Assembly: GCA_039989895.1 (NCBI GenBank)
Contig: JBDXGY010000003.1
Coordinates: 21,141 to 85,140 of the forward strand
Direction of reading: 5' to 3'
Length of the DNA: 64,000 nucleotides
DNA from: Hyphomicrobiales bacterium
Lineage (GTDB): Bacteria; Pseudomonadota; Alphaproteobacteria; Rhizobiales; JACESI01
Positions 1 through 64,000 of this stretch are shown here, piece by piece. The notes below the pieces were generated by a model. The model made no database searches and was not told the DNA's origin. It saw only the letters and a program-made list of their open reading frames with translations. Both the position numbers and the translations under genes were made by a program. Positions within the stretch are counted from its first letter, which is position 1; every line of letters starts with the position of its first letter.

Positions 1-1
1 T

Positions 2-583
2 TTGATCGTTGACGAATTTGCCTCGCGTTATGTCTATTTCTTTGCTGGCTACTTCTTTGCCCCTCATATCTTCAAGCTGGCAGAATGGGCACGCAATAAT
101 GTTGGGCTTGGCATGCTTGGCTTGGCTATCTGGGCCTTATTCAATGGCGTTTTGATATTCAACAGCGTGAGCGTTGAATTTGGTAGCGAAACCACGGTGA
201 TGAAATATGGTGATTTGCCCCTTGTCTCGCTACTGCTTGGTTTTGCTGGCGCTGTTGGTGTGATTTTGGTTTCGGCTCTCTTGGCAAAAGTAAAATGGAT
301 GAGCTTTCTGCGCTATTGCGGACAACATTCAATCGTTGTTTATCTCGCCTTCTTCTTTCCCATGGCAATCTCGCGCGCAATCTTGCTGAAGCTTGGTATC
401 ATTTCCGACATTGGCACAATCTCAATGATTGTAACCGCAACAGCTGTGATTGCGCCCCTAGTCCTTTACTGGATTATCCAAAAAATAGGCTTTGGTTACT
501 TCTTGTTTGTCCGCCCTGCATGGGCGCACCTTGATGGTGCCAAACCGACCAATAAGAAAGTATCGCTGACGCCTACCGCATAA
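2..583 (+). CDS. Acyltransferase-3-like integral membrane protein, C-terminal part (5' end lies outside the window)
   Basis: The ORF is open from the window edge. Its 193 aa are almost entirely hydrophobic helices (YFFAGYFFAP, VVYLAFFFPMAISR). The family assignment is from memory of acyltransferase_3/OpgC-type proteins only. Confidence 0.4.
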   Translation: MIVDEFASRYVYFFAGYFFAPHIFKLAEWARNNVGLGMLGLAIWALFNGVLIFNSVSVEFGSETTVMKYGDLPLVSLLLGFAGAVGVILVSALLAKVKWMSFLRYCGQHSIVVYLAFFFPMAISRAILLKLGIISDIGTISMIVTATAVIAPLVLYWIIQKIGFGYFLFVRPAWAHLDGAKPTNKKVSLTPTA

Positions 584-754
584 ACACAAATCAAACCCTT
601 AAACTCACGAACTTGAGGGTTGCAAGCAATTAAACACACTTTGAACCTGCTTTTAGCGCTCTTTTATGCTGGCTTATTGTGGTCAAAAATTTCTATCCCA
701 CCTTATCCTATGCTAATACACATAGACAGATGTGCAGCACTTAGGGGGTAGAGC

Positions 755-1402
755 ATGCAAGAATATTTCACTTGGTTAGCGATGGCTGGTACGGCTGTTT
801 TTGCGTTAAGCGGCGCTCTAATGGCGCTACGTCAAGGAATGGACGTTGTCGGCGTCAGTTTGATCGCGACAGTTACCGGCATTGGCGGCGGAACTTTGCG
901 CGATATCCTTCTTGGCAACCTACCAGTCAATTGGGTGGAGGCGCCCTTACCCATCGTCGTGTGCATCATTTGCGCTATCCTTGCGTGTTTCTTTAACCAG
1001 AGTTTAGCAGGGCGGCGAATGACATGGCTGCTCTATGCCGATGCAGCGGGGCTGGCTTTGTTTGCAGTCTTGGGCGCAAGGGCAGCTGATCTGGCTGGGG
1101 CGCATCCAATTGTTGCTATTCTTTTTGGAGCAATGAGCGCAAGTTTCGGTGGCATTTTGCGCGACGTGATTTGTAATGAAGAGCCGCTGCTACTGAAACA
1201 AGAGATTTATATTATTCCTGCAGTAATTGGCGCGTTTTTATACATCATTATCCCAACCAGCTACGGGTCAACCAACTATAGCGATGAATTGAGAACAGCA
1301 ATTGCAACTATTCCTACATTTATGATCCGCGCCCTTGCAATCAAATTAAACTGGAGTTTGAACTTTCCAAAGGCACGCGCGCCATTGGACCCGGACTCTT
1401 GA
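755..1402 (+). CDS. UPF0126/TRIC-type (YicG/YadS-like) membrane protein
   Basis: 215 aa with two repeated halves. Each half carries a G-G-(T/I)-LRD motif (GIGGGTLRDILLG and SFGGILRDVICNE), as expected for a duplicated UPF0126 domain. Confidence 0.7.
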   Translation: MQEYFTWLAMAGTAVFALSGALMALRQGMDVVGVSLIATVTGIGGGTLRDILLGNLPVNWVEAPLPIVVCIICAILACFFNQSLAGRRMTWLLYADAAGLALFAVLGARAADLAGAHPIVAILFGAMSASFGGILRDVICNEEPLLLKQEIYIIPAVIGAFLYIIIPTSYGSTNYSDELRTAIATIPTFMIRALAIKLNWSLNFPKARAPLDPDS

Positions 1403-1415
1403 TTGAGAGCCTCGC

Positions 1416-2024
1416 TCAAGCGTAAGCCGCTTGCACGCATCTCATCTCGTTGAGCGAGTCAAAAGACTCAACAAGCTTGGGATAATTAGCGCGCCAATCA
1501 ATCTCTGCAAATCTCAAATCAAGATAGCGAAGCAAAGCAACAAAGGCAGCCTCCGATATATCGAAAGGGCCATCAAAGGCCTTCACATTATCTTCCAAAA
1601 GCGCGAGCGCACCCTTTATGCGACCAAAATTATCGTCGATCATCTCAGGCCAGCGAAATTGTTCCGGGCGTACAAATGTCTCATAGCGTGTCTGCACAGC
1701 CCGCTCGGTGGCACCATTACACAAGGCATGCAAGTTTAATATTTTTGTCCGCTCTGGGCCACTCACAGGTAGCAGCGTTTCATTATCGGCAAGCCGGATA
1801 AGATAATCACAAATCGCGAATGAATCATAAATCATGACGCCATCATCTGTCATGAGCGCTGGTATCTGACGCAGCGGGTTTTGCGCGCTATATTCGAGGT
1901 TAGGACTGCCTGGCACAACCTTCGTATCAACGCATTCAATCTTGTGGGCAAGGTCGCATTCGTGGGCAACAATCAGCACTTTGGCCACAAAAGGCGATGC
2001 GGGGCTATAATAAAGTTTCATCAA
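1416..2024 (-). CDS. Glutathione S-transferase family protein
   Basis: The N-terminus MKLYYSPASPFVAKVLIV is a thioredoxin-like GST N-domain, followed by a helical C-domain. Its start overlaps the stop of the upstream esterase gene by 4 nt. Confidence 0.75.
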   Translation of the reverse strand: MMKLYYSPASPFVAKVLIVAHECDLAHKIECVDTKVVPGSPNLEYSAQNPLRQIPALMTDDGVMIYDSFAICDYLIRLADNETLLPVSGPERTKILNLHALCNGATERAVQTRYETFVRPEQFRWPEMIDDNFGRIKGALALLEDNVKAFDGPFDISEAAFVALLRYLDLRFAEIDWRANYPKLVESFDSLNEMRCVQAAYA

Positions 2025-2911
2025 TCTGTTCCCTTTTGTGCCGTGACACTTTCAAACCAGTCGATGGCAAGAGTTGCCCATGCTGCTGGCACCTCATGAC
2101 CACCAGGATGAAGAGCAAATTCGAGTGCTGTGCCAGCCGCGCAATGCGTCCAGATGCGGCGCCAGAAAGGCCCATCGGTGATAAATTTATCAGCTCGGTA
2201 CTTTACACATTCATTTTCAATGCGCCATTGGTTTAAAGTTTGATAGATATCCCCCTGCTCCACGTGCCCACCAGGCACTTCGCCCAAAGGCCTACCTTCT
2301 AGTGGAACTGTCTGATCGCGCCAGCCATGGGTATGGAGAAGCTTAACAGGCCCTTCACAATCAACAGGATGAGGCCGCCAAAAGCCACCGGCAACTGGCG
2401 CAAAAGCTGCTGCCACTGTCGGCTCCTTGCAGGCAATATACGAAGTCAATGATCCACCGATAGAATAGCCGGACATAAGAATGCGTGCGGGATCAATATT
2501 AAATTTTGTTCCCGCATCTTTGATGATTTCTTTCACGAATGCCAAATCATCGCGATGGGGTTCAAATTGAGGAATAAAAGCCCAGCCTGGACCAAATCGG
2601 CTGCCGGGGCGCTTTTTGCCATTGGGTGCGATAACCACATAACCACGCGCAATAAAATCTTTTGTCATCTGTTCGCGCACCGTAAATATGCGCGAACCCC
2701 ATCCGCTACCGCCATGAAAGAATATAACGGCAGGACGCGGAGCATCACCGTCCGTTTCAGGCTCCACGGCATAATAGCTACCAAGAGGAACGTCACACAG
2801 GCTTTCTTCATTAAAGCCGCACTCGGCGGCTTGTGAAGACTGTGCTGCGGCAAGACCAAGGCTAATCGCAATTAAAACGGCGCGAATGAGACGAATGTAA
2901 TTTAAACGCAT
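2021..2911 (-). CDS. Secreted alpha/beta-hydrolase, PHB-depolymerase/LpqC-type esterase
   Basis: GYSIGG nucleophile elbow, HGG oxyanion motif (IFFHGGSGWG) and a late HTHGWRD motif. The ATG at 2911 begins a signal peptide, MRLNYIRLIRAVLIAISLGLAAAQSSQA. The track's longer TTG start at 2974 seems less likely. Confidence 0.65.
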   Translation of the reverse strand: MRLNYIRLIRAVLIAISLGLAAAQSSQAAECGFNEESLCDVPLGSYYAVEPETDGDAPRPAVIFFHGGSGWGSRIFTVREQMTKDFIARGYVVIAPNGKKRPGSRFGPGWAFIPQFEPHRDDLAFVKEIIKDAGTKFNIDPARILMSGYSIGGSLTSYIACKEPTVAAAFAPVAGGFWRPHPVDCEGPVKLLHTHGWRDQTVPLEGRPLGEVPGGHVEQGDIYQTLNQWRIENECVKYRADKFITDGPFWRRIWTHCAAGTALEFALHPGGHEVPAAWATLAIDWFESVTAQKGTD

Positions 2912-3027
2912 GAGGATCCAGCAATGACGTGACTTGTAAGACTGCATAAAACTCTCCAATGCTTTCGAACACAATATTTTAATTACAAAGACTCAACCTA
3001 AGAAGAAAGACAGAGGGTGCATTCACG

Positions 3028-3657
3028 TTACATCTTTTGCAATCCATTTGATTCGAGAGCAGCCAAGTCCGCGCGTGTGGTTTTCTTGCCCGACCAATGA
3101 ATGTTGCATGGTTCAAACCGAAAACTAATATCTGCAAGGTCCGCTGCACGTTGGATCACCATCGTTAAAAGCGCTTTATAAGCATTGGTTTCAATTTCTT
3201 CTTGGTTCTGATCTCCATCAATTGGAAAGCGCATCACCTGAATAATCTCCCCTTCATCGACCTTGGGTGTCATGTAATGAAAGGTCACACCATAGTCGCG
3301 CGCGCCATCACGAATGGCATAGGGAGCTGGCATATAGCCGGGGCGCTCTGGTGGGCCTGGATGAAAATTGAAGCAATTGAAATCAAGTCGCTCAATGATC
3401 TGTCTGGTCACAACTGTACCAGAACAAAAAGCGATAAGCCGCATTGAGACATCAGGTAGCTTTGATGTTTCATCAAGCTGCGCCAAAGATTGCATATGCC
3501 AGAACAATGTATCAGGAGCAGTTTGCTTTAGTTGGTTGGCAAAAAAGCCAGCATCCAGTTCACTCATCAAAAGCAGAACGGCCTTTTTTGTCTTTTCTTC
3601 TTTCAATAGTCGCGAGCCTCTTGCATCAAACGATAATCTAACGCTAGTATGTGCCAT
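3028..3657 (-). CDS. Formyltransferase-domain protein (stand-alone, 209 aa)
   Basis: FNFHPGPPERPGY ... TFHYMTPKVDEGEII matches the N-x-H ... D catalytic pattern of formyl transferases (Fmt/PurN fold). The start is uncertain: the ATG at 3657 lies inside the P1 region of the thiC riboswitch, and an alternative TTG sits at 3606. Confidence 0.5.
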   Translation of the reverse strand: MAHTSVRLSFDARGSRLLKEEKTKKAVLLLMSELDAGFFANQLKQTAPDTLFWHMQSLAQLDETSKLPDVSMRLIAFCSGTVVTRQIIERLDFNCFNFHPGPPERPGYMPAPYAIRDGARDYGVTFHYMTPKVDEGEIIQVMRFPIDGDQNQEEIETNAYKALLTMVIQRAADLADISFRFEPCNIHWSGKKTTRADLAALESNGLQKM

Positions 3658-3795
3658 GACCGGGGGTGTCTCGACAAGAGACTGAGAGGTTGTTGAGCTA
3701 AATTTATATTCATTACTATGAACATGAATAAAAGTGCGGCGAGCGTAACTGACCCTTAGAACCTGATCCAGTTCACACTGGCGTAGGGATGGTGA
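3654..3795 (+). promoter_or_regulatory. TPP (THI-box) riboswitch in the thiC leader
   Basis: GGGGUGUCUC-GACAA-GAGACUGAGA at 3662-3687 and ACCCUUAGAACCUGAUCCAGUUCACACUGGCGUAGGGA at 3752-3789 match the conserved THI-element cores. It lies directly upstream of thiC. About 60 nt are inserted between the CUGAGA and ACCC cores, including a 7-bp hairpin at 3707-3730. Confidence 0.8.
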
Positions 3796-5703
<1,908 letters not shown>

Positions 5704-5711
5704 GCCAATCT

Positions 5712-5747
5712 CCAGAGGCAATGATATGATTATTTCGTTGCCTCTGG
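5712..5747 (+). terminator. Hairpin 9 nt after the thiC stop (possible terminator; no U-tract)
   Basis: A 10-bp perfect stem, CCAGAGGCAA / TTGCCTCTGG, with a 16-nt loop. No T-run follows, so intrinsic-terminator status is uncertain. Confidence 0.35.
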
Positions 5748-5844
5748 CCCTAAGAGGCCGCAAGGTTATCAAAATGCGGACCTGATATTTAGTCTGCCAA
5801 TAAGGCACCCCATTTGATCAAAATCATCGCACTACAACTGCATT

Positions 5845-6462
5845 TTATATTTTAGGCGCGACTAACGTCGGCTCAATAAAGGACCACAGCGTCCCGCCAA
5901 TCAAAAGGCCGATTATCAAATCGACAAAAACCAGAGCCATGCAAAAAAGAATGGGCTTGTCGAGTGTCGCCCGCGCAACGCGAAAACTATAAATCAAAAC
6001 GAAGCCGAGTAGGATTAACTGCGAAAAAACCATTGCATCTAAATTGATGAGGCCGACAACATGGGTAAGCGTAGGTATAAAATATACCCATCCCATGACA
6101 ATACTGGCCCAATTTCTAGCAATAATAAACGGGCTATAGCGCGTCTTAATATCGAGTTGGTCAGCCAATATCCATAGAACAAACGGCATCATGGCCCATT
6201 CCAACCCAAATCCAAAAATCTTAGTGGCAAAAAAGATGGCGCTTGGAAAAGCTTCCAAGGATAACCCATGTTCAGACATGAGCCAGCCTCGCTGGATCAG
6301 CAATGTGATCGATAAAGGAACAAAGACAATCCATATCGCTTTGAAAGAATGCCAGAACCCGTCTGGCGTCATATTGAAATATGATAGCGCCTTTGGGTCT
6401 TTAAAGAGAATTCTCAAAGCCCCCGTCAAGGATGAGCGAATTTCATCTTGTGGTACGAGCAT
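5845..6462 (-). CDS. Hypothetical polytopic membrane protein
   Basis: 205 aa with about 5 predicted TM helices. Its start codon overlaps the dapE stop (TGATG), which suggests translational coupling. No family was recognised. Confidence 0.5.
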   Translation of the reverse strand: MLVPQDEIRSSLTGALRILFKDPKALSYFNMTPDGFWHSFKAIWIVFVPLSITLLIQRGWLMSEHGLSLEAFPSAIFFATKIFGFGLEWAMMPFVLWILADQLDIKTRYSPFIIARNWASIVMGWVYFIPTLTHVVGLINLDAMVFSQLILLGFVLIYSFRVARATLDKPILFCMALVFVDLIIGLLIGGTLWSFIEPTLVAPKI

Positions 6463-7631
6463 CAGGAACCGTCGAAATAACGCTTTAAAAAAGCCTGATA
6501 AACACGGGTCAATGTATTGATGTCTTCAACGGGGGTGTGCTCATCAACCTGATGCAATGTATTGAACACAAGGCCGAACTCCACCACTGGGCAATAGTTT
6601 TTAATGAAACGAGCATCGGATGTGCCGCCTGCCGTTGAAAGATCCGCCGTCCTGCCTGTCACTTCTTTAATCGCATCTTGCAAGGGAGCAATCAGATCAT
6701 CTGCCTTCGTTAAAAAGACATCTGACACAGGTCTGACGATATCAAGGTTGTAGTGCGCGCCTTCTGGTGCTGCTGTTTTCAATCGGCGTATAATTTCAGC
6801 TTCAAGGCTGTCTATTGTCCAATGATCATTGAAGCGCACATTAAACCGCGCGGTCAATTTTGCTGGCACGACATTGGTGGCCGAATTGCCCACATCAACG
6901 CTTGAAAATTCGAGATTGGTGGGTGGAAAATTCGCACTTCCATCATCAAATGGCTCATTTGCAAGCGCGCTTAATAAAGGCAAGCCGATGGTTATCGGGT
7001 TTTTCGTGCGCTCGGGATAGGCAACATGACCTTGTATGCCTTCAACGCTGATTGACCCATTAAGGCTGCCTCTTCGACCATTTTTGATAGTCGTACCGAT
7101 CATCTCAGAATTGGTTGGCTCTCCGACAATACAAGCATCAATCGCCTCACCGCGCTGATGTGCCCATTCGATGAGTTTGACCGTGCCGTTAATGGCACGG
7201 GCTTCTTCATCGCCTGTGATAAGGAGAGAAATTGACCCGCCAAAATCAAGATTTTCGCGAATGAACTGGATCGCGGCGGCGGTGAAGGCGGCAACGCTTG
7301 CCTTCATGTCTTCTGCGCCACGGCCATATAATTTACCGTCTATAATTTCGGCGCCGAAAGGGTCACATGTCCACGCATCAGCATCGCCCACTGGAACAAC
7401 GTCTGTGTGACCAGCATAACAAAAATGCGGTGCGCGAGACCCAAAACGGGCATAAAGATTATCAACTTCATAGGTGTCGCCGCCGCCGAAAGGGACGCGA
7501 AACGTTTCAAAGCCAGCATCTTTGAGTACATCTTCAAGATAGTCGAGTGCCCCTGCCTCTGCTGGTGTTACAGAAGGGCAGCGAATAAGCTTTTGTGCAA
7601 TCTTGATTGGATCAGGTTTTAAAACAGTCAT
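6462..7631 (-). CDS. dapE: Succinyl-diaminopimelate desuccinylase
   Basis: 389-aa M20 peptidase. The N-terminus LIRCPSVTPAEAGALDYL, plus GHTDVVP and ITGDEE metal-ligand motifs, are typical of DapE. dapD is nearby. Confidence 0.9.
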   Translation of the reverse strand: MTVLKPDPIKIAQKLIRCPSVTPAEAGALDYLEDVLKDAGFETFRVPFGGGDTYEVDNLYARFGSRAPHFCYAGHTDVVPVGDADAWTCDPFGAEIIDGKLYGRGAEDMKASVAAFTAAAIQFIRENLDFGGSISLLITGDEEARAINGTVKLIEWAHQRGEAIDACIVGEPTNSEMIGTTIKNGRRGSLNGSISVEGIQGHVAYPERTKNPITIGLPLLSALANEPFDDGSANFPPTNLEFSSVDVGNSATNVVPAKLTARFNVRFNDHWTIDSLEAEIIRRLKTAAPEGAHYNLDIVRPVSDVFLTKADDLIAPLQDAIKEVTGRTADLSTAGGTSDARFIKNYCPVVEFGLVFNTLHQVDEHTPVEDINTLTRVYQAFLKRYFDGS

Positions 7632-7699
7632 ACACAGGGTTTATAGCCGGTGCGCGAGCGGGTCAACTAAGACAATCAGGCCAACTGATATACTCTATA

Positions 7700-8188
7700 T
7701 CAATACCACTCATTGCCAAGCGGATCATTGCCAAATTGGTTTGCTCCCTCAACCCCCTTTAAAAAACAACACTCAATAAGCAGCCAAAGTCCCATCAGCG
7801 TGACTGGTGCATGCACAACATTAGTGGCCACGAAAGACTTGAGTTCTACTTGTGTGATTGGATGAGTCGTTGTGCTACCGCCTGCACCAAAAAGGGCAAG
7901 ACCAACTGCCATACCAACATAGAGCATAAAGAACATTGGTGTGCGATTGCGGTCATGTTGACGCTTGATGAAAAGCGGCGCCGAAAAAAGGAGCGGCAAT
8001 AATGTATACAGCATTTGATGCACGGGATCTGGGTTTGGCATCAAGGGCACGAAAGGTAACGTATATGTACCGAATAAAACAATCGACACTAAATAGGCTG
8101 CACCAGTACCAACAAAGGATGTGATAAGAGCATATTTACGAAAATCAGCCGCTGATATGCGGCCGTTTGAATCAAAATAGATGCGCAT
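7700..8188 (-). CDS. DUF805-family inner-membrane protein
   Basis: MRIYFDSNGRISAADFRKY start, KRQHDRNRT loop and C-terminal G-x-N-x-FG-x-DP resemble DUF805 (YhaH/YhaI-like). The start was moved to the ATG at 8188; the track's ORF extends to 8233. Confidence 0.55.
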   Translation of the reverse strand: MRIYFDSNGRISAADFRKYALITSFVGTGAAYLVSIVLFGTYTLPFVPLMPNPDPVHQMLYTLLPLLFSAPLFIKRQHDRNRTPMFFMLYVGMAVGLALFGAGGSTTTHPITQVELKSFVATNVVHAPVTLMGLWLLIECCFLKGVEGANQFGNDPLGNEWY

Positions 8189-8273
8189 TTTTTCTGCCGG
8201 TTCAATGATTATGAACCGACAGCATCGCCTCAAAGGCTAAAGAAGCGATTAACGAGAGCTTGGCTTTTGTCGC

Positions 8274-9116
8274 CTAGTCGCGAAGAAGGTCGTTGATACT
8301 GGTTTTTGAGCGCGTTTGGGCATCAACTCTTTTTACAATCACTGCACAGTAAAGGCTAGGACCCGGCGTGCCATCTGGCAAAGGTTTGCCTGGCAAAGCG
8401 CCTGGAACCACCACAGAATAGGCTGGCACTTCACCGATAAAGACTTCGCCTGTTTTACGGTCGATAATTTTTGTGGAAGCGCTGATGAACACGCCCATAG
8501 AAAGAACTGACCCTTCGCGTATAATAACGCCTTCCACAACTTCTGAGCGCGCACCGATGAAGCAATTATCTTCGATAATAACAGGACCCGCCTGCAATGG
8601 CTCTAACACACCACCAATGCCAACGCCGCCGGACAGATGAACATTTTTGCCAATTTGGGCGCAAGAGCCGACCGTCACCCATGTATCAACCATTGTGCCT
8701 GTATCGACATAAGCACCCAGATTAACGAAAGACGGCATAACCACCACGCTTGGCGCGATATAGGCGGAATGGCGCACAACACAACCTGGCACCGCACGGA
8801 AGCTATTAGCCTTCCATTCGGCTTCACCCCAGCCATTAAACTTTGATGGAACCTTGTCCCACCAAGTCGCCCCGTCAGGGCCACCAGTAATAGGGGCCAT
8901 GTCATTGAGACTAAATGACAAAAGAACCGCCTTTTTCAACCATTGGTTGACAATCCAGTCATTGCCAGATTTTTCTGCTACACGAGCTTTACCCGCATCC
9001 AAGAGGTTTAATGCCTCTTGAACAGCTTCACGCACGGGGCCTTGTGTTTCAGTATTGATGGCATCACGCTCATCAAAGGCTTTTTCAATTGTGGCTTGAA
9101 GGTCAGCGTGGCTCAT
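8274..9116 (-). CDS. dapD: 2,3,4,5-tetrahydropyridine-2,6-dicarboxylate N-succinyltransferase
   Basis: 280 aa with an N-terminal helical domain, then hexapeptide-repeat left-handed beta-helix repeats ([36 protein letters not shown]). Confidence 0.93.
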
Positions 9117-9248
9117 AGTTTTCTCTCATTTTACATAAAGGACAGTTGGTTTGAGCGAAAACTATGCGATGTGTCTTAAAGACGCAATTGGTTTTATAGA
9201 ATCAGATAAGAGATGCATTCAATTGTCTTTTGATTATAGGAAAAAAGA

Positions 9249-10088
9249 ATGGCGAAAAATGTTAGGCGCAGTGTTGGGAAATTCAAAAGTTCATTAGCGG
9301 ATGTAGAAAAAATCAAACAAATTCCGGATACGCCACAAACCCGCGCGCCAGCTTATAAGCTTGCCTTCGCGGATGATGATTTTCTAGTATCCGAACATAC
9401 CCGCAACATTCGTCTACAACTGGAGTATTTAAAGCCTGAGCTAGCCCTGATCGAAAAAGGGATAAATTCGACAGTTGTGCTATTCGGGGGAGCTCGGATT
9501 CCTGAGCCCGGCGGTGAAGCATGGGCTGCTAAAAACGATATCGCGAAAAAGAACCTCGAACAAAATTCAAAATATTATCAAGAAGCACGCGACTTTGCCG
9601 CTCTTTCATCGAAGGCATCTCTTCGTCACGATGGTAAAGAATATGTGGTGGTCACGGGCGGCGGGCCTGGTGTGATGGAAGCCGGCAACCGTGGCGCCGA
9701 TGATGTTGGCGCGGCGTCAATCGGTCTCAACATCGTGCTTGAACACGAACAGGCGCCTAATGCTTATGTGACACCGGACCTGTGTTTCAACTTTCATTAT
9801 TTTGCTATTCGTAAAATGCATTTTCTTGTGCGCGCGCGAGCCGTCGCCGTCTTTCCAGGTGGTTTTGGCACCATGGATGAATTGTTTGAGACGCTCACTC
9901 TTATTCAAACAGGCAGGATGGAGCGCGTGCCTGTACTTTTGTTTGGCAAGGCTTTTTGGGGGCGGGTGATTAATCTTGATGCGCTTGCAGAAGAAGGCAC
10001 CATTTCGCCTGATGACGTTGATCTTTTCAAAATTGTCGATACAGCCAGCGAGGGTTGGAAAATTGTCGAGGACTTTTACGGAGAGTAA
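9249..10088 (+). CDS. LOG/TIGR00730-family nucleotide N-ribohydrolase (long form)
   Basis: GGGPGVMEAGNRGA and PGGFGTMDELFE signature motifs, with an N-terminal extension of about 70 aa. Confidence 0.75.
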   Translation: MAKNVRRSVGKFKSSLADVEKIKQIPDTPQTRAPAYKLAFADDDFLVSEHTRNIRLQLEYLKPELALIEKGINSTVVLFGGARIPEPGGEAWAAKNDIAKKNLEQNSKYYQEARDFAALSSKASLRHDGKEYVVVTGGGPGVMEAGNRGADDVGAASIGLNIVLEHEQAPNAYVTPDLCFNFHYFAIRKMHFLVRARAVAVFPGGFGTMDELFETLTLIQTGRMERVPVLLFGKAFWGRVINLDALAEEGTISPDDVDLFKIVDTASEGWKIVEDFYGE

Positions 10089-10786
10089 AATTGCCGCCCG
10101 ACTTCTTGCAAAAATCCGGTCAAATCAGATGTTTGAAAATGCACATGATCCGCATTAGTGATTTCTACTTCCCACGGCTGCCGGGTCTCAGTGCTGTCTG
10201 GTGGATCTTGAATAAGGACCGTGCGCATCTTCATCTCGTGAGGCACGGCGAGATTGCGTGGCAAATCTTCAAACATAGCGGCGCATCTGGGATCAATATT
10301 CGCTAGTTTGATGAATTTTTCATATGGGTCGCGATGCGGCTTTGGCACGAGGTCGGCTGCGATAATATCAAACACATGTTCAAACAAATCAGTAATGCCG
10401 AGCTTATCGGTGGTGCGCTTTGCGTGTGGCACGTCACCATTGGTGAAAATCATCTTGCGCCCCGGTAAAGCATCAATGGCTGCACGCAGATCAGGCGCTG
10501 GCTTGACCGGTGAATAGTCGATGTCATGGACAAAATTGAGATAGTCTTCCGGATTGATATTCTCCACTTTCATCAGCCCGCGCAGGGTTGTGCCATAGTC
10601 ATGGTAATGCTTTTTTTGCATGATGCGCGCTTCATCGAAAGGCAAGCCTTTGAGGTCTTGAATGAACTGCGTCATACGCACGTTCATCTGCGCGAAGAGA
10701 TCACAACTGCGCGGATAAAGCGTGTTATCGAGATCGAAAATCCATGTATCAACATCGCAAAATGGCGTCAGGTCGACGTCGCTCAT
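10076..10786 (-). CDS. HAD-superfamily pyrimidine 5'-nucleotidase-like hydrolase
   Basis: [10 protein letters not shown] (HAD motif I), FTNG (motif II), and K ... FEDL (motifs III/IV). A 4-nt overlap with the argB stop implies they form an operon. Confidence 0.7.
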
Positions 10787-11679
10787 GGTGTGATCAATGT
10801 CCCTGCGCCATGCTCGGTGAAAAGTTCCAAGAGCACGGCATGTGGTTTGCGGCCATCCAAAATAACCACGCCTTCCACGCCCTGTTCGAGTGCTTCAATG
10901 CAGGTTTCAACTTTTGGGATCATGCCGCCAGAAATCGTGCCGCGCTTTATCATCATGCGGGCTGTTGCCACATCAAGCTCACGCAGAAGCTTGCCGTCAT
11001 CATCCATCACGCCTTCGATGTCGGTGAGGAACAATAACCGTTCGGCTTCCATGGCACCGGCAATGGCGCCTGCAAAGGTATCCGCATTAATATTATAGGT
11101 TTTTTGGTCTTCACTTGACGCAATCGGCGCAATCACCGGAATAATGCCGCGCATTCGCAGCATTTTCAGCAAAACCGTGTCCACCTCTTTTGGCTCGCCT
11201 ACAAACCCAAGATCAATAATCTGCTCAATATTGGAATCAGCCGCGCGTTCTGTGCGGTGAATTTTTTGGGCGGTCACCATATTGCCGTCTTTACCGCAAA
11301 GGCCAATGGCATAACCTCCCTCGGCGCAGATCGATGAGACGATTTCCTTGTTGATGGAACCCGCCAGAACCATTTCAACCACACGCACCATTTCTTTGGT
11401 CGTAACCCGCAATCCGCCTTTGAATTCGCTTTTCAAACCTAATTGGTCGAGCATCGCTCCAATTTGCGGCCCGCCGCCATGCACCACAATAGGTTCCACG
11501 CCAGATTGCGCTAATAGCGCTATATCCTGCGCAAAGGCTTTATGCAGGGCTTCATCGCCCATGGCATTGCCACCAAATTTCACCACAACAGTCTCGCCAT
11601 CATAGCGCTGCATAAAGGGAAGCGCTTGCGAAATCAGGTGGGCTTGTTCTGTGTGGGGGGTGTCACTCACGCTGGTCAT
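10783..11679 (-). CDS. argB: Acetylglutamate kinase
   Basis: 298 aa. [19 protein letters not shown] and other amino-acid-kinase fold motifs are collinear with ArgB. Confidence 0.93.
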
Positions 11680-11823
11680 TGTCCGTTTAAATCATAAGAA
11701 AAATTATCACTAGCGCCATGTATCAGGATGCGAGGCCCATGACAATGTCCAGATCACTTATCACATGGAAGCAAAACTTAAGCTCATAATCAAACCATGA
11801 ACTCTATTATAGTCAGCATCCCC

Positions 11824-11856
11824 AAAAAAAAAAGGCAGCCCCAAGGCTGCCTTTTT
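11824..11856 (-). terminator. Rho-independent terminator of pckA
   Basis: GGCAGCC-CCAA-GGCTGCC stem-loop flanked by A10 on the plus strand. That gives a U-run on the minus strand, 19 nt after the pckA stop. Confidence 0.7.
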
Positions 11857-11874
11857 GCATCAATGACCCGCTTT

Positions 11875-13497
11875 TCACTCAGCGGCTTGAGAAAAAAGGG
11901 GCGCTGCACTCGTAACCGAAATATCAACGTGTTTCTCAAATTTCTCAAAATTCTCAATGAACATTGAGACAAGATTCTCTGACTGCGCATCATAGGCTTG
12001 TTTATCAGCCCATGTGTCACGCGGCGTCAAAATAGATGAGTCGACACCCTCCACAGCAGTTGGCACTTCGAAACCGAAATTTGCGTCTGTGCGGAAATCA
12101 GCAGCATTCAGCGAACCATCAAGGGCAGATGATAACAGGGCACGCGTTGCCTTAATCGGCATGCGTGAACCAACACCATAAGCGCCACCTGTCCATCCTG
12201 TATTTACCAGCCAGCATGTTACATCGTGCTTGGCAATCAGATCACGTAGAAGCGAGCCATAAACCGATGGATGCAAGGGCATGAATGGTGCACCAAAGCA
12301 GGCAGAGAATGTTGCCGTCGGTTCTGTTAGGCCTTTTTCTGTGCCAGCCACCTTCGCTGTATAGCCAGACAAAAAATGATACATCGCCTGTGTCGGTGTC
12401 AAACGCGCAATCGGAGGCATCACACCGAAAGCGTCAGCTGTTAACATCACAATGTTTTTGGGTTGCGGTGCTTGGCCTGTCGCACTTGCATTGGAGATGA
12501 AATCAATGGGGTAGCAACACCGACCGTTTTCGGTTTTTGAGCTATCATCAAAATCGGGCTTACCTGTTTCATCATCGATCATCACGTTTTCAAGAATCGT
12601 CCCGAAACGTTCTGTCGTTGAATAGATTTCAGGCTCCGCTTCCTTTGATAAATTGATTGTTTTCGCGTAGCAACCGCCTTCAAAATTAAAAATACCATCA
12701 GCTCCCCAACCATGCTCATCATCCCCGATAAGAGTACGGGAAGGGTCAGCAGACAAGGTTGTTTTGCCCGTACCAGAAAGACCAAAGAAGATTGCGCTTT
12801 CACCTTCATCATTCACATTAGCTGAACAATGCATCGGCATAATGCCTTTTTCTGGCAATAGATAGTTGAGAAGTGAGAAAACAGATTTCTTCATTTCGCC
12901 GCCATAAGAAGTACCAACGATAAGCACAATTTTTCGAGTAAAATCACATGCAATGAATGTCTCAGAGCGGCAACCATGACGCTCAGGGTCCGCTTTAAAG
13001 CTTGGCAGATCAATGATTGTCATCTGCGGCACAAAGTTCTCAAGTTCTTCACGCTGCGGGCGCACAAGCATGTTGCGAATGAACAATGAGTGCCAAGCAT
13101 ATTCTGTGAATACACGGGTTTGCAAACGATGAGCGATGTCATTGCCGCCGTAAAGGTCTTGGGCATAAAGCTCCATACCTTTGGCGTGAGCAATCATATC
13201 CTGCCAAAGCAGAGAAAAGTGTTTAGGCTCCATGCCTTTGTTGTTGTCCCACCAAATTTTATCTTCGGTGTTTGCATCGCGGACAATAAATTTATCTTGT
13301 GCGGAGCGGCCAGTGTGTTGACCCGTATCGACAGCCAACGCGCCATCAGCGGTTAGCTCACCTTCACGGTTTTTCAGTGCCCGATCATAAAGCTCGGCAG
13401 CGCCATAGTTCCAGTGAACCGTGCCAATGCTTTCAAGGCCTGCTTTATCAGCCGCGAAATCTTTATTCCAAATACCGTGTTGAACGCCAATATTCAT
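11875..13497 (-). CDS. pckA: Phosphoenolpyruvate carboxykinase (ATP)
   Basis: 540 aa. [12 protein letters not shown]-loop, [16 protein letters not shown] and IGDDEHGW motifs of ATP-dependent PEPCK. Confidence 0.96.
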
Positions 13498-13795
13498 CTA
13501 AAGCCACCCTTCGTTGCTTGGTCATCAAACCAATGCTCTACAATTGAAGGCAGATTGTCCGCCTTTGGATGCCTCAAATACAGAGGTGGCCTTTTTCAAT
13601 GCAACACACAGAAGTCGCAAAAAGGTAGTTAATGCCGAAGAAAACAACACTTTAGCGCTAGATTTGAGGGTGAATTAAACTTCGCATAAATAGTTTTGCC
13701 TAAAAAATAATATAATTAAATGGCGCTTAAAGTTAATTCGGATTTCGATAAAAATAAGAGGGTACCCGCGCACCAATTGTTGTGATTCAAAATAT

Positions 13796-13824
13796 AAAAA
13801 AGCCCGCACAAGGCGGGCTTTTTA
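13796..13824 (-). terminator. Rho-independent terminator of the OMP gene (bidirectional shape)
   Basis: AAAAAGCCCGC-ACAAG-GCGGGCTTTTT, 20 nt after the stop at 13844. Confidence 0.7.
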
Positions 13825-13843
13825 AAAAGAGACGTCGCGCTTC

Positions 13844-14596
13844 CTAAAATTTATAGGATAGGCCGGCTCTCAAGGCCACATTACTTAGATCTTCTTCGAA
13901 TGTCCCACCATTGACGCCTGGTGTTCCACCGCCACGCCGCACACTGTCTACGTTAATAGCTTGTTGGAAACGCGCATCACCAAAAAGCGAAACACTGTCA
14001 GACAACGCATAACTAGTACCAGCACCAACACTCCAAAGAAAGTTTGTGCTTCTGTCATCAAGATTCAAAGCAAAAGGCGCTGCCGGATTGTACACGAGGT
14101 CCAGATCAACAACAGAAACACCTAGGCCCCCAACGATATAAGGCGTGAAGCCCGTGTCGCTAAAATGATCGAAGTCAAGATAAAGGTTAGCTAAGACATT
14201 GAAACCAGTTACATCCGTGTCACCAATAAGTATTTCATTTCCAGCGCCATTGCCGGAAAAATCCAATTGATCAACATCATTGTTGAAATAGGAAAACTCG
14301 ATTTCAGTACGAGGTGTAATGCCATCAAAATTAAAACTATTCCATTTGTAACCAACTGCGCCACCAACACTGAATCCATTATCACGGTCAATATCTACTA
14401 ATAAGCCATCGCCATTTGAAAAGGATTCATCGCCAACACTGAGATTCCCACCGGCAAAGATTGAGATATAAAAATTATCATTTTTTGCCGCAGGTGCAAT
14501 TGGTTGAGCTGGCGGATCAATATCTGCTGCCATTGCTACACCAGTCATCAGGCTCATGACCGCAACTGCTGATATGCTCTTTTTCAAAAATATCAT
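13844..14596 (-). CDS. Outer-membrane beta-barrel protein (Omp25/OmpA-like surface antigen family)
   Basis: Signal peptide MIFLKKSISAVAVMSLMTGVAMA, alternating beta-strand pattern, and a C-terminal ...RAGLSYKF with terminal Phe. The start was set to the ATG at 14596 rather than the track's 14749. Confidence 0.7.
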   Translation of the reverse strand: MIFLKKSISAVAVMSLMTGVAMAADIDPPAQPIAPAAKNDNFYISIFAGGNLSVGDESFSNGDGLLVDIDRDNGFSVGGAVGYKWNSFNFDGITPRTEIEFSYFNNDVDQLDFSGNGAGNEILIGDTDVTGFNVLANLYLDFDHFSDTGFTPYIVGGLGVSVVDLDLVYNPAAPFALNLDDRSTNFLWSVGAGTSYALSDSVSLFGDARFQQAINVDSVRRGGGTPGVNGGTFEEDLSNVALRAGLSYKF

Positions 14597-14876
14597 ACAA
14601 ACCACTTCTTTCTTATTACTCTTTACAATTTTAAATTGATATGAATTCAACCACGCACCATGCGTGACGAACCGCTTGTTTGCCCTTAGCCAGACGTTTA
14701 CTCGTCTAATAAATGAACAACAACACACGATTCTCTCGCGGAATATCACGTTAAATTTTCAGGCAAATGTAAGAAAAAAATGAATATTTTCTGACTTGGC
14801 TATACGCGCCCTTGTCGCCTTATGTCGACAACATGGAAATGCTTGTGGTTTGGTGCGCGTAGATAGGTTTTATATG

Positions 14877-17798
14877 TTAATGCGCCTCATCCCAATTATC
14901 CGCAGCACGAGCATCGACCGACAGGGGAACACTCAGGTTGAGGACGGGCATGGTCGCATTTTCCATGATGCCTTTGACGAGCGCTGTGGTGGAGTCGACT
15001 TCTTCTTCCGGTAGCTCGAAAATCAGTTCATCATGCACTTGTAGCAGCATTTGTGCGTTCAGCTTCGCCTCATAAAGCGCCTCTTCCATGCGCAGCATCG
15101 CTCGGCGCAGGATATCAGCCGCAGAGCCTTGGATGGGCGCGTTAATGGCGGCGCGTTCATAAAAATTGCGCATATTTGGATTTTTGGTATTAATATCAGG
15201 ATAGTGCGCGCGGCGCCCGAAAATCGTCTCCACATAGCCATTGGCGTGAACAAACTTCTTTGTCTCTTCCATGTAATCTTTAATACCCGGGAAGCGTTCG
15301 AAATATTTGTCGATATAATCCTTCGCTTCGCCGCGCCCGATGCCAAGCTGATTGGCCAGCCCGAAGGCAGAAATACCATAAATAATACCAAAGTTGATCG
15401 CCTTTGCACGGCGGCGCACCATAGGGTCCATACCATCGATCGGCACACCAAACATCTCACTGGCCGTCATCGCATGAATATCAAACCCGTCTTCAAAGGC
15501 CTGTTTCAACTGTGGGATGTCAGCCATGTGCGCGAGAACGCGCAGTTCAATTTGGCTATAGTCAGCAGACAAAAGCTTGCGCCCCTTGGCGGCAACAAAA
15601 GCCTGCCTGATTTTGCGCCCTTCTTCAGTGCGCACGGGGATATTTTGTAAGTTCGGTTCTGAAGATGAAAGCCGCCCCGTGGAGGTGCTAGCCAGAGAAT
15701 ATGAGGTGTGAACGCGGTTGCTATCAGCGTTAATATAGGTGGGGATCGCATCTGAATAGGTAGATTTCAATTTTGAAAGCTGTCGCCATTCAACGATTTT
15801 AACAGGCAAGTCATGACCTTCAGCTGCCAAATCTTCCAGAGCTTGTGCAGAGGTAGACCATGCGCCGGTTTTGGTCTTCTTGCCGCCAGGCAAGCCCATT
15901 TTGTCAAACAGTATCTCACCGAGCTGCTTGGGAGAGCCGACATTGAATGTTTCGCCAGCTAGATCATAAATGTCGGCTTCAATGGCTGCCGCCTTTTGGG
16001 CAAATTCACCCGAAAGGCGCGAGAGCATTTGCCTATCAACGGCAATGCCGCGTTGTTCCATGCGTGCAAGAGCTGGCACCATCGGGCGTTCCAGTCGCTC
16101 ATAAACCGTGACCATGCCCTCAGCCACAAGGCGCGGCTTTAAGATCATCCAAAGCCGCAGGGTGACATCGGCATCTTCAGCGGCATAAGCGGTTGCTTTT
16201 TCAAGGGGCACCTTATCGAAAGTAATCATTGATTTGCCAGAGCCACAGACTTCCTTGAAGGGAATGGGGTCGTGGTTTAGCCAGCGTTCAGACAACGCAT
16301 CCATGCCATGACCACCAGAGATGCCAGCATCCAGCACATAGGACATCAGCATCGTGTCATCAAAAGGCGCGACTTTAATGCCGTAGCGAATGAGAACCAG
16401 CCAGTCGTATTTCAGGTTTTGCGCAACCTTAAGAACAGACGGATCTTCAAAGAGCGGCTTTAAGCGGGCAATCGCTTCTTTGAGTGGTATTTGATTTGGC
16501 ATGGCCGCATGATCGCTGGATTGCACATCACCGAACAAATCACCACAGAATGCATCAGGATCAATATGGGCAAGCGGAATATAGCAGGCGCGGCCCGGTG
16601 CTGTGGCAAGCGATACGCCTACCAGATCACAGGCCATAGCATCAAGAGATGTGGTCTCTGTATCAACCGCAACAATACCCTTCTCGCGCGCCTCTTCGAT
16701 CCAGCGATCCAGCGCTTCAAGATTTATCACCATTTCATAGGTGCTGCTGTCGACGGGCAGCGCACTGATTTTTTCTGCGCGTTGGCTGGCCAGCATTTGT
16801 GGCGTTGCGATGCCGCCCTCTTTACTTATTTGTGTCGGATCAAGATCTGGCCCGCGCTGCGCTTCATAGCCATCAACTTTGATGACCTTTGCCTCAATCG
16901 CGCTAACATCGGCCTCAAAGTTTTCAGCCACACGCTTGGTGAGGGTCGTGAATTCCATGCCCTTGAGATAAGAAAGCAGCTCCGCCCCTTCCACCTCAAC
17001 AACCCCAAGATCATCCAGCGGCACATCAAGTTCCACATGATCATCAAGTCGGACTAATTGCCGTGAAATACGAGCTTGATCCGCAAATTCGATCAGATTC
17101 TCGCGCCGCTTGTTTTGCTTAATCTCACCCGCTCTCGCCAGAAGCGTTTCAAGGTCTCCGTATTCCAGCAATAATTGTGCGGCGGTTTTGGCGCCAATGC
17201 CAGGAACGCCGGGCACATTATCCGTGCTATCACCAGCGAGCGCCTGAAGGTCGATCATCATTTCTGGTCCCACACCAAATTTCTCAAGCACTTCAGGCGT
17301 TGAAATATGCTTGTCTTTCATTGAGTCATACATCGATACATTATCTGTCACCAGTTGCATCAAATCTTTGTCGGATGAAACGATAGTGACCTTGTTGCCA
17401 TTTTCATTAGCAATGCGAGCATAGGTGGCAATCAGATCGTCGGCCTCAAAGCCTTCTTTCTCTATTGATGGCAGGTTGAAAGCATGAGTTGCTTCACGGA
17501 TAAGCCCAAATTGAGGGCGTAAATCTTCCGGCGGAGCGGAGCGGTTGGCTTTATATTCGGGGTATATTTCATTGCGGAATGTTTTTGAAGAATGATCAAA
17601 GATCACCGCAAAGTGCGTGGCAGGCGGCCCCAGCTTTCCGTCCTTCGCCTGATTGAATACCTTCCACATCATATTGCAATAACCCGACACCGCACCTACG
17701 GGAATACCGTCGGATTTGCGCGTGAGTGGGGGCAGCGCATGATAGGCGCGAAAGATATAGGCTGACCCATCGATGAGAAAGATATGTTTTTGTGACAT
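14877..17798 (-). CDS. polA: DNA polymerase I
   Basis: About 973 aa. It has a 5'-3' exonuclease N-terminus (IFLIDGSAYIFRAYHALP), a 3'-5' exonuclease domain, and Pol A motifs (DYSQIELRVLAH, RRRAKAINFGIIYG, LQVHDELIFE). The start is taken at MSQKH (17798). Confidence 0.96.
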   Translation of the reverse strand: MSQKHIFLIDGSAYIFRAYHALPPLTRKSDGIPVGAVSGYCNMMWKVFNQAKDGKLGPPATHFAVIFDHSSKTFRNEIYPEYKANRSAPPEDLRPQFGLIREATHAFNLPSIEKEGFEADDLIATYARIANENGNKVTIVSSDKDLMQLVTDNVSMYDSMKDKHISTPEVLEKFGVGPEMMIDLQALAGDSTDNVPGVPGIGAKTAAQLLLEYGDLETLLARAGEIKQNKRRENLIEFADQARISRQLVRLDDHVELDVPLDDLGVVEVEGAELLSYLKGMEFTTLTKRVAENFEADVSAIEAKVIKVDGYEAQRGPDLDPTQISKEGGIATPQMLASQRAEKISALPVDSSTYEMVINLEALDRWIEEAREKGIVAVDTETTSLDAMACDLVGVSLATAPGRACYIPLAHIDPDAFCGDLFGDVQSSDHAAMPNQIPLKEAIARLKPLFEDPSVLKVAQNLKYDWLVLIRYGIKVAPFDDTMLMSYVLDAGISGGHGMDALSERWLNHDPIPFKEVCGSGKSMITFDKVPLEKATAYAAEDADVTLRLWMILKPRLVAEGMVTVYERLERPMVPALARMEQRGIAVDRQMLSRLSGEFAQKAAAIEADIYDLAGETFNVGSPKQLGEILFDKMGLPGGKKTKTGAWSTSAQALEDLAAEGHDLPVKIVEWRQLSKLKSTYSDAIPTYINADSNRVHTSYSLASTSTGRLSSSEPNLQNIPVRTEEGRKIRQAFVAAKGRKLLSADYSQIELRVLAHMADIPQLKQAFEDGFDIHAMTASEMFGVPIDGMDPMVRRRAKAINFGIIYGISAFGLANQLGIGRGEAKDYIDKYFERFPGIKDYMEETKKFVHANGYVETIFGRRAHYPDINTKNPNMRNFYERAAINAPIQGSAADILRRAMLRMEEALYEAKLNAQMLLQVHDELIFELPEEEVDSTTALVKGIMENATMPVLNLSVPLSVDARAADNWDEAH

Positions 17799-17967
17799 TG
17801 TGCACTCCTGTTGGCGCACAATTTAGAGCCGCAATGCGCTAAAGTCATCATATGATACCAACCGATAGGTACTTTCTAACATTATAGACTTGTTCCTACG
17901 CCCAAGGCCTCATAAAACGGAGGCACTTAATTCTTGATATTCATGTTTGAAACGACATATCGCTACT

Positions 17968-18612
17968 ATGAAACCGATCATTAAAATCTGTGGTCTTTCC
18001 ACAACCCAAACCATCAATGCTGCCATTAATGCGGGCGCCGATTGGATTGGTCTTGTTAATTTCAAAAAAAGCCCGCGTCATGTGGATGGTGATGAGGCTA
18101 GACGCCTTGCTGGCCATGCGCGAGGGCGGACAAAGATTGTATCTTTGGTGGTCAATATAGATGATGAAGCGCTTGATGAGATCGTGCGGGATGTCAAACC
18201 AGATATTGTGCAATGTCATGGCAGCGAGACGCCTGCGCGCATTTTAGAGATAAAATCACGTTATGATTTGTTGGTCATGAAGGCGATTGGCATCAGCGTG
18301 AGTGATGACCTTGCCGCGATTGTTCCCTATATTGGTATTGCAGATCATATTTTACTTGATGCAAAACCACCGAAAGATGCTGATCTGCCAGGCGGCAATG
18401 GCGCGACATTTGATTGGGATATTGTGAAAGACCTTCCAGATAATGTGCCTTTCATGCTCTCTGGCGGCTTGTCACCGGATAATGTACAAGAAGCGATTGA
18501 AAGGGTTAGTCCCTTTGGGGTTGATGTCTCCTCTGGTGTTGAGAGCCAACCCGGCGTAAAAGATATAGCAATGATTGAAAGCTTTATTCACGCAGCAACA
18601 TTAAAAGCGTGA
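17968..18612 (+). CDS. trpF: Phosphoribosylanthranilate isomerase
   Basis: [10 protein letters not shown] start, a TIM-barrel PRAI pattern ([10 protein letters not shown] ... GVDVSSGVE), and position upstream of trpB. The track ORF begins at TTG 17947; ATG 17968 is preferred. Confidence 0.88.
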
Positions 18613-18655
18613 AACCAGAGCAAGAAGAGTAAAAAAGAGCAAAAGAGTAACGGCA

Positions 18656-19873
18656 ATGAATGTGCAAAAACCAAATTCCTATCGCACCGGCCCTGATGAG
18701 CGCGGGCACTTCGGCATTTACGGCGGCCGTTTCGTTGCCGAAACATTGATGCCACTTATTCTGGATTTGGAAAAAGCCTATGAAGAGGCGAAAGCGGACC
18801 CGTCTTTTCAAGCCGAACTTGATCATCTCAATAAACATTATTCTGGTCGCCCCAGCCCGCTTTATTTTGCCGAGCGTATGACCGAGCATCTTGGTGGCGC
18901 GAAGATTTATTTTAAGCGCGATGAGTTGAACCATACGGGCAGCCATAAAATCAACAATTGCCTTGGCCAAATTTTGCTTGCAAAGCGCATGGGCAAAACC
19001 CGCATTATCGCGGAAACCGGCGCGGGTCAGCATGGTGTTGCGTCTGCGACAGTTTGCGCGCGATTTGGGTTTCCTTGTCATGTTTATATGGGTGCAACCG
19101 ACGTTGAACGCCAAGCACCAAATGTGTTTCGTATGAAGCTGCTAGGCGCTGAGGTTAATCCTGTCACCGCCGGTGCGGGTACACTGAAAGATGCCATGAA
19201 TGAAGCACTGCGCGACTGGGTGACAAATGTGGACGATACATTTTACATCATTGGCACGGCAGCAGGGCCCCACCCCTATCCAACGCTTGTGCGGGATTTT
19301 CAGTCCGTCATCGGCAATGAGCTACGCGAACAGATGATGGAAGCCGAAGGTCGTCTGCCAGACACATTGATTGCCTGCATTGGCGGCGGCTCAAATGCCA
19401 TTGGCCTATTCCATCCATTCCTCGATGACGAAAATATCGAGATCATCGGCGTTGAAGCAGGCGGCCACGGCCTTGATACGGATGGGCATTGCGCGTCTCT
19501 CACCGGCGGCAAGCCCGGCGTATTGCACGGCAATCGCACGTATCTTTTGCAAGATGATGATGGGCAAATACTCGAAGGTCATTCAATCTCGGCTGGCCTT
19601 GATTACCCCGGCATCGGGCCTGAACACTCATGGCTGCGCGATACGGGACGTGTCAATTATGTGCCTATCACAGATGTAGAGGCGCTTGAGGCTTTTCAGC
19701 TTTGCACAAAGTTAGAGGGTATTATTCCAGCATTGGAACCAAGCCATGCGCTTGCCGAAGTCATTAAAAGAGCGCCAACCATGGATAAGGACCAGATCCT
19801 TGTCATGAACCTGTGCGGGCGTGGCGATAAGGATGTGTTCACTGTTGGCAAAGCGCTGGGCGTGGAGCTCTAA
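18656..19873 (+). CDS. trpB: Tryptophan synthase beta chain
   Basis: 405 aa with the [12 protein letters not shown]-lysine motif and GGGSNAIG. Confidence 0.97.
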
Positions 19874-19877
19874 CGAG

Positions 19878-20120
19878 ATGAGTGATAAATTAGATATTCT
19901 TCTAGAGCGGCTTGAAGTGTTGCAATATGATGTGACAAAGATGGAAACTCGTATGGATGCTTTTGAGAATGAACTCAGACTAATGGCCCATGAACAAGCG
20001 CCCCAACTGGCAGAAATGCGTCAAGAATTAAGACACATGAAGCAGGCTGTTGACACTTTCGCAGAGTTTACTGATGGCGGAAAACCAATCGAAGCACTCC
20101 AACCAGCACCACGACGATGA
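19878..20120 (+). CDS. Small hypothetical coiled-coil protein (80 aa)
   Basis: The ATG lies 4 nt after the trpB stop, with GGAG 10 nt upstream. The sequence is heptad-like and charged (LERLEVLQYDVTKMETRMDAFENELRLM). No family was recognised. Confidence 0.4.
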   Translation: MSDKLDILLERLEVLQYDVTKMETRMDAFENELRLMAHEQAPQLAEMRQELRHMKQAVDTFAEFTDGGKPIEALQPAPRR

Positions 20121-20212
20121 CATCTGTCTTGTCAGGTTTTTCTGGATAGCAGAACCAAGTCCGGCTATGAAGAATGAAATAACGATTATAACAAAGACAA
20201 GACGAGTTTAGG

Positions 20213-20611
20213 ATGACCATCACAATCTACCACAACCCAAAATGCGGCACATCGCGCAACACTTTGGCGATGATTGAGCAATCAGGCGCAATGCTGGATG
20301 TAATTGATTATCAAAAAACACCCATTGGTCGCGCAAAACTGGTTGAGGTGATCGCGGCCACTGGTCTTAGCGTTCGTGATATCTTGCGGCAAAGGGGCAC
20401 GCCCTATGATGAACTTGATCTAGGCAATGAAAAATGGAGTGATGATGAGTTGATCGACTTTATCGTCGAGCACCCCATTCTCATGAATCGCCCGATTGTG
20501 GTCTCGCCAAAAGGCGCGGTTTTGGCGCGGCCTTCCGAGAAAGTTCTGGACATTTTACCTAATCCCGATATCGGTTCCTTCACAAAAGAAGACGGCGACG
20601 TCGTCAAATAA
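20213..20611 (+). CDS. arsC: Arsenate reductase, glutaredoxin-coupled ArsC family
   Basis: 132 aa. [12 protein letters not shown] contains the catalytic Cys and Arg, and the sequence is collinear with ArsC/Spx-family ArsC. Confidence 0.8.
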
Positions 20612-20625
20612 ATTCGAGAACAATC

Positions 20626-21480
20626 ATGAGTACCAAGCGCCCCGTAACAAGAATTGATGCCCGTTTTGCAAAATGTGCGAGCGAAAACCGCCCGGCGCTG
20701 GTAACTTTTATCACAGCAGGCGACCCCGATCAGGCAACCAGTCAAGCAATCGTTGATGCATTGCCAGCTGCGGGTGCCGATGTCATTGAATTAGGTATGC
20801 CGTTCTCAGATCCAATGGCTGAAGGCATCCCGATTCAACTAGCGACCCAGCGCGCTTTGAAAGCAGGCATGCGCATGAATGATGTGCTTGATATGGTGCG
20901 CCGCTTTCGTGAGTATGACAATGAAACGCCGATTGTGCTCATGGGCTATTATAACCCGATTTATTTCCGTGGCTCAGCGGCCTTTGCGGCAGAAGCGAAA
21001 GAAGCCGGCGTGGATGGGTTGATCATTGTTGATTTGCCACCAGAAGCAGATGATGAATTATGTTTGCCGGCAATGGAATCAGGCATAAACTTCATCCGTC
21101 TGGCCACGCCAACCACCGATGACAAACGCCTGCCGGCCGTACTCAACAACACATCAGGTTTTGTCTATTACGTATCAATGACCGGCATCACAGGGGCCGC
21201 CCTCACCAATACAGGCCGTGTGGCCGATGCGGTCAACCGCATCAAAAACCATACAGATTTGCCTGTTGCGGTTGGCTTTGGCGTTAAAACCGCTGAACAA
21301 GCACGCATCATTGGCATGGATGCGGATGGTGTGGTGGTTGGCTCCGCCCTTGTTAGTGCTATAAAAGACAGCCTTGACGAAGACGGTAAAGCTACCGACA
21401 TAACAGTGAAAGCCGTCACTGATCTTGTTAAAGAACTCAGTGTTGGTGTTCATGCCGCACGATCTGAAGCTGCCGAATAA
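20626..21480 (+). CDS. trpA: Tryptophan synthase alpha chain
   Basis: 284 aa with [17 protein letters not shown] and GFGV(K) motifs. Confidence 0.93.
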
Positions 21481-21515
21481 GCTTGAGAATACAGATAAAC
21501 TAAGGAACCAAGCCA

Positions 21516-22463
21516 TTGAACTGGATTAGCAACGTCGTCCGCCCTGGAATGGGTTTTTTCAATAAGCGTGAAACGCCTGAGAACCTTTGGGTGAAAGATC
21601 CCGAGAGCGGCGAGCTTGTCTTCCACCGTGATCTTGAGCAAAATCAATTCGTTGTCCCAAATTCTAATTATCACATGAAGATTGAAGGTAAAAAGCGCCT
21701 GAACTTCTTTTTCGATAATGAGGAATGGAAACAAATTGATACGCCAGATGTTGCGGTTGATCCCTTGAAATTTCGCGATAGCAAGCGCTATGTCGACCGC
21801 CTTAAAGACGCCAAAGCAAAAACCGGCCTGAAGGATGCTATTCTTATTGCCCACGGCAAGGTCAAAGGTGTTGAGATGATCGCCGTCGTTCAAGACTCCG
21901 AGTTCATGTTGGGATCGCTTGGTATGGCGGCCGGTGAGGCGATTATTACTGCTATTATGAGCGCTGTAAAAAAGAAACTACCATTTGTTATTTTTACAGC
22001 TTCTGGCGGCGCCCGTATGCAGGAGGGCATTATGTCCTTGATGCAACTACCGCGCACGACCGTCGCCGTTCAAGCACTTCGTGAAGCGGGCTTGCCTTAT
22101 ATCGTCGTTCTCACCAATCCAACAACCGGTGGCGTGACCGCATCTTATGCGATGTTGGGTGATGTTCACATTGCAGAACCCGGCGCGCTTGTGTGTTTTG
22201 CAGGACCACGCGTAATAGAACAAACCATCCGCGAAAAATTGCCGGAAGGATTTCAGCGATCAGAATATCTGAAAGAACACGGCATGGTCGACATGGTGGT
22301 CCATCGTCATGCGCTGCCTGAGACGGTTGCACAAATTTGCGCAACATTGACCCATCAGGCTTGGCCGTTAATTGACGAACCCGCTGCAGACGACGCTGAG
22401 GCCGCAGCAGATGACGAATCTCCTGAAATTAGTGACGAGGGTGGCGACACCGCCACTCCTTAG
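21516..22463 (+). CDS. accD: Acetyl-CoA carboxylase carboxyltransferase beta subunit
   Basis: 315 aa with a TTG start and AAGGAA SD. Collinear with AccD ([21 protein letters not shown]). The N-terminal zinc-ribbon cysteines are absent (see findings). Confidence 0.92.
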
Positions 22464-22470
22464 TGCCCTC

Positions 22471-23802
22471 ATGGCATTTGAAAGCCCTGATGATATTATT
22501 GCCCGCCTGACGATGACTTTTCCACCGGGCTATGATCTGGCGCTCACACGGGTGTTGAGCCTGCTTGAGCGACTGGGCAACCCACACCTTGATATTCCGC
22601 CTGTCATCCATGTGGCTGGCACTAATGGCAAAGGCTCGACCATCGCTTTCATGCGCTCTATTTTGGAAGCCGCAGGTAAAAGCGTTCATGTGCATAGCTC
22701 CCCCCATTTGGTCAGATATAACGAGCGGTTTCGCTTAGCCAGCGGACCGGGGGAAAGCACCTTTGTGGATGACGATAGTTTTGCTCAAGCATTGCTTAGG
22801 GTGGAGCGGATCAATGGCGGTGAAGATATTACCGTGTTCGAGCTTTTAACGGCTGTCGCTTTCGTGCTCTTTTCTAGCAATCCAGCAGATTTTACACTGC
22901 TTGAAGTAGGCCTTGGCGGTCGGCTTGATGCAACCAATGTTATCGCCCCTCCCCTTGTCAGCGTCATCACCTCTATTGCCCTCGATCATCAAGGGTTTTT
23001 GGGGGACACAATAGAAAAAATTGCTGCCGAAAAAGCCGGTATCATCAAGAGCGGCGCCCCAGTTGTTATCGGACCACAGACGAGTGATCTTGTGAGTGAC
23101 GTTCTTGATTATGCGGTTGCTCGCGCTGGCACCACGGCCCAGCATGCCGGACAAGAATGGATGGCATGGTCGGAAAATGGCAGGCTTATTTTTCAAGATG
23201 AAGAAGAATTGCTTGACCTCGATATGCCCCGACTTGCAGGGCATCACCAAATAGCCAATGCAGCAACGGCGATCGCCGCCCTAAAAGCAGCGGGCCTCGG
23301 ACTTGATACAGATATCATAGAAACAGGCCTGCAAAATGTTTACTGGCCTGGCCGATTGCAAAAACTGCAACAAGGCGCCTTGGTTGATCAGGCAATGAGT
23401 GAGACGGAAATCTGGCTTGATGGCGGGCACAATCCGGCAGCAGGGCAAGCAATTGCAAGTGCAATGGCCGATCTAGAGGAACGTGTTGAACGTCCGCTGT
23501 TTTTAATCGTGGCCTTGTTGAATACAAAAGAGCCAGTTGGTTATTTTGAACCTTTTGCTGATTTGGCACGTCATTGCTTCACGGTACCGCTGAACAACAC
23601 AGAAAATGCGATTGACCCAAGTGAGCTTGCAGAATATGCACTCAAAGCTGGCGTATCAGCTGAGCCAGCAAACAGTGTAGAAGATGCGTTGAAGTTGATG
23701 GCGAAAAATTGGCAATATGAAAGCCCGCCACGTGTTCTGATTTCCGGTTCGCTTTATCTCGTCGGGGAAGTCTTAGAGCGTAATGGGACGCCCCCTGAAT
23801 AA
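22471..23802 (+). CDS. folC: Bifunctional folylpolyglutamate synthase / dihydrofolate synthase
   Basis: HVAGTNGKGST P-loop in a Mur-ligase fold. The ATG at 22471 is 8 nt after the accD stop. The track's longer start at 22372 lies inside accD. Confidence 0.9.
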   Translation: MAFESPDDIIARLTMTFPPGYDLALTRVLSLLERLGNPHLDIPPVIHVAGTNGKGSTIAFMRSILEAAGKSVHVHSSPHLVRYNERFRLASGPGESTFVDDDSFAQALLRVERINGGEDITVFELLTAVAFVLFSSNPADFTLLEVGLGGRLDATNVIAPPLVSVITSIALDHQGFLGDTIEKIAAEKAGIIKSGAPVVIGPQTSDLVSDVLDYAVARAGTTAQHAGQEWMAWSENGRLIFQDEEELLDLDMPRLAGHHQIANAATAIAALKAAGLGLDTDIIETGLQNVYWPGRLQKLQQGALVDQAMSETEIWLDGGHNPAAGQAIASAMADLEERVERPLFLIVALLNTKEPVGYFEPFADLARHCFTVPLNNTENAIDPSELAEYALKAGVSAEPANSVEDALKLMAKNWQYESPPRVLISGSLYLVGEVLERNGTPPE

Positions 23803-23811
23803 GAGTTATTG

Positions 23812-25647
23812 ATGGAAATAAAGCCAACTATGGGTGATCTCCAGCATAAAAAACTGGGTGTGCTGCGTGATATCTTTGGCTATCAAACCTTTCGCGATGG
23901 TCAGGAAGAAGTAGTCGATTGCTTGTTGGAGGGAACGAGCATTCTGGCTGTGATGCCAACAGGTGCTGGTAAGTCACTTTGTTTCCAAGTGCCTGCCCTC
24001 ACCATGGGTGGGCTGTGCGTGGTTGTCTCGCCTCTAGTTGCTTTGATGGAAGATCAGATTGCAGCCTTGAGGCTTGCAGGCGTTGAGGCGGATGCCATTA
24101 ATTCTGCGCGTGACCGTGAAGCAAACATAGCGACATGGCGCAAAGCTGCCTGCGGTGAACTCTCCATCCTTTATATGGCACCAGAACGCTTAATGACGGA
24201 TCGTATGCTCAATGCCATATCGCGCCTGCCTATCACCTTATTTGCTATTGATGAAGCGCATTGTATGTCGCAATGGGGACCCGCGTTTCGCCCTGAATAT
24301 GCACAACTCGGCAAGCTATCAGATAGCTTCCCCAATGTACCGATAGCTGCCCTAACCGCCACCGCTGATGAAGCAACCCGCAAAGATATTGCAACACAAC
24401 TTTTCGCCGGTCCCCACAAAGTTTTCGTTGCAGGCTTTGACAGGCCCAATATCAAGCTTGCAGTGTCATCCAAGGACAGCTGGAAAGACCAGCTGCTTGA
24501 TTTTATCCTTCCACGCCGCGCCTCAAACGGTATTGTTTATTGTCTATCACGCAAAAAAACGGAAGAAGCGGCTGAACTGTTGCGTGACCATGACATCAAC
24601 GCTCTCGCTTATCACGCTGGTTTGAACACCGAAGTGCGTACAGAAAATCAAAATCGGTTTGTTACCGAAGAGGGTGTTGTGATTTGCGCCACCATTGCTT
24701 TTGGTATGGGTATCGACAAGCCAGATGTACGCTATGTTTTTCATACGGATTTGCCCGGCAGCGTAGAGGCTTATTATCAAGAAATTGGCCGGGCGGGGCG
24801 TGATGGGAAACCGGCAGAAGCCCATATGCTTTTTGGTCCCGGGGACATTCGCCTCAGACGCCAATTCATCGATCAGGAAGACAGTGATAATGATCGCAAA
24901 TGGCGTGAAAACCAACGCCTTGATGCATTAATCAATTATGCCGACGCCCTCACATGCAGACGCCAAGCCTTGCTTACTTATTTTGGTGAAAGCCACGAGC
25001 CTTGTGGCAATTGTGATATTTGCCTCAATCCACAAGAACTAACTGATGGTACCGATGATGCGCTTACGGTGTTTGACGCAATTTTTGAAACGAATGAAAT
25101 ATATGGCCAATCGCATATCATTGATGTCTTGCGGGGAGCTAATACCGAAAAAATCAAAAAAGCCAGCCATGACGACCTGGAGTGCTTTGGCAGTGGCAAT
25201 GGCTACAGCAAGGCTTTATGGCAATCGTTGATACGGCAAATGATCTCTATCGGTTTTCTTGAGGTGGATGTCGCAGGATATGGCGGATTGAAAATTACCA
25301 AGAAGGGCAATGATCTTTCGCGCGGTAAAGAGACATTTTTATATCGCAAACAGGAAGCAAAACCGCCATCGAAGAAATCTCGTGAAAAGAAAAAATCCAT
25401 TGCAGAAACGCGCGATATTTCTGACCGTGATCTTGGACTTTTGTCAGCGTTAAAACAAAAACGACTAACGATTGCCAAAGCGCGCGGCGTGCCAGCTTAT
25501 GTTATTTTCCCTGACAGAACGCTAGAAGATATGGCTGTTGTGCGCCCTTCAACCCTTGATGAAATGATAAGAGTCAAAGGTGTGGGGAAAGCAAAGTTGA
25601 AGAATTTTGGCGATGAGTTTTTGGCTGTGATTGCCGATAGCCCATAG
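23812..25647 (+). CDS. recQ: ATP-dependent DNA helicase RecQ
   Basis: FGYQTFRDGQEEVV, MPTGAGKSLCFQ and DEAHCMSQWG (DEAH) motifs, a zinc-binding CGNCDIC, and a C-terminal HRDC region. Confidence 0.93.
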   Translation: MEIKPTMGDLQHKKLGVLRDIFGYQTFRDGQEEVVDCLLEGTSILAVMPTGAGKSLCFQVPALTMGGLCVVVSPLVALMEDQIAALRLAGVEADAINSARDREANIATWRKAACGELSILYMAPERLMTDRMLNAISRLPITLFAIDEAHCMSQWGPAFRPEYAQLGKLSDSFPNVPIAALTATADEATRKDIATQLFAGPHKVFVAGFDRPNIKLAVSSKDSWKDQLLDFILPRRASNGIVYCLSRKKTEEAAELLRDHDINALAYHAGLNTEVRTENQNRFVTEEGVVICATIAFGMGIDKPDVRYVFHTDLPGSVEAYYQEIGRAGRDGKPAEAHMLFGPGDIRLRRQFIDQEDSDNDRKWRENQRLDALINYADALTCRRQALLTYFGESHEPCGNCDICLNPQELTDGTDDALTVFDAIFETNEIYGQSHIIDVLRGANTEKIKKASHDDLECFGSGNGYSKALWQSLIRQMISIGFLEVDVAGYGGLKITKKGNDLSRGKETFLYRKQEAKPPSKKSREKKKSIAETRDISDRDLGLLSALKQKRLTIAKARGVPAYVIFPDRTLEDMAVVRPSTLDEMIRVKGVGKAKLKNFGDEFLAVIADSP

Positions 25648-25650
25648 AAA

Positions 25651-25674
25651 AGCCGAAGATTTTCATCTTCGGCT
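25651..25674. terminator. Shared hairpin between the convergent recQ and trxA genes
   Basis: AGCCGAAGAT-TTTC-ATCTTCGGCT is a 10-bp perfect stem. The minus-strand reading is followed by TTTTC, so it is most likely the trxA terminator. Confidence 0.5.
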
Positions 25675-25699
25675 TCGTCCGGTTTAATGAAAATCGCCT

Positions 25700-26020
25700 T
25701 TAGGCGCTTTCAGTAATCCACTTAGCAAGATCACCCTTAGGTGCGGCACCCACTTTCATAGAAGTCGCCTCGCCATCTTTAAAGACCATCAATGTTGGAA
25801 TGGAGCGCACACCATATTTGATGGCTGTCGCATTGTTCTCGTCAATATTGAGTTTGACGATTTTTACCTTGTCGCCCATTTCTTCTGAAATTTCTTCAAG
25901 TGCTGGACCAATCATTTTGCATGGGCCACACCATTCTGCCCAGAAGTCGACAACGACCGGTGTTTCAGAGTTGATAACATCCTGATCGAATGTTGCGTCG
26001 GATACGACTTCAGTAGCCAT
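25700..26020 (-). CDS. trxA: Thioredoxin
   Basis: 106 aa with the WAEWCGPCK active site. Confidence 0.95.
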
Positions 26021-26193
26021 GATAAACCTCTTATTTGTATGAGCTGTTAACGCTCAATTTTCACTATACTTACAGTGATTCCCCGAGAAACAAAATTACC
26101 GTGGGATTTCCCCCACTCATATGAACTCTAGAAATAAGCTCTCAGCTGCACATTGCAAGTGCCATATTTATTTTCAAACAAAAGAACAATGTT

Positions 26194-29100
26194 TCATATA
26201 GTTTTAAGTGCTTGTATTAAATCACTTTCTGCTAAAGGCATCAATACAGGGCCATTGGTCCAAAGTAGGGATGCTTTGATATGTTTATCAGGAAACATTG
26301 GCATCAATAACGCACGATAAAGGGCAAGTTGGCGCCTATAAACCTTGGGTGCATTGGTTGGGTGGTCGGGCACACTGCGATTTGTTTTGAAATCTACAAT
26401 GTGAACAGTGTCGTCAACGATAATAAGCCGATCTATTTCGCCGCGCACCTTGTACGTGGCGCCGTTAATTGTAATCGTGCCATAGACCGGCACTTCGCTT
26501 CGGGCATTTGGCACAGCAAACAAAGAGCCCGTGAGTGGGCTTTCTAAAACACGCAACACTTCCTCAGTGATCGCGCCATGCACGGCATCATCTATGTCGG
26601 ACAAATTACTGCTTAGATACCGCAGCGCTGTCGCTTCCCGCTGTGACGGAGTGATCGATGGCAGGCGCTCTAGAAGTCGGTGCATCAATAGCCCGCGTTT
26701 TATGGGGTCCACGCCTAAAAATGCTTCGCCCGTTGTGTCTGTGGTGCCTTCAATTTCATCGTGTCCACCTGTACGCGATGGCGCTATGGATTGAGCGACT
26801 GGCACGTGAGGAACGACACTTGTGGCAAGCCAATCTGGTTTATGAACCGGTGCCTCCAAAATACTTTCGCTCTCTTGGGCACTCAAAGGTGCCGCTTTAC
26901 TTGAAGCCCAACGCCACGCGATAGTTTCGCCTGCCTCATCAACAATCGGCGTTGTATACTCGTGCTCTGACAGCGCTTTATGGGTTATCTCATACCAGCC
27001 CTGCTTTGGGGGGTCGCCCTTTTCTGATGCCGTGGAGAAAAGATAAAGCCTGTCGCGCGCGCGGGTCATAGCGACATATAAAAGACGATAGTATTCAGCC
27101 ATTGCCTCCGATTTCTCTCGCTCAATGGCATCATTTTGCGCCGTTGTTTTGTGCTCGCTTGAGCGTTTCCAGATGTAAGGCTCGTTGCCCTCTTGCCCAA
27201 GACCTAAAATATCTGGCTGGTGAGAGGCGTGAACCGGCGCACTGCCATCAATCAAAAATACGATTGGCGCTTCAAGACCCTTTGAGCCATGCACGGTCAT
27301 CACACGAGCCTCATCGCGCGCGCTTTCCATGTCCCGTTTAATTTCCACAGCACCGTTTCTAAACCATGAGACAAAGCCTTGAAGGCTTGGCACTTCCGTT
27401 TGTTCATAGGTTTGAACTTGCGTGAGAAAAGCTTCCAGCAGTTCGTCGGTCTCTCGTCCGAGCCCTTGAAGAAAGGCCTCGCGACCATGATCGCGCGATA
27501 ATACATTCAGAAAAAAATCATACGGCGGCACAAAATCCGCTTCGCTCCGCCATGCATCAAGCTTTTCATAAGCGCTGACAAAGCGTGAATCACCCTCTCG
27601 TCCGCGCAGATAAAGCTCTTTCCACAAAGTACCCGTACGATTATGGGCAAGCGCAAAAAGATCATCTTCAGTGAGGCTTATTAGCGGACTTTTCAAAAGA
27701 CCTGCGAGCGCCAAATCATCTTCAGACAACAGCACAAAGTCAGCCAAAGCCAGCAGATCGAGGATCGCAATATTATCCATGAGCTTGAGACGGTCGGAAC
27801 CGGCAACGGCTATGCCATGGGCCTTCAGCGCCCGATTTATAGCATCCACCTGCGCCCCGCGTTTACGGGTTAAGATCAAAATATCTCCTGCAGTAATAAG
27901 CGTGCCCGTGCCTTCAAGGCGCTCCGACTTATCAAGCATATTCTTGATGGTTTTAGCGACCTTCTCAGCAAGCCGTACTTGCTCGGATTGTTCGCCAAGC
28001 TGATCCATCGGTTGCCACCATGCACCTTTGTGCACGGCTTTTGTCGGTTTAGCGAAGGGTGCCCAGAACTCCACAAAGCCCGGCTGGTTTTGTCGCGCCG
28101 CCGTGTGGTCCTCATATTCCTCTGTGAGATAGCCCTTTATCGCATCATTGCCACAAACAATATCAACCGCGCCAAGCACATCAGCTGTTGAGCGAAATGA
28201 AAGTGAGAGCGCTATTTTTTCAAAGCGCTTTTCTGCATTTTGGGCTTTGGTCAAAAAATGCTTGCGCATTTCGCCAAATTTCTCAGGTGACGCGCCTTGG
28301 AAGGAATAGATAGATTGCTTTTCATCACCAACGGCGAACAACGTGCGGTTTTGGGTGCGCGCACCCTCACCACTAAAAAATTCGTCGGCTAAATGTTTAA
28401 TCACATCCCACTGGCGGGGGCTGGTGTCTTGTGCCTCGTCCACTAATATATGATCCAAACCCTGATCTAGCTTATAATGCACCCAAGCAGCAGCATCTGG
28501 CTTTTCTAATAAATCAGCCGACTTGTGAATGAGGTCGTCAAAATCCATCATGCCGCTTGCTGATTTACGCCCAGTATAAGATTTTGCAACAGCCGACCCA
28601 AGCGTCAACAAAGCTTGCGTCGCTTCAATCGTATGGATAGCTTTTTGCTTATCCAGAAGATCAAGCAAACGCTCTTGTTCTTGTGTCAGCCGCTCTTCAA
28701 GGTCTGAAAAATTCCCGATAATATCTTTTGAAGCGACACTACCTAATTTTTTCGCCTCACCCTTTTTGGTGAAGAAAAAATCGAACATCGCATTTTGACG
28801 TTCAGCGATTGGAGCTGTTGAAAGAATAATGGCGATAAGGTCTGCTTGCGCCTGAAACTTTACCGAGCTCGCAGCAAGCTCTTGCCGCAGACTTTCCATA
28901 TAAACAGGAGGAAAATTTGGTAGCTCCATCATCTGCTCTTGAAAGCCCGCAATCGTATCATTGGCACCAAGATTGAAATAATCCCGCAAACCTTCAACGG
29001 CACCGACAACACCGCCAAGCTCTTCAATCCAGTCAAGCAATGTCTGCTGCTTGCTTAAGAAGTTGCGCAACGCTTTTTCGTAGCCCATGTCTGAAGCATG

Positions 29101-29664
29101 AGCGATGGCGATGGACAGATTGGTTGCAATTACACCGTTTGGATTATGGGCCGCCTCCATCAAGACATCGCGCTCAGCTTCATGCAATAATTTCTCTTTG
29201 CCCACATCGTCCAGCACTTCAAAATGTCCCGCCACATTGGCCTCTACTGGGAACTGATGCAGCAAGCGTTCGCAGAACGCGTGGATGGTCTGAATTTTCA
29301 AGCCACCCGGCGTCTCCAAGGCCTTTGCAAAAAGTCGCCGGGCCTCGCGCATTTGTTCATCCCTTGGCGCCTTGCCTGTAAGCTCAACAATCTCATTGTA
29401 AAGGTCGCTATCGGCGGCGGTTGTCCATTCGGCCAAGGCTTTGAAGACGCGCTCTGACATTTCAGCAGCAGCGGCCTTAGTAAAGGTAAGACACAAGATT
29501 TTTGATGGCTCCGCCCCTTCTAACAAAAGCCGTATGACGCGCCGCGATAAAACATAGGTTTTGCCTGAGCCTGCGTTAGCACCCACCCATGCGGAAAGCG
29601 CAGGATTAGACGCCGTTGCTTGGCGCATACGTACATTATCATCAATCGTGAGACTATTGCTCAT
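26194..29664 (-). CDS. addA: Double-strand-break repair helicase AddA (UvrD-like helicase + C-terminal nuclease)
   Basis: 1156 aa. GSGKTYVL Walker A, UvrD motifs, and a C-terminal PD-(D/E)XK region (IDRLIIVDDTVHIVDFKT). Overlaps the addB stop by 4 nt. Confidence 0.9.
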   Translation of the reverse strand: MSNSLTIDDNVRMRQATASNPALSAWVGANAGSGKTYVLSRRVIRLLLEGAEPSKILCLTFTKAAAAEMSERVFKALAEWTTAADSDLYNEIVELTGKAPRDEQMREARRLFAKALETPGGLKIQTIHAFCERLLHQFPVEANVAGHFEVLDDVGKEKLLHEAERDVLMEAAHNPNGVIATNLSIAIAHASDMGYEKALRNFLSKQQTLLDWIEELGGVVGAVEGLRDYFNLGANDTIAGFQEQMMELPNFPPVYMESLRQELAASSVKFQAQADLIAIILSTAPIAERQNAMFDFFFTKKGEAKKLGSVASKDIIGNFSDLEERLTQEQERLLDLLDKQKAIHTIEATQALLTLGSAVAKSYTGRKSASGMMDFDDLIHKSADLLEKPDAAAWVHYKLDQGLDHILVDEAQDTSPRQWDVIKHLADEFFSGEGARTQNRTLFAVGDEKQSIYSFQGASPEKFGEMRKHFLTKAQNAEKRFEKIALSLSFRSTADVLGAVDIVCGNDAIKGYLTEEYEDHTAARQNQPGFVEFWAPFAKPTKAVHKGAWWQPMDQLGEQSEQVRLAEKVAKTIKNMLDKSERLEGTGTLITAGDILILTRKRGAQVDAINRALKAHGIAVAGSDRLKLMDNIAILDLLALADFVLLSEDDLALAGLLKSPLISLTEDDLFALAHNRTGTLWKELYLRGREGDSRFVSAYEKLDAWRSEADFVPPYDFFLNVLSRDHGREAFLQGLGRETDELLEAFLTQVQTYEQTEVPSLQGFVSWFRNGAVEIKRDMESARDEARVMTVHGSKGLEAPIVFLIDGSAPVHASHQPDILGLGQEGNEPYIWKRSSEHKTTAQNDAIEREKSEAMAEYYRLLYVAMTRARDRLYLFSTASEKGDPPKQGWYEITHKALSEHEYTTPIVDEAGETIAWRWASSKAAPLSAQESESILEAPVHKPDWLATSVVPHVPVAQSIAPSRTGGHDEIEGTTDTTGEAFLGVDPIKRGLLMHRLLERLPSITPSQREATALRYLSSNLSDIDDAVHGAITEEVLRVLESPLTGSLFAVPNARSEVPVYGTITINGATYKVRGEIDRLIIVDDTVHIVDFKTNRSVPDHPTNAPKVYRRQLALYRALLMPMFPDKHIKASLLWTNGPVLMPLAESDLIQALKTI

Positions 29665-32600
29665 GTCTCATCCTCATCTTCTGTGACCTGCCATTCTTTG
29701 ACGCGAGCGAGATGGTCATAATCGCCCTCAAAGCGAAATGTGAAATCAGGACGTGGACGAGACATATAGCCTTGCTCTGGATCACGATATTGACGGATAA
29801 GGTCGACAAGCTGTTGTTCTGCCAGATCGCCAAGGTCGTCAGGCGTGTCTTGGGTTTCCCCCTTTTTTGCTGTGATAAGTGCTGATTTGAATGGGGCTGT
29901 ATCTTCGCGCCCATTAAGCTTCACCCAGCCGAGCTGAGATACAGACCGCGATGAGAAAGGTGCTATACGATCAAATGCTCCCTTTTGTTGCATCGTCACT
30001 TCCAAAGCAAGCTGAGCATTGAGGCCCGATTTTACTTGCTTCGCACTTGGTGGTTCGCCGGTTTTAAAATCAATAATCGACAAGGTGCCATCTTCTAATT
30101 CATCAAGCCGGTCGATCATACCCGATAGAGTAAAGGGCTTTTCATCAACAGCGATATCAACACGGGCATAGATTTCAGAATGGCGTGTGTGGGGCGCTGG
30201 AGCGCGTTCCTTTTCCCAATTAAGATAGGCGCTGGCTATACGCTCGAATCTTGGCCACCAAAGAGCTTTTTGGTCGGGAAAGTCACGCATCTCTTCGTCA
30301 AAAATTTCAGAGCCAATCTCACGTAATCTGGTGAGAGTCGCATCATTGATAATGCCATCCCAGTTTTTATTAAAACGATCCAGTATTTCGTGAATAATCG
30401 TGCCACGCTCGGCGAAGCTTGGAAGTGCACCCAGCGGATCAACTCGTCTTAATTCTAAAATACGATCAGCATAAATAGCATAGGGATCACGCACCCATGC
30501 TTCCACCCGTGTCACCGACAGGTTGGTGGGCCGCACCTCAACCGATGGCTTAGGGTTTGGTCTTTCAGCTGGTGTGTGAGCCCTGTTTTGTGGTCGATCC
30601 AGATGGGCAGCATGTCCGAGATAATGTGCGCCCCGTTCACTCATGGCCTCGGCCAATGGTTCGCCGACAAGAGCCAACAAGCGTTGCAGCCAGCGCGACA
30701 TAACCGTGGGTGTACCACCACGTTTCGCCGCACGCGTAAGCAGCACCTTGCCCACGCCCAACCCTTGGCAAACGTCATGGGCGGCAAGACCAATACGCCG
30801 CTCGGGCGCCTCAAGTTCTAATCCTGCGCGCATACCACGCGACATGAAGGCATCCGTTTGAGCCGCTTTAGGCCAAGCGCCCTCATCAAGCGCTGCAAGT
30901 ACGATAAAGTCAGGACTAAGAAGACGGGCCTCTAATGCGCCAAGAATGAGAATGCGCGGATCTTCTGCCCCCGCTTCCCGCACTGTTCCTGACCCCAAGA
31001 GCGCGCGGAATAATTTTGGATAATGCCCCGCCTCCAACATGAAAGAATGGGCCTCTTCACCCTTGAGAGTTTCAAATCGTTGAACGACGGCTTTTAGAGC
31101 AGGACTATGAGCCGGCTTTTCTTCCATAACTTCTATCAACGCCGCGTGATGGGTCGCGGCAAGTGTGGATAGAGGATAATCTTCGTGACCATCAAACAAC
31201 TTTTCTAGGGGCGTGAATATTTTTATGAGCTGGCTAATGAGTGTCTCAGCCACATCCCAGTCTTCATGAGAGGCATCCGCAATGGCAGGGTGTAATCTGC
31301 CCGCACTTCGGCTTTTTGGTTCACCTTCAGGTTCGCTGCCGGTGATATCAGGAATTTTCGCCGTGCCACTGAGCACATCGGCGCTTACTTGTTCCAATCG
31401 TTTTCGCAGTCCGTGCGTACCCCCAGCAATGCGGGGTCCGCGTAAAATGGCAAGATCCAAAATGCGCGCAGCTCGGCGCACATGCCGCCCCTCCAGACCG
31501 AAGCGAGCGAGAGGATGTTTTAATAGCGCCAAGACTGTTACGGGGTCGAACTGACTTGAAACCGTATCAATAATCAATTGCGCCAATATGGCAGGCGCTG
31601 TTTTGACAAGCGGGCGGCCAGCGGAATCATCAATGCTCAAACCCCATCGCCCAAGCTCTAGCGCCACGCGGCGCGCAAGAGCGCGATCAGGTGTAACCAA
31701 GCAGGCAATGCCCGTGCTGTTTTCAATATAACCGCGCAAGGCGCAAGCGATAGCAAGAGCTTCCTCTGCATCATTTTTGGCATTCACCAAAGCAACATCT
31801 TTAAAGGCGTCCGTTATAGACTGATCACTTATGAGCTTGCGAAGTTCAAACCATTGGTCTGTCACTGGTGCGGGCAGCATGGCCTGTGAGACGATGTTTG
31901 TGCGTTGTGCCAGATCATCGCTACGTCCACCGATGAGCTCTATCTCGCTTGGCTCGATTTTTACAAAATCTTTGATGAGTTGTTTCAAGCCATATTGTGG
32001 ATGCCCACTCATCGCTTTATCGCGGTCTTCACTGCCGCCGATAGCGTCATAGTCATCAGGTCGCATGTTAAGATCAAAACCTGGCAAAACCAGTGCGCCA
32101 TTTTGCAAGCGAGCAACGGTTGCGAGAAATTGTGCCGTTGAAGGCAATGTACCAGTTGAACCTGCGGCAATCACGGGACCCTGCAGAGTGCTGAGTATTT
32201 GTTCTTCTTGAGCGATTAATAAATCTCGACGAGTCGCGGCATCCACCATGCCGCGTTCATCCAGTATTGTGGGCCATATCTCGGTTACAATTTTTAAAAA
32301 TGTTAGGCTCATCTGCCAAAAAGCGGCATAATCATCAGGTACAAGCTTGGCAAGATTTTGCCATGAAATTTTTTCTGTCGCGGCTCTATCAAGAAGATCA
32401 CCAAGATCGGCGGCAAGCCAAGCAGCATCCGCCGGAGACGCTGGCATCAGCAAAGGTTGATCACTCGATTTTACAGGCGTTGATCTGCCTTCTTGAGAAC
32501 GACCCCACTGCATGACAAGTTGTGTTAAAATAAGCTGTCGTGAGAGAGGCGAAAGCGCTGGCGGCACTTCGTTCGGCGCACCATCACGAGGTCGGTTTAA

Positions 32601-32888
32601 ATCATCTTCTTCAAATAATATCGTATCTTCATCCACATCACCAAGAGCACGGATGCGGGGCAAGAGTAGTGTTTTATTAGGGGCCGCATCAAGAAAAGCC
32701 TCTTCTAACAGGCGGGCTGAGCGTTGGGTCGGCAGATAAATGGAGATTTGTGACAACGCTAATGGATCATCTAATTGAAATCCATCGGGCAACAATGTGC
32801 CATCCAGAACATTTGTGACGAGGGTTTTTAAAAACGGCACATCGGCTGGGATAGAATAAACTTTGGCGCGCTGATAACCCTGTGACAT
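29661..32888 (-). CDS. addB: Double-strand-break repair protein AddB (alphaproteobacterial type)
   Basis: About 1075 aa. VYSIPADVPFLKTLV N-terminus and a C-terminal nuclease block (IDRLDELEDGTLSIIDFKTG), paired with addA. The start is taken at MSQGY (32888) to avoid a 41-nt overlap with the upstream gene. Confidence 0.87.
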   Translation of the reverse strand: MSQGYQRAKVYSIPADVPFLKTLVTNVLDGTLLPDGFQLDDPLALSQISIYLPTQRSARLLEEAFLDAAPNKTLLLPRIRALGDVDEDTILFEEDDLNRPRDGAPNEVPPALSPLSRQLILTQLVMQWGRSQEGRSTPVKSSDQPLLMPASPADAAWLAADLGDLLDRAATEKISWQNLAKLVPDDYAAFWQMSLTFLKIVTEIWPTILDERGMVDAATRRDLLIAQEEQILSTLQGPVIAAGSTGTLPSTAQFLATVARLQNGALVLPGFDLNMRPDDYDAIGGSEDRDKAMSGHPQYGLKQLIKDFVKIEPSEIELIGGRSDDLAQRTNIVSQAMLPAPVTDQWFELRKLISDQSITDAFKDVALVNAKNDAEEALAIACALRGYIENSTGIACLVTPDRALARRVALELGRWGLSIDDSAGRPLVKTAPAILAQLIIDTVSSQFDPVTVLALLKHPLARFGLEGRHVRRAARILDLAILRGPRIAGGTHGLRKRLEQVSADVLSGTAKIPDITGSEPEGEPKSRSAGRLHPAIADASHEDWDVAETLISQLIKIFTPLEKLFDGHEDYPLSTLAATHHAALIEVMEEKPAHSPALKAVVQRFETLKGEEAHSFMLEAGHYPKLFRALLGSGTVREAGAEDPRILILGALEARLLSPDFIVLAALDEGAWPKAAQTDAFMSRGMRAGLELEAPERRIGLAAHDVCQGLGVGKVLLTRAAKRGGTPTVMSRWLQRLLALVGEPLAEAMSERGAHYLGHAAHLDRPQNRAHTPAERPNPKPSVEVRPTNLSVTRVEAWVRDPYAIYADRILELRRVDPLGALPSFAERGTIIHEILDRFNKNWDGIINDATLTRLREIGSEIFDEEMRDFPDQKALWWPRFERIASAYLNWEKERAPAPHTRHSEIYARVDIAVDEKPFTLSGMIDRLDELEDGTLSIIDFKTGEPPSAKQVKSGLNAQLALEVTMQQKGAFDRIAPFSSRSVSQLGWVKLNGREDTAPFKSALITAKKGETQDTPDDLGDLAEQQLVDLIRQYRDPEQGYMSRPRPDFTFRFEGDYDHLARVKEWQVTEDEDET

Positions 32889-32892
32889 TCCG

Positions 32893-33630
32893 TCAACCTG
32901 TGGCGTTTTTGATGGCGGCTTCTGCCGCTCCAATGGCTTCAGGCGTGCCTACATGCAACCATGTGCCATCCATATGTGTTCCATAAAGCCGACCAGCCTC
33001 GATTGCCCGATCGAAAAGCACATTGAGCGAGAATTTACCCTGTGGGGCATCTTTAAACAATCGCGGATGGAAAATGGCCGCACTGGCGTAAACATAAGGA
33101 GCCGCGATGTTTTCCTCTCGCCGCTTCAAATGACCACTTGGCTTCATTGTAAAATCACCCAAACCCTCAAAGCCGATTGCCTTAACCGTGGTTGAAAGCA
33201 AAAGAAGCCCATCCATTTTTGTATTATCCCACGTTTCCGCAAGAAGAGTGAAATTAGGTTTTACGCCTTCAATCCAAATAGAATCGGCATTGAGATAATA
33301 AAAAGGCTCATCGCCAAGATGAGGCAATGCTTTGACCGTGCCGCCGCCGGTTTCCAGAAGTTCTTCGCGCTCATTTGAAATGATAATGCGGGGGTTTTGG
33401 CGCTTGGAAACATGCACCTCCACGAGATCCGCAATATAATGGACATTTACAACTGCTTCTTGTGTGCCAGCTTGTGCCAATGCATCCAATCCATAGTCAA
33501 TCAGCGATTTGCCGCATACCTCAATCAATGGCTTTGGCGTTGTCGCTGTTAGAGGGCGCATACGCTTGCCAAGTCCTGCTGCCGCAACGAATGCTTTGGT
33601 TGGATATTGGGGGTTTTGAGTGCCGCTCAC
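32893..33630 (-). CDS. murU: Sugar-1-phosphate nucleotidyltransferase, MurU-like
   Basis: AAAGLGKRMRPLTATTPKPLIEV glycine-rich NTP-transferase loop. Adjacent to an AmgK-like kinase, as in the MurNAc recycling pair. Confidence 0.6.
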   Translation of the reverse strand: MSGTQNPQYPTKAFVAAAGLGKRMRPLTATTPKPLIEVCGKSLIDYGLDALAQAGTQEAVVNVHYIADLVEVHVSKRQNPRIIISNEREELLETGGGTVKALPHLGDEPFYYLNADSIWIEGVKPNFTLLAETWDNTKMDGLLLLSTTVKAIGFEGLGDFTMKPSGHLKRREENIAAPYVYASAAIFHPRLFKDAPQGKFSLNVLFDRAIEAGRLYGTHMDGTWLHVGTPEAIGAAEAAIKNATG

Positions 33631-33668
33631 GCGTTAATTTCCTCGTTATGAAATATTGATAAAGATAG

Positions 33669-35177
33669 TTATAGCCCAAGATTGTCAGCGTACCAGACCT
33701 TAATCTCATGCAAAATGGGATGTTCGAATGCACGGCGCAAATATTCTTTCGTGCGCGGTATATGCTTCATATAATGGTCTTTACCATCGCGATATTTTAA
33801 TCGGGGCCAAAGACCGAGCAGCCGCGTGCCGCGCTCTGCCGCAATAATCGCATAATCCCGCTCAAAAGCAATCTCATCAAATGCCTTGCTTTGATTGTTG
33901 CGTGCGGCGATATAACGCTGTTTTAGGTGATGCTCCATCTCTATTGGCACGGTATAACGCGCATCTTGGCACAGGGATGCCACATCATAGGCAGATGGCC
34001 CGATAAGGGCATCTTGATAGTCAATCAAACCAATGCGGTTATTGCCGGATTCGTCAGGCCGCCACATTAAATTTGGTGAATGATAATCACGTAAAAACCA
34101 GCTTTTTTCACCTGTGGAAAGCGTATTAAAAAGCGTCTGCCATATAGCCTTATACTCCGCTTCCACTTCCTCACTGAAGGGTGTGCCCACTACATGGGGG
34201 GCATACCATTCTAGTAGCAAAGAAATTTCAATATCGAAGACGGTCTGATCAAATGTTGCAAGGCTATGGATGGAGCCATCGGGGAGTGGTGCACTGTCCG
34301 GCCAGTCATGTCCGTGAATCTTTGCTAGAATATCCAAAGCGGTTTCATAACGCACGGCATCTGGCGCATCATCAACAATGACGGTATGGGGCCCAAAATC
34401 CTGCATCAGCAAAAGACCTGCATCCAGATCATAGGCATATAGCTCAGGTGCAGGAAGCGCCCGCGCACGCAAGGCTTCGCCAATGGCCACAAAGGGGCGC
34501 ACATCTTCAGCAAGATGAGCAAGCTGGCTGTAGCGTTTGCCGTCTTTGACAATGGGCCCATCGGCCACCGCTGGCGCATCCATTAAAACAGCCATAGCAC
34601 CATCGTTGCGATAGGCTTTTTCATACGCGCGCGCAGAAGCATCCCCTTGCAGAAAGCGTCGCGTTGCATTGCTCCAGCCATGAGCATCCAAAAAGGCGCG
34701 AATTTGGAGTGTGCGGGTTATGCGCTCAGCCCAGCGCTGATTGCCAAAAAAGGCAATAGAACGCCCCTCGCCTGCCACATCAATTTTTAGGGTCAGCCCA
34801 TCTTGTGGCATATCATCTGGTGCCTGCTGTGGCCATTCGACAAGCGTGATGCCACTTTCCAGAGCTTCTTTGAACCCTATTTCTTGAAGTTCGTCAGGGT
34901 CCGTGATGCGATAAAGATCAAAATGCGCAAGTGGTGTACGGCCCTCTTCAAAATGATTGACAAGGGTAAAAGTCGGGCTTGGCACCTCGGCCTGATCATC
35001 ATCAAGAAAAGCGCGGATTAAGGCACGGGCAATGGTGGTTTTACCCATGCCAAGATCACCAGAGAGAAGGACGCAATCGCCAGATCGCAAGGCTGGCGCA
35101 ATGTCCTCCCCAAGCCGATTGCTAGCGGCATCATCTTCAAGCGTGAGTGTCAGAAAAGGGCTGTGCATTTGCATCAC
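33669..35177 (-). CDS. tsaE: Fusion protein: TsaE (t6A ATPase) N-domain + AmgK-like sugar/aminoglycoside-phosphotransferase-fold kinase
   Basis: The N-terminal ~150 aa carry the P-loop GDLGMGKTTIARALIRAF and HFDLYR (TsaE). The C-terminal ~340 aa carry LRDYHSPNLMW and LIDYQDALIGPSAYDVASL (APH/AmgK catalytic and Mg motifs). Confidence 0.8.
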   Translation of the reverse strand: MMQMHSPFLTLTLEDDAASNRLGEDIAPALRSGDCVLLSGDLGMGKTTIARALIRAFLDDDQAEVPSPTFTLVNHFEEGRTPLAHFDLYRITDPDELQEIGFKEALESGITLVEWPQQAPDDMPQDGLTLKIDVAGEGRSIAFFGNQRWAERITRTLQIRAFLDAHGWSNATRRFLQGDASARAYEKAYRNDGAMAVLMDAPAVADGPIVKDGKRYSQLAHLAEDVRPFVAIGEALRARALPAPELYAYDLDAGLLLMQDFGPHTVIVDDAPDAVRYETALDILAKIHGHDWPDSAPLPDGSIHSLATFDQTVFDIEISLLLEWYAPHVVGTPFSEEVEAEYKAIWQTLFNTLSTGEKSWFLRDYHSPNLMWRPDESGNNRIGLIDYQDALIGPSAYDVASLCQDARYTVPIEMEHHLKQRYIAARNNQSKAFDEIAFERDYAIIAAERGTRLLGLWPRLKYRDGKDHYMKHIPRTKEYLRRAFEHPILHEIKVWYADNLGL

Positions 35178-35180
35178 AGA

Positions 35181-37736
35181 TTATTCGGCAGCGGTCGAGT
35201 TGTGATCTGGTTCCATAGGGATCACACAGGTAATTTTTGTGCCTTCACCTTCTTGGCTATCGATAGCCACATGGCCATGGTGAAGTTCAACAAAGCGTTT
35301 GACGATGGAAAGGCCAAGCCCAGCACCGCCACGAACAGACCCTTGCTCCTGACTTTCAAACCGTTCAAATACTTGATTGATAAATGTCTCAGATATACCC
35401 GCACCCCAGTCTTGCACTTCAAAGATAAGATCTTCATCTTTGCTTGAGACAATGAGAGAAATTTCGCTATTTTCTTCGGAGAACTGGATTGCATTAGACA
35501 GGAGATTGAAAAGAGTTTGTATCATCCGGCGTTCATCGCCTATGAAAGTGTCAACATCGGGGGCAATAGTCTGTGTAAGTTTAATTTGGCGCTCACGAAG
35601 GCGGTCTTTCAACCCTTCAACAGCATTATTGATAATGCCGCGAACAGAAACCTCACTGAGAGATAACTCTAATACGCCTGCATCTGCGGTCGCCAAATCC
35701 AAAATATCATTGATAATAGCAAGCACTGACGAGGAAGAGGAGAGGATATAATCCGTATATTCTTGTTGTTTATCTGTGAGCGGACCAATGTCTGCATCCG
35801 ACAGAAGCTGCGTAAAGCCAATGATATTTGTTAAAGGTGAGCGCAGTTCGTAGCTTACATGTTGAACGAAATCCGTTTTCAATTTGTCCGCTTCACTCAG
35901 CGCTTCATTTTTCTCCATCATGGCATTTTCAAAATTAACACTATCGGTAATGTCAACAAAGGTAATCATCCTGCTGCCATCGATCAGGGCATTGGTTGAA
36001 TAACGTATGACAGAGCCATCTGGGCGCTCCATTGTGCCATCAGCTTCATCTGGTTTGTCGCTCACACCCACAACAGCCATCTTCAGGGCATGCCAGTCAT
36101 CTTTACAGGCATATTTTTCAACACAGATCTCAGCAATACTGTTTAAATCCGGATTGGTGACTAAGATTTCATCATCCAAGCCCCACAATTTCATGAAAGA
36201 AGCATTCTTCAGGGTTAGTTTTCCATCGCTTGAAAAAACAGCCACACCATCCGACAGGCGATTTAATGTTTCTCTTTGCAAGCATGACAATACATTTACG
36301 CGTTTTTTAATATCCAGCTCCGCGGTCATATTTTCATATATCCACGTAACGCCCCCACTGGCCCGGGGGCTAGCGACAACACGCAGGGTTTGTCCGTCCG
36401 GCAAATACCATGTGAATTCTTGCGTCTCTACGCTTTGATGAACATCAAGAATGTTTTTCTTCCATTGGCGATAATTCGCCTCGACTGGCAACTTCTCAAT
36501 ACTGCGTAGTTTGTCGAGAATTTCGGAATCATTTGGGGCGCTCGTCAAAAATACCTCTTCAAGTCCGAAGAGTTCGCGATAGGCTTTGTTATGGAAAGTT
36601 AGCTTATGCGATTTATCAAAAATAACCACAGCCGTGGCCAGCTCGTTAAAAGTTGTCTCATGCGCCTTAATTGTTCGATTAAGTGCGGTTTGAGCCTTTT
36701 CCGCGTCGCTCACATCAGTTGCAATGCCGGCGCTGCCGCTCTCAGTGGGCACAGAGACCACATCAAATGTGCAGCGATTTCCATTTGAAATGGCGTTTAC
36801 CCGTTTTTTAAAGGGACTGCCCTGCTCGTGTAGTTGCGTCATTGCATCACGAGCTTCTTTATCAAGTAGTTCTGCTAGTACTTTGGTGTTTGCTGCGCTG
36901 TCAACGGCATCGTGATAAGCCTTATTGGCCCATTTAATAATGCGTTCGCCCGCTTCGTTTTGATGGCCAAGCCATGACGGCTGAGGCAATTCTTCAAGAA
37001 GCGCTTGAAATGTTTTTGCTTCCGAGGATTTTTCCGATAATTGACGCCGAAGTTCCAAAATAACTTGTTGGTCGCCAGAAAGATCGCGAAAGCGCACAAA
37101 AATCTGCCCGCCCATGCTGCGACCATAAGCATCAAGATAATTACCCTCACGTGTCGCAATGGCTAATTGAAAAGCTGTGCCATCAGAGCGCAGTGCTGCG
37201 ATATGGCGCTCAAGACCAGCGGCGGAGGGCGCTTGGAGCCATTTTCCAAAGGCCGTAAAATCTGTAAAGCTGGTTGGTGCTGAACAATTATCTGGTAAGT
37301 CGCCTATAATGGTTGGCGTTTGGCTTGTTGATTGCCAAATCATAAAACGCTGATCGTCGGCCTGAATGAGTGTTTCAAACCGATCAGAATAAGCCCGCAA
37401 ATCTGCCAGTTCATTGGAAAGAACATCACGCTCTTGTTCAGCGCGGCTGGAAGATCGCATGAAAACACCACAACCAACAATCGCAAAGACAAGCGTTGCG
37501 ACAAATGCCGCATAGGAAATGATATTGGATGTCGTATAATTCTCAACCAGAGAAGCTGCATGGAGTGAGGTTGAGGTGAGTAGCGTTGATGAAAGCAGAA
37601 CAGGCAATGCAGCGAAGTATTTTTTCGGACGCGATAAAGCGCTTTTATGGAGGTATTTTACCCCACGAGAAAGCCATCTATCTAAATGCAATTGCATTCG
37701 AAGTCCCCAAAGAATCAAAATGTACTGAAAAGTCAC
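35181..37736 (-). CDS. PAS-domain sensor histidine kinase (orphan, membrane-anchored)
   Basis: H-box HVSYELRSPLTNIIGF, N/G boxes (LLSNAIQFS, DWGAGI, GGAGLGLSIV), and several PAS-like repeats. The start is ambiguous (M1 at 37736 or M14). The stop lies 3 nt before the start of the tsaE fusion gene. Confidence 0.85.
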   Translation of the reverse strand: MTFQYILILWGLRMQLHLDRWLSRGVKYLHKSALSRPKKYFAALPVLLSSTLLTSTSLHAASLVENYTTSNIISYAAFVATLVFAIVGCGVFMRSSSRAEQERDVLSNELADLRAYSDRFETLIQADDQRFMIWQSTSQTPTIIGDLPDNCSAPTSFTDFTAFGKWLQAPSAAGLERHIAALRSDGTAFQLAIATREGNYLDAYGRSMGGQIFVRFRDLSGDQQVILELRRQLSEKSSEAKTFQALLEELPQPSWLGHQNEAGERIIKWANKAYHDAVDSAANTKVLAELLDKEARDAMTQLHEQGSPFKKRVNAISNGNRCTFDVVSVPTESGSAGIATDVSDAEKAQTALNRTIKAHETTFNELATAVVIFDKSHKLTFHNKAYRELFGLEEVFLTSAPNDSEILDKLRSIEKLPVEANYRQWKKNILDVHQSVETQEFTWYLPDGQTLRVVASPRASGGVTWIYENMTAELDIKKRVNVLSCLQRETLNRLSDGVAVFSSDGKLTLKNASFMKLWGLDDEILVTNPDLNSIAEICVEKYACKDDWHALKMAVVGVSDKPDEADGTMERPDGSVIRYSTNALIDGSRMITFVDITDSVNFENAMMEKNEALSEADKLKTDFVQHVSYELRSPLTNIIGFTQLLSDADIGPLTDKQQEYTDYILSSSSSVLAIINDILDLATADAGVLELSLSEVSVRGIINNAVEGLKDRLRERQIKLTQTIAPDVDTFIGDERRMIQTLFNLLSNAIQFSEENSEISLIVSSKDEDLIFEVQDWGAGISETFINQVFERFESQEQGSVRGGAGLGLSIVKRFVELHHGHVAIDSQEGEGTKITCVIPMEPDHNSTAAE

Positions 37737-37844
37737 TCGATACCAAGACTTCGCAATCGAACTATTCGCTCTAAATATTACCGAATCGTTACCAAGATAC
37801 TGTCCGCAGGACTCAACGCGAAGGGATTTTAGATAAAAATTTGC

Positions 37845-37880
37845 AAAAAATAAAAACCGCGCGCCAATAAGACGCGCGGT
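37845..37880 (-). terminator. Rho-independent terminator of ahcY
   Basis: ACCGCGCG-N9-CGCGCGGT stem. A plus-strand A-run at 37845-37856 gives a U-run on the minus strand, about 30 nt after the ahcY stop. Confidence 0.7.
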
Positions 37881-37910
37881 TACTATATCTTGTATCCGTG
37901 AATGCTCAGA

Positions 37911-39314
37911 TCAATATTTGTAGTGTTCAGATTTATAAGGGCCTTGTGGAGAAATGCCGAGGTATTCTGACTGTTCGTCTGAAAGAACGGTTAGTTTAGC
38001 GCCGAGTTTAGCAAGATGCAGCTCAGCAACTTTCTCATCCAGATGTTTCGGCAAGATATAAACATCGTTTGCATATTTCTTCTCAGTTGCATTTGAATCA
38101 GCCCATAGTTCCATCTGTGCCAAAACCTGATTGGTGAAAGATGCAGACATCACAAAGGAAGGGTGACCCGTAGCATTACCAAGATTCACAAGGCGGCCCT
38201 CTGATAAAAGGATCATACGATTGCCATCTGGCTTCTCAATGAGGTCAACCTGAGGTTTCACGTTCGACCATTTGAAGTTTTTAAGACCAGCAACCTGAAT
38301 TTCATTATCAAAGTGGCCGATGTTACAAACAATCGCCATGTCTTTCATTGCGCGCATATGGTCAACGCTGATGACATCTTTATTGCCTGTGGCTGAAACG
38401 AAAACATCCGCATTGGGTGCTTCATCTTCCATGGTGACAACTTCAAAGCCATCCATGGCTGCCTGAAGGGCACAAATAGGATCGATTTCGGTTACCTTCA
38501 CGCGCGCACCAGCGCCCAACAAAGACTGAGCAGAACCTTTGCCCACATCACCATATCCACAAACAACAGCAACCTTACCGGCCATCATTGTATCTGTACC
38601 GCGACGGATCGCATCGACGAGAGATTCGCGACAGCCATAGCGGTTATCAAATTTTGACTTGGTGACACTGTCGTTCACATTGATCGCAGGGAACGGAAGC
38701 TCACCTTTTTTGACAAGATCATACAAGCGCAGAACGCCCGTTGTGGTTTCTTCAGAAACACCACGAATGCTGTCACGCACACGAGAATAGAAAGTCGGGT
38801 CGACTGCTTGACGTTTCTTGATTGTTTCAAAGAAGATTTCTTCTTCTTCGTTGCCTGGATTTTCAAGAATGCTTGGATCCGTTTCAGACTTAGCGCCATT
38901 CAAGATCAGCATTGTGGCATCGCCACCATCATCCAAAATCATATTGGCATAAGAGCCATCTGGCCATTCCCAAATTTTATCGGAAAACGTCCAATATTCT
39001 TCTAGCGTTTCACCTTTGAAAGCAAAAACCGGAATACCTTTTGCCGCCATAGCAGCAGCAGCATGGTCTTGTGTTGAGAAAATATTGCAAGATACCCAGC
39101 GAACTTCAGCGCCGAGTTCAACAAGAGTTTCAATCAAAACAGCGGTTTGAATTGTCATGTGCAGGGAACCTGCAATGCGCGCGCCTTTAAGGGGTTTTGA
39201 TGCTCCATATTGTTCGCGCAAAGCCATCAAGCCCGGCATTTCTGTTTCCGCAATATCAAGTTCTGTGCGACCGAAGTCAGCAAGACCGATGTCTTTTACA
39301 TAGTAGTCAGCCAT
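37911..39314 (-). CDS. ahcY: Adenosylhomocysteinase
   Basis: 467 aa, [16 protein letters not shown]-terminus, NAD-binding GYGDVGKG, and a long-form insertion. Confidence 0.97.
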
Positions 39315-39483
39315 ATTTGGATTCCTGAATTATATGGATTTTAAAACGCATAAGGTAAGATCATAATCAATAGAGCCCACCTAGCTCGACGGTTCAATAA
39401 CAGGAGTTAGCGCTCTACACAAGAAGGATATAAAGAAATCTTTATATCAACAAGCGCTTCTTTTAGAGCGCTCTTGGAAAATA

Positions 39484-39792
39484 TTATTCACCTTCGCCGA
39501 ATTTATCTGCAACCAATTGAATTAAGGCGCTAAGCGCTTCCTCTGCCTCGGGACCACTTGCTTTGACATGAATGCTAGATCCAGATGCCGCTGCCAACAT
39601 CATCAAGCCCATGATTGAAGTACCCCCCACGGTCTGATTGTCTTTTGTGACTACTATTTGGGCTTTGAAGCTCTCGACACATTTGACAAATTTTGCTGAT
39701 GCGCGTGCATGCAAACCACGTTTGTTACAAATCTCCAGCATGGCTTCAAAACTAGGATTAGCGGGATCGGAGGATAAACCATTTTGTTTCAT
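39484..39792 (-). CDS. ptsH: HPr/NPr-type phosphocarrier protein
   Basis: 102 aa. NKRGLHARASAKFV contains the His-15 site, and GTSIMGLMML contains the Ser-46-region equivalent. Confidence 0.85.
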   Translation of the reverse strand: MKQNGLSSDPANPSFEAMLEICNKRGLHARASAKFVKCVESFKAQIVVTKDNQTVGGTSIMGLMMLAAASGSSIHVKASGPEAEEALSALIQLVADKFGEGE

Positions 39793-39801
39793 GGGAATGC
39801 G

Positions 39802-40206
39802 TTACTCGGCGGCTAGGACATGGCTTGCTACATGAATATATTTGCGCCCTGAATCCTGCGCCTCAATTAATGCATCACTCATTGTGTGATCGCCGCGCAC
39901 GCTCACAAGTTTGATTAATAGTGGCAGGTTCATGCCAGCAATCACCTCAATGCGACCTTGTTCCATCACAGAGATGGCAAGATTAGAAGGTGTACCACCG
40001 AACATATCTGTCAAAAGAATGGCGCCCTTGCCACTATCAACCGTCTTGATTGCTTGTAGTATGTCATCACGACGCTGCTCGATATCGTCATCAGGATCGA
40101 TACAAACTGTCTCCATTTGTTCTTGTGGCCCGACAACATGTTCTATGGCTAAGCGAAATTCATCCGCCAGCTTGCCGTGGGTTACGAAAACAAGTCCAAT
40201 CATCAA
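39802..40206 (-). CDS. PTS EIIA component, mannose family (regulatory, no EIIB/C/D nearby)
   Basis: 134 aa. MIGLVFVTHGKLADEF carries the phospho-His of EIIA-Man. It sits between hprK and the HPr gene. Confidence 0.8.
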   Translation of the reverse strand: MMIGLVFVTHGKLADEFRLAIEHVVGPQEQMETVCIDPDDDIEQRRDDILQAIKTVDSGKGAILLTDMFGGTPSNLAISVMEQGRIEVIAGMNLPLLIKLVSVRGDHTMSDALIEAQDSGRKYIHVASHVLAAE

Positions 40207-40385
40207 ACCTCTCCGCTAAACCTAGATTACCAATCCATATGCTTCTTATGACGCGGCCCAAGCCGAACTTCTAACCATGCTACATCGAGATGAATTAGCA
40301 AGCCAAAAATGCCATATCCTTGAAAATTTAGCTGCGGTTTTAGCCAAAAAAGTAATTTTAAGAGGTTTTTTGCCTCATCACAGCA

Positions 40386-40874
40386 TCAAATCTCAATCTG
40401 AGTACCGTAATTCTGCACGTCTCTTGAATGCAAGAACATCCGTATAATCGCCGCCGCATCCGGATTACGTTCTACAATATGTATGCGCAAAAGGTCCACG
40501 CCGTTCACGGTTGTGGTTTGCGCTCCTTGCTCAGGATATCGTTCAAAAATATCAACTGGCACAAGATCTACAACAAGGTCCACCTTCGCGACTTTGCGAT
40601 AATTCATGGCGACAATGCCAAGGCCTCGAATTTCTATCAATCCGCTAAGATTATCGGGGCCGCTGACATAAAGTGCGTTATTTTTGTGCTCCAGAAAAAT
40701 ACGATCATCAGCGATCAAAAAGCCTTGTGTATTATTTAAAAGACAATCATCGAGCAAGCGCAGCGTAATCGATGATTTACCGCTACCTGAGGCACCGCGC
40801 AGTAAAATGCCTTTGCCATTTATTTGCAAAGCAGTCCCGTGTGACGTTTGTGAGATAAAATCTTTTGCTGACAT
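40386..40874 (-). CDS. hprK: HPr kinase/phosphorylase, short alphaproteobacterial form (C-terminal domain only)
   Basis: 162 aa with the GASGSGKSS P-loop and LIEIRGLGIV motif. Lies immediately downstream of chvG. Confidence 0.8.
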   Translation of the reverse strand: MSAKDFISQTSHGTALQINGKGILLRGASGSGKSSITLRLLDDCLLNNTQGFLIADDRIFLEHKNNALYVSGPDNLSGLIEIRGLGIVAMNYRKVAKVDLVVDLVPVDIFERYPEQGAQTTTVNGVDLLRIHIVERNPDAAAIIRMFLHSRDVQNYGTQIEI

Positions 40875-40875
40875 A

Positions 40876-42774
40876 TCAAATCAATGGCAAGCGAACAATA
40901 AACCGCGCGCCTACACGTTTCATCTCGCCGCTATGGGTGCGTTTGACAATATTTTCCGCTGTAATTGTTCCATTATGCGCCTCAACAATTTGCTTTGAAA
41001 TAGAAAGACCAAGCCCTGAGTTGCTACCAAATGCGTCTCCTTCGCTAGGTCTGTCGGTGTAAAACCTCAAAAACACACGTTCAAAAGCGACAGGATCAAT
41101 GCCGGGGCCATTGTCTTCCACAATGATTTCAACCACTTTTCCTTTTCGATGGGCAATCAAACGAATGGCGCCACCATGAAGGGGAACAAAGGAACGAGCA
41201 TTATCCAAAAGGTTGTTTAATACCTGACTGATCCGACCTTCATGACCATGAACAAAGAGGTTGTTTTTATCTTCTTTAGGCAGCTCAAGAAACAGGGGCA
41301 CTTTATGGCCGTGCACCTCATTTGTGAGAGCCGCTAAAGACGTCAAAAGTTTTATGATAGATACCGATTCTGCATCGTCGCGCGCAAGTGCTGCGTCAAG
41401 CCGTGACGCATCAGAAATATCGGTAATGAGCCGGTCCAATCGCATCACATCATGATTTATAATTCTGAGAAGTTTCTGACGGTTTTCTTCTGTTTTAACA
41501 CGAGGCAAAGTTTCTACCGCACTGCGTAGAGATGTCAGTGGATTTTTAAGCTCGTGAGAAACATCCGCTGCGAAACTCCCAATTGCATCAATACGCGCAT
41601 AAAGAGCATTGGTCATATCTCGTAATGATTTGGATAAAAGCCCAATTTCATCCGAACGCCCTTCATAATGCGGTATTTTTGCTCTGGATGCTCTTGCGCC
41701 CGCCGTACGCACCCTATCTGCGGCATCAGACAACCGCCGCAATGGACTTGCAATCATAACCCATAAAACAATAGACAAAATGATAGTGACAAGGGAGGCA
41801 ACGAGAAAAACGCGGTAAATTGCCAATCGCTCAGCTCGAATTGCCTTGTCGATATCAGAGCCCTCCGTTGACAAAAGCAAGACGCCTAGAACCGCTCTAA
41901 ACCGCTGTACAGGAACCGCAACAGAGACGATAATCTCGCCCGATTCACGCACCCGCACAACGCTTGGTTCACTGCCTTTCAGCGCCAGAGCTACCTCTGG
42001 ATAAGCACTACCATTCCTGCTCGTAGCCTCTTGATATGTTGGAAAGTTTGATTTTTGCGACCATAAGTGGAAGTCATTCCAAAGCCTCTCCCAAATGGGC
42101 TTGGTCGGCGGATTGATCACTGGCAAATCAAATCGATGAATTTGGTCTCCATTTACGAGAAATCTTGAATCTAATATGAGTTCTCCATTGCGATCATAAA
42201 TGCGCGCGCGTAGCTTTTTGGGATCGAACAAGCGTGTAAGGAGAGGCGCGACCTTTTGTGGATCTATTGGAAAATCCAATGTATCCACGTCAGGTAAAAT
42301 AGTGCTGCCAGGTCCGCCAACCTCTAGCGCTAACAATTTATCTGGATCAAAAGTTATGGCATCACGCTCGATCGTGGCTTCGGCCGTTATGGCACCTGCT
42401 ATAATTTTACCTTGAGTAAGCAGACTTTCAACCCGCGCAACAATCAGTCCTTTACGTAATTTATTGGAAAGCTGGATGCCAACAACAAGCACGAGTAAGG
42501 CAACAAGATTAAGAACAACAATCCGGCGTAATAAGCTGGAAAACACAGTTGCCCGAATCCAATTAAAAGCGCCGCGTATACGGTTTTGAGGAAGCGGTTC
42601 TTCTGATTGATCATCGTCAGCATTTTGAACGCTGCGGTCGTGTATTTGATCAACATTGGACGCTTTTTTGCTTGATCGTTTGAAAGACGGCAAGGCGAAT
42701 AAGAATGCGTCAAAGAAGCTTCGCTTCCTTGGCTTATCTTTCGTTTCGCATGTGTGATCTACTTCAACAACCAT
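40876..42774 (-). CDS. chvG: Sensor histidine kinase ChvG/ExoS/BvrS-type
   Basis: 632 aa with two TM segments flanking a large periplasmic domain. HAMP domain, H-box SHELKNPLTSLRSAVETL, and an HATPase domain (NLLDNARSF, DNGPGI, GLGLSISKQIV). The chvI-chvG-hprK context is conserved. Confidence 0.85.
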   Translation of the reverse strand: MVVEVDHTCETKDKPRKRSFFDAFLFALPSFKRSSKKASNVDQIHDRSVQNADDDQSEEPLPQNRIRGAFNWIRATVFSSLLRRIVVLNLVALLVLVVGIQLSNKLRKGLIVARVESLLTQGKIIAGAITAEATIERDAITFDPDKLLALEVGGPGSTILPDVDTLDFPIDPQKVAPLLTRLFDPKKLRARIYDRNGELILDSRFLVNGDQIHRFDLPVINPPTKPIWERLWNDFHLWSQKSNFPTYQEATSRNGSAYPEVALALKGSEPSVVRVRESGEIIVSVAVPVQRFRAVLGVLLLSTEGSDIDKAIRAERLAIYRVFLVASLVTIILSIVLWVMIASPLRRLSDAADRVRTAGARASRAKIPHYEGRSDEIGLLSKSLRDMTNALYARIDAIGSFAADVSHELKNPLTSLRSAVETLPRVKTEENRQKLLRIINHDVMRLDRLITDISDASRLDAALARDDAESVSIIKLLTSLAALTNEVHGHKVPLFLELPKEDKNNLFVHGHEGRISQVLNNLLDNARSFVPLHGGAIRLIAHRKGKVVEIIVEDNGPGIDPVAFERVFLRFYTDRPSEGDAFGSNSGLGLSISKQIVEAHNGTITAENIVKRTHSGEMKRVGARFIVRLPLI

Positions 42775-42849
42775 TTAGGATTTATGTCCTTACCAAATAG
42801 CCTTTATACCCTGGGACATAAACATAATACACATCTTGCTATATGACTT

Positions 42850-43554
42850 CTACGCTTCTTTGAAGCGATAGCCCACACCATAAAGTGTCTCAATCATTTC
42901 AAAACTATCATCTACCACTTTGAATTTCTTACGAAGACGCTTTATGTGGCTATCTATCGTTCTATCATCAACATAAACTTGGTCGTCATAAGCGGCATCC
43001 ATAAGTGCATTTCGACTCTTCACAACACCGGGGCGTTGGGCCAGCGCGTGGAGGATTAAAAACTCTGTAACGGTCAAAACAACATTCTGACCATTCCATG
43101 AACAGGTGTGCCGTTCCGTATCCATCACCAATCCACCACGGTCAAGTACTGTGTTTGGGTCGGGCGTTTTGAGTGCACCATTGGGGTCATTTGGCTGCGC
43201 ACGACGCAATATAGTTTTAACACGCTCCACCAAGAGCCGTTGTGAAAAAGGCTTGGTAATGAAATCATCGGCGCCCATCTTGAGGCCGAATAATTCATCT
43301 ATTTCGTCGTCTTTGGAAGTGAGAAAAATAACCGGCATTTCGCTAATTTGGCGCACTTTACGAAGAAGCTCCATGCCGTCCATGCGGGGCATTTTGATAT
43401 CGAAAACCCCAAGGTCTGGTTTTTTTTGAGCGAACCCCTGCAAGGCGGCATTACCATCAGTATAGGTATCAACATGATACCCTTCAGATTCCAGCGCGAG
43501 AGAAACCGAGGTCAAAATATTCCTGTCATCATCAACGAGTGCTATGGTCGGCAT
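42850..43554 (-). CDS. chvI: OmpR-family response regulator ChvI/BvrR-type
   Basis: 234 aa. Receiver domain (VDDD ... DIKMP ... LTSK) followed by a winged-helix domain (LYGVGYRF). Confidence 0.88.
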
Positions 43555-44192
43555 TTATGTTCCTTTACAGCTATGGAACTGTTTTAATTATGTTATTCAT
43601 GATCAAGCTATCTTATTGCCAGATAGTCTCAATTGCATTCTCACTAATATGGCATAGATATTTTGTCCTGTGGTGGTATGCCCTGTGAATTATGTGAAAA
43701 TTAAGGCATGAAGGTACTATTGATTTGGTATTGGAGCAAACCGATATAGCTAAGGCGTTTATGGTGCCTCTCACAGATGGACGATAAGCGTTAATCTTGC
43801 ATAGCATCAACACTAATACAGGGCGCGCGGGCTACGCAGATTAACGAGGCTGCCTCAATGGCAGGATAGTTATTATGGTTATTTAATCAGTGCCCTCAAA
43901 GTTGATCCGCCCCGTAACATCTCAATCTTAAAGTCAAGAAAACCATAAACCATTGTTATAATTTTATCTGCACGTAACGGCGCGTAATAGACGTTAGTTA
44001 TCAAAACATCAACAAAAGCAATTTTACTTGAACGTCTATCAGGCATGGCATAACATACTCAGGTGTATCTATATGATGCACATGATTGGAATGGAATTCG
44101 AAGGGTAAAGATCTATTTTTTATTTTAAAATCAATAATTTAACTTTTTGAATTAGCATTTTAAATTTTGCAATCTAGGGAGGAGAAAGCATA

Positions 44193-45296
44193 ATGAATAA
44201 GAAACTAAGAGCTTTATCGGCAGCCGTATTCATGGCTGGCACGATGCTAGGAGCCGCCACAACAAGTCAGGCATTGGACTTTGGCAAAGATGGCGAAGCT
44301 GTTAATCTAGTGATCGGTTATCAGCCTTATTACACTGAATCTTGGTCTGGTGTTGTGAACAATGGCAAGGCGTTTTGGAAGAACCACCTGCCAGAAGGAT
44401 CAACAGCTGAGTTTCAAGTAGGTCTTCAAGGATCCGTTATTGTGAACGCAATGACCGGTGAAAAACAGCATATCGGCTATATGGGTGATATGCCTGCAAT
44501 CGCTTCTACATTCCGTAATCTTAAGGATCGTGGCGGCACTGACATGCGTATTGTTGCGACACTTGGAACGTCAAAACAGCAATGCAACATCTTTTTGGTG
44601 CGCAATGACGCTCCAAAATTCGCAAATGGTGTCGACGCCGTTAAGTGGATGGATGGCAAAGTAACATCAGCTCCACATGGTGCTTGTACAGACCGTTTTG
44701 CTCAACTGGCTTTTAATAAGGCTGGCATTAAGCCAAAGCGTTACCTGAACCAAAACATTGAGGTTATCACAACTAACTTCCGTGCCGGCAAACTTGACGC
44801 TGCTGCGATTTGGGAGCCAACAGCGACCAAAATGGTAAAAGCTGGCTTGGCGAGACGCGTTGCGACTGGTGAAGACTTTAATGCATTGGATGGCGCCTTT
44901 ATGGTGATGTTGAATGATCTTATTCAACAGCGTCCTGATGTTGTTAAAGGTTGGCTCAATGCTGAGCTTGATGCACAGCTTTACATTGCTGATCCTGCCA
45001 ATGCCGATTCTGTCGCGACCATGGCAGAAGCTCAAACAGAGCAAATTGATAAATCAGTTTTATCAGCCGCTCTTTTTGAAGGCCCGTCAGGTACAACAAA
45101 ATTGAGTCTTGATTTTGAGATCAATGACCGTGCACAAAGCCTGTTGAAAGATGCAACTGCATTCCTTTACAGCCTTCCTAAAAAGCCTGCTGCGGCCGCT
45201 ACTATTCGCCCAGATGGCGTAATGCCTAATTTTGCGGCAGAAGTGCTTGCAGAACGTGGTCTTACATCACCAGTAGGTGTCATTTCATCAAAATAG
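44193..45296 (+). CDS. msmE: Periplasmic substrate-binding protein, NitT/TauT (SsuA/TauA/NMT1-like) family; candidate methanesulfonate-binding protein
   Basis: Signal peptide MNKKLRALSAAVFMAGTMLGAATTSQA, with a strong SD (GGGAGGAG) 8 nt upstream. It is the first gene of a five-gene ABC operon. The msmE name rests on context with msmABCD, not on a measured alignment. Confidence 0.6.
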   Translation: MNKKLRALSAAVFMAGTMLGAATTSQALDFGKDGEAVNLVIGYQPYYTESWSGVVNNGKAFWKNHLPEGSTAEFQVGLQGSVIVNAMTGEKQHIGYMGDMPAIASTFRNLKDRGGTDMRIVATLGTSKQQCNIFLVRNDAPKFANGVDAVKWMDGKVTSAPHGACTDRFAQLAFNKAGIKPKRYLNQNIEVITTNFRAGKLDAAAIWEPTATKMVKAGLARRVATGEDFNALDGAFMVMLNDLIQQRPDVVKGWLNAELDAQLYIADPANADSVATMAEAQTEQIDKSVLSAALFEGPSGTTKLSLDFEINDRAQSLLKDATAFLYSLPKKPAAAATIRPDGVMPNFAAEVLAERGLTSPVGVISSK

Positions 45297-45314
45297 CTCC
45301 ATAAGTCGGAGAAA

Positions 45315-45350
45315 ATGGTGGCGATTTTACTTCAGTAAAATCGCCACCAT
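45315..45350 (+). other. Perfect 15-bp stem-loop in the SBP-permease spacer (intra-operon attenuator/mRNA stabiliser candidate)
   Basis: ATGGTGGCGATTTTA-CTTCAG-TAAAATCGCCACCAT, 19 nt after the SBP gene stop. No U-tract follows. Confidence 0.5.
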
Positions 45351-45553
45351 ATAAAAATTAGCTTGGCAAATTTGATGTAGTTTTCTGAAATTTTAAATTT
45401 TGAGAACCATCCGCAAGATCAATCGATGGATGCTCCTTGATAGCAACTGCGCTCAAAAGATGTGAACTAAACTAGGGTCTTGGCAAAGTTAATTTTAGTC
45501 CAATACTGAGCACTCTAGTCACGAGGCGAATAACAAAAGACAACAGGATTGTA

Positions 45554-46441
45554 ATGACTGATATATCTGTGAAAACGACACCTAAAACGATGACTACGGC
45601 GCCTACCGGTTTTGCGATGTACATTTATCGTTTGAAGCAATCATTCAAAACGCCAAAGCCATACCTCACTGTCTTTGGTATATTTTTATGGATTTTCACC
45701 TACTGGTTGCTTTGTGAAGCACTGGGTATTTGGCGATTTGATAAAATCCCTGGACCGGTTGTGATTGCCAAAGAGTGGTTTTCAACAACACCTTTCCAAG
45801 GCATTTCTGTTTTCACCTCAGAATATTATGAGCACATTCTTGTCAGCTGCCGGCGCATAGCCATTGCATTTGCCATTGCAACAGGCGTTGGTGTGCCAAT
45901 TGGATTATTCATGGGGTGGTCCCGCAAAATTCGCGATTTCCTCTTTCCAATTCTAGAAATTCTTCGCCCAATCCCAATCTTAGCATGGGTACCTTTGGCC
46001 ATTTTGATGTTTGCAGGCTTCGAAGGTCCGGTCATTTTTCTTGCAACACTAGCATCCTTATTCGTCACAGTTTTGAATACAATGCTCGGTGTTGATTCAA
46101 TCGACGAAGAATATTTCCGCGCCGCAGGGTGTTTAGGCTCTAGCAAATGGCAAATTTTCACAAACATCGTCGTGCCTGGCGCTCTGCCGTATATCTTTAC
46201 CGGCCTTCAAATTTCAATTGGCGTTGCATGGTTCTCTCTTGTTGCCGCCGAGATGGTGTCTGGTGACTATGGACTAGGCTATCTAATCATCGACTCCTTC
46301 ATGAACAATGTAACTGTCCCGATGGTTATTGGCATGCTTACGCTGGGCTTTATCGGATGGTTTACAGCTATCATTGTTCGGATGGTCGGCAATAAATTGA
46401 TGGACTGGCATGTTCGCGAATTAGCTCAGCAGGGTCGCTAG
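45554..46441 (+). CDS. msmF: ABC transporter permease (NitT/TauT family), first of two
   Basis: 295 aa with about 6 TM helices. EAA-loop region in a BPD_transp_1-like pattern (DEEYFRAAGCLGSSKWQIFTNIVVPGALP). Confidence 0.6.
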   Translation: MTDISVKTTPKTMTTAPTGFAMYIYRLKQSFKTPKPYLTVFGIFLWIFTYWLLCEALGIWRFDKIPGPVVIAKEWFSTTPFQGISVFTSEYYEHILVSCRRIAIAFAIATGVGVPIGLFMGWSRKIRDFLFPILEILRPIPILAWVPLAILMFAGFEGPVIFLATLASLFVTVLNTMLGVDSIDEEYFRAAGCLGSSKWQIFTNIVVPGALPYIFTGLQISIGVAWFSLVAAEMVSGDYGLGYLIIDSFMNNVTVPMVIGMLTLGFIGWFTAIIVRMVGNKLMDWHVRELAQQGR

Positions 46442-46518
46442 TATTAAAGCGTGAATACAAAGGTTTTTATTTCTTATGAATTTTACCAACACAAATAAAT
46501 CAGGAAGGCCGTTCACCA

Positions 46519-47355
46519 ATGGATAAGCCTAGATCACGGGGTGCCTTGAGCATTCAAAATGTGACTAAAATTTATGACCCTGAAGGGGTCAATGTAATGG
46601 CGGTTGATGACTGTTCAATGGAAATCGCCGCAGGTGAAGTCTGCATGATCGTCGGACCTTCAGGCTGTGGCAAAACCACATTACTTAACGCCATTGCTGG
46701 CTTTCACTCTGTCACCCATGGCCAAATCCTTATGGACGGAGAATTGCTGTGTGGTGGTGTAAAGCCAAAGGCCGATCAAGGGGCTGATCGTATGGTGGTG
46801 TTTCAACATGGGGCTTTGTTCCCTTGGAAAACGCTTACTGAAAATGTCGCTTATGGCCCTATGGTCCAAGGCATTTTAAATAAATCACAAGCAATGGAAA
46901 AAGCGCGCGATATGCTATCGGAAGCAGGCCTTGGGAACGTTACGGAAAAATACCCTGGTGAAGTTTCTTCGGGCATGGCACGTCGGGCCGAGATTGTCCG
47001 CGCCTTGATCAATGATCCAAAAGTCTTGTTGCTGGACGAACCTTACCGGGCAATGGATGCTCTCACTAAGTCAATCATGCATGAGGCGCTTCTTGAGACC
47101 TATGACCGCACGAAAGTGACCATATTTTTCATCACGCATGATCTAGAAGAGGCAATTTTCCTCGGTGACAAAGTGCATGTGGTTACGACCCGTCCATGTC
47201 AGTTAAAGAAGACTGTTGAAGTTAATATTCCACGACCTCGGTCATTCGAGACTCAATCCTCTGAAGAATTCCGTCTGCTGATGGAAGAGGTTAATGAAGC
47301 TGTGCATGAAGAGGCCATTAAAGCCTTTCAGGCTGGCGAACGTGAGATGGCTTAG
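46519..47355 (+). CDS. msmG: ABC transporter ATP-binding protein (NitT/TauT family), first of two
   Basis: Walker A GPSGCGKTT, signature-like VSSGMARR, and Walker B LLLDEP. Confidence 0.6.
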   Translation: MDKPRSRGALSIQNVTKIYDPEGVNVMAVDDCSMEIAAGEVCMIVGPSGCGKTTLLNAIAGFHSVTHGQILMDGELLCGGVKPKADQGADRMVVFQHGALFPWKTLTENVAYGPMVQGILNKSQAMEKARDMLSEAGLGNVTEKYPGEVSSGMARRAEIVRALINDPKVLLLDEPYRAMDALTKSIMHEALLETYDRTKVTIFFITHDLEEAIFLGDKVHVVTTRPCQLKKTVEVNIPRPRSFETQSSEEFRLLMEEVNEAVHEEAIKAFQAGEREMA

Positions 47356-47372
47356 GGGCGAAAGTAAAAATA

Positions 47373-48239
47373 ATGACCGATGCAACAGTAGAAAACAAAC
47401 CAGTGAGAGCAGAACCGGTACGCCGTTCAAAGCTCCAAAAACTAATCCAAAGCACAACATTTTGGCGTGGTGTTATATCAATTGTGACGTTTTTGATCCT
47501 ATGGGAAATAGGATCTCGGTTTGGTGAATTAACCGGTACAGGATGGGAATTACCATTTGTTGGAAAGATTCCACCTCCCTCCGCTGTTTTTGTCAGCTTC
47601 CTCGAAGTAATCCCTAACATTGGATATTGGAACAGCTGGCTCCAAAGCACCAAGCGGGTTATGTCAGGGTTTATTGCTGCCATGGTCCTTGGAATACCTT
47701 TTGGCCTCGCGCTTGCAGTTAATAAGTATTTTCGAGATATCTTTTTTCCACCCTTTGAGGTGCTGCGCCCTATCCCGCCTTTGGCTTGGGTTCCTGCGTC
47801 GCTTATCTTTTGGCCAACCAATGAAATGTCGATTGCATTTGTGACCTTCTTGGGTGCCTTCTTCACGATTGTGATTAATGTGATCGGTGGAGCACGTTCA
47901 ATTGATGTTCGCTATTTGCGAGCGGCCCAATCAATGGGTGCCTCACAATGGGATCTATTCAGTAAGATTATACTACCTGGAACATTGCCTTCCATCTTTA
48001 TTGGTGCCGCAGTTGGCATGGGTATTACTTGGGAAGTGGTTCTTGCCGCTGAAATGATTTCCGGCGGTGGCACACAGGGCGGTGGTGGCCTTGGGTTCTT
48101 TATCTGGAATTCTTACATCGGGGGCTCTTTGGAGCAGGTCGTTGTTGGCATGATTTCAATTGGTATAGCTGGTTACTTATGTTCTAGCGCCATCCGCGTA
48201 CTGGGTACTTTATGCATGCCTTGGCGCCGGCTATTTTAA
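47373..48239 (+). CDS. msmH: ABC transporter permease (NitT/TauT family), second of two
   Basis: 288 aa and paralogous to 45554-46441 (DVRYLRAAQSMGASQWDLFSKIILPGTLP). A glycine-rich loop GGGTQGGGGLG is unique to this copy. Confidence 0.6.
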   Translation: MTDATVENKPVRAEPVRRSKLQKLIQSTTFWRGVISIVTFLILWEIGSRFGELTGTGWELPFVGKIPPPSAVFVSFLEVIPNIGYWNSWLQSTKRVMSGFIAAMVLGIPFGLALAVNKYFRDIFFPPFEVLRPIPPLAWVPASLIFWPTNEMSIAFVTFLGAFFTIVINVIGGARSIDVRYLRAAQSMGASQWDLFSKIILPGTLPSIFIGAAVGMGITWEVVLAAEMISGGGTQGGGGLGFFIWNSYIGGSLEQVVVGMISIGIAGYLCSSAIRVLGTLCMPWRRLF

Positions 48240-48266
48240 GTTTAGATTTTTGGAGATAACGAAATT

Positions 48267-49139
48267 ATGCACGATCTATATGGAAAAATCTGCCGCGAAC
48301 CTGCCGAACGCAGGAACAGTGGTGACATAGAAAAGCAAAGTAAGATCGAAATTAAAAATCTCTCAAAATCCTATGGTGATGAATGGGAGTCAGAGCAGGT
48401 TTTAGAAAATCTGGACCTCATGGTGAACCCGGGTGAGATGACAGTTATTGTCGGCCCTTCAGGGTGCGGCAAATCTACTCTCGTCAATCTTATCGCGGGT
48501 TTTGAAAGCCCAGACGAAGGTAGCATCCTGCTGGATGAAAAGCAGATAACAGGTCCAGCGAAAGATCGGATGGTCGTGTTTCAAGAAACAGCACTCATAC
48601 CTTGGCAGACCACCTATCAAAACATCGTCTTTGGTCCAAAACTACGTGGCGATATCAAAGGGGCAGAACTTAAGAAGAGAACTGAAGACCTTTTAATCAA
48701 AGTTGGACTTGGTGAGTTTATGCATAAATACCCGTTGCAACTTTCAGGCGGGATGCAACGGCGGGCTGAGTTGGCGCGTGCTCTTATCAATGAGCCACGC
48801 GTGATGATTATGGATGAGCCGTTTCGTGGCCTTGATGCTATGTCACGCTCACTCATGCAGGAATTCTTCTTGCAACTGTTTGATGAAAACAAAAGAACCA
48901 ACTTGTTTGTTACCTCTGAAATTGATGAGGCAATTTTCCTAGCTGATAATTTGATTATACTTTCAAATAAACCCACGACGGTACGTAAAATTATTCGGGT
49001 TAATCTACCCCGTCCGCGTAACTATAAAATGCTTAGCTCACCTGAAGCTTACGAAATCAAACGTGAAGCAATGGAAATTCTCCATGAAGAAGCAATGAAG
49101 AACTTCAAGGGTACGGGCTCTGATGAGGCCGCTGGATAA
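48267..49139 (+). CDS. ABC transporter ATP-binding protein (NitT/TauT family), second of two
   Basis: Walker A GPSGCGKST, signature LSGGMQRR, and Walker B MIMDEP. Confidence 0.7.
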   Translation: MHDLYGKICREPAERRNSGDIEKQSKIEIKNLSKSYGDEWESEQVLENLDLMVNPGEMTVIVGPSGCGKSTLVNLIAGFESPDEGSILLDEKQITGPAKDRMVVFQETALIPWQTTYQNIVFGPKLRGDIKGAELKKRTEDLLIKVGLGEFMHKYPLQLSGGMQRRAELARALINEPRVMIMDEPFRGLDAMSRSLMQEFFLQLFDENKRTNLFVTSEIDEAIFLADNLIILSNKPTTVRKIIRVNLPRPRNYKMLSSPEAYEIKREAMEILHEEAMKNFKGTGSDEAAG

Positions 49140-49208
49140 TTAAGAGCCTAGATTATTCAAAAGATGCAATGTTTAACAATGCTATGACCTTTGGGAAGGA
49201 TAGTGTGA

Positions 49209-49460
49209 TTGATTGATATTTTAATCTTCATATCGCAAAGACCCGTCGTCATAACGCTTGCGATTCTTGGTGGATTGCTCGTGACATCGGCCAGTTTATT
49301 TTCAAATCCCAAACAGAACAATCAACCAAACAATGGTAAGCCGAAGAGGCGAGAGCCTACAAAGCTCTCAAAGCGGCTTATAGTCGCTGGGTATTCGGTC
49401 ATGTTTGTTAGTATGGCACTCTTCATTATCGCTGGTTTCGTCTCAGATTTGAGACCATGA
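49209..49460 (+). CDS. Small two-TM membrane protein (83 aa), hypothetical
   Basis: TTG start with GGAAGGA 8 nt upstream. Two hydrophobic helices are separated by a basic, Asn/Pro/Lys-rich loop (NNQPNNGKPKRREPTK). Confidence 0.35.
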   Translation: MIDILIFISQRPVVITLAILGGLLVTSASLFSNPKQNNQPNNGKPKRREPTKLSKRLIVAGYSVMFVSMALFIIAGFVSDLRP

Positions 49461-49554
49461 TAAGACAAATAATATTAAGTGTTATTTGATCACACTGTTT
49501 GCTATTATTGAGTTTACTAGGTTCGAGAGTTTAAGTGTAACTGATGGCAAAAAA

Positions 49555-50277
49555 ATGCTGATTGAGGTAAGCGGACTGCATAAATCCTTTAAAGGACAAA
49601 TGGCGGTCAACAACGCAAATTTCTCCATTGAAAACCCTACTATTGTTGGCTTGCTTGGCTCTAATGGTGCTGGGAAATCCACCACCATGCGAATGATGGC
49701 TGGCATACTAAAACCTGACAGCGGTGTGGTGCGTATTGTCGGTCATGACATCATCAACGATCGCCTATCCGCACAAAGTAATCTTGGCTATCTTCCCGAA
49801 GCCGCTAGCGGGTTTTCAAATGTCACCGCGCTTGAATTTCTCAAGTTTGCAGCGAGTGCCCAAGCATTAGAAAGACAAGACCGCAAACACGCCGTAGAAG
49901 CTGTCATTGATCGTCTTGATTTGTCATCGATCACAGGAACGACACTTGGCACACTCTCTAAAGGCTGGCGGCAACGTGTCTGGTTGGCGCAGGCGCTCAT
50001 CCATGATCCCAGCGTCTTGATACTTGATGAGCCAACCGATGGCCTTGATCCCAATCAAAAACTCGTGCTGCGAAAATTGCTACAGGAAGTCGCAAAGACA
50101 ACCGCCATTATCATGTCCACCCATATTCTTGAGGAAGCGGAAAACCTTTGCGAGCAAGTGATTGTGATGAATGAAGGAAGCATAGTTGCTAACCTGCCCA
50201 CACAAGATTTGCTGGACAGCGAAGGGCGTTTAGCAACAGCTGTTCTAGATTTAACAACCTCACAAGTGGGGCACTGA
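49555..50277 (+). CDS. ABC-2-type transporter ATP-binding protein (GldA/CcmA-like)
   Basis: MLIEVSGLHKSF start, Walker A GSNGAGKST, signature LSKGWRQR, and Walker B LILDEPTDGLD. The start is taken at ATG 49555; the track's TTG start is at 49486. Confidence 0.75.
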   Translation: MLIEVSGLHKSFKGQMAVNNANFSIENPTIVGLLGSNGAGKSTTMRMMAGILKPDSGVVRIVGHDIINDRLSAQSNLGYLPEAASGFSNVTALEFLKFAASAQALERQDRKHAVEAVIDRLDLSSITGTTLGTLSKGWRQRVWLAQALIHDPSVLILDEPTDGLDPNQKLVLRKLLQEVAKTTAIIMSTHILEEAENLCEQVIVMNEGSIVANLPTQDLLDSEGRLATAVLDLTTSQVGH

Positions 50278-50284
50278 TATTTCC

Positions 50285-52897
50285 ATGGAGGATAAAAAGA
50301 CCAACACACCAATGATGCGCGGCCCACTTGTTTCAAACTGGTTTGAGCAAGTTTTTGCAATGACCAAGCAGGAATTGCAGCAACTTGTCTACACACCCAT
50401 TACATTGATTTTTCAATCCTGGTTTTTACTAGCTTTGAGTATATTGATATTCGCTGTTGCCGATTTCTTATCGACCGATCTCGCCACCTTTGATCTGTTA
50501 TGGACATTCTTACCTTGGGTTTCGATTGTCTTAGTTCCAGTGCTTGCCATGCGCGCTTTTGCGCAAAATATTGGTGACCGAGGATTTGAATTGCTTATGT
50601 CATTTCCAGTTTCAGATTCGGCGATTGTTGTCGGCAAATGGCTTGGCGGAGCTATTGTCTTAATTATAACGCTGGCGATGACTGCGCCCTTTATTGCGAC
50701 TGTTGCCTATCTTGGGTCTCCTGATTGGGGCATAGCTCTTTCTGGATACATCGGCGCAGCTCTTCTCTTAATCAGCTTTTATGCGCTCGCTCTTTTTGCA
50801 GCCTCTCTCACCCGTGATCAGGTGGTCGCTTATATATTATCCCTTAGTGGTTTAACGGTGCTGCTGATCTTGGGTTGGGACGTGGCCGCACGTACACTCG
50901 GCGGAACATTGCCAGATTGGGTAATAACAGCGCTCGTTCAGGCAAGCCCGAAGTTCTGGCTTGGTGAGATGTCGCAAGGCCAAATTCATTTGGCGGCCAT
51001 CATTTATTTTATCGGGCTAATTAGCTTGTGCCTTGTATTGACGATTAAGGTTCTCAAAGGACGCCGCATTGACAGCCCTGGGGCGCTCCATCCAGCATTC
51101 GGTATCTTAGGACATACTGGTTTATGCTTTTGTGTAATCGTTTTGCTGGGTGCGTCTGTGTCACATGTACCCTATGCGCTTGATATGACGAAGGACAAGA
51201 TATTCACTTTGCATCCTGAAACTATTCAAATAGCAAAGCAAACTCCAGATAATACAAAGATCGACTTTTATTATAGCAGCGATGAAAGCGCTATTCCGGC
51301 CAGCATCCGGCACCATGCCAAGAAGGTGAAAAATCTACTTGATGAGGTTGCGGGCCGTTCTAACGGTAAGATTACCATCGTTGAAAATTATATCGCACCG
51401 GATTCCTCTTCTGAAGAGCAGGCGCTTATATCTGGTGTGCGATCCATTCCCATGACTTCTGGCGATCAGTTCATGCTTGGTGCGGTTTTTCGGCAAGGAG
51501 ATCGTGAAAGCGCTATTTCATATTTTGACCAGCAGCGCGCTCAACTTTTAGAATATGATCTTGCTTTGATGATGAATTCGCTCAATCGTAAAAAGACGCC
51601 CCGCATCGGCATTCTTACCCCTTTATTAGCATCTAGCAACATAGACAAACCACGCGAAGGCTTTGCTATTTTTGAAGAAATTAAACGGCAATATGATGTG
51701 ACAATAATCCCGCATTTTCATGATCAACTACCAGAAAACTTAGATGTATTGCTTGTCGTTGATGCGCCAATTTTGAAAAAAAGTATGCTCTTATCGATTG
51801 ACCAGCACGTCATGAATAACCGTGGGTTGATCGCAATTCTTGACCCTTACCCTCGCTTCAACAGTGCGAATGCCCAGACCTCACCGCAGCCCTCTGAAGA
51901 AATAAACGATATATCAGATATTCTCGCAGCCTACGGAATAATCTATCAAGGGCCAATTGTAATTGGCGACAGCGAGCTAGGCGCACCCGTTGCTGGGGCA
52001 GATGGCAGACAATTAATCTATCCTTATTGGTTGCGCCCAAATCGACCCTCTATGTCAACGGCACACGGGACGACAGCGAGTTTGAATGAACTTTTATTCG
52101 CTGAAGCAGGATCTTTCAAAATTTCTAAAACCAGAGCTGAATTTGATCGATTGATTGTAACCGGCGAAAGCTCTGGCACCTTGCCAAGAGATAATTTCAA
52201 GCAAAAAGCACCGGGTTTTCTTGCAGCCCAATTCACGCAAGATAAAAGTATGAGTCATACAATTGCAGTGGCGATGCGTGGAGAAGCAACCAGTGCTTAT
52301 GGCGCTGATAATAAAGTCTCAGGTGAAGTTTCCTTCAAGAAGAAAACACAATCCGCAAATGTGTTTGCGATCGCCGATGCCGACTGGTTATTCGATCCAA
52401 TGGCTTTTCAAACTGTAAATAACGGCGGTCAAGAAGTGCGGCGACCGTTAAATGATAATGTTGCCTTTATACTGAATATGATCGAGTTTTCTTCAGGCGA
52501 CCCGAGATTGGTAGGCATTCGCTCACGTGGTGGGGCTCGGCACTCCTTCACCACAGTAGCCGACATTCTACAGGCGGGGCGAGATCGTTATGTAGCTCAA
52601 GAAGCTGATTACGCCAACCGGATCGCTAAATTGGAAGCAAGCATTTCAGAAGTTATGAGCCTGACAGGAGCAACCGACATCAGGCAATTACCAGATAATC
52701 TGCAATCTCAGATCAAGGAATTGAGAAAGAATATCCTGCCGTTTCGTCAAAACCTCAGAGAGATTAGAGAAAGAATGCGCGAAGATGTTGAGAAGTTAGA
52801 GTTTAAACTTAACTTCTTAAACTTCATTGCTGGACCGGTTTTAGCCGTCCTATTTGCAGCATTGGTGTGGGCGCGGCGGCGTAAAAAAACCCTCTAG
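50285..52897 (+). CDS. Fused ABC-2 permease (GldF-like, ~260 aa) + GldG-like auxiliary domain (~600 aa)
   Basis: The N-terminal six-TM region is ABC-2-like. Then come a TM segment, a [14 protein letters not shown]...IDFYYS...IAPD region typical of GldG N-domains, and a C-terminal coiled coil plus TM anchor ([22 protein letters not shown]). The start lies 8 nt after the ATPase gene. Confidence 0.65.
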
Positions 52898-54570
52898 AAG
52901 AGCCCTTCTACAAAGCCATTATCATCAAGCATGATTGCTTCAGCTGATGGGACACGCGGCAAGCCCGGCATGGTCATGATCTCGCCGCAGATTGCAACAA
53001 TGAACCCTGCACCGGCTGAAAGTCTAACTTCGCGAATTGGCAATGAATGGCCCGTTGGCGCTCCACGCAAGTTTGGATCTGTTGAGAAAGAGTATTGAGT
53101 CTTCGCCATACAGACTGGCAGGTTGCCATAACCAGCCTCTTCCCACTGATGCAATTGATTACGGATCTTCTTGTCAGCTAGAACCTCATCGGCACGGTAA
53201 ATACGCTTTGCAATGGTCTCCATTTTTTTAAACAAAGATATGTCATCAGGATAAAGAGGTGCGAATTGCGCGCTGCCTTTATCGATCATCTTTACAACCT
53301 TGTTTGCAAGATCTTCGGTGCCTTTTGAACCATGCGCCCAATGCTTACAAAGAACAGCTTCTGCGCCTTGTGTTGAAACATAGGCTTTGACAGCTTCAAC
53401 TTCTGCGTCCGTATCCGCGATAAAATGGTTGATCGCAACAATAACGGGAACGCCGAACTGTTTGATGTTTTCAATATGGCGGCCGAGGTTTGCACAGCCC
53501 TTCTTCACCGCATCAACATTCTCATTGTTCAAATCTCCTTTAGCAACACCCCCGTTCATCTTCATAGCGCGGACCGTTGCAACGAGGACAACTGCGTCTG
53601 GCGCAATGCCGGCTTTGCGACACTTGATGTTGAGGAATTTCTCTGCGCCCAAATCAGCACCAAAGCCTGCTTCTGTGACAACATAATCAGCAATTTTAAG
53701 CGCTGTTTTTGTTGCAACAACAGAGTTACAGCCATGAGCGATGTTAGCGAAAGGGCCGCCATGTACGAAGGCAGGATTGTTTTCTAATGTTTGTACAAGG
53801 TTCGGCTGCATCGCTTGCTGAAGAAGCACTGTCATCGCACCATCAGCCTTGATGTCACGACAAAAAACAGGCGTTTTGTCACGGCGATAAGCGACAATGA
53901 TATTGCCAAGCCGTTCTTGTAGATCTGCAAGGTCATTTGAAAGGCACAAAATGGCCATCACTTCTGATGCAACTGTGATGTCAAAACCAGCTTCACGAGG
54001 AAAGCCGTTGGAGACACCGCCTAGTGACGCTGTAATCTCACGTAGCGCGCGATCATTCATGTCCATGACACGACGCCAAACAACGCGACGCGTATCGATT
54101 TCAAGGCTATTGCCCCAATAAATATGATTGTCGATCATTGCTGATAGAAGATTATGAGCAGAAGTAATCGCGTGGAAATCACCTGTAAAATGCAGGTTCA
54201 TTTCTTCCATTGGCACAACTTGCGCATAGCCGCCACCTGCAGCGCCGCCCTTCATACCAAAACAAGGACCAAGTGACGCTTCACGTATACACACCGCCGT
54301 CTTTTTGCCGATGGCATTAAGACCATCACCCAGACCAACCGTTGTGGTCGTCTTACCTTCACCCGCAGGTGTTGGATTAATTGCCGTCACAAGGATAAGC
54401 TTGCCGTCCTTATTACCCTGAACTGACTTGATAAAGTCTTCCGAGACTTTCGCTTTGTCATGTCCAAATGGTAAAAGGTCATCACTACCAATTCCGAGTT
54501 TCGCACCTATTTCTTGGATTGGTTTTTTATTTGCTTCACGGGCAATCTGTATATCTGACTTAACGGTCAT
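52894..54570 (-). CDS. fhs: Formate--tetrahydrofolate ligase
   Basis: 558 aa. [16 protein letters not shown]-loop, full-length collinear with FTHFS. SD GAGGAAG. Confidence 0.96.
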
Positions 54571-54643
54571 GGAGCTTCCTCAAATGTGTATATTGTGTCG
54601 CGTTAAAATCTTTAAACCTAAATATGAGCGTAAGAATTTATCA

Positions 54644-54674
54644 CAGCTGGCCGGTTCAATTTCTGGGCCAGCTG
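54644..54674 (-). terminator. Hairpin between the panB-like gene and fhs (terminator/attenuator candidate)
   Basis: CAGCTGGCC-N13-GGCCAGCTG is a 9-bp perfect stem, about 60 nt after the panB-like stop. Only a weak T-rich tail follows on the minus strand. Confidence 0.4.
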
Positions 54675-54732
54675 CAATAATTGTAGTGTTAAGAAAATTT
54701 ACTTCGAATTATGGAAACAAACTGGACTAAGA

Positions 54733-55632
54733 TTATCCTTTAGCTTTTCCAATCTCTTCGAGTTTTTTCTCCCATTTCATAGCTTTTGCGAAGGTTTCAA
54801 GTTCTTCATCAGGCATATGAATTGTGTTTTCAGGACCAGGGTAATTCCGATTAACCACATCATCCATGTAACGAGTAATCACGTCTTCCATAATAGGAAT
54901 AAGGTCGGTGTATATGCGTGAATGTTTTGGAACATGCTCTTCCCAAAGATGGAAGAGATCTGATGAAATAATATGTACACCATCTGCGCAGTTACCTGCA
55001 CCAAGGCTGATAACGGGCACTGGCAAAATCTCTGCCAAATATTCAGCAACTTCAGATGTTGTCACTTCGCAAAGAATAGAGAAACAACCAGCATCATAAA
55101 ACGCTTTTGCATCATCTACCATTGCCTGTGCACTTTGGGCTGTTTTACCCTGAGCAACAAAACCACCAAGCTGAGGCATACGCATTGGTGTAATACCAAC
55201 GTGGCCTTGTACCGGAATACCCGCATTGACGATTGCTTCAATGTTTGGCGCATGATGGCGATTGCCTTCACACTTCATCACTTCAGCATTTGCTTGGTGT
55301 ACGAATTTACCAGCATTGTCGATTGCTTGCTCTTTAGAAACATGGAAGCTCCAGTAAGGCATATCAACCATACGCATACCGTATTGAGAACCACGATCAA
55401 TGGCTTGGGCCATCATCATGACTTCTTCAAAACTAACTGACACCGTGCTTTGGTGTCCAAACAAAATCATGCCGCCTGTATCTGACACACATAATATGTC
55501 CATGCCTAAACGATCCGATACAACCGCTGTTCTATAATCATATGCAGCAAGCTGCGTGATAGGCTCACCTTTTTTCATTTTCGCTTGTAGCGTCTTATAA
55601 GTAACTTTTTTTCTCTTAGCAGCCTGTGCCAT
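54733..55632 (-). CDS. 3-methyl-2-oxobutanoate hydroxymethyltransferase (PanB) family protein with a C-terminal extension
   Basis: AYDY ... VSDTGGM ... VDMPY ... MKCEGN ... GHVGITPM ... ILCEV align with the PanB Mg/catalytic motifs (VGDSLGM, ADLPF, VKIEGG, GHIGLTPQ, LVLECV). Strong SD GAGGGGAGG before ATG 55632. No panC is adjacent. Confidence 0.75.
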   Translation of the reverse strand: MAQAAKRKKVTYKTLQAKMKKGEPITQLAAYDYRTAVVSDRLGMDILCVSDTGGMILFGHQSTVSVSFEEVMMMAQAIDRGSQYGMRMVDMPYWSFHVSKEQAIDNAGKFVHQANAEVMKCEGNRHHAPNIEAIVNAGIPVQGHVGITPMRMPQLGGFVAQGKTAQSAQAMVDDAKAFYDAGCFSILCEVTTSEVAEYLAEILPVPVISLGAGNCADGVHIISSDLFHLWEEHVPKHSRIYTDLIPIMEDVITRYMDDVVNRNYPGPENTIHMPDEELETFAKAMKWEKKLEEIGKAKG

Positions 55633-55684
55633 ATTGGGCCTCCCCTCATAATAAATTATTGACTTTAGCCTCACCGAGACTATT

Positions 55685-55705
55685 TGCTATTTTGCATAAA
55701 TAGCA
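55685..55705. promoter_or_regulatory. 21-bp perfect palindrome upstream of the panB-like gene (operator or 5'-UTR hairpin candidate)
   Basis: TGCTATTT-TGCAT-AAATAGCA, 53-73 nt upstream of the start at 55632. Confidence 0.4.
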
Positions 55706-55969
55706 CACCAATTAAATTTGTTAGACATCATTCGTGATGTTTCAAAACATAGTAAAATGTATGCCCTCTATTAGAATTTTGGTAACGGCTATTAGTATAG
55801 CAATCTCATAATTGAAGAGCAAAAAACGGGGCAATATGTAGCATCGCTCTGTAATCTCGAAAATCTAGTAATTACTCAGTATATAGCTCGATATAGCTGG
55901 CCTGTTTCCATTGTGTGACAGCTCTGCGCCTATAATCACGATATCTATTGGGTCATTTGCCATTTCTAA

Positions 55970-56008
55970 TTGATGCTATCTAATATATAGTGCCTATATT
56001 GTAGATAG
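55970..56008 (+). promoter_or_regulatory. Candidate lysR promoter overlapping LysR-type dyads
   Basis: TTGATG-N18-CTATAT (55970-55999) approximates the alphaproteobacterial sigma-70 consensus CTTGAC-N17-CTATAT. ATATAG-TGC-CTATAT (55985-55999) and CTAT-N7-ATAG (55994-56008) are T-N11-A-style dyads, 70-90 nt upstream of the LysR gene. Confidence 0.35.
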
Positions 56009-56075
56009 AAACTGTTTTCAAATGCCTATGTTTTTATTTTCTTACATAGCTTTTTCACATGGGGAGGTGTGAAAT

Positions 56076-57011
56076 ATGTTTTTGAGGCAATTCAAATATT
56101 TAATTGCAGTCGATAAGGAGGGGCACTTTGGCCGTGCTGCTGCGCATTGCAATGTGACGCAGCCAAGTTTGTCGAGCGGCATAAAACAATTAGAACTAGA
56201 ACTCGGTGTAACGCTCTTTAAAAGAGGGCGTGGACAAAGATTATATGGCACGACCCCAGAGGGCGAAGTTGTTGCTAAATGGGGCCGTCAAATTATCGCA
56301 CATTGCGATGCTATGTATGATGAAATTGCATCCATGCAAAATAACTTGAATGGCACGCTAAGAATTGGCGCTATGCCATCCATGTCACCCATCTTGCCGG
56401 TGATTTTACAAAGAATTAGAAATCTTCATCCAGACATCAAAATTGATGTAGAATTTATTGGTAATGACGCGATGAAAGTCGGCCTCGGTAATTTCACGCT
56501 CGACAGTGCAATTACCTATGTCGATAATGCTGATCTGGGTCGATGTGACGTATTGCCAATCTATACAGAGACCTTCAGTCTGCTTGTTCCGGATTCTTTC
56601 AAGTTTGAAAACCGCGAGGAAATCACCTGGAAAGAAGCCTCGGAACTGCCTTTAGCCATGTTGAGTCCCAATATGCACGAACGCCGATTTGTGGAAGAGG
56701 CATTTGCTAAATCTGGTTGTGATGTTGTGCCAAAAATTGAATCGCCTTCAATTTTGCATCTTATGTTTCAGGTGCAATTTACCGAACTTTGCACCGTTAT
56801 TCCTTCGCACTTTATCCGCATGCCGGGGCTACATGAAGGTACGAAGGCTTTACGCTTGATAGAACCTGAAGTTACTCAAGAAGTCGGCTTATTCTGGATT
56901 GAAGGTAAAACGGCTATGCCTATGACAAATATCATGGTTGATATTGCAACTAACCTCAACCAGTCAGGCGATCTGCGTAGTCTTCTCAGTGGCCCCAAAC
57001 AACGATCATAA
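56076..57011 (+). CDS. LysR-family transcriptional regulator
   Basis: N-terminal wHTH domain LRQFKYLIAVDKEGHFGRAAAHCNVTQPSLSSGIKQLELELGVTLFKR followed by a LysR substrate-binding domain. SD GGGGAGG. Confidence 0.85.
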   Translation: MFLRQFKYLIAVDKEGHFGRAAAHCNVTQPSLSSGIKQLELELGVTLFKRGRGQRLYGTTPEGEVVAKWGRQIIAHCDAMYDEIASMQNNLNGTLRIGAMPSMSPILPVILQRIRNLHPDIKIDVEFIGNDAMKVGLGNFTLDSAITYVDNADLGRCDVLPIYTETFSLLVPDSFKFENREEITWKEASELPLAMLSPNMHERRFVEEAFAKSGCDVVPKIESPSILHLMFQVQFTELCTVIPSHFIRMPGLHEGTKALRLIEPEVTQEVGLFWIEGKTAMPMTNIMVDIATNLNQSGDLRSLLSGPKQRS

Positions 57012-57016
57012 AGCCG

Positions 57017-57844
57017 CTAATTAGCCAAGCGCTTGCGACAGTTAAGAATGCTTTTGCTCAAAAATAAAACCACATCATCATCACTCATATTGTCTGACGC
57101 AATGCGCTCAACAGGCAAAAGACTTGAAGCTTCAAAATCACCTGCCTCAGCCTCATCCTTCGTTGCTGTAAAAAAGAAGGGGGATGGGCGCAGTCCATCG
57201 CCAGCTGACAAGCCCATACGAATGGCTGGTGAGCCAAATCCTGGCTGTAAGTCGAGCTCTATGCCCAGATGGAATAGCTGCGGCCAGCAAATAACCGGTA
57301 TATCTGTTGAGGCAAGGAACCCATCTTCATTATTTTTGAGACTATCCGCAACAGCTGCGCATACTTCGGCTGAGTCACAAAAACAATCGTTCAATGCCGT
57401 GAGCTCATTAGAATATTGCTCGACTTCGTGTTCCTCACTATCACCCATCATCAGTTCTGTGCCGACATAAGGAAGAGTTTTTGAAAATTTCTCACGATCC
57501 ACACCACGATGCAGCAACTCTATCAAAAACCATGCCTCAACATGAGCCGGTGTTCGCTCTTGAAACGACAGTGTGTGGGGAACCGGAATATCATTTTCAC
57601 AAAACTGCAGCTCAAGTGTCTCAAGCCGCAGCTCGAGGGAATATTTAGACAAAAATTGTTTTGTTCTGATTGAACGCGCATTTGAATTCCACAGCAGTTC
57701 AATGTGACTATTTTTATCATCCGCCTCTATGTAGCTGTTGGCTATTCGCGCCATCCAATGCAAAGCATTTTGAGCTTGCCTGCGAGACGCTTTCATTTCA
57801 GTTGACTTAACCGTTAAAATTGATTGCCACTGCTGATTTTTCAT
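57017..57844 (-). CDS. Hypothetical acidic protein (275 aa), co-oriented downstream of msmD
   Basis: Longest ORF in this stretch, with GAGGA 9 nt upstream of the ATG and 71 nt after the msmD stop. No signal peptide or TM segment, and no family recognised. Confidence 0.5.
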   Translation of the reverse strand: MKNQQWQSILTVKSTEMKASRRQAQNALHWMARIANSYIEADDKNSHIELLWNSNARSIRTKQFLSKYSLELRLETLELQFCENDIPVPHTLSFQERTPAHVEAWFLIELLHRGVDREKFSKTLPYVGTELMMGDSEEHEVEQYSNELTALNDCFCDSAEVCAAVADSLKNNEDGFLASTDIPVICWPQLFHLGIELDLQPGFGSPAIRMGLSAGDGLRPSPFFFTATKDEAEAGDFEASSLLPVERIASDNMSDDDVVLFLSKSILNCRKRLAN

Positions 57845-57915
57845 CTTCTCACATCCTCAAGCAAAATCTGGATGTCATGAACATCCGATTTATTATTCAA
57901 TTGTTGAGCTATTGC

Positions 57916-58959
57916 TTAGCTAAATTTATCATAACGAATTTGCTGTGCTGAAAGACCCGCATTCACAATTAAAACACGGGTTGCCGCATCAACCATCGGG
58001 GCTGGGCCTGCAAGATAGCCGATCACATTGCTATTATCACCATCAACGCAACCTGCAGCAACGTCAGTGACAAACCCGCCCGCCAGCGTAATATCCGGAA
58101 AATCTGGATGAACTGACGCACTCGGCGCTTCATCAGATAGAACAAGGGTAACTTCAAGATTACCCTTTGCTTCTTTCATCATCGATGAAAGCTCGCTCAT
58201 ATAAAATGCATCTATTAAGGTTCTAACACCAAAAAACAGCTTTGCTTTTCGCTTTAAAAGATGCCCCGATCGCGTTGCATGATCTAAAATAGACATAATA
58301 CCTGCAATGCCAGAACCGCCGACGATGCATATAAGGTCTTTATCTTCCTCAGGATGGAATGTTGCCCTCCCCAGAGGACCAAAGAGTTTTAACTGGCTGC
58401 CTTTAATGTCATTTTCAAAAATCCAATCGGAAAATCCACCATTTGGATTGCGCTTAACAACAAAACTTATGCGATCTGTTGAAGAATCATAATTCACCAT
58501 AGAGTAAGCACGGCCACCAGTCAGATTTGGCGCTTCCACAACCATAAATTGGCCGGCTTGAAACGACAGATTCTCGCGCATAGCTATCTCATAATGGATA
58601 ACATCTGACGTCAGTTTTTTGACTACGTCCACTGTTCCGTGGTGCAATTTAGGTAATGTGTTTTTGTTTTGGTCATCTGGAGTATCGGAAGGCACGCGCA
58701 GCACGCAATCGCCATTTGCGCGCGTCTGACACATAAGTATATCGCCTTTATCAGCTTTGTAACGCGCCATGCCTGGTGCGTCAGTCCATGCCATATCGAT
58801 ATTTCCATCCATAACGCGGGCCCTACAAGAACCACAGGTGCCTGTCGCGCAATCATAGGGAAGTTTAAGCCCCGCCTTTAACCCAGCGAATAAAATAGGC
58901 TCATCTTCAGCCGTCTCAAATTTATACTCACCTGATTTGGATTGTAGCGTGATGGTCAT
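57916..58959 (-). CDS. msmD: Oxygenase reductase: N-terminal plant-type [2Fe-2S] ferredoxin + FNR-like FAD/NAD(P) module; candidate MSA monooxygenase reductase
   Basis: CATGTCGSC (C-X4-C-X2-C) with a later Cys, RAYS-type flavin motif (GRAYSMVN), and GGSGIAG NAD-binding loop. It is the last gene of the Rieske oxygenase operon. Confidence 0.72.
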   Translation of the reverse strand: MTITLQSKSGEYKFETAEDEPILFAGLKAGLKLPYDCATGTCGSCRARVMDGNIDMAWTDAPGMARYKADKGDILMCQTRANGDCVLRVPSDTPDDQNKNTLPKLHHGTVDVVKKLTSDVIHYEIAMRENLSFQAGQFMVVEAPNLTGGRAYSMVNYDSSTDRISFVVKRNPNGGFSDWIFENDIKGSQLKLFGPLGRATFHPEEDKDLICIVGGSGIAGIMSILDHATRSGHLLKRKAKLFFGVRTLIDAFYMSELSSMMKEAKGNLEVTLVLSDEAPSASVHPDFPDITLAGGFVTDVAAGCVDGDNSNVIGYLAGPAPMVDAATRVLIVNAGLSAQQIRYDKFS

Positions 58960-59000
58960 TTTATTGCAGCCTTTGAAGCTTGGTTTACATAGGCTGAGTA

Positions 59001-59378
59001 TCAGGAGAAAAAGTCATCGTCGCCTAGCTCATCTTCTTCTTCGAAGTCATAGAGCAATTGTTCCGTGACAAATGCCATAACATGACCATCTTCCACCTTA
59101 GCATCATAGGTTTTGAGAGGCTTTTCTGCTTCGCCCTTTAATTCCAAGGTTTCCAGATCCCACGCCCAAAGGTGCTTTGTGCACGTCAAAACGCAACCAG
59201 CGATGACGCCAGATTCTTCCAAAGGTTCTTCCATATGAGGACACACAGGCGGTAAAACGGTGTAACCATTCTTGTGGCGAGCCACAAGAACAGGAATTCC
59301 TCCCGCAGCGCCTGCCCAAAACTTTTTGACGCCGCCTTCAGTAACTTCGTCTGTGGTGCAAATCTTTGTCCAGCTCAT
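59001..59378 (-). CDS. msmC: Rieske-type [2Fe-2S] ferredoxin; candidate MSA monooxygenase ferredoxin
   Basis: 125 aa with CPH-X17-CTKH Rieske ligands and a very acidic C-terminus (DFEEEDELGDDDFFS). Confidence 0.72.
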   Translation of the reverse strand: MSWTKICTTDEVTEGGVKKFWAGAAGGIPVLVARHKNGYTVLPPVCPHMEEPLEESGVIAGCVLTCTKHLWAWDLETLELKGEAEKPLKTYDAKVEDGHVMAFVTEQLLYDFEEEDELGDDDFFS

Positions 59379-59501
59379 TGGTTTAATCCAATCCTTATAC
59401 TCATTGCCTTATCACTCGAGGCCTTATTATTCAGGGCATATTACTTAGAAGTTCGAGCTAATTTGGCATCATCTATCAAAATTAAATACAATCGATGTTG
59501 G

Positions 59502-59999
59502 TTAAATAGGCCAATGAGACCCTTTGTCCAAGCGACGGTTATCTAATTTAACTTCACGCTTGAGAAACTTCACTTGGTCATTTTCAATGACAAAATCATC
59601 AATATATTTGCCAACCAAAAACAGGCGGCTTTCACCTGAATCAATATGAGAATTATTACCATCAAGCATGTTTTGATAAACAACAAACGAACTCACTGCA
59701 CTGGCAGATTTACCATCCTCAGCCACATCAACTGTGTAAACGGATGTATGACGGCGCAAGGGAGAATGATCTGTATTGTGCTTAGGGAGCAGATCAATGA
59801 TGGATGTCATTTCCTTCAAGTCGCCCTCCATATAGATCATGTCTTTATTAATCTCTGGGCTGAAAGAGGTTATTATATAGTAGTAATCTTCACTACATAA
59901 TGCGAGCCAGTCGTGCCATTCCTGACCATCCAGTGCAATGGTTGCTCGATAAATCGTATCCCGAACTGAGTTAGAAATATCATAATTATTGTTTGGCAT
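59502..59999 (-). CDS. msmB: Ring-hydroxylating-oxygenase small (beta) subunit, SnoaL/NTF2-like; candidate MsmB
   Basis: 165 aa. The size, position and pattern (IYRATIALDGQEWHDWLALCSEDYYY ... RHTSVYTV ... GKYIDDFV) are typical of RHO beta subunits. Confidence 0.7.
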   Translation of the reverse strand: MPNNNYDISNSVRDTIYRATIALDGQEWHDWLALCSEDYYYIITSFSPEINKDMIYMEGDLKEMTSIIDLLPKHNTDHSPLRRHTSVYTVDVAEDGKSASAVSSFVVYQNMLDGNNSHIDSGESRLFLVGKYIDDFVIENDQVKFLKREVKLDNRRLDKGSHWPI

Positions 60000-60183
60000 T
60001 TATTATCATTCCCTGAGTGATGGCGAGGTCTTTTTGTCCGCCCGCCTTAACATGTTTGCTATCCGCTATATTTTTCATTTCTCATGCAATTGATAAGATA
60101 ATTGATCAATTTCTCATCAGCCAATGACTGCATTTTAAAGAAAAATGGTCACGTCGCAAAACTTGCTTTAATGACAGATGGTC

Positions 60184-60219
60184 GCAAGACCAGAAACCTA
60201 TTTTGGTTACAGGTCTTGC
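60184..60219 (-). other. Extended hairpin immediately after the msmA stop
   Basis: Outer stem GCAAGACC/GGTCTTGC and inner stem AACC/GGTT, 17 nt after the msmA stop. No U-tract follows. Confidence 0.4.
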
Positions 60220-60235
60220 ATCATTGTTGATTAAA

Positions 60236-61498
60236 TTATTCTGCTGCTTCCGCTTCGGCTGCGGCCGCTGGTGGAGAATATGGTTGATCCGGCGCACTTG
60301 GCAGACGGTCCATCCAACGACCCCATTCATCATAATAATGGCGCATACCATTTTCATCATGGATGGTTTGATTTTCCTGACGACCATGGAGAATACGGCG
60401 ATTATCCGTCTTCTCGCGCATTGTTGTCCCTTGACCGGTAACACCAATCAGGTCTTCATGCAGATTGCGACCGAATGGGCCCCAAATCGAGTTGTGGTGC
60501 TTAATTCTGGTAGCACGGTCCTCTGCGGAATCACTTTTTAAACCAAGCCCACGGAATTCAATCATCACTTTATTTGGACCTAATGGCGTAACCACATCGG
60601 TACGCAAGGCTGATCCGCGCAAGTTGAAGTTGAAGCCAGGGAACAGATCAATCATATACCACTGGTTCGGTGGCAAATGCGGGAATGACAATTCTGCGCG
60701 ACTTTCGAAGCCTTCGTAATTCTCGTAATTAACTTCAAATGAGCCGACAACGACATGGCCGTGGTCAAAGGCTTCATTTTTACGAGCAAAATAGGAATCA
60801 TTAAAACCGGTTACCCTATTATGGTAGTGCATGAAGTCGTGATAAAACTCACTGTTAGTATCATGCCATAACTTATAGTTCGTATCGATTATCGCTTTAT
60901 GATAATGGAAAACCTCAAGAGGCTCTTCATCAAGAGACTTTTGCAAGCACTCAAAAGGTTTGCCTGCCCAGTCTTCAAGAGAAACTGATGGATTATCGCT
61001 GAGGTTAACCCAGACAAAACCACCGTATTTTACTTCACAGCGAAGTCTGCGCAGCCCTACATCGGCTTTACACAAACGATCCTGATAGCCTTCTTCTTCT
61101 CTGGAGACATAGACACAATTGCCCTTCATGTCGAACTGCCAAGCATGGAACATACAAGTCATACGCTTAGGGTTGCCTGATGGCTGACCTTCCATAAAAC
61201 TTCCAGATGGACGCCGCTCAATAAGCATACCACGGTGAGGGCAAACATTGAGGAATGCTCGCACTACCTTGTCGGGACCACGTGTTATTATGATGGGCTC
61301 ATTAGCAATACTTGTGGTGCGGAAGTCATAAGGCTCAGGAAGCTCAGATTCATGGCAGACCGGCACCCATACCTGTTTGAAAATTTTCGAATTTTCTTCT
61401 TCAGCAATAGTCTCATCAGAATAAACGCGACTATCGATCCACTCGCCTTTTTCAAGCTTTGGGTCCGCTGTCCATTGTTTGTTATTGCGTGCGGGCAT
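60236..61498 (-). CDS. msmA: Rieske oxygenase large (alpha) subunit with CXH-X26-CXXH centre; candidate methanesulfonate monooxygenase hydroxylase MsmA
   Basis: 420 aa. CPH-RGMLIERRPSGSFMEGQPSGNPKRMT-CMFH gives a 26-residue spacer by my count. Catalytic-domain His cluster NSEFYHDFMHYH. SD GGAGA 6 nt upstream. Followed by beta-subunit, Rieske ferredoxin and reductase genes. Confidence 0.78.
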   Translation of the reverse strand: MPARNNKQWTADPKLEKGEWIDSRVYSDETIAEEENSKIFKQVWVPVCHESELPEPYDFRTTSIANEPIIITRGPDKVVRAFLNVCPHRGMLIERRPSGSFMEGQPSGNPKRMTCMFHAWQFDMKGNCVYVSREEEGYQDRLCKADVGLRRLRCEVKYGGFVWVNLSDNPSVSLEDWAGKPFECLQKSLDEEPLEVFHYHKAIIDTNYKLWHDTNSEFYHDFMHYHNRVTGFNDSYFARKNEAFDHGHVVVGSFEVNYENYEGFESRAELSFPHLPPNQWYMIDLFPGFNFNLRGSALRTDVVTPLGPNKVMIEFRGLGLKSDSAEDRATRIKHHNSIWGPFGRNLHEDLIGVTGQGTTMREKTDNRRILHGRQENQTIHDENGMRHYYDEWGRWMDRLPSAPDQPYSPPAAAAEAEAAE

Positions 61499-61826
61499 AA
61501 GTCATCTCCTAAATGTTTCAGCTATCCATCTATTTAAACTGCAAGATCGCTCCTGAACTCACAGACACCAATAGACAGCTGCCTCCAAATGGTAACCTAA
61601 GATACCAAGATCATAATATATCTCTGCACCTAAAGATTTTCATAGTATCTAACTTTAACATAGGTAAGTCTTCTACTGCTACAGATTATACAATCAAAAC
61701 CATCTATTAGATTATCGAAGCTATAAATCATTATTATATGAGAATATCTGCAAAAAATATCTACTTAAAACAATAGCTTAAAAAACAACCTCAAAATAGC
61801 TTTGCGGCAAAAAGAACATGCAACCT

Positions 61827-62912
61827 CTACTTAACGTTCACTTCAACGCGCGCAACTCCATTATTACCCACGCCGTAAAAAGTAACGACTTGCTCAAGTG
61901 GTTGTATATTACCTTTTGAATCCGTTGCTCGAGAAACCAGCGTATGTTTTCCAGGGGTGGCCTGCCATTCATAATTCCAGCCGCGCCATGCAAATTCACC
62001 AATGGGTTCTTCCAGCGATGCGTCATTCCAAGTTTTACCATCATCTGCACTTACTTCGACGCGCGATATCTGATTTTTCCCAGCCCATGCACGGCCCGTT
62101 AAGGTGACAGGGCCAGGCTCTAAACGACGCTCAAGTGATGGAAATGTAGAAACACCTGGAGGCGCCATCAATGCGCGCACTTTAATCGTCTCAATCGCAG
62201 TTCCCGCATCTCCTGCACCACTGGTTTCGCGATAAAATATCATCTGCATGCCATTGAAGGCCTCAGTGACAACTTCTATTTGATTAAGCCATTTTACGCT
62301 TGTCATTCCATACCAACCTGGAACAAGGAGGCGAAGCGGATAGCCATGTTGCGGCTCAAGGGGGGCGCCATTCATTTCATAAGCCAGAATTACTTCATCG
62401 TTCATCGCATCAGCAATGGTAAGAGAGCGTTGATAATATTGGTCTTCTCCTGATTGTATTCCTCTATCTGCACCCGTAAACAGCACCTCTAAAGCGCCAT
62501 CAGCAAGACTAGCTTCTTCCAAAATACCTTTAAGAGGCGTGCCAGTCCATAAAGCTGTACTCACAGCGTCATGCGTCCAAGGCTGGTTTACAGGGCGCGG
62601 TTTCATGAAAGCGCGGCCATTTCCGGCGCATTCCAAAGTCACTGGCATTTTGACGGCTGGTCGTTTCTTGATGTCATCAAGGTCCAGTTTAATCGACTTA
62701 TTAACATGCCCACCAATGTCCAATTGCCATGTGCTGGAGTCTACAACAGGAATATCCCAGTGATTAAGGAGATAGTGCATGCCTGTAGGTGTAATCGGCA
62801 TACGAAGTCCCTCTGCCGGTATTCCGCGATTTCTGAACGCAAGCTGAACTTCTTGAAACTCAAATGTGTTCTCACTTGTATGGCCGCCCTCACTTACAAG
62901 AACATCAGACAT
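61827..62912 (-). CDS. Sulfite-oxidase-family (SUOX-fold) molybdopterin oxidoreductase, no signal peptide
   Basis: TLECAGNGR contains the Mo-ligand Cys (compare CAGNRR in sulfite oxidases). GYPLRLLVPGWYGMTSVKW lies in the Oxidored_molyb core, followed by a C-terminal Ig-like dimerisation domain. The ATG at 62912 is preferred (AAGGGGA 5 nt upstream) over the one at 62927. No RR/Tat motif and no hydrophobic leader. Confidence 0.78.
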   Translation of the reverse strand: MSDVLVSEGGHTSENTFEFQEVQLAFRNRGIPAEGLRMPITPTGMHYLLNHWDIPVVDSSTWQLDIGGHVNKSIKLDLDDIKKRPAVKMPVTLECAGNGRAFMKPRPVNQPWTHDAVSTALWTGTPLKGILEEASLADGALEVLFTGADRGIQSGEDQYYQRSLTIADAMNDEVILAYEMNGAPLEPQHGYPLRLLVPGWYGMTSVKWLNQIEVVTEAFNGMQMIFYRETSGAGDAGTAIETIKVRALMAPPGVSTFPSLERRLEPGPVTLTGRAWAGKNQISRVEVSADDGKTWNDASLEEPIGEFAWRGWNYEWQATPGKHTLVSRATDSKGNIQPLEQVVTFYGVGNNGVARVEVNVK

Positions 62913-62973
62913 TTTCTTCCCCTTCATGATTTTACTGGATTGTTTTTAACTTTGGTTTGGAGCAAAGACCCGA

Positions 62974-63003
62974 TAATAGCTGGTTTATATATTTATTTCC
63001 AAG
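62974..63003 (-). promoter_or_regulatory. Candidate sigma-70 promoter of the SUOX-family gene
   Basis: The minus strand reads CTTGGA-N18-CTATTA (consensus CTTGAC-N17-CTATAT), about 60 nt upstream of the start. Confidence 0.3.
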
Positions 63004-63169
63004 CAGAACTTTTTACTACCTGGATCGATCTCACGACACAGCCATTTTTACAAATCAAGTTTAAATGAGCCTATTACGACCAAATCTCTAAAGCCTAATT
63101 GGGCTGTGAATCAACCGGTCTTGAATTTGATTTTTAAACTAAATCAAAACCGCTAATTTAGTTAACACG

Positions 63170-63778
63170 CTAGTTGTTGTTGAATTCAACCTGCGTCACA
63201 AACCGTGGCCGACGCACGGCGTTATTTTCAAGAGTAAAAATTTTCAAATTAGCTGTGCCAAATAAAGGGGCATAGTCTCCAACCACAGAAACAAGAATTA
63301 CTGTTTCACCTTCGGGTAGGGCCGGCAGAGAAAAATTTTGCAAATCTTTATCGCGGAGTTCCTCTTGTCCATCACTTGTTTTGCTCCACAAGACCGACAA
63401 AGCTGGATCACCATCACTGTCAAATTCATTTTCAATGCTTGTGATGCTTACGCGATAATTTGTGGCGTTGTCATAGCGACCCAAGAGAGATCTTGCGGTT
63501 TCAAAAAATAGATCAATTGATCCGTTATCCACCGACGTCTGCCTGCTCACCAAATCTACAACTATGGTCGCTGAATCATTGTAAGCTTGTCGCGCTCGCA
63601 CACCATCGATAACCACCAACGATCCAAGAAACAAAAGTATAAATATTGGTGCCACTAAGGCTAATTCTACTGCGGCTACGCCTTTTACATTTTTTGCAAA
63701 CCTAGCGCTGGCAGAAACCAAAACCCAACTTGTACACTTGGCACATGTTTGAATTGAATTGAACATTGAGAATTTCAT
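63170..63778 (-). CDS. TadE/TadG-family Flp-pilus pseudopilin-like protein
   Basis: GVAAVELALVAPIFILLFLGSL is the TadE-like N-terminal hydrophobic segment. The exact start among several Met codons is uncertain. Confidence 0.6.
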   Translation of the reverse strand: MKFSMFNSIQTCAKCTSWVLVSASARFAKNVKGVAAVELALVAPIFILLFLGSLVVIDGVRARQAYNDSATIVVDLVSRQTSVDNGSIDLFFETARSLLGRYDNATNYRVSITSIENEFDSDGDPALSVLWSKTSDGQEELRDKDLQNFSLPALPEGETVILVSVVGDYAPLFGTANLKIFTLENNAVRRPRFVTQVEFNNN

Positions 63779-63801
63779 TCTAGCTACCCCTTAAATGCCA
63801 A

Positions 63802-63999
63802 TCAAAACGGTTCATTTACAAAGGCTGAAGAAGCTATGATTGCATATTTACCCGATGCTTCTAAGGGCAATTGAAGCCCAAACCCAATCCCAGGAACTAA
63901 GACATTTGTCAAAAAACAAACACGCATGAACACTGTTTCAGACGACCCCCCAGGATCAAATTGCACAACCGGATTAATGTTCAGTGCTTCATCTCGGCA
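63802..63999 (-). CDS. 3' end of a further ORF running off the window (possibly another Tad pseudopilin)
   Basis: My own translation of the minus strand, frame from 63999: CRDEALNINPVVQFDPGGSSETVFMRVCFLTNVLVPGIGFGLQLPLEASGKYAIIASSAFVNEPF*. It ends 24 nt upstream of the TadE-like gene. The function is guessed from neighbourhood only. Confidence 0.3.
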   Translation of the reverse strand, partial: CRDEALNINPVVQFDPGGSSETVFMRVCFLTNVLVPGIGFGLQLPLEASGKYAIIASSAFVNEPF

Positions 64000-64000
64000 T

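Follow-up and report, generated by a model that had tools for sequence, protein, structure and literature searches.

The 64,000-nt stretch of DNA analyzed here (the window) carries a methanesulfonate (msm) gene cluster. Conservation across many bacteria is seen for two putative LysR-type operator–promoter modules of this cluster, which are based on the short core ATAG and lie upstream of msmE and a panB-like gene. The excess of the longer word ATAGCT (AGCTAT on the opposite strand) in the msm spacers is genuine as a count, yet mostly strain-specific and unconserved. Based on sequence comparison, we regard this excess as probably a by-product of ATAG-rich regulatory DNA, with the LysR-type ATAG operators as the conserved unit and no dedicated hexamer motif.

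Methanesulfonate forms in the atmosphere as a major product of dimethylsulfide oxidation. The window encodes msmABCD, msmEFGH, a LysR regulator, a panB-like hydroxymethyltransferase, and sulfite dehydrogenase, the same gene content as that of the msm clusters of Methylosulfonomonas methylovora, Marinosulfonomonas, and Candidatus Filomicrobium marinum. In those clusters, msmEFGH is divergent from and adjacent to msmABCD, whereas ~12 kb separates the two in the window. A LysR regulator beside an msm cluster has been listed and the putative regulators orfX and orfY mentioned previously (PMC4433239); our search of the literature found no described operator or regulator function for methanesulfonate catabolic genes.

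First, we recounted the hexamer. All 11 start positions given by the sequence-only reading were exact: 43569 (−), 43606 (−), 43746 (+), 55883 (+), 55893 (+), 56046 (+), 61520 (−), 61719 (−), 61773 (+), 61796 (+), and 62976 (+). They lie in four msm spacers comprising 1666 nt (33–36% G+C; whole window, 46.8%). The expectation of 0.8 copies derived earlier from a uniform model was too low, as dinucleotide-preserving shuffles of the spacers gave 2.1–2.2; the excess was nevertheless 5-fold, and none of 2000 shuffles attained 11 copies. AGCTAT ranked first among the hexamers (Poisson p 1.3–1.7e-5), and the excess persisted against this composition-matched background with a family-wise p of 0.007–0.017 over all hexamers. 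The remaining intergenic DNA of the window, a background drawn from 64 kb rather than genome-wide, contained two copies per 4633 nt (Fisher 2e-5 versus the four spacers), and the count over the entire window was unremarkable (33 versus 25.9). The enrichment was nested and strongest at ATAG (40 versus 21.8 expected; family-wise 0.0013), with ATAGC at 17 versus 6.1 (family-wise 0.042).

The choice of this hexamer, its length, and the four spacers was made post hoc, after inspection of the sequence, and two pairs of copies are non-independent. The copies at 55883 and 55893 constitute a 10-nt tandem duplication (ATATAGCT-CG-ATATAGCT at 55881–55898, present as previously described), and those at 43746 and 62976 sit in a 27/32-identical repeat (43724–43751 versus 62951–62981). 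Both pairs are local duplications, and family-wise significance vanishes when they are collapsed into nine (p 0.19) or eight (p 0.64) independent events. This loss of significance, the neutral evolution of the copies, and the lack of enrichment in the sister lineage would all suit an origin by chance and duplication alone, in which the tandem, the 30-nt repeat, and the retrospective selection of both word and region account for the count with no link to a regulator. We consider this account rather unlikely: ATAG remains robustly enriched, almost no ATAGCT occurs in other intergenic DNA of the window, and ATAG is the invariant core of the conserved operators, which means that words containing ATAG have a truly elevated background in these spacers.

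Next, we compared the copies with those of the closest relatives (loci L081, L088/L089, and L094–L097), whose spacers are 13–14% diverged from the window. Only two of the 11 copies survive there; six were substituted, and three lie in indels or window-specific segments. The hexamers carried eight substitutions in 48 nt (16.7%, versus 13–14% for the spacers), and the four equivalent spacers of the sisters contained four copies in 1789 nt, a non-significant number. The msmE spacer contains three copies in both lineages, only one of which is shared, the other two sister copies being at new positions. Likewise, ATAGCT was not enriched in the msmE–msmA spacers of distant relatives (16 versus 11.8) or upstream of their lysR genes (4 versus 3.6). 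The extra copies, which are distinct from the conserved operators, have diverged no more slowly than the spacer sequence around them.

The two surviving copies are those at 43569..43574 (−), 15 nt before the start codon of an OmpR-type (ChvI-like) response-regulator gene and within its leader (kept in L094–L097), and at 61520..61525 (−), 21 nt before the msmA start codon (kept in L088/L089). The copy at 43606..43611 (−) overlaps the left arm of an inverted repeat, CTATCTTATTGCCAGATAG (43608–43626), which the sisters retain as CTATCTTATTGCCGGATAG, with AACTAT in place of the hexamer. At 43746..43751 (+), the end of TTTGGTATTGGAGCAAACCGATATAGCT, the sisters have GCAGCC (three changes) after 22 identical nucleotides. 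The copy at 56046..56051 (+), 24 nt before the lysR start codon, corresponds to ATAGGT in L081, the ATAG core being kept and the hexamer lost. The two copies immediately 3′ of the sorA stop codon (61773 and 61796; 61773..61801, +) are both lost in L088/L089, which have AGCTAC and AGCCAT there on the opposite strand. The copy at 61719..61724 (−) flanks the 5′ edge of a conserved box upstream of msmA (Box 2) and reads GTAGCT in L088/L089 and TGCGGC or TGCAGC in distant relatives.

The remaining copies lie in sequence lacking a counterpart in the relatives. The tandem copies occupy the variable center of the panB–lysR spacer (55795..55940), in which ~96 nt have no L081 counterpart, and the 62976 copy lies in an 81-nt window-specific segment upstream of sorA (62930..63017) that is absent from L088/L089 and flanked by a 7-nt direct repeat, TTTTACT (62930–62936 and 63011–63017). 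Such boundaries, the 27/32 repeat shared by this segment and the msmE spacer, the extra sequence between panB and lysR, and a resolvase gene adjoining sorA on the sister contig could indicate that a short dispersed MITE/REP-like repeat or mobile element has inserted into the spacers. A family of this kind would appear as several similar copies, each with defined ends, in contexts otherwise unrelated, whereas the window offered a single 27/32 pair: repeat searches and blastn-short comparisons among the spacers detected no further significant similarity besides local palindromes, and a degenerate pattern of the 30-nt repeat matched the metagenome contigs at 15 unrelated places, about as many as chance would give. 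The indel is explained equally well by a deletion in the sister between the direct repeats, and we judge the mobile-element explanation highly improbable. Small local duplications and insertions or deletions probably produced part of the extra copies.

Comparison of relatives revealed what is conserved in these promoters. The msmE and panB-like promoters share a putative ATAG operator whose four short elements pair into two dyads, ATAG-N7-C.A(A/T)-N6-AT..-N7-..AT, which directly adjoins a −35-like TTKACW hexamer. Among 53 distinct msmE boxes of relatives, element 1 always read ATAG and elements 2–4 always kept their AT, and both ATAGs were invariant among 31 distinct panB boxes, while the N7 and N6 spacers varied freely. 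In the relatives compared, a conserved (G)CCAT lies 17 nt beyond TTKACW, and the two presumably represent the promoter of each module. Written as a 41-nt composite, ATAG-N7-..AW-N6-AT..-N7-..AT-TTKAC, a pattern composed after its sites had been seen, the module matched the window exactly twice (0.01 expected), facing msmE and the panB-like gene, and occurred at the same two positions in 72 of 112 loci.

The msmE module (43987..44051, +) consists of ATAG (43987)-N7-TTAT-N6-ATCA-N7-CAAT followed by TTTACT (44023–44028, −35-like), a 17-nt spacer, and TGGCAT (44046–44051). It is orthologous to Box 1 of the 53 distinct relatives and gave the Box 1 profile its best nhmmer match within the window, and the region 43951–44032 is 100% identical to that of the sisters. 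The panB-like gene module (55728..55792, −) consists of ATAG (55792–55789)-N7-CAAA-N6-ATAG (55771–55768)-N7-ACAT followed by TTTACT (55756–55751) and a candidate −10 17–18 nt further on. An nhmmer profile built from the GC-rich panB box missed this AT-rich ortholog, which was placed by its register with the panB box of the 31 distinct relatives, a search for ATAG-N17-ATAG (the sole intergenic pair in the window), alignment with L081, in which it is conserved, and the composite pattern. ATAGCT is absent from both modules, the panB-like one carrying ATAGCC, and the conserved promoter-proximal boxes of msm clusters, constructed from ATAG/CTAT dyads, have ATAG(C/G) rather than ATAGCT as the unit. 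The T-N11-A arrangement of an interrupted dyad repeated approximately two helical turns apart was found at 43987–44022 and 55792–55757, whereas an N7 dyad partner matching at least three of four bases accompanied only one of the 11 ATAGCT copies (62976). Simple ATAG-N7-CTAT with up to one mismatch was not enriched window-wide (23 versus 17).

The candidate binder of the ATAG boxes is encoded by the LysR-type regulator gene at 56076..57011 (+; Pfam HTH_1 and LysR_substrate). Comparison of loci showed this cluster-linked gene to be syntenic across relatives: in 50 of 80 loci it accompanies msmABCD, no more than 10 kb from msmA and with 57–73% identity, and thereby provides a linked candidate for the cognate regulator gene expected for a LysR-type transcriptional regulator (LTTR) operator. 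In the window, as in L013, L051, L080, L081, and L083, it diverges from the panB-like gene. Its DNA-binding domain, compared over a 29-residue helix-turn-helix, best matched Pseudomonas aeruginosa OxyR (4x6g) among solved structures. The protein scored under the cut-off of every NCBIfam equivalog; identity as OxyR itself was ruled out by 89 bits against a cut-off of 329, and the central operator spacer also differs (N6).

The canonical OxyR site is ATAG-N7-CTAT-N7-ATAG-N7-CTAT (PMC5720770), a special case of the T-N11-A box. The msm modules share with it four 4-nt elements in two dyads, ATAG/CTAT cores, N7 within each dyad, and a position abutting the presumed −35 region, and they differ in the N6 central spacer and the degenerate elements 2–4 (C.AW, AT.., and ..AT). 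The OxyR regulon serves peroxide defence, whereas the targets predicted for the msm regulator are methanesulfonate transport and C1-transfer genes; the likeness to the OxyR regulon site concerns mechanism alone. As at classical LTTR promoters (CbbR, BenM/CatM, and CysB/Cbl at sulfonate genes), a highly conserved upstream dyad (ATAG-N7-CTAT-like) precedes a weaker one that overlaps the presumed −35, the regulator gene lies close to its predicted targets and partly diverges from them (in the window, lysR from the panB-like gene), and these targets form a catabolic or sulfonate cluster; the half-site differs from that of BenM/CatM (ATAC-N7-GTAT). We suggest that a tetramer of the cluster-linked LysR would bind the operator and activate transcription in response to methanesulfonate or a derived signal. 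ATAG-containing words would be common in the spacers as a result of such operators, and ATAG-rich, rapidly turning-over regulatory DNA, combined with duplication and some post hoc selection, would probably yield the hexamer excess as a by-product.

The sequence-only reading had proposed the hexamer as a half-site of the local LysR regulator. This proposal is supported only in a general form, with ATAG boxes and a conserved cluster-linked lysR, and it fails for ATAGCT as the unit. In its full form, with every copy a functional half-site and the 11 together coordinating the dispersed transcription units, it draws on the confinement of the enrichment to four promoter-bearing spacers, the ATAG core shared with the conserved operator, ATAGCT in the panB box of some relatives, and the three copies in the msmE spacer of both lineages. 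We find it distinctly unlikely, given that nine of the 11 copies are unconserved where spacers are 86–87% identical, both orthologous operator modules lack the hexamer, a dyad partner exists for a single copy, and the sister lineage lacks the enrichment. Moreover, several copies lie 15–25 nt ahead of start codons or just past the sorA stop codon, odd positions for an activator site.

A second proposal, that AGCTATAT/CTATAT within the copies represents the −10 element of alphaproteobacterial-type sigma-70 promoters, appears extremely unlikely. Promoters are needed in these spacers, and the 62976 copy, within the example cited at 62974–63003, overlaps TTGGAA-18-TATTAT upstream of sorA (− strand, 63002..62973) in a window-specific segment; the other cited example, 55970–55999, contains no ATAGCT copy. 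Only three of the 11 copies read AGCTATAT in any orientation, their orientations relative to downstream genes are mixed, and just the 62976 copy overlaps a promoter-like match. Such matches were not clearly above shuffle counts (1 versus 2.2, 5 versus 3.8, and 7 versus 2.7 ± 1.8), and promoter and terminator consensus scans were uninformative, at about shuffle level. The copies showed neither the orientation with a −35 located 16–18 nt upstream nor the conservation in orthologous promoters that characterize sigma-70 −10 elements, being unconserved in the closest relatives, whereas the conserved putative promoters combine TTKACW with a (G)CCAT-like −10, the one inferable from conservation, without the hexamer.

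One feature runs counter to the by-product explanation and is only partly explained by it: the CT extension is over-represented even given ATAG (11 of 40 cases versus 9% expected; p 6e-4). In some relatives, the panB box does contain ATAGCT in its second dyad (12 versus 2.9), which may mean that C-T after ATAG is tolerated or even preferred by the regulator. Both lineages have three msmE-spacer copies at positions that differ in part, and selection could be acting on their number instead of their position. The copies might then be labile auxiliary sites for the msm LysR or for a second, ATAGCT-preferring factor, selected by number per spacer, an idea to which we give little credence; if true, they could tune or buffer regulator occupancy after the msmEFGH–msmABCD split in this lineage.

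Under the preferred explanation of ATAG operators with the hexamer as by-product, the binding site predicted for the cluster-linked LysR at the msmE and panB-like promoters is an OxyR-like ATAG operator of four elements, and this prediction covers Hyphomicrobiaceae, Xanthobacteraceae, Methylobacterium relatives, and marine lineages. The ATAGCT hexamer is unsuitable as a regulon-search motif, and a striking k-mer excess in a single strain can collapse upon alignment of sister strains.

ATAG probably also contributes to two further conserved elements, Box 2 and a block upstream of lysR. Box 2 (61690–61719, −; msmA sense TTCGATAATCTAATAGATGGTTTTGATTGT) has conserved counterparts ahead of msmA in distant relatives, did not fit the four-element register, and belongs to a block (61635..61723, −) with 87/89 identity to the sister lineage, the rest of the spacer being ~18% diverged. 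The lysR-proximal block TCTATTGG.CATTTGC.ATTTCTAATTGATG.TATCTAATATATA (55944..55992, +) is conserved with L081, and (C)GTCTATTT is present upstream of lysR in relatives. An Rfam scan of 42500–64000 returned nothing within the spacers. Both the ATAGC pair at 60058–60069 in the msmA–msmB spacer and the palindrome TGCTATTTTGCATAAATAGCA (55685..55705), as noted earlier, were found; the latter falls within the panB-like gene leader, and its right arm (AAATAGCACACC) alone is conserved in L081. The best MsmA match among species-representative genomes was 88%.

The window carries a methanesulfonate (msm) cluster. It comprises genes for an msmEFGH-type ABC transporter (44193-49139, +), an ABC-2/GldG-like pair (49486-52897, +), a formate-tetrahydrofolate ligase (52894-54570, -), a panB-like hydroxymethyltransferase (54733-55632, -), a LysR regulator (56076-57011, +), a 275-aa protein (57017-57844, -), msmDCBA (57916-61498, -), and a sulfite dehydrogenase-like molybdoenzyme (61827-62912, -), with a ChvG/ChvI-like two-component pair to the left. 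The pair following the msm transporter genes, an ABC-2 ATPase and a GldG/ABC_transp_aux-like 870-aa protein, was kept at the same position in most relatives (37-60% identity). The 275-aa protein matched neither Pfam nor NCBIfam. More than 40 loci encode it at 31-51% identity, beside lysR and downstream of msmD, and it counts as a core, so far uncharacterised component of msm clusters.

The sequence-only reading had claimed 11 copies of ATAGCT/AGCTAT in the spacers of this cluster, all of which were verified at their positions. They lie in four spacers (43555-44192, 55633-56075, 61499-61826, and 62913-63169; 1666 nt in sum) with a G+C content of 33-36% vs 46.8% for the whole window. The claimed excess persisted under dinucleotide-preserving shuffles of the spacers, none of 2000 reaching 11 copies, although the expectation rose from the claimed 0.8 or so to 2.1-2.2. 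AGCTAT ranked first in a minimum-p test across all hexamers (Poisson p 1.3-1.7e-5; family-wise p 0.007-0.017), and the remaining intergenic DNA of the window held 2 copies in 4633 nt; on these grounds we judged the excess real and local. In the four spacers the signal was nested, with ATAG at 40 vs 21.8 expected (family-wise 0.0013), ATAGC at 17 vs 6.1 (family-wise 0.042), and ATAGCT at 11 vs 2.16; CT followed ATAG in 11 of 40 cases (expected, 9%). The copies at 55883 and 55893 form a 10-nt tandem duplication and those at 43746 and 62976 share a 27/32 repeat, and are hence non-independent; the family-wise p climbs to 0.19 at nine independent events and to 0.64 at eight.

Three protein searches yielded sister contigs sharing the gene order of the window (L094-L097, MsmE 98% identical; L081/L082, LysR 97%; L088/L089, SorA 92%). 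Their aligned spacers diverged by 12.9% upstream of msmE, 14.1% between sorA and msmA, and more between panB and lysR. The hexamer proved not to be conserved: only the copies at 43569 and 61520 were kept in the closest relatives, and those at 43606, 43746, 56046, 61719, 61773, and 61796 read AACTAT, GCAGCC, ATAGGT, GTAGCT, AGCTAC, and AGCCAT, respectively. The copies at 55883 and 55893 lacked a counterpart, the window being ~96 nt longer there, and that at 62976 fell within an 81-nt window-specific segment flanked on both sides by the direct repeat TTTTACT. The eight alignable copies carried 8 substitutions in 48 nt (16.7%), not below spacer divergence. Nor was the pair of ATAGC words between msmA and msmB conserved. 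The four equivalent spacers of the sister lineage contained 3+0+1+0 = 4 copies in 1789 nt, which was not significant, and two of the three in its msmE spacer fell where the window reads ATAGTT and GTCTAT. Among distant relatives, ATAGCT was not enriched in msmE-msmA spacers (16 vs 11.8 expected) or upstream of lysR (4 vs 3.6) and was modestly enriched at panB (12 vs 2.9); strong enrichment was seen for ATAG-containing words, including CTATCA, AATAGA, and ATAGCC. The proposal that the hexamer supplies a -10 element (CTATAT) is not borne out by copy orientation, conservation, or promoter scans.

We collected 80 loci using MsmA as query, in which msmE was typically adjacent to and divergent from msmA, the order msmABCD, orf275, lysR, panB recurred, and LysR was present at 57-73% identity in 50 of the 80. 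In ~60 relatives (among L001-L080) the msmEFGH and msmABCD operons are neighbours in divergent orientation; in the window and sister contigs they stand ~12 kb apart (spacers 43555-44192 and 61499-61826). The ancestral divergent spacer was split into two in the window. Aligning relatives' msmE-msmA spacers revealed two boxes, Box 1 (msmE-proximal, core AAAATYGTTC) and Box 2 (msmA-proximal, TTCGAT-N6-ATAG-N4-TTTTGATTGT). After the split, msmE retains Box 1 and msmA retains Box 2, and this natural separation ties each box to a single promoter.

The panB-like gene is preceded in 31 distinct relatives by a shared sequence, TCATAGCC-N5-GCRAATAT-N3-ATAG-N7-GTATTTGACT-N17-GCGCCCCATG. The register of Box 1, when read in the direction of msmE, is the same (ATAG-N7-CTAT-N6-ATTA-N7-CGAT-TTTACA-N17-GTGCCAT). 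Across 53 distinct msmE boxes the ATAG of element 1, the AT that ends elements 2 and 4, and the AT that opens element 3 never varied; none of these positions had served as anchors, and the N7 and N6 spacers varied freely. A composite pattern written after the sites were seen (ATAG-N9-AW-N6-AT-N11-ATTTKAC) matched the window exactly twice (0.01 expected), at 43987-44027 (+) pointing to msmE and at 55752-55792 (-) pointing to the panB-like gene. It occurred at the same two positions in 72 of 112 fetched loci, a descriptive count, since the pattern is post hoc. Against the sister contigs the msmE module was near-invariant (43951-44032, 100% identical), and Box 2 lies in an 89-nt block (61635-61723, -) that was identical at 87/89 positions to L088/L089, against ~18% divergence in the rest of the msmA upstream spacer. 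This block reaches ~55 nt downstream of Box 2, had no Rfam match, and may contain the msmA promoter together with its leader, or some other element. The expected -10 position was not TATAAT-like at either gene: ~17 nt downstream of TTGACT at panB (L043-L079) a G+C-rich (G)CGCCCCATG is conserved, and at msmE Box 1 of most loci has GTGCCAT / CTGTCATG. Such a sequence may point to an atypical -10 or to reliance on an activator.

The module is conserved in sequence, position, and synteny, and its architecture looks like that of a LysR-family tetramer site, with a recognition dyad and an activation dyad abutting the -35. The closest counterpart is the canonical OxyR site, ATAG-N7-CTAT-N7-ATAG-N7-CTAT (PMC5720770). 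Among solved structures, the DNA-binding domain of the window LysR best matched P. aeruginosa OxyR, with a near-identical helix-turn-helix; the protein fails the NCBIfam cut-offs for OxyR itself. In their working the modules would resemble OxyR-type or classical LysR-family operators, with LysR binding them and presumably activating transcription in response to an inducer. Our literature search found no published definition of an msm operator or regulator; PMC4433239 goes no further than noting a LysR gene next to the Filomicrobium cluster and citing the putative regulators orfX and orfY.

The conserved functional unit appears to be an ATAG-cored LysR-type operator-promoter module. Of the suggested LysR half-site, the ATAG core survives in these conserved, putatively LysR-bound modules; ATAGCT as a unit does not, being absent from both window modules. 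Its excess is a strain-specific overlay from three sources, namely a raised ATAG-word frequency in operator-rich DNA, local duplications and indels explaining three to four copies, and post hoc choice of word and regions. A C-T preference following ATAG in the window strain is left over beyond these, and it gives the copies a slim chance of being labile auxiliary sites. The hexamer is not worth carrying forward as a motif.

An inverted repeat at 43608-43626 with perfect 6-nt arms (CTATCT-N7-AGATAG), located 55-70 nt before the gene for the ChvI-like response regulator, was kept in sister contigs as CTATC-N9-GATAG with one spacer change and could be an independent operator with no connection to msm. 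Upstream of lysR, only the left half of a 33-nt imperfect palindrome (55976-56008, CTATCTAATATATAGTGCCTATATTGTAGATAG) was conserved in L081. The likeliest start of the sulfite dehydrogenase-like gene is the ATG at 62912, giving a product of 361 aa, a length that all close homologs share; the longest ORF would start at 62927, at an ATG adjoining the window-specific 81-nt segment. A sister contig has a resolvase gene (L088 988-1542) upstream of sorA, at the place taken in the window by a TadE-like gene, and a group II intron reverse transcriptase (L087 11423-12673) adjoins lysR in another relative; mobile elements therefore border relatives' msm clusters.

Follow-up and report, generated by a model that had tools for sequence, protein, structure and literature searches.

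A probable methanesulfonate monooxygenase gene cluster, msmABCD, and its gene neighbourhood in a Hyphomicrobiales bacterium

We analysed a 64,000-nucleotide stretch of DNA from a Hyphomicrobiales bacterium ("the window" refers to this whole stretch). Four co-oriented open reading frames (ORFs) can be read directly on its minus strand at 57916-61498, with the sizes given in the original prediction: msmA, encoding a hydroxylase alpha subunit (420 aa, 60236-61498); msmB, encoding a hydroxylase beta subunit with an NTF2/SnoaL-like fold (165 aa, 59502-59999); msmC, encoding a Rieske-type [2Fe-2S] ferredoxin (125 aa, 59001-59378); and msmD, encoding an NADH-dependent reductase (347 aa, 57916-58959). 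Each assignment draws on the ORF and its Pfam matches, together with motifs and clade membership for msmA, synteny for msmB, and a motif and synteny for msmC and msmD. MsmA matched Rieske (59 bits) and Ring_hydroxyl_A (34 bits); MsmB matched SnoaL_4 (35 bits) and scored slightly below the cut-off of 27 for Ring_hydroxyl_B (25.8 bits); MsmC matched Rieske; and MsmD matched Fer2, FAD_binding_6 and NAD_binding_1. The best NCBIfam matches of MsmD, BenC and MmoC, were both below cut-off. The motifs previously noted in the electron-transfer proteins were present: CPH-X17-CTKH in MsmC, which has an acidic C-terminal tail, and CATGTCGSC (C-X4-C-X2-C) in the N-terminal plant-type [2Fe-2S] domain of MsmD, after which come FNR-like domains that bind FAD and NAD. 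Upstream of msmA lies an AT-rich 328-nt stretch with an AGGAG ribosome-binding site (61499-61826, minus strand), presumed to be the promoter and regulator-binding region. Promoter-like matches in this stretch were not commoner than in shuffled sequence, and we therefore assigned no promoter.

The Rieske motif of MsmA reads CPH-RGMLIERRPSGSFMEGQPSGNPKRMT-CMFH (residues 86-118), with C86/H88 and C115/H118 as ligands and the predicted spacer of 26 residues (X26). The spacer of ordinary Rieske oxygenases had been put at roughly 15-18 residues; most indeed have 16-18, although spacers of X20 and X23 are found as well. Conservation of X26 in orthologues had been proposed as a check, and the spacer is present in 118 of the 120 best MsmA homologues. 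The nine inserted residues are near-invariant; these homologues share a near-invariant RRPSGSFxEGxPSGNPK insert, and the insert of the window protein matches their consensus.

A second proposed check asked whether the alpha subunit falls with MsmA or in another oxygenase clade; by sequence identity and a neighbour-joining tree, it lies inside a tight MsmA clade. The window protein shares 68-88% identity with about 200 homologues, many of them named methanesulfonate monooxygenase large subunit by JGI, and 81-84% with MsmA of Filomicrobium insigne (81-83% for this species), Methylobacterium oxalidis, M. nodulans pMNOD01 and Hyphomicrobium. Outside Msm, the nearest full-length oxygenases share 25-38% identity with it, and their spacer is the usual X17. 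In the tree, which was built from distances only and without bootstrap support, the window MsmA is nested among Filomicrobium, Hyphomicrobium and Methylobacterium sequences, and a long branch separates the MsmA clade from the X17 outgroups. These three genera include isolates that grow on methanesulfonate. X26 has been described as the signature of MsmA in all strains with demonstrated growth on this compound (Henriques & De Marco 2015, PMC4433239), and MsmA sequences of isolates grown on methanesulfonate (MSA), all with X26, are 84.4-99.3% identical to one another (PMC4433239). Since MsmA of Methylobacterium strain P1 is >99% identical to that of Methylosulfonomonas methylovora M2 (PMC4433239), we estimate, through the Methylobacterium orthologues, that the window protein is about 82-84% identical to M2 MsmA. 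Gene spacing in the F. insigne locus exactly equals that in KM879220 of Filomicrobium strain Y (compared with Table 1 of PMC4433239), a strain enriched and isolated on MSA (PMC4433239). In a 91%-identical metagenome contig (L084), MsmA is 99.3% identical at the protein level, and the two msmA genes differ at 93 synonymous and 3 non-synonymous codons; msmA is therefore under ongoing purifying selection.

The catalytic-domain motif EFYHDFMHYH was found at MsmA residues 217-226. It had been read as H-X3-H or H-X5-H rather than H-X4-H, and the classical oxygenases in our alignment do show H-X4-H. The MsmA clade is invariant at H220, H224, H226 and D349; three of these residues (H220, H224 and D349) coincide in the alignment with the outgroups' ligand positions. 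The closest X17 relatives of MsmA have H-X3-H in the alignment, which points to H220 and H224 as iron ligands. The predicted ligands of MsmA are H220, H224 (or H226) and, as the carboxylate, D349 (in HED), and the 2-His-1-carboxylate mononuclear iron site is kept.

We compared gene content across 80 msmA-related genomic loci. msmA is followed by msmB in 79 loci (59-75% identity), by msmC in 76 and by msmD in 75. The three neighbours named in the original prediction, a sulfonate-type ABC importer, a SUOX-family enzyme and fhs, were all recovered in the window. The importer genes lie on the plus strand at 44193-49139: msmE, encoding an SsuA-type binding protein with a Sec signal peptide (44193-45296); msmF, a permease (45554-46441); msmG, an ATPase (46519-47355); msmH, a permease (47373-48239); and, as a fifth gene, a second ATPase (48267-49139). 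With a periplasmic binding protein of the SsuA type, a pair of permeases and an ATPase, all in linkage with msmABCD, the importer has the composition of MsmEFGH. Genes for MsmEFGH and the second ATPase occur in 56-61 of the 80 loci, where they are usually divergent from msmA, and their products are 48-91% identical to those of the window. In the window they are followed on the plus strand by the two genes of an ABC-2 type transporter, one for a GldA-like ATPase (49486-50277) and one for a GldF/GldG-like fused permease and auxiliary protein of 870 aa (50285-52897). This pair follows the importer genes in 24-27 of the 80 loci and also in Filomicrobium strain Y (PMC4433239 Table 1).

The gene at 61827-62927 (minus strand) encodes a SUOX-fold molybdoenzyme of 366 aa with Moco-binding and dimerisation domains (Oxidored_molyb, 198 bits), which is probably a sulfite oxidase or dehydrogenase. 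Its scores against the NCBIfam SoxC, SorA and SorT models (222, 217 and 183 bits) are far below the cut-offs of 420, 600 and 570, and its best solved relative is SorA (2blf). No signal peptide was found, even in the longest possible ORF, and no cytochrome c gene is adjacent. The enzyme belongs to a widespread signal-less group of 360-370 aa and shares only about 33% identity with the SoxC-like proteins found in other msm loci. The SUOX-msmA-msmB order is the same in L084, the closest relative and the only one in which this SUOX type is msm-linked; the gene for a 79%-identical homologue is not. Sulfite-handling genes also accompany msm in relatives, which favours the assignment, but they are of varying type, with SoeABC-like genes in one locus (L001), TauE in another (L045), and TauE, a Moco enzyme and a cytochrome c in the msm locus of pMNOD01.

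Further along the minus strand, fhs (52894-54570) encodes a formate-tetrahydrofolate ligase of 558 aa (NCBIfam 940 bits, cut-off 652). Immediately upstream of it is a gene for a 313-aa protein of the ketopantoate hydroxymethyltransferase family (54733-55674, minus strand; Pantoate_transf, 269 bits). The latter scores just below the NCBIfam cut-offs (204.3 against 207.55 for TIGR00222; 244 against 272 for PRK00311), but it keeps the fold, and its residues at the aligned positions of the E. coli PanB active-site Asp, Asp, Lys/Glu, His and Glu are conserved; on sequence it is best called PanB-like. Its gene is found in 37 of the 80 loci (median 81% identity), and the protein shows stronger conservation than MsmB, MsmC or MsmD. 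The PanB-like gene followed by fhs recurs in three loci (L066, L072 and L076), and panB-fhs-folD in L082.

A LysR-family transcriptional regulator (56076-57011, plus strand), assigned from Pfam and NCBIfam profile matches and synteny, probably regulates the msm genes. Its orthologues occur in 50 of the 80 loci (57-74% identity) and adjoin, wherever it is present, the gene for an uncharacterised 275-aa protein. In the window, 72 nt separate this gene (57017-57844, minus strand) from msmD, which lies upstream of it, and it faces the LysR gene tail-to-tail. The 275-aa protein, noted for its linkage to msm across loci, has no match in Pfam, NCBIfam or the solved structures of the PDB, and its AlphaFold pLDDT is 91. 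It has only 55 homologues, all named ones called 'hypothetical'. The gene is present in 43 of the 80 loci, a family member lies in the M. nodulans msm locus, and homologues at 32-38% identity still lie in msm loci; it represents an msm-linked family.

MsmABCD is known from Methylosulfonomonas methylovora M2 and Marinosulfonomonas methylotropha TR3 (de Marco et al. 1999; Baxter et al. 2002, as summarised in PMC4433239). The original prediction had cited the spacer and four-component make-up as reported for M. methylovora. As in the window, these systems have an alpha subunit, a beta subunit, a Rieske ferredoxin and a reductase with FAD and [2Fe-2S], in identical order, with CXH-X26-CXXH in the alpha subunit and an associated msmEFGH-type importer. 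They differ in gene G+C (46% in the window against about 60% in M2 and TR3; S3 Table of PMC4433239) and in the importer, which in the window is neither divergent from msmA nor adjacent, lying 8.8 kb from msmD on the opposite strand. Filomicrobium strains Y and W (KM879220; PMC4433239) have nearly the same set as the window: msmABCD, msmEFGH, the extra sulfonate-type ATPase, the ABC-2 pair (2.6 kb and 0.7 kb), LysR, the PanB-like gene and a molybdenum sulfite dehydrogenase. In the window, however, the order is rearranged, fhs is present, no GcvT-like or TauE gene is nearby, and the SUOX enzyme is signal-less and without a SoxD cytochrome partner. We counted the match of the wider neighbourhood to the published strain Y msm region in favour of MsmABCD.

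Gene content, motifs, clade membership, synteny and signs of purifying selection make it highly likely that the locus codes for a functional methanesulfonate monooxygenase (MSAMO, MsmABCD) of three components and four polypeptides, and the sequence evidence supports the proposed cleavage of methanesulfonate, a sulfur compound abundant in the atmosphere and the sea, to formaldehyde and sulfite. The cluster is an ordinary intact copy of an already known four-gene system. Points against this reading are the position of the importer, 8.8 kb off and not divergent from msmA, the msm linkage of this SUOX type in L084 only, and the generic naming of MsmA orthologues. By analogy with the M. methylovora enzyme and other Rieske oxygenases, MsmD would be reduced by NADH through FAD and its plant-type [2Fe-2S] cluster and would pass single electrons to the Rieske ferredoxin MsmC, which would in turn reduce MsmA's Rieske cluster within the MsmA/MsmB hydroxylase. 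O2 would be activated at the mononuclear iron of MsmA and the methyl group of CH3SO3- hydroxylated, and the hydroxymethanesulfonate product would give formaldehyde and sulfite. The gene neighbourhood suggests roles for the remaining proteins: methanesulfonate may be taken up by the MsmE binding protein and the ABC importer of MsmFGH plus the second ATPase, the signal-less SUOX-fold enzyme, whose gene is just upstream of msmA, may oxidise the sulfite, the C1 unit may pass through tetrahydrofolate by way of the PanB-like protein and then Fhs, and the LysR protein may regulate the set.

We also weighed whether an enzyme of this family might have another role or substrate here, namely mainly sulfur scavenging, or action on other short sulfonates such as ethanesulfonate or C2-C3 hydroxy-sulfonates, rather than methylotrophic growth on methanesulfonate. 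Serine-cycle or other C1-assimilation genes were not found within the window, and the purified M2 enzyme reportedly accepts a few short-chain sulfonates, both of which fit such a role. A Burkholderia plasmid protein (51% identity) has the X26 spacer in a different gene context, which holds no Rieske ferredoxin gene; spacer length alone therefore does not prove substrate. The X26 sister clade to which it belongs adjoins genes for a lactaldehyde dehydrogenase and an MFS transporter, suggesting that another sulfonate substrate is possible in this fold. However, the window protein is only 47-51% identical to the sister clade and belongs to the core MsmA clade. The PanB-like gene and fhs beside the cluster, with gcvT, folD and formate dehydrogenase genes in related msm loci, point to handling of a C1 product, and the presence of a dedicated sulfite oxidiser speaks for the dissimilation of surplus sulfite, not assimilation. 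We consider another role or substrate unlikely.

Far less probable is a benzoate-, anthranilate- or phenylpropionate-type dioxygenase, in line with the generic aromatic ring-hydroxylating label that standard pipelines give to orthologues. The curated NCBIfam collection has no model for MsmA, and RefSeq labels MsmA orthologues generically ('aromatic ring-hydroxylating dioxygenase subunit alpha' in M. nodulans). MsmA has its best NCBIfam matches in the models for anthranilate, 3-phenylpropionate and benzoate dioxygenase large subunits, but at 89-98 bits where the cut-offs are 670-830; among solved structures, terephthalate and biphenyl dioxygenases come closest, but with E-values of only 1e-27 or weaker. 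Batie class III oxygenases such as naphthalene dioxygenase share with MsmABCD the electron-transfer architecture, the alpha/beta hydroxylase and the 2-His-1-carboxylate site. In contrast, they and the other Rieske oxygenases aligned are 25-38% identical to MsmA and lack its nine-residue Rieske-loop insert, the classical ones use H-X4-H rather than H-X3-H (or H-X5-H), and MsmABCD would perform monooxygenase chemistry on an aliphatic C1 sulfonate. No gene of an aromatic pathway, such as one for a cis-diol dehydrogenase or a ring-cleavage enzyme, is nearby; sulfonate uptake and sulfite oxidation genes are there instead. Clade membership and gene context effectively refute the aromatic assignment.

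Least probable of all, the cluster might be a remnant of horizontal acquisition, decaying or silent and without function today: G+C is 0.444 at 44-63 kb against 0.479 elsewhere in the window, the genes are ordered differently from those of most relatives, with the importer set apart, and a resolvase gene flanks L084, but all reading frames are intact, every metal ligand is kept and the codon differences in msmA indicate purifying selection.

The proposed methanesulfonate monooxygenase also differs from MsuD and SsuD, flavin-dependent enzymes that convert methanesulfonate or other alkanesulfonates to aldehyde and sulfite (PMC8234197). These have an unrelated, luciferase-like fold, depend on FMNH2 and serve sulfur scavenging. 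The window cluster contains no MsuD/SsuD-type gene, and one lies near msm in a related locus (L081).

Four co-oriented open reading frames (ORFs) on the minus strand of the window were read in the original prediction as a methanesulfonate monooxygenase (MSAMO), and our ORF reading matched its coordinates exactly: msmA (60236-61498), encoding a 420-aa alpha subunit; msmB (59502-59999), a 165-aa beta subunit; msmC (59001-59378), a 125-aa Rieske ferredoxin; and msmD (57916-58959), a 347-aa reductase. A regular-expression check recovered all three of the motifs claimed for these proteins: CPH-(26 residues)-CMFH from residue 86 of the alpha subunit, CPH-X17-CTKH in the ferredoxin, and the plant-type CATGTCGSC (C-X4-C-X2-C) near the N-terminus of the reductase. 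Pfam placed Rieske and Ring_hydroxyl_A domains in MsmA, SnoaL_4 in MsmB (with Ring_hydroxyl_B slightly below cut-off), Rieske in MsmC, and Fer2, FAD_binding_6, and NAD_binding_1 in MsmD. No NCBIfam model reached its cut-off for any of the four proteins. RefSeq names for all four orthologues on Methylobacterium nodulans plasmid pMNOD01 (locus L087, 9001-12609) are generic: aromatic ring-hydroxylating dioxygenase alpha, NTF2 family protein, Rieske domain protein, and 2Fe-2S-binding protein. With no Msm models in NCBIfam and generic names in RefSeq, standard annotation misses the methanesulfonate pathway.

We had two sources of MsmA homologues: (i) a search of 5.8 billion proteins, which gave 1353 matches at E <= 1e-10; and (ii) a scan of one genome per species, which gave 271 relatives. 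The best 120 of the 1353 matches are 68-83% identical to the window MsmA almost end to end, and JGI has named many of them "methanesulfonate monooxygenase large subunit". The best 80 of the 271 relatives are 78-88% identical. These 80 are drawn from Geminicoccales and Puniceispirillales MAGs, Filomicrobium insigne, Hyphomicrobium, Methylobacterium, Hansschlegelia, Microvirga, Chelatococcus, and many Xanthobacteraceae MAGs. The 26-residue spacer between the two Rieske ligand pairs (X26), which the original prediction took as the hallmark of MsmA, is conserved at the same length in 118 of the best 120 matches, and the remaining two have no complete motif. Its consensus among these 120 is nearly constant (RGMxIERRPSGSFxEGxPSGNPKxMT). 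Distant relatives were sought, without a profile, among 1.8 billion cluster representatives; the full-length proteins returned, at 25-38% identity, have a 17-residue spacer (X17) and, now and then, X16, X18, X20, or X23. In a MAFFT alignment, X26 differs from X17 by a clean nine-residue insert between the ligand pairs, SGSFMEGQP in the window MsmA, where the terephthalate-type dioxygenase structure 7vju has a gap. A neighbour-joining tree addressed whether the window protein belongs with Msm or with another oxygenase clade: it lies inside a tight X26 clade, adjoining Puniceispirillales and Geminicoccales sequences and close to those of Filomicrobium, Hyphomicrobium, and Methylobacterium, and a long branch sets this clade apart from the X17 proteins.

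Published work ties the X26 motif to growth on methanesulfonate. Every strain shown to grow on this substrate has it, and X17 proteins annotated as MsmA have no supporting data (Henriques & De Marco 2015, PMC4433239). Filomicrobium strain Y, isolated on methanesulfonate, has its msm region coordinates in Table 1 of that study, and the msmA-msmB-msmC-msmD offsets of F. insigne (L020), whose 423-aa MsmA is 81-83% identical to ours, equal the strain Y values (PMC4433239). M. nodulans pMNOD01, listed among msmA carriers in S3 Table (PMC4433239), encodes an 83% match to the window MsmA, again with X26. The strain Y region comprises genes for LysR, TauE, GcvT, PanB, SoxC, and SoxD, two ABC genes, an extra ATPase, msmHGFE, and msmABCD (PMC4433239); the window shares this list almost entirely, whereas gene order differs. 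MsmA proteins of isolates are 84.4-99.3% identical among themselves and 70-75% identical to Sargasso Sea sequences (PMC4433239). At 46%, the gene G+C content of the window msm copy is lower than in the cultured strains (55-62%) and higher than in the Sargasso Sea type (36-38%).

One protein limits what can be read from the spacer. A Burkholderia sp. RPE67 plasmid p3 protein (L086, 6998-9771), 51% identical to MsmA and annotated as such, has X26 with a divergent insert. Its gene set consists of alpha subunit, beta subunit, and reductase, without a Rieske ferredoxin gene, and its neighbours are a lactaldehyde dehydrogenase, an MFS transporter, and a sigma-54 regulator. Because this X26 protein sits in another gene context, spacer length alone is no proof of substrate, and the Burkholderia sister clade may act on another sulfonate. 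The window MsmA agrees with Msm beyond spacer length, on insert sequence, clade, and gene context. The NCBIfam matches of the four proteins are all far sub-threshold (anthranilate, phenylpropionate, and benzoate dioxygenase subunits, BenC, and MmoC). The PDB holds no MSAMO structure, and its top match for MsmA is a terephthalate-type dioxygenase (E = 2e-27). We considered an aromatic dioxygenase and rejected this reading, as we did that of a pseudogene remnant. Sequence, phylogeny, and synteny support well the original interpretation of the window msmABCD genes as a methanesulfonate monooxygenase cluster.

Oxidation of dimethyl sulfide yields methanesulfonate as a major product, and methanesulfonate turnover is followed with msmA as a marker gene. 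Descriptions of the msm system date back to 1999, and marine and soil genomes are already known to carry it. The window cluster is a further member of this system, adding one more lineage, with msm on an alphaproteobacterial chromosome; the cluster itself leaves existing knowledge unchanged, and the by-products of our analysis are modest leads, not discoveries. Those of possible use to pathway researchers are the annotation gap, a five-gene importer, variable sulfite modules, and two conserved companion genes.

The original prediction drew attention to EFYHDFMHYH in the catalytic domain as offering H-X3-H or H-X5-H, and alignment upheld this observation: H220, H224, and H226 are invariant across the MsmA clade, whereas the pattern in the aligned classical oxygenases is H-X4-H. 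In the nearest X17 relatives the spacing is H-X3-H, with no histidine at the H226 position, which favours H220 and H224 as the predicted iron ligands of MsmA. The carboxylate ligand region lines up with D349, part of a conserved (H/P)ED.

We assessed synteny by tblastn of the window proteins against 80 msmA loci, the best 80 of the 271 relatives. Directly after msmA come msmB in 79, msmC in 76, and msmD in 75 of them. The closest metagenome contig (L084) is 91% identical to the window in DNA over 3.5 kb and likewise has the order SUOX-msmA-msmB. Its MsmA is 99.3% identical to that of the window, with 93 synonymous versus 3 non-synonymous codon differences, indicating strong purifying selection on msmA.

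The importer, msmEFGH plus a fifth gene (44193-49139, plus strand), encodes an SsuA-family binding protein with a Sec signal peptide, two permeases, and two ATPases; its genes occur in 56-61 of the 80 loci. The fifth gene, a second sulfonate-type ABC ATPase after msmH (48267-49139, plus strand), is likewise present in 56 of 80, so the "msmEFGH" importer is usually a five-gene system, with a pair of permeases, a pair of ATPases, and a single binding protein. The importer is followed by an ABC-2 pair (49486-52897, plus strand), a GldA-like ATPase and an 870-aa fused GldF/GldG-like protein, which also occurs in 24-27 of the 80 loci and in Filomicrobium strain Y. A LysR regulator gene (56076-57011, plus strand) has counterparts in 50 of 80.

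Upstream of msmA lies a gene for a 366-aa SUOX-fold Moco enzyme (61827-62927, minus strand). Taking the longest possible ORF, we found neither a signal peptide nor a cytochrome c partner, and the enzyme is probably cytoplasmic. In length the protein is close to mature SorA (366 vs 373 residues), and the alignment starts at query residue 45 and SorA residue 46. It scored far below the NCBIfam cut-offs for SoxC, SorA, and SorT, and is one of a large group of proteins 360-370 aa long, few of them named; the names given are sulfite oxidase, SoxC, or YedY-type subunit. This SUOX type is msm-linked in L084 and not in a 79%-identical homologue. Other loci carry different sulfite-disposal genes. In the closest genome (L001), whose MsmA is 88% identical, msmD is followed by a SoeABC-like set (6026-10686) with molybdopterin, 4Fe-4S, and DmsC-anchor proteins; Xanthobacteraceae-type loci have two TauE exporters (L045, 14894-18997); and pMNOD01 has TauE, a Moco enzyme, and cytochrome c (L087, 12637-15267). 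The sulfite-disposal module varies among close msm relatives, being SUOX, SoeABC-like, SoxCD-like, or TauE.

For two conserved msm companions, no part in methanesulfonate catabolism has been assigned. The first is a PanB-like gene (54733-55674, minus strand) directly upstream of fhs (52894-54570, minus strand). It occurs in 37 of the 80 loci, with a median identity of 81% versus 51-65% for MsmB, MsmC, and MsmD. The protein keeps the residues aligned with the E. coli PanB active site and scores slightly below PanB cut-offs. The order panB-like, fhs recurs in three loci (L066, L072, and L076), extended by folD in a fourth (L082), and L045 has tauE, gcvT-like, panB-like, and tauE, divergent from the LysR gene. 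This context suggests tetrahydrofolate-linked handling of the C1 product. Speculatively, the PanB-like protein, which in related loci has GcvT-like, Fhs, and FolD partners, might pass the hydroxymethyl group of the hydroxymethanesulfonate intermediate, or free formaldehyde, to tetrahydrofolate. Such channelling would take the place of reliance on spontaneous hydroxymethanesulfonate breakdown; near neutral pH, dissociation of the formaldehyde-bisulfite adduct is slow.

The second companion, a gene for a 275-aa protein (57017-57844, minus strand), follows msmD after a 72-nt gap and is tail-to-tail with the LysR gene. It is present in 43 of the 80 loci and keeps the tail-to-tail arrangement wherever it occurs; in 28 of these 43 it directly follows msmD, and in most others the LysR gene stands in between. 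A weak hairpin separates it from msmD here, and the two may be co-transcribed. No Pfam or NCBIfam family was assigned, and a Pfam scan of 29 family members, relaxed to E up to 10, yielded noise only. Our searches found 55 homologues, every named one "hypothetical". All cases examined are msm-linked, including the most distant members (32% and 38% identity), and the hypothetical protein of the pMNOD01 msm locus is a further member. A confident AlphaFold model (pLDDT 91, pTM 0.90) has two alpha-beta-alpha halves, with no match in a Foldseek search of the PDB (best E = 0.15, TM about 0.2). Invariant residues include H90, E103, H112, R113, D135, and D216. "orfX/orfY putative regulators" are mentioned for Marinosulfonomonas methylotropha TR3 in the Fig 1 legend of PMC4433239, and our protein may be one of these. 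As a new msm component it could, speculatively, be a LysR co-sensor or a factor acting on the hydroxylase or the product. That the 275-aa protein, the PanB-like protein, or both are undescribed dedicated msm parts beyond MsmABCD and MsmEFGH strikes us as a rather unlikely, tentative proposition.

The remainder of the window is housekeeping (thiC, dapDE, pckA, polA, trpFBA, recQ, addAB-like genes, ahcY, chvGI, and an hprK-like gene), which places the msm locus on a chromosome and in an alphaproteobacterium. The G+C content of the msm region (window 44-63 kb) is slightly lower than elsewhere (0.444 vs 0.479). Upstream of its SUOX gene, L084 has a serine recombinase (resolvase) gene (988-1542), where the window has a TadE-like gene. 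The resolvase gene and the lower G+C content hint that the msm region was once mobile or has been rearranged. Promoter-like matches were no more frequent than in shuffled sequence, and none was assigned. An inverted-repeat search upstream of msmA gave one short palindrome, and no LysR site was assigned. Rfam and tRNA scans returned nothing within the msm region. Terminator-like matches numbered 17 against a shuffle mean of 10.5 (sd 3.2), about two standard deviations higher. Outside the msm region, thiC (3883-5703) is preceded by a TPP riboswitch (3652-3807, plus strand), which scored 64 bits (gathering score, 54).

Follow-up and report, generated by a model that had tools for sequence, protein, structure and literature searches.

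The 64,000-nucleotide stretch of Hyphomicrobiales DNA analysed here (the window) encodes, directly beside a methanesulfonate (MSA) monooxygenase gene cluster (msm), a two-domain molybdoenzyme with the sulfite oxidase (SUOX) fold, a member of the Sulfite oxidase superfamily that has no leader, no heme domain and no redox partner gene. We propose that this enzyme disposes, in the cytoplasm, of the sulfite that the Msm pathway releases, possibly with O2 as its electron acceptor, a proposal that we judge to be evenly balanced between right and wrong. The oxidation of dimethylsulfide in the atmosphere yields methanesulfonate as a major product, and bacteria that degrade methanesulfonate free toxic sulfite inside their cells. 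The features of the window that bear on the proposal are the following.

61827..62912, minus strand: SUOX-family molybdoenzyme gene, 361 aa from the likely start M6 (longest ORF to 62927, 366 aa)
62766..62768, minus strand: codon of Leu54 (Leu49 in 361-aa numbering), at the position that holds the substrate-binding Arg in classical enzymes
62628..62630, minus strand: codon of the Mo-ligand Cys, C100 (366-aa) or C95 (361-aa), equivalent to SorA C104 and chicken C185
62250..62762, minus strand: molybdopterin-binding (Oxidored_molyb) domain, residues 56-226 in 366-aa numbering
61833..62129, minus strand: Mo-co dimerisation (Ig-like) domain, residues 267-365
61499..61826, minus strand: spacer between the SUOX gene and msmA, 328 nt, AT-rich
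60236..61498, minus strand: msmA, MSA monooxygenase hydroxylase large subunit, with Rieske and Ring_hydroxyl_A domains and CxH-X26-CxxH
59502..59999, minus strand: msmB, hydroxylase small subunit
59001..59378, minus strand: msmC, Rieske-type ferredoxin
57916..58959, minus strand: msmD, Fer2-FAD-NAD reductase
57017..57844, minus strand: msm-associated conserved ORF of unknown function, 275 aa
44193..57011, both strands: rest of the msm cluster, made up of the five entries below
56076-57011, plus strand: LysR
54733-55674, minus strand: panB
52894-54570, minus strand: formate-THF ligase
49486-52897, plus strand: GldA/F/G-like ABC-2 system
44193-49139, plus strand: SsuA-like binding protein and msmFGH-like ABC importer

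A preliminary description of this DNA had recognized the markers of the SUOX fold, and the 366-aa ORF at 61827..62927 indeed holds TLECAGNGR together with GYPLRLLVPGWYGMTSVKW. The extent given there, 61827-62927, is that of the ORF, but the strand is minus and the coding region is most likely 61827-62912. The likelier start, M6 at 62912 rather than the first ATG, is preceded by AAGGGGAAG and yields the 361-aa protein called by NCBI ('sulfite oxidase', MEP6355568.1), and the starts of all homologues agree with it. Pfam searches detected Oxidored_molyb (PF00174, E=1.1e-58, residues 56-226) and Mo-co_dimer (PF03404, E=2.3e-13, residues 267-365), and heme, cytochrome b5 and cytochrome c domains were all absent, as the preliminary description had said of heme. 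An AlphaFold model of the protein (pLDDT 83, pTM 0.82) has low confidence at residues 1-50, which include the Leu at the substrate-binding position and the RN(H/R)G motif. Foldseek with this model gave a TM of 0.79 to chicken SO and 0.76 to SorA of SorAB (Starkeya novella, PDB 2blf), the best sequence match (E=1e-50, 34% identity).

The protein is predicted from its sequence to be cytoplasmic, with no leader, no N-terminal extension and no Tat-bearing partner gene. Its N-terminus, MSDVLVSEGGHTSENTFEFQEVQLAFRNRG, contains neither an RR-x-F-L motif nor a hydrophobic stretch, and the highest 12-residue Kyte-Doolittle mean there is 0.53, as against ~2.0 in the Tat-leadered SUOX genes of other msm loci. 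Because the reading frame holds a TAA stop two codons before the first ATG, the ORF cannot extend to a hidden leader, and a cryptic Tat leader uncovered by start revision is ruled out by the same stop codon. Motif, hydropathy and upstream stop thus bear out the earlier claim that a Tat/Sec leader is lacking. The companion claim, that no cytochrome c gene adjoins the SUOX gene, agrees with our failure to find any CxxCH-containing ORF of at least 80 aa between positions 40 and 64 kb of the window, in which the gene is also the sole SUOX-family member. Short leaderless N-termini, on proteins of 361-370 aa, recur across the clade to which the enzyme belongs and are shared by nearly all of the 120 closest homologues. 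The protein might still be exported, through a missed start or by hitch-hiking with a Tat partner, and would then be an ordinary periplasmic sulfite dehydrogenase; a few clade members (P0176, P0179 and D. deserti WP_012695115) do have Tat leaders. Set against the upstream TAA, the common short N-terminus and the lack of an adjacent partner or cytochrome gene, export appears very improbable.

Sequence comparison places the protein outside SorA, SorT, SoxC and MsrP, in a large, mostly leaderless, uncharacterised clade. Its scores fall far below the NCBIfam equivalog cut-offs (SoxC, 222 vs 420; SorA, 217 vs 600; SorT, 183 vs 570; models NF052245, NF052247 and TIGR04555 for SorA, SorT and SoxC), and it joins none of the characterised sulfite clades. 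The view that it is not YedY/MsrP-like held, with 54 bits to MsrP vs 217-222 bits to SorA and SoxC, and E=9e-7 to YedY in the PDB. Identity with MsrP/YedY was rejected on that score (cut-off 207), on the presence of the dimerisation domain, on the lack of a leader and on a TM of 0.39. MsrP/YedY resembles the window protein in its SUOX-fold Mo domain and its missing R138-type arginine, but it has no dimerisation domain, is Tat-exported and works with YedZ as a sulfoxide reductase. In a neighbour-joining tree, a rough one without support values that used SorA and chicken SO sequences from PDB alignments as references, the window clade was nested within, or sister to, a leaderless, Arg-retaining 'group B'. 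Group B (e.g. the Deinococcus radiophilus 'sulfite oxidase') is likewise leaderless, 345-370 aa long and encoded by stand-alone genes, but carries Arg and an NAETP motif where the window clade has L and (R)N(H/R)G. Judging by the D. radiophilus homologue, group B probably includes the heme-less sulfite oxidase of D. radiodurans (D'Errico et al. 2006) as well.

Clade homologues named by their sources as Chloroflexota or Dehalococcoidia are 57-62% identical to the window protein, and we found no literature report of an assayed clade member. Leaderless single-subunit SUOX enzymes are a recognized, uncharacterised group (PMC7759655), defined there only descriptively, and the window protein fits it in being leaderless and single-subunit and in having no heme or cytochrome partner. 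A homologous 'sulfite oxidase' of SAR202 was proposed earlier to detoxify sulfite derived from organosulfonates (PMC5395668). The idea of a cytoplasmic sulfite-detoxifying enzyme was partly anticipated by these two reports and is not wholly new.

The active site combines conserved and altered residues. The Mo-ligand Cys of TLECAGNGR is invariant across the 121 homologues aligned, and R100, Y227, W112 and H51 (361-aa numbering) vary little or not at all in the clade. Their equivalents are R190, Y322, W204 and H140 in chicken SO and, for the Arg, Tyr and His, R109, Y236 and H57 in SorA; the Y322 equivalence comes from HMMER alignments, as the MAFFT run misplaces that column. Chicken C185, R190, W204, H140 and Y322 are among the residues that bind sulfite or lie next to Mo (PMC5856855). 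The column of the substrate-binding Arg (SorA R55, SorT R78, chicken SO R138, human SO R160), which is marked by a PDB sequence of an R55M mutant, is occupied by Leu54 in the window protein and by Leu, Ile or Val in 121/121 close clade homologues. Across a broader set it was L/I/V/F in 40/40 clade representatives vs R in 81/81 non-clade representatives. Human R160Q retains <5% activity (PMC10574614). Our alignment also shows no clade counterpart of chicken R450, and of the three arginines with which vertebrate SO binds its anion, only one is kept. The R138-to-L change, the loss of the R450 equivalent, the replacement of the NAE motif by (R)N(H/R)G and an F-to-H change at 46 are invariant in the clade, which is monophyletic, and R27, H/R29 and H46 (361-aa numbering) are new, clade-specific basic residues. 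Because the conserved sulfite-binding Arg is replaced in every clade member examined, we can only infer that sulfite is the substrate.

The neighbouring msmA is genuine, since it encodes Rieske and Ring_hydroxyl_A domains and the MsmA-specific CxH-X26-CxxH spacer that serves as the MsmA criterion (PMC4433239); JGI labels members of the cluster 'methanesulfonate monooxygenase large subunit'. The distance of 328 nt to msmA on the same strand, noted at the outset, is exact, since the SUOX stop lies at 61827 and msmA begins at 61498. We detected no intrinsic terminator on the minus strand of this spacer, and a search for promoter or operator motifs shared around the SUOX gene gave nothing above chance. 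A central block of the spacer (~61636-61746) is almost invariant relative to the loci L012 and L013, and given that the spacer has a conserved block of its own, the SUOX and msm genes may be transcribed separately.

We compared the window with 80 other msmA-centred metagenome loci, and counted modules in the 17 msmA loci for which 18 kb or more of sequence was captured. The sulfite exporter TauE was present at 13/17 and a Tat-exported SoxC/SorA-type gene, with the Arg retained, at 9/17, eight of these nine having an adjacent cytochrome c. The Filomicrobium Y msm cluster has TauE and SoxCD (PMC4433239), and the window cluster is syntenic with it except that TauE, the SoxC/SorA-type gene and cytochrome c are missing; TauE, a GcvT-like gene, a SoxC/SorA-type gene, SoxD and cytochrome c were all sought in the window and none was found. 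The data cover 64 kb of the genome, so TauE, SoxCD or SoeABC could lie elsewhere. The window clade had no match among the 80 other msmA loci. The order SUOX-328 nt-msmABCD is found in the window, in L012/L013 and in at least four further MAG assemblies with consecutive accession numbers, and the order msmABCD-94 nt-SUOX in L014, a divergent cluster whose MsmA is only 68% identical. A resolvase gene lies upstream of the SUOX gene in L012, which places the latter inside a mobile msm unit. Two gene orders, in clusters without the TauE/Tat-SoxC/SorA/cytochrome c module, support a link between clade and msm that is more than one chance adjacency. Co-occurrence with msm does not extend beyond a narrow tip lineage.

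Away from msm, most clade members, among them orthologues at 64-81% identity, are encoded by genes that stand alone in unrelated surroundings, and close orthologues, at 76-81% identity, have no msm nearby. No redox partner gene recurs beside clade members across 12 distinct contexts (L001, L015, L017, L100-L105, D. deserti, Streptomyces and Embleya), and their Flavodoxin_2, AhpC, Suf and DoxX neighbours were not recurrent. A Fer4 gene beside L017/L018, considered as SoeAB, was found to be part of an aldehyde:ferredoxin oxidoreductase.

In the mechanism that we envisage, a soluble, heme-less, single-subunit Mo-molybdopterin enzyme would have been recruited into the msm cluster of a marine Hyphomicrobiales lineage. 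In the cytoplasm CH3SO3- is split by MsmABCD into formaldehyde and sulfite, and the Mo(VI) of the SUOX enzyme would give its oxo group to sulfite, yielding sulfate, a step that would replace TauE export followed by periplasmic oxidation by SoxC/SorA with cytochrome c. Mo(IV) would be re-oxidised by a cytoplasmic acceptor, and there is neither a heme nor a partner gene. O2 is the most economical guess, with superoxide and H2O2 as products, which is the chemistry of plant SO and of heme-truncated animal SO. Heme-less SOX Mo domains react with O2, and plant SO uses it as acceptor (PMC10574614). Sulfite would then be the substrate, O2 the acceptor, and the SUOX gene would be co-regulated with msm.

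Plant SO (Arabidopsis, PDB 1ogp), which has only the Mo and dimerisation domains, no heme and no cytochrome partner, would be the closest mechanistic analogue in this design; it differs in being peroxisomal and eukaryotic, in having all three pocket arginines and in scoring only 133 bits to the window protein. SorA has the same two-domain architecture, and the equivalents of its Mo-Cys, R109, H57 and Y236 are kept in the window protein, but SorA is Tat-exported, is bound tightly to its cytochrome c partner SorB, and depends for substrate affinity on R55, where the window protein has Leu. The SoxC/SoxD-like and SorA-like enzymes of other msm clusters (Filomicrobium sp. Y, PMC4433239) occupy the same niche within the same superfamily, yet they have Tat leaders, the Arg (in FERHH or FVRYH), cytochrome c and usually TauE, none of which goes with the window enzyme. 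Sulfite oxidation on the cytoplasmic side is known from SoeABC and AprAB/Sat (PMC12345210, PMC6018796), which do the same physiological job as is proposed for the SUOX enzyme; SoeABC is membrane-bound, faces the cytoplasm and belongs to the DMSO reductase family. These systems come from unrelated families, rely on quinone or on AMP-dependent chemistry, and have no genes in the window.

The preliminary description had already suggested a cytoplasmic sulfite-detoxifying partner of Msm, and the predicted location and the linkage in two gene orders are consistent with it, as are the hits by Pfam, by PDB sequence and by fold, all of which point to sulfite dehydrogenases or oxidases; the uncharacterised clade, the lost R138 and R450 equivalents, the stand-alone orthologues, the 0/80 msmA loci and the spacer block weaken it. 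Several of these points would be expected if the gene encoded a cytoplasmic housekeeping SUOX enzyme whose task is general or unknown (basal detoxification of sulfite or of redox stress, for instance) and simply happened to lie beside the msm island: the clade is very large and strongly conserved, its genes are nearly always monocistronic and without a recurring neighbour, close orthologues occur without msm, and the spacer block is conserved separately. Two gene orders that leave only 100-330 nt between the SUOX gene and msm, in clusters that share no more than 68% MsmA identity, are harder to reconcile with a bystander, as are the L012 resolvase and the lack of the common TauE/SoxCD module from the SUOX-bearing clusters, and we consider this reading somewhat unlikely.

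The altered pocket raises the question of whether the name 'sulfite oxidase' is wrong and the substrate of the Arg-to-Leu clade is instead some less anionic compound, such as a sulfinate or another S- or N-oxo compound. The remodelling is concerted and clade-invariant, and R-SO2- would be accommodated by a Leu near the kept Arg, Trp and Tyr; the place beside msmA would also fit an upstream step, as oxidation of methanesulfinate to methanesulfonate would feed MsmABCD. However, R27, H/R29 and H46 could make up the lost charge, Tat-exported members adjoin DoxX (for example in Deinococcus deserti) in a manner resembling periplasmic detoxification, the missing TauE/SoxCD module argues that something in the window cluster must handle sulfite, and the window showed no genes that would generate DMSO2 or a sulfinate. 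We therefore regard another substrate as unlikely. A bolder version, in which the whole clade would be sulfinate oxidases or dehydrogenases (R-SO2- to R-SO3-), here converting methanesulfinate to methanesulfonate, or in a variant would pass the two electrons from sulfite to the MsmC ferredoxin, is in our view decidedly unlikely. If true, the former would be a new reaction for the SUOX fold and would assign a molybdoenzyme to sulfinate oxidation, for which the flavoenzyme MsuC is the only enzyme named in the literature cited here; the variant would make MSA cleavage independent of NADH.

Known msm clusters dispose of sulfite by export and subsequent oxidation in the periplasm, whereas the window cluster points to different handling. 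A cytoplasmic SUOX route would form sulfate within the cell, which would then either gain no respiratory energy or draw on an as yet unknown acceptor. Leaderless 'sulfite oxidases' of this clade number in the thousands and come from SAR202/Chloroflexota, Actinomycetota and marine Proteobacteria; metagenome studies routinely give them that name (e.g. in SAR202), and the Arg considered essential for sulfite binding is missing from them. The link to msm provides a defined physiological source of sulfite and a tractable genetic context in which the function of this clade and its electron acceptor may be probed.

The SUOX gene encodes a protein in which a Pfam scan detected two domains and no others.

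61827-62927, minus strand: SUOX gene, longest ORF (366 aa), with TLECAGNGR and GYPLRLLVPGWYGMTSVKW
Residues 56-226 (366-aa numbering): PF00174 molybdopterin-binding domain, E=1.1e-58
Residues 267-365 (366-aa numbering): PF03404 Mo-co dimerisation domain, E=2.3e-13

The preliminary description of a leaderless, heme-less SUOX-fold protein was borne out: both markers and both domains are present, the Pfam scan detected no heme domain, and no CxxCH ORF of at least 80 aa (a nearby cytochrome c gene) was found between 40 and 64 kb in the window. A twin-arginine motif or hydrophobic region was sought in the N-terminus and none was found, the peak 12-residue hydropathy being 0.53 compared with about 2.0 in Tat-leadered relatives. 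Because an in-frame TAA lies two codons 5' of the first ATG, a cryptic leader cannot be gained by start-codon revision. M6 (62912), with AAGGGGAAG in front of it, is the better start; NCBI record MEP6355568.1, from a Hyphomicrobiales MAG, gives a 361-aa product called 'sulfite oxidase'.

Among solved structures the closest are SorA (E=1e-50), SorT, chicken and plant SO, Thermus SOE, SoxC and nitrate reductase, and the AlphaFold model (pLDDT 83, pTM 0.82) superposes on SorA with a TM of 0.76 and on chicken SO with a TM of up to 0.79; together these matches mark the protein as a sulfite-oxidase-type enzyme with a two-domain SUOX fold. An MsrP/YedY-like identity, which had been considered earlier, was rejected, since YedY is a remote match (E=9e-7) that superposes over the Mo domain only (TM 0.39). 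Membership in SoxC, SorA or SorT was also rejected because all NCBIfam scores fall below cut-off (222 vs 420, 217 vs 600 and 183 vs 570 bits, respectively). When 1.84 billion representatives were searched exhaustively, 1108 matched below 1e-30. In a rough NJ tree of full-length representatives, SorA and the msm-linked SoxC and SorA types, proteins without Arg at the position of SorA R55 (chicken R138, human R160) form a single monophyletic clade of 40 representatives, the Arg-less clade; it lies within, or is sister to, a bigger group whose members retain the Arg (FYVRNHF, NAETP motif) and mostly lack a leader. The protein is thus not YedY/MsrP-like, but its NCBIfam scores put it outside every characterised subfamily. 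The literature recognises an uncharacterised group of leaderless, single-subunit SO-family enzymes (PMC7759655). A few Arg-less clade members, such as Deinococcus deserti WP_012695115, carry Tat leaders.

L110, D. deserti plasmid 3, 5039-7134: Tat-leadered 447-aa Arg-less clade member, just downstream of a DoxX-family membrane protein gene
L111, Deinococcus radiophilus pRadio1, 279-3262: leaderless, Arg-retaining 'sulfite oxidase' (sister group), beside a moaD-containing gene

For the exported variants, DoxX may serve as a quinone-linked acceptor, and the L111 enzyme is probably of the same orthologue type as the heme-less D. radiodurans enzyme described in 2006.

SorA point mutants in the PDB served as exact markers of alignment columns: R55M (2ca3) places R55 opposite Leu54 of the 366-aa protein, and Y236F (2c9x) places Y236 opposite a conserved Tyr. 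The R55 column, within the motif ITPTGMHYLLxH(F/W)DIP, is L, I or V in all 121 aligned sequences (the SUOX protein and its 120 best homologues). The chicken R450 equivalent is also lost in the alignment; the Mo-Cys and the equivalents of R190/R109, W204, H140/H57 and Y322/Y236 are invariant or nearly so in the clade. Sulfite is held by a hydrogen-bond network of Arg138, Arg190, Arg450, Trp204 and Tyr322 (PMC5856855), and human R160Q has less than 5% activity (PMC10574614). Loss of the Arg co-varies with replacement of x-N-A-E by R27-N28-(H/R)29-G30 and of F by H46 (361-aa numbering); these new N-terminal basic residues, which lie in a segment where the AlphaFold model is unreliable, might make up for the lost charge.

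The msm cluster spans about 44.2-62.9 kb of the window and comprises an SsuA-like binding protein with an ABC importer, a GldA/F/G-like ABC-2 system, formate-THF ligase, panB, LysR, a 275-aa ORF, msmDCBA (msmB, msmC and msmD come after msmA) and SUOX.

60236-61498, minus strand: msmA, Rieske and Ring_hydroxyl_A domains, 328 nt from SUOX
57017-57844, minus strand: 275-aa ORF, 71 nt downstream of msmD
49486-52897, plus strand: GldA-like ATPase and fused GldF/GldG-like ABC-2 protein (870 aa)

The MsmA translation has the CxH-X26-CxxH spacer diagnostic of MsmA (PMC4433239), and members of its 90% cluster carry the name methanesulfonate monooxygenase large subunit; msmA is genuine. The 275-aa ORF, which matches nothing in Pfam or NCBIfam, has homologues at 29 of 80 msmA loci; it is a conserved, unnamed cluster member and may be a fifth operon gene. 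The GldA and GldF/G pair is also listed, under the name 'ABC transporter', for the Filomicrobium Y msm region; ABC-2 systems are mostly exporters, and we can only speculate that this one exports sulfate or sulfite. GC content is 0.42-0.46 over the msm region (42000-64000) compared with 0.47-0.52 in the first 36 kb (1-36000), which fits horizontal acquisition of an island that takes in SUOX. A TadE-like pilus assembly gene (63170-63778, minus strand) lies directly upstream of SUOX; at locus L017 (SUOX 76% identical), TadE/Tad genes occur within 3-6 kb in another order, with no msm.

The 328-nt gap between SUOX and msmA on the same strand was re-measured and agrees with the earlier value. This order is repeated at comparison loci L012 and L013 (SUOX 92% and MsmA 99% identical to the window's) and in at least four more MAG assemblies with consecutive accessions. 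L012 has a resolvase directly upstream of SUOX-msmA-msmB (988-1542 and 2013-5417); this and the differing identities point to recombination inside a mobile msm unit. The window and L012/L013 share a nearly unchanged spacer block of about 110 nt (about 61636-61746), whereas the flanking spacer diverges; the block resembles msmA's own control region and may be an msmA promoter or a LysR operator. With regard to SUOX-msmA co-transcription, a terminator or above-chance promoter signal was sought and none was found. Independently, at locus L014, panB-msmA-msmB-msmC-msmD-SUOX lie on one strand with a 94-nt gap and msmD intact; MsmA is only 68% and SUOX 79% identical to the window's. Orthologues of 64-81% identity are stand-alone genes, next to PfkB and PanE (Granulosicoccaceae MAG), LysR and PhyH, an AOR-ferredoxin pair or unrelated genes, and the representatives P0031 and P0118 (about 58-59% identical; metagenome contigs of 1.9-4 Mb) have no conserved neighbour. 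Given these varied contexts, the clade is a general, usually monocistronic enzyme recruited to msm in one marine lineage. The suggested co-occurrence with msm therefore stands for two gene orders, but it does not extend to the 80 other msmA loci, and most orthologues stand alone.

These 80 msmA-centred metagenome loci were fetched and their ORFs clustered, and features were counted in the 17 loci of at least 18 kb: Pfam-confirmed TauE occurs in 13, a SUOX-family gene in nine and an adjacent cytochrome c in eight. All 18 SUOX-family genes at the msm loci encode a Tat leader and retain the Arg (15 SoxC-type, FERHH; three SorA-type, FVRYH), and the leaderless clade is not represented among them. 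The window's cluster resembles that of Filomicrobium sp. Y in content, but only the latter also encodes the sulfite exporter TauE and a SoxC/SoxD pair (PMC4433239); in the window, TauE and cytochrome c are absent and ORF 61827-62927 is the sole SUOX gene. Because the usual module is common elsewhere and these components are missing here, the leaderless enzyme would fill the sulfite-disposal slot.

MSAMO is cytoplasmic and releases sulfite (PMC4433239). We propose that the SUOX enzyme would oxidise this sulfite to sulfate in the cytoplasm by oxo-transfer at Mo. Electrons would pass to O2, the simplest acceptor, which is proposed because the enzyme has neither heme nor partner; plant SO, and animal SO from which the heme domain has been removed, use O2 (PMC10574614). 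We consider this the most likely role, and hold it with about even confidence. The detoxifying partnership with Msm put forward in the preliminary description is favored by the leaderless protein and the module slot, but the missing Arg and the many stand-alone orthologues count against it. The unrelated contexts of those orthologues would suit a housekeeping enzyme adjacent to msm by chance, which we regard as rather unlikely, as two different gene orders (L012/L013 and L014) link the clade to msm. Uniform loss of the Arg and of the R450 equivalent would fit another substrate, e.g. methanesulfinate converted to methanesulfonate; this is doubtful, although somewhat short of implausible, and R27, (H/R)29 and H46 might supply the lost charge. 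Export by an unrecognised route is highly improbable in view of the upstream stop codon and the N-terminus described.

A role in using or detoxifying sulfite from organosulfonates has been suggested for a homologous SAR202 'sulfite oxidase' (PMC5395668). Three points are new: in this msm cluster the export/periplasmic module is specifically replaced, a second architecture (msmABCD-SUOX) resembles an operon, and the canonical substrate Arg is uniformly absent across the clade. This is not a categorically new system; the msm-linked enzyme would be a useful entry point to the function and electron acceptor of a very large, unassayed clade.
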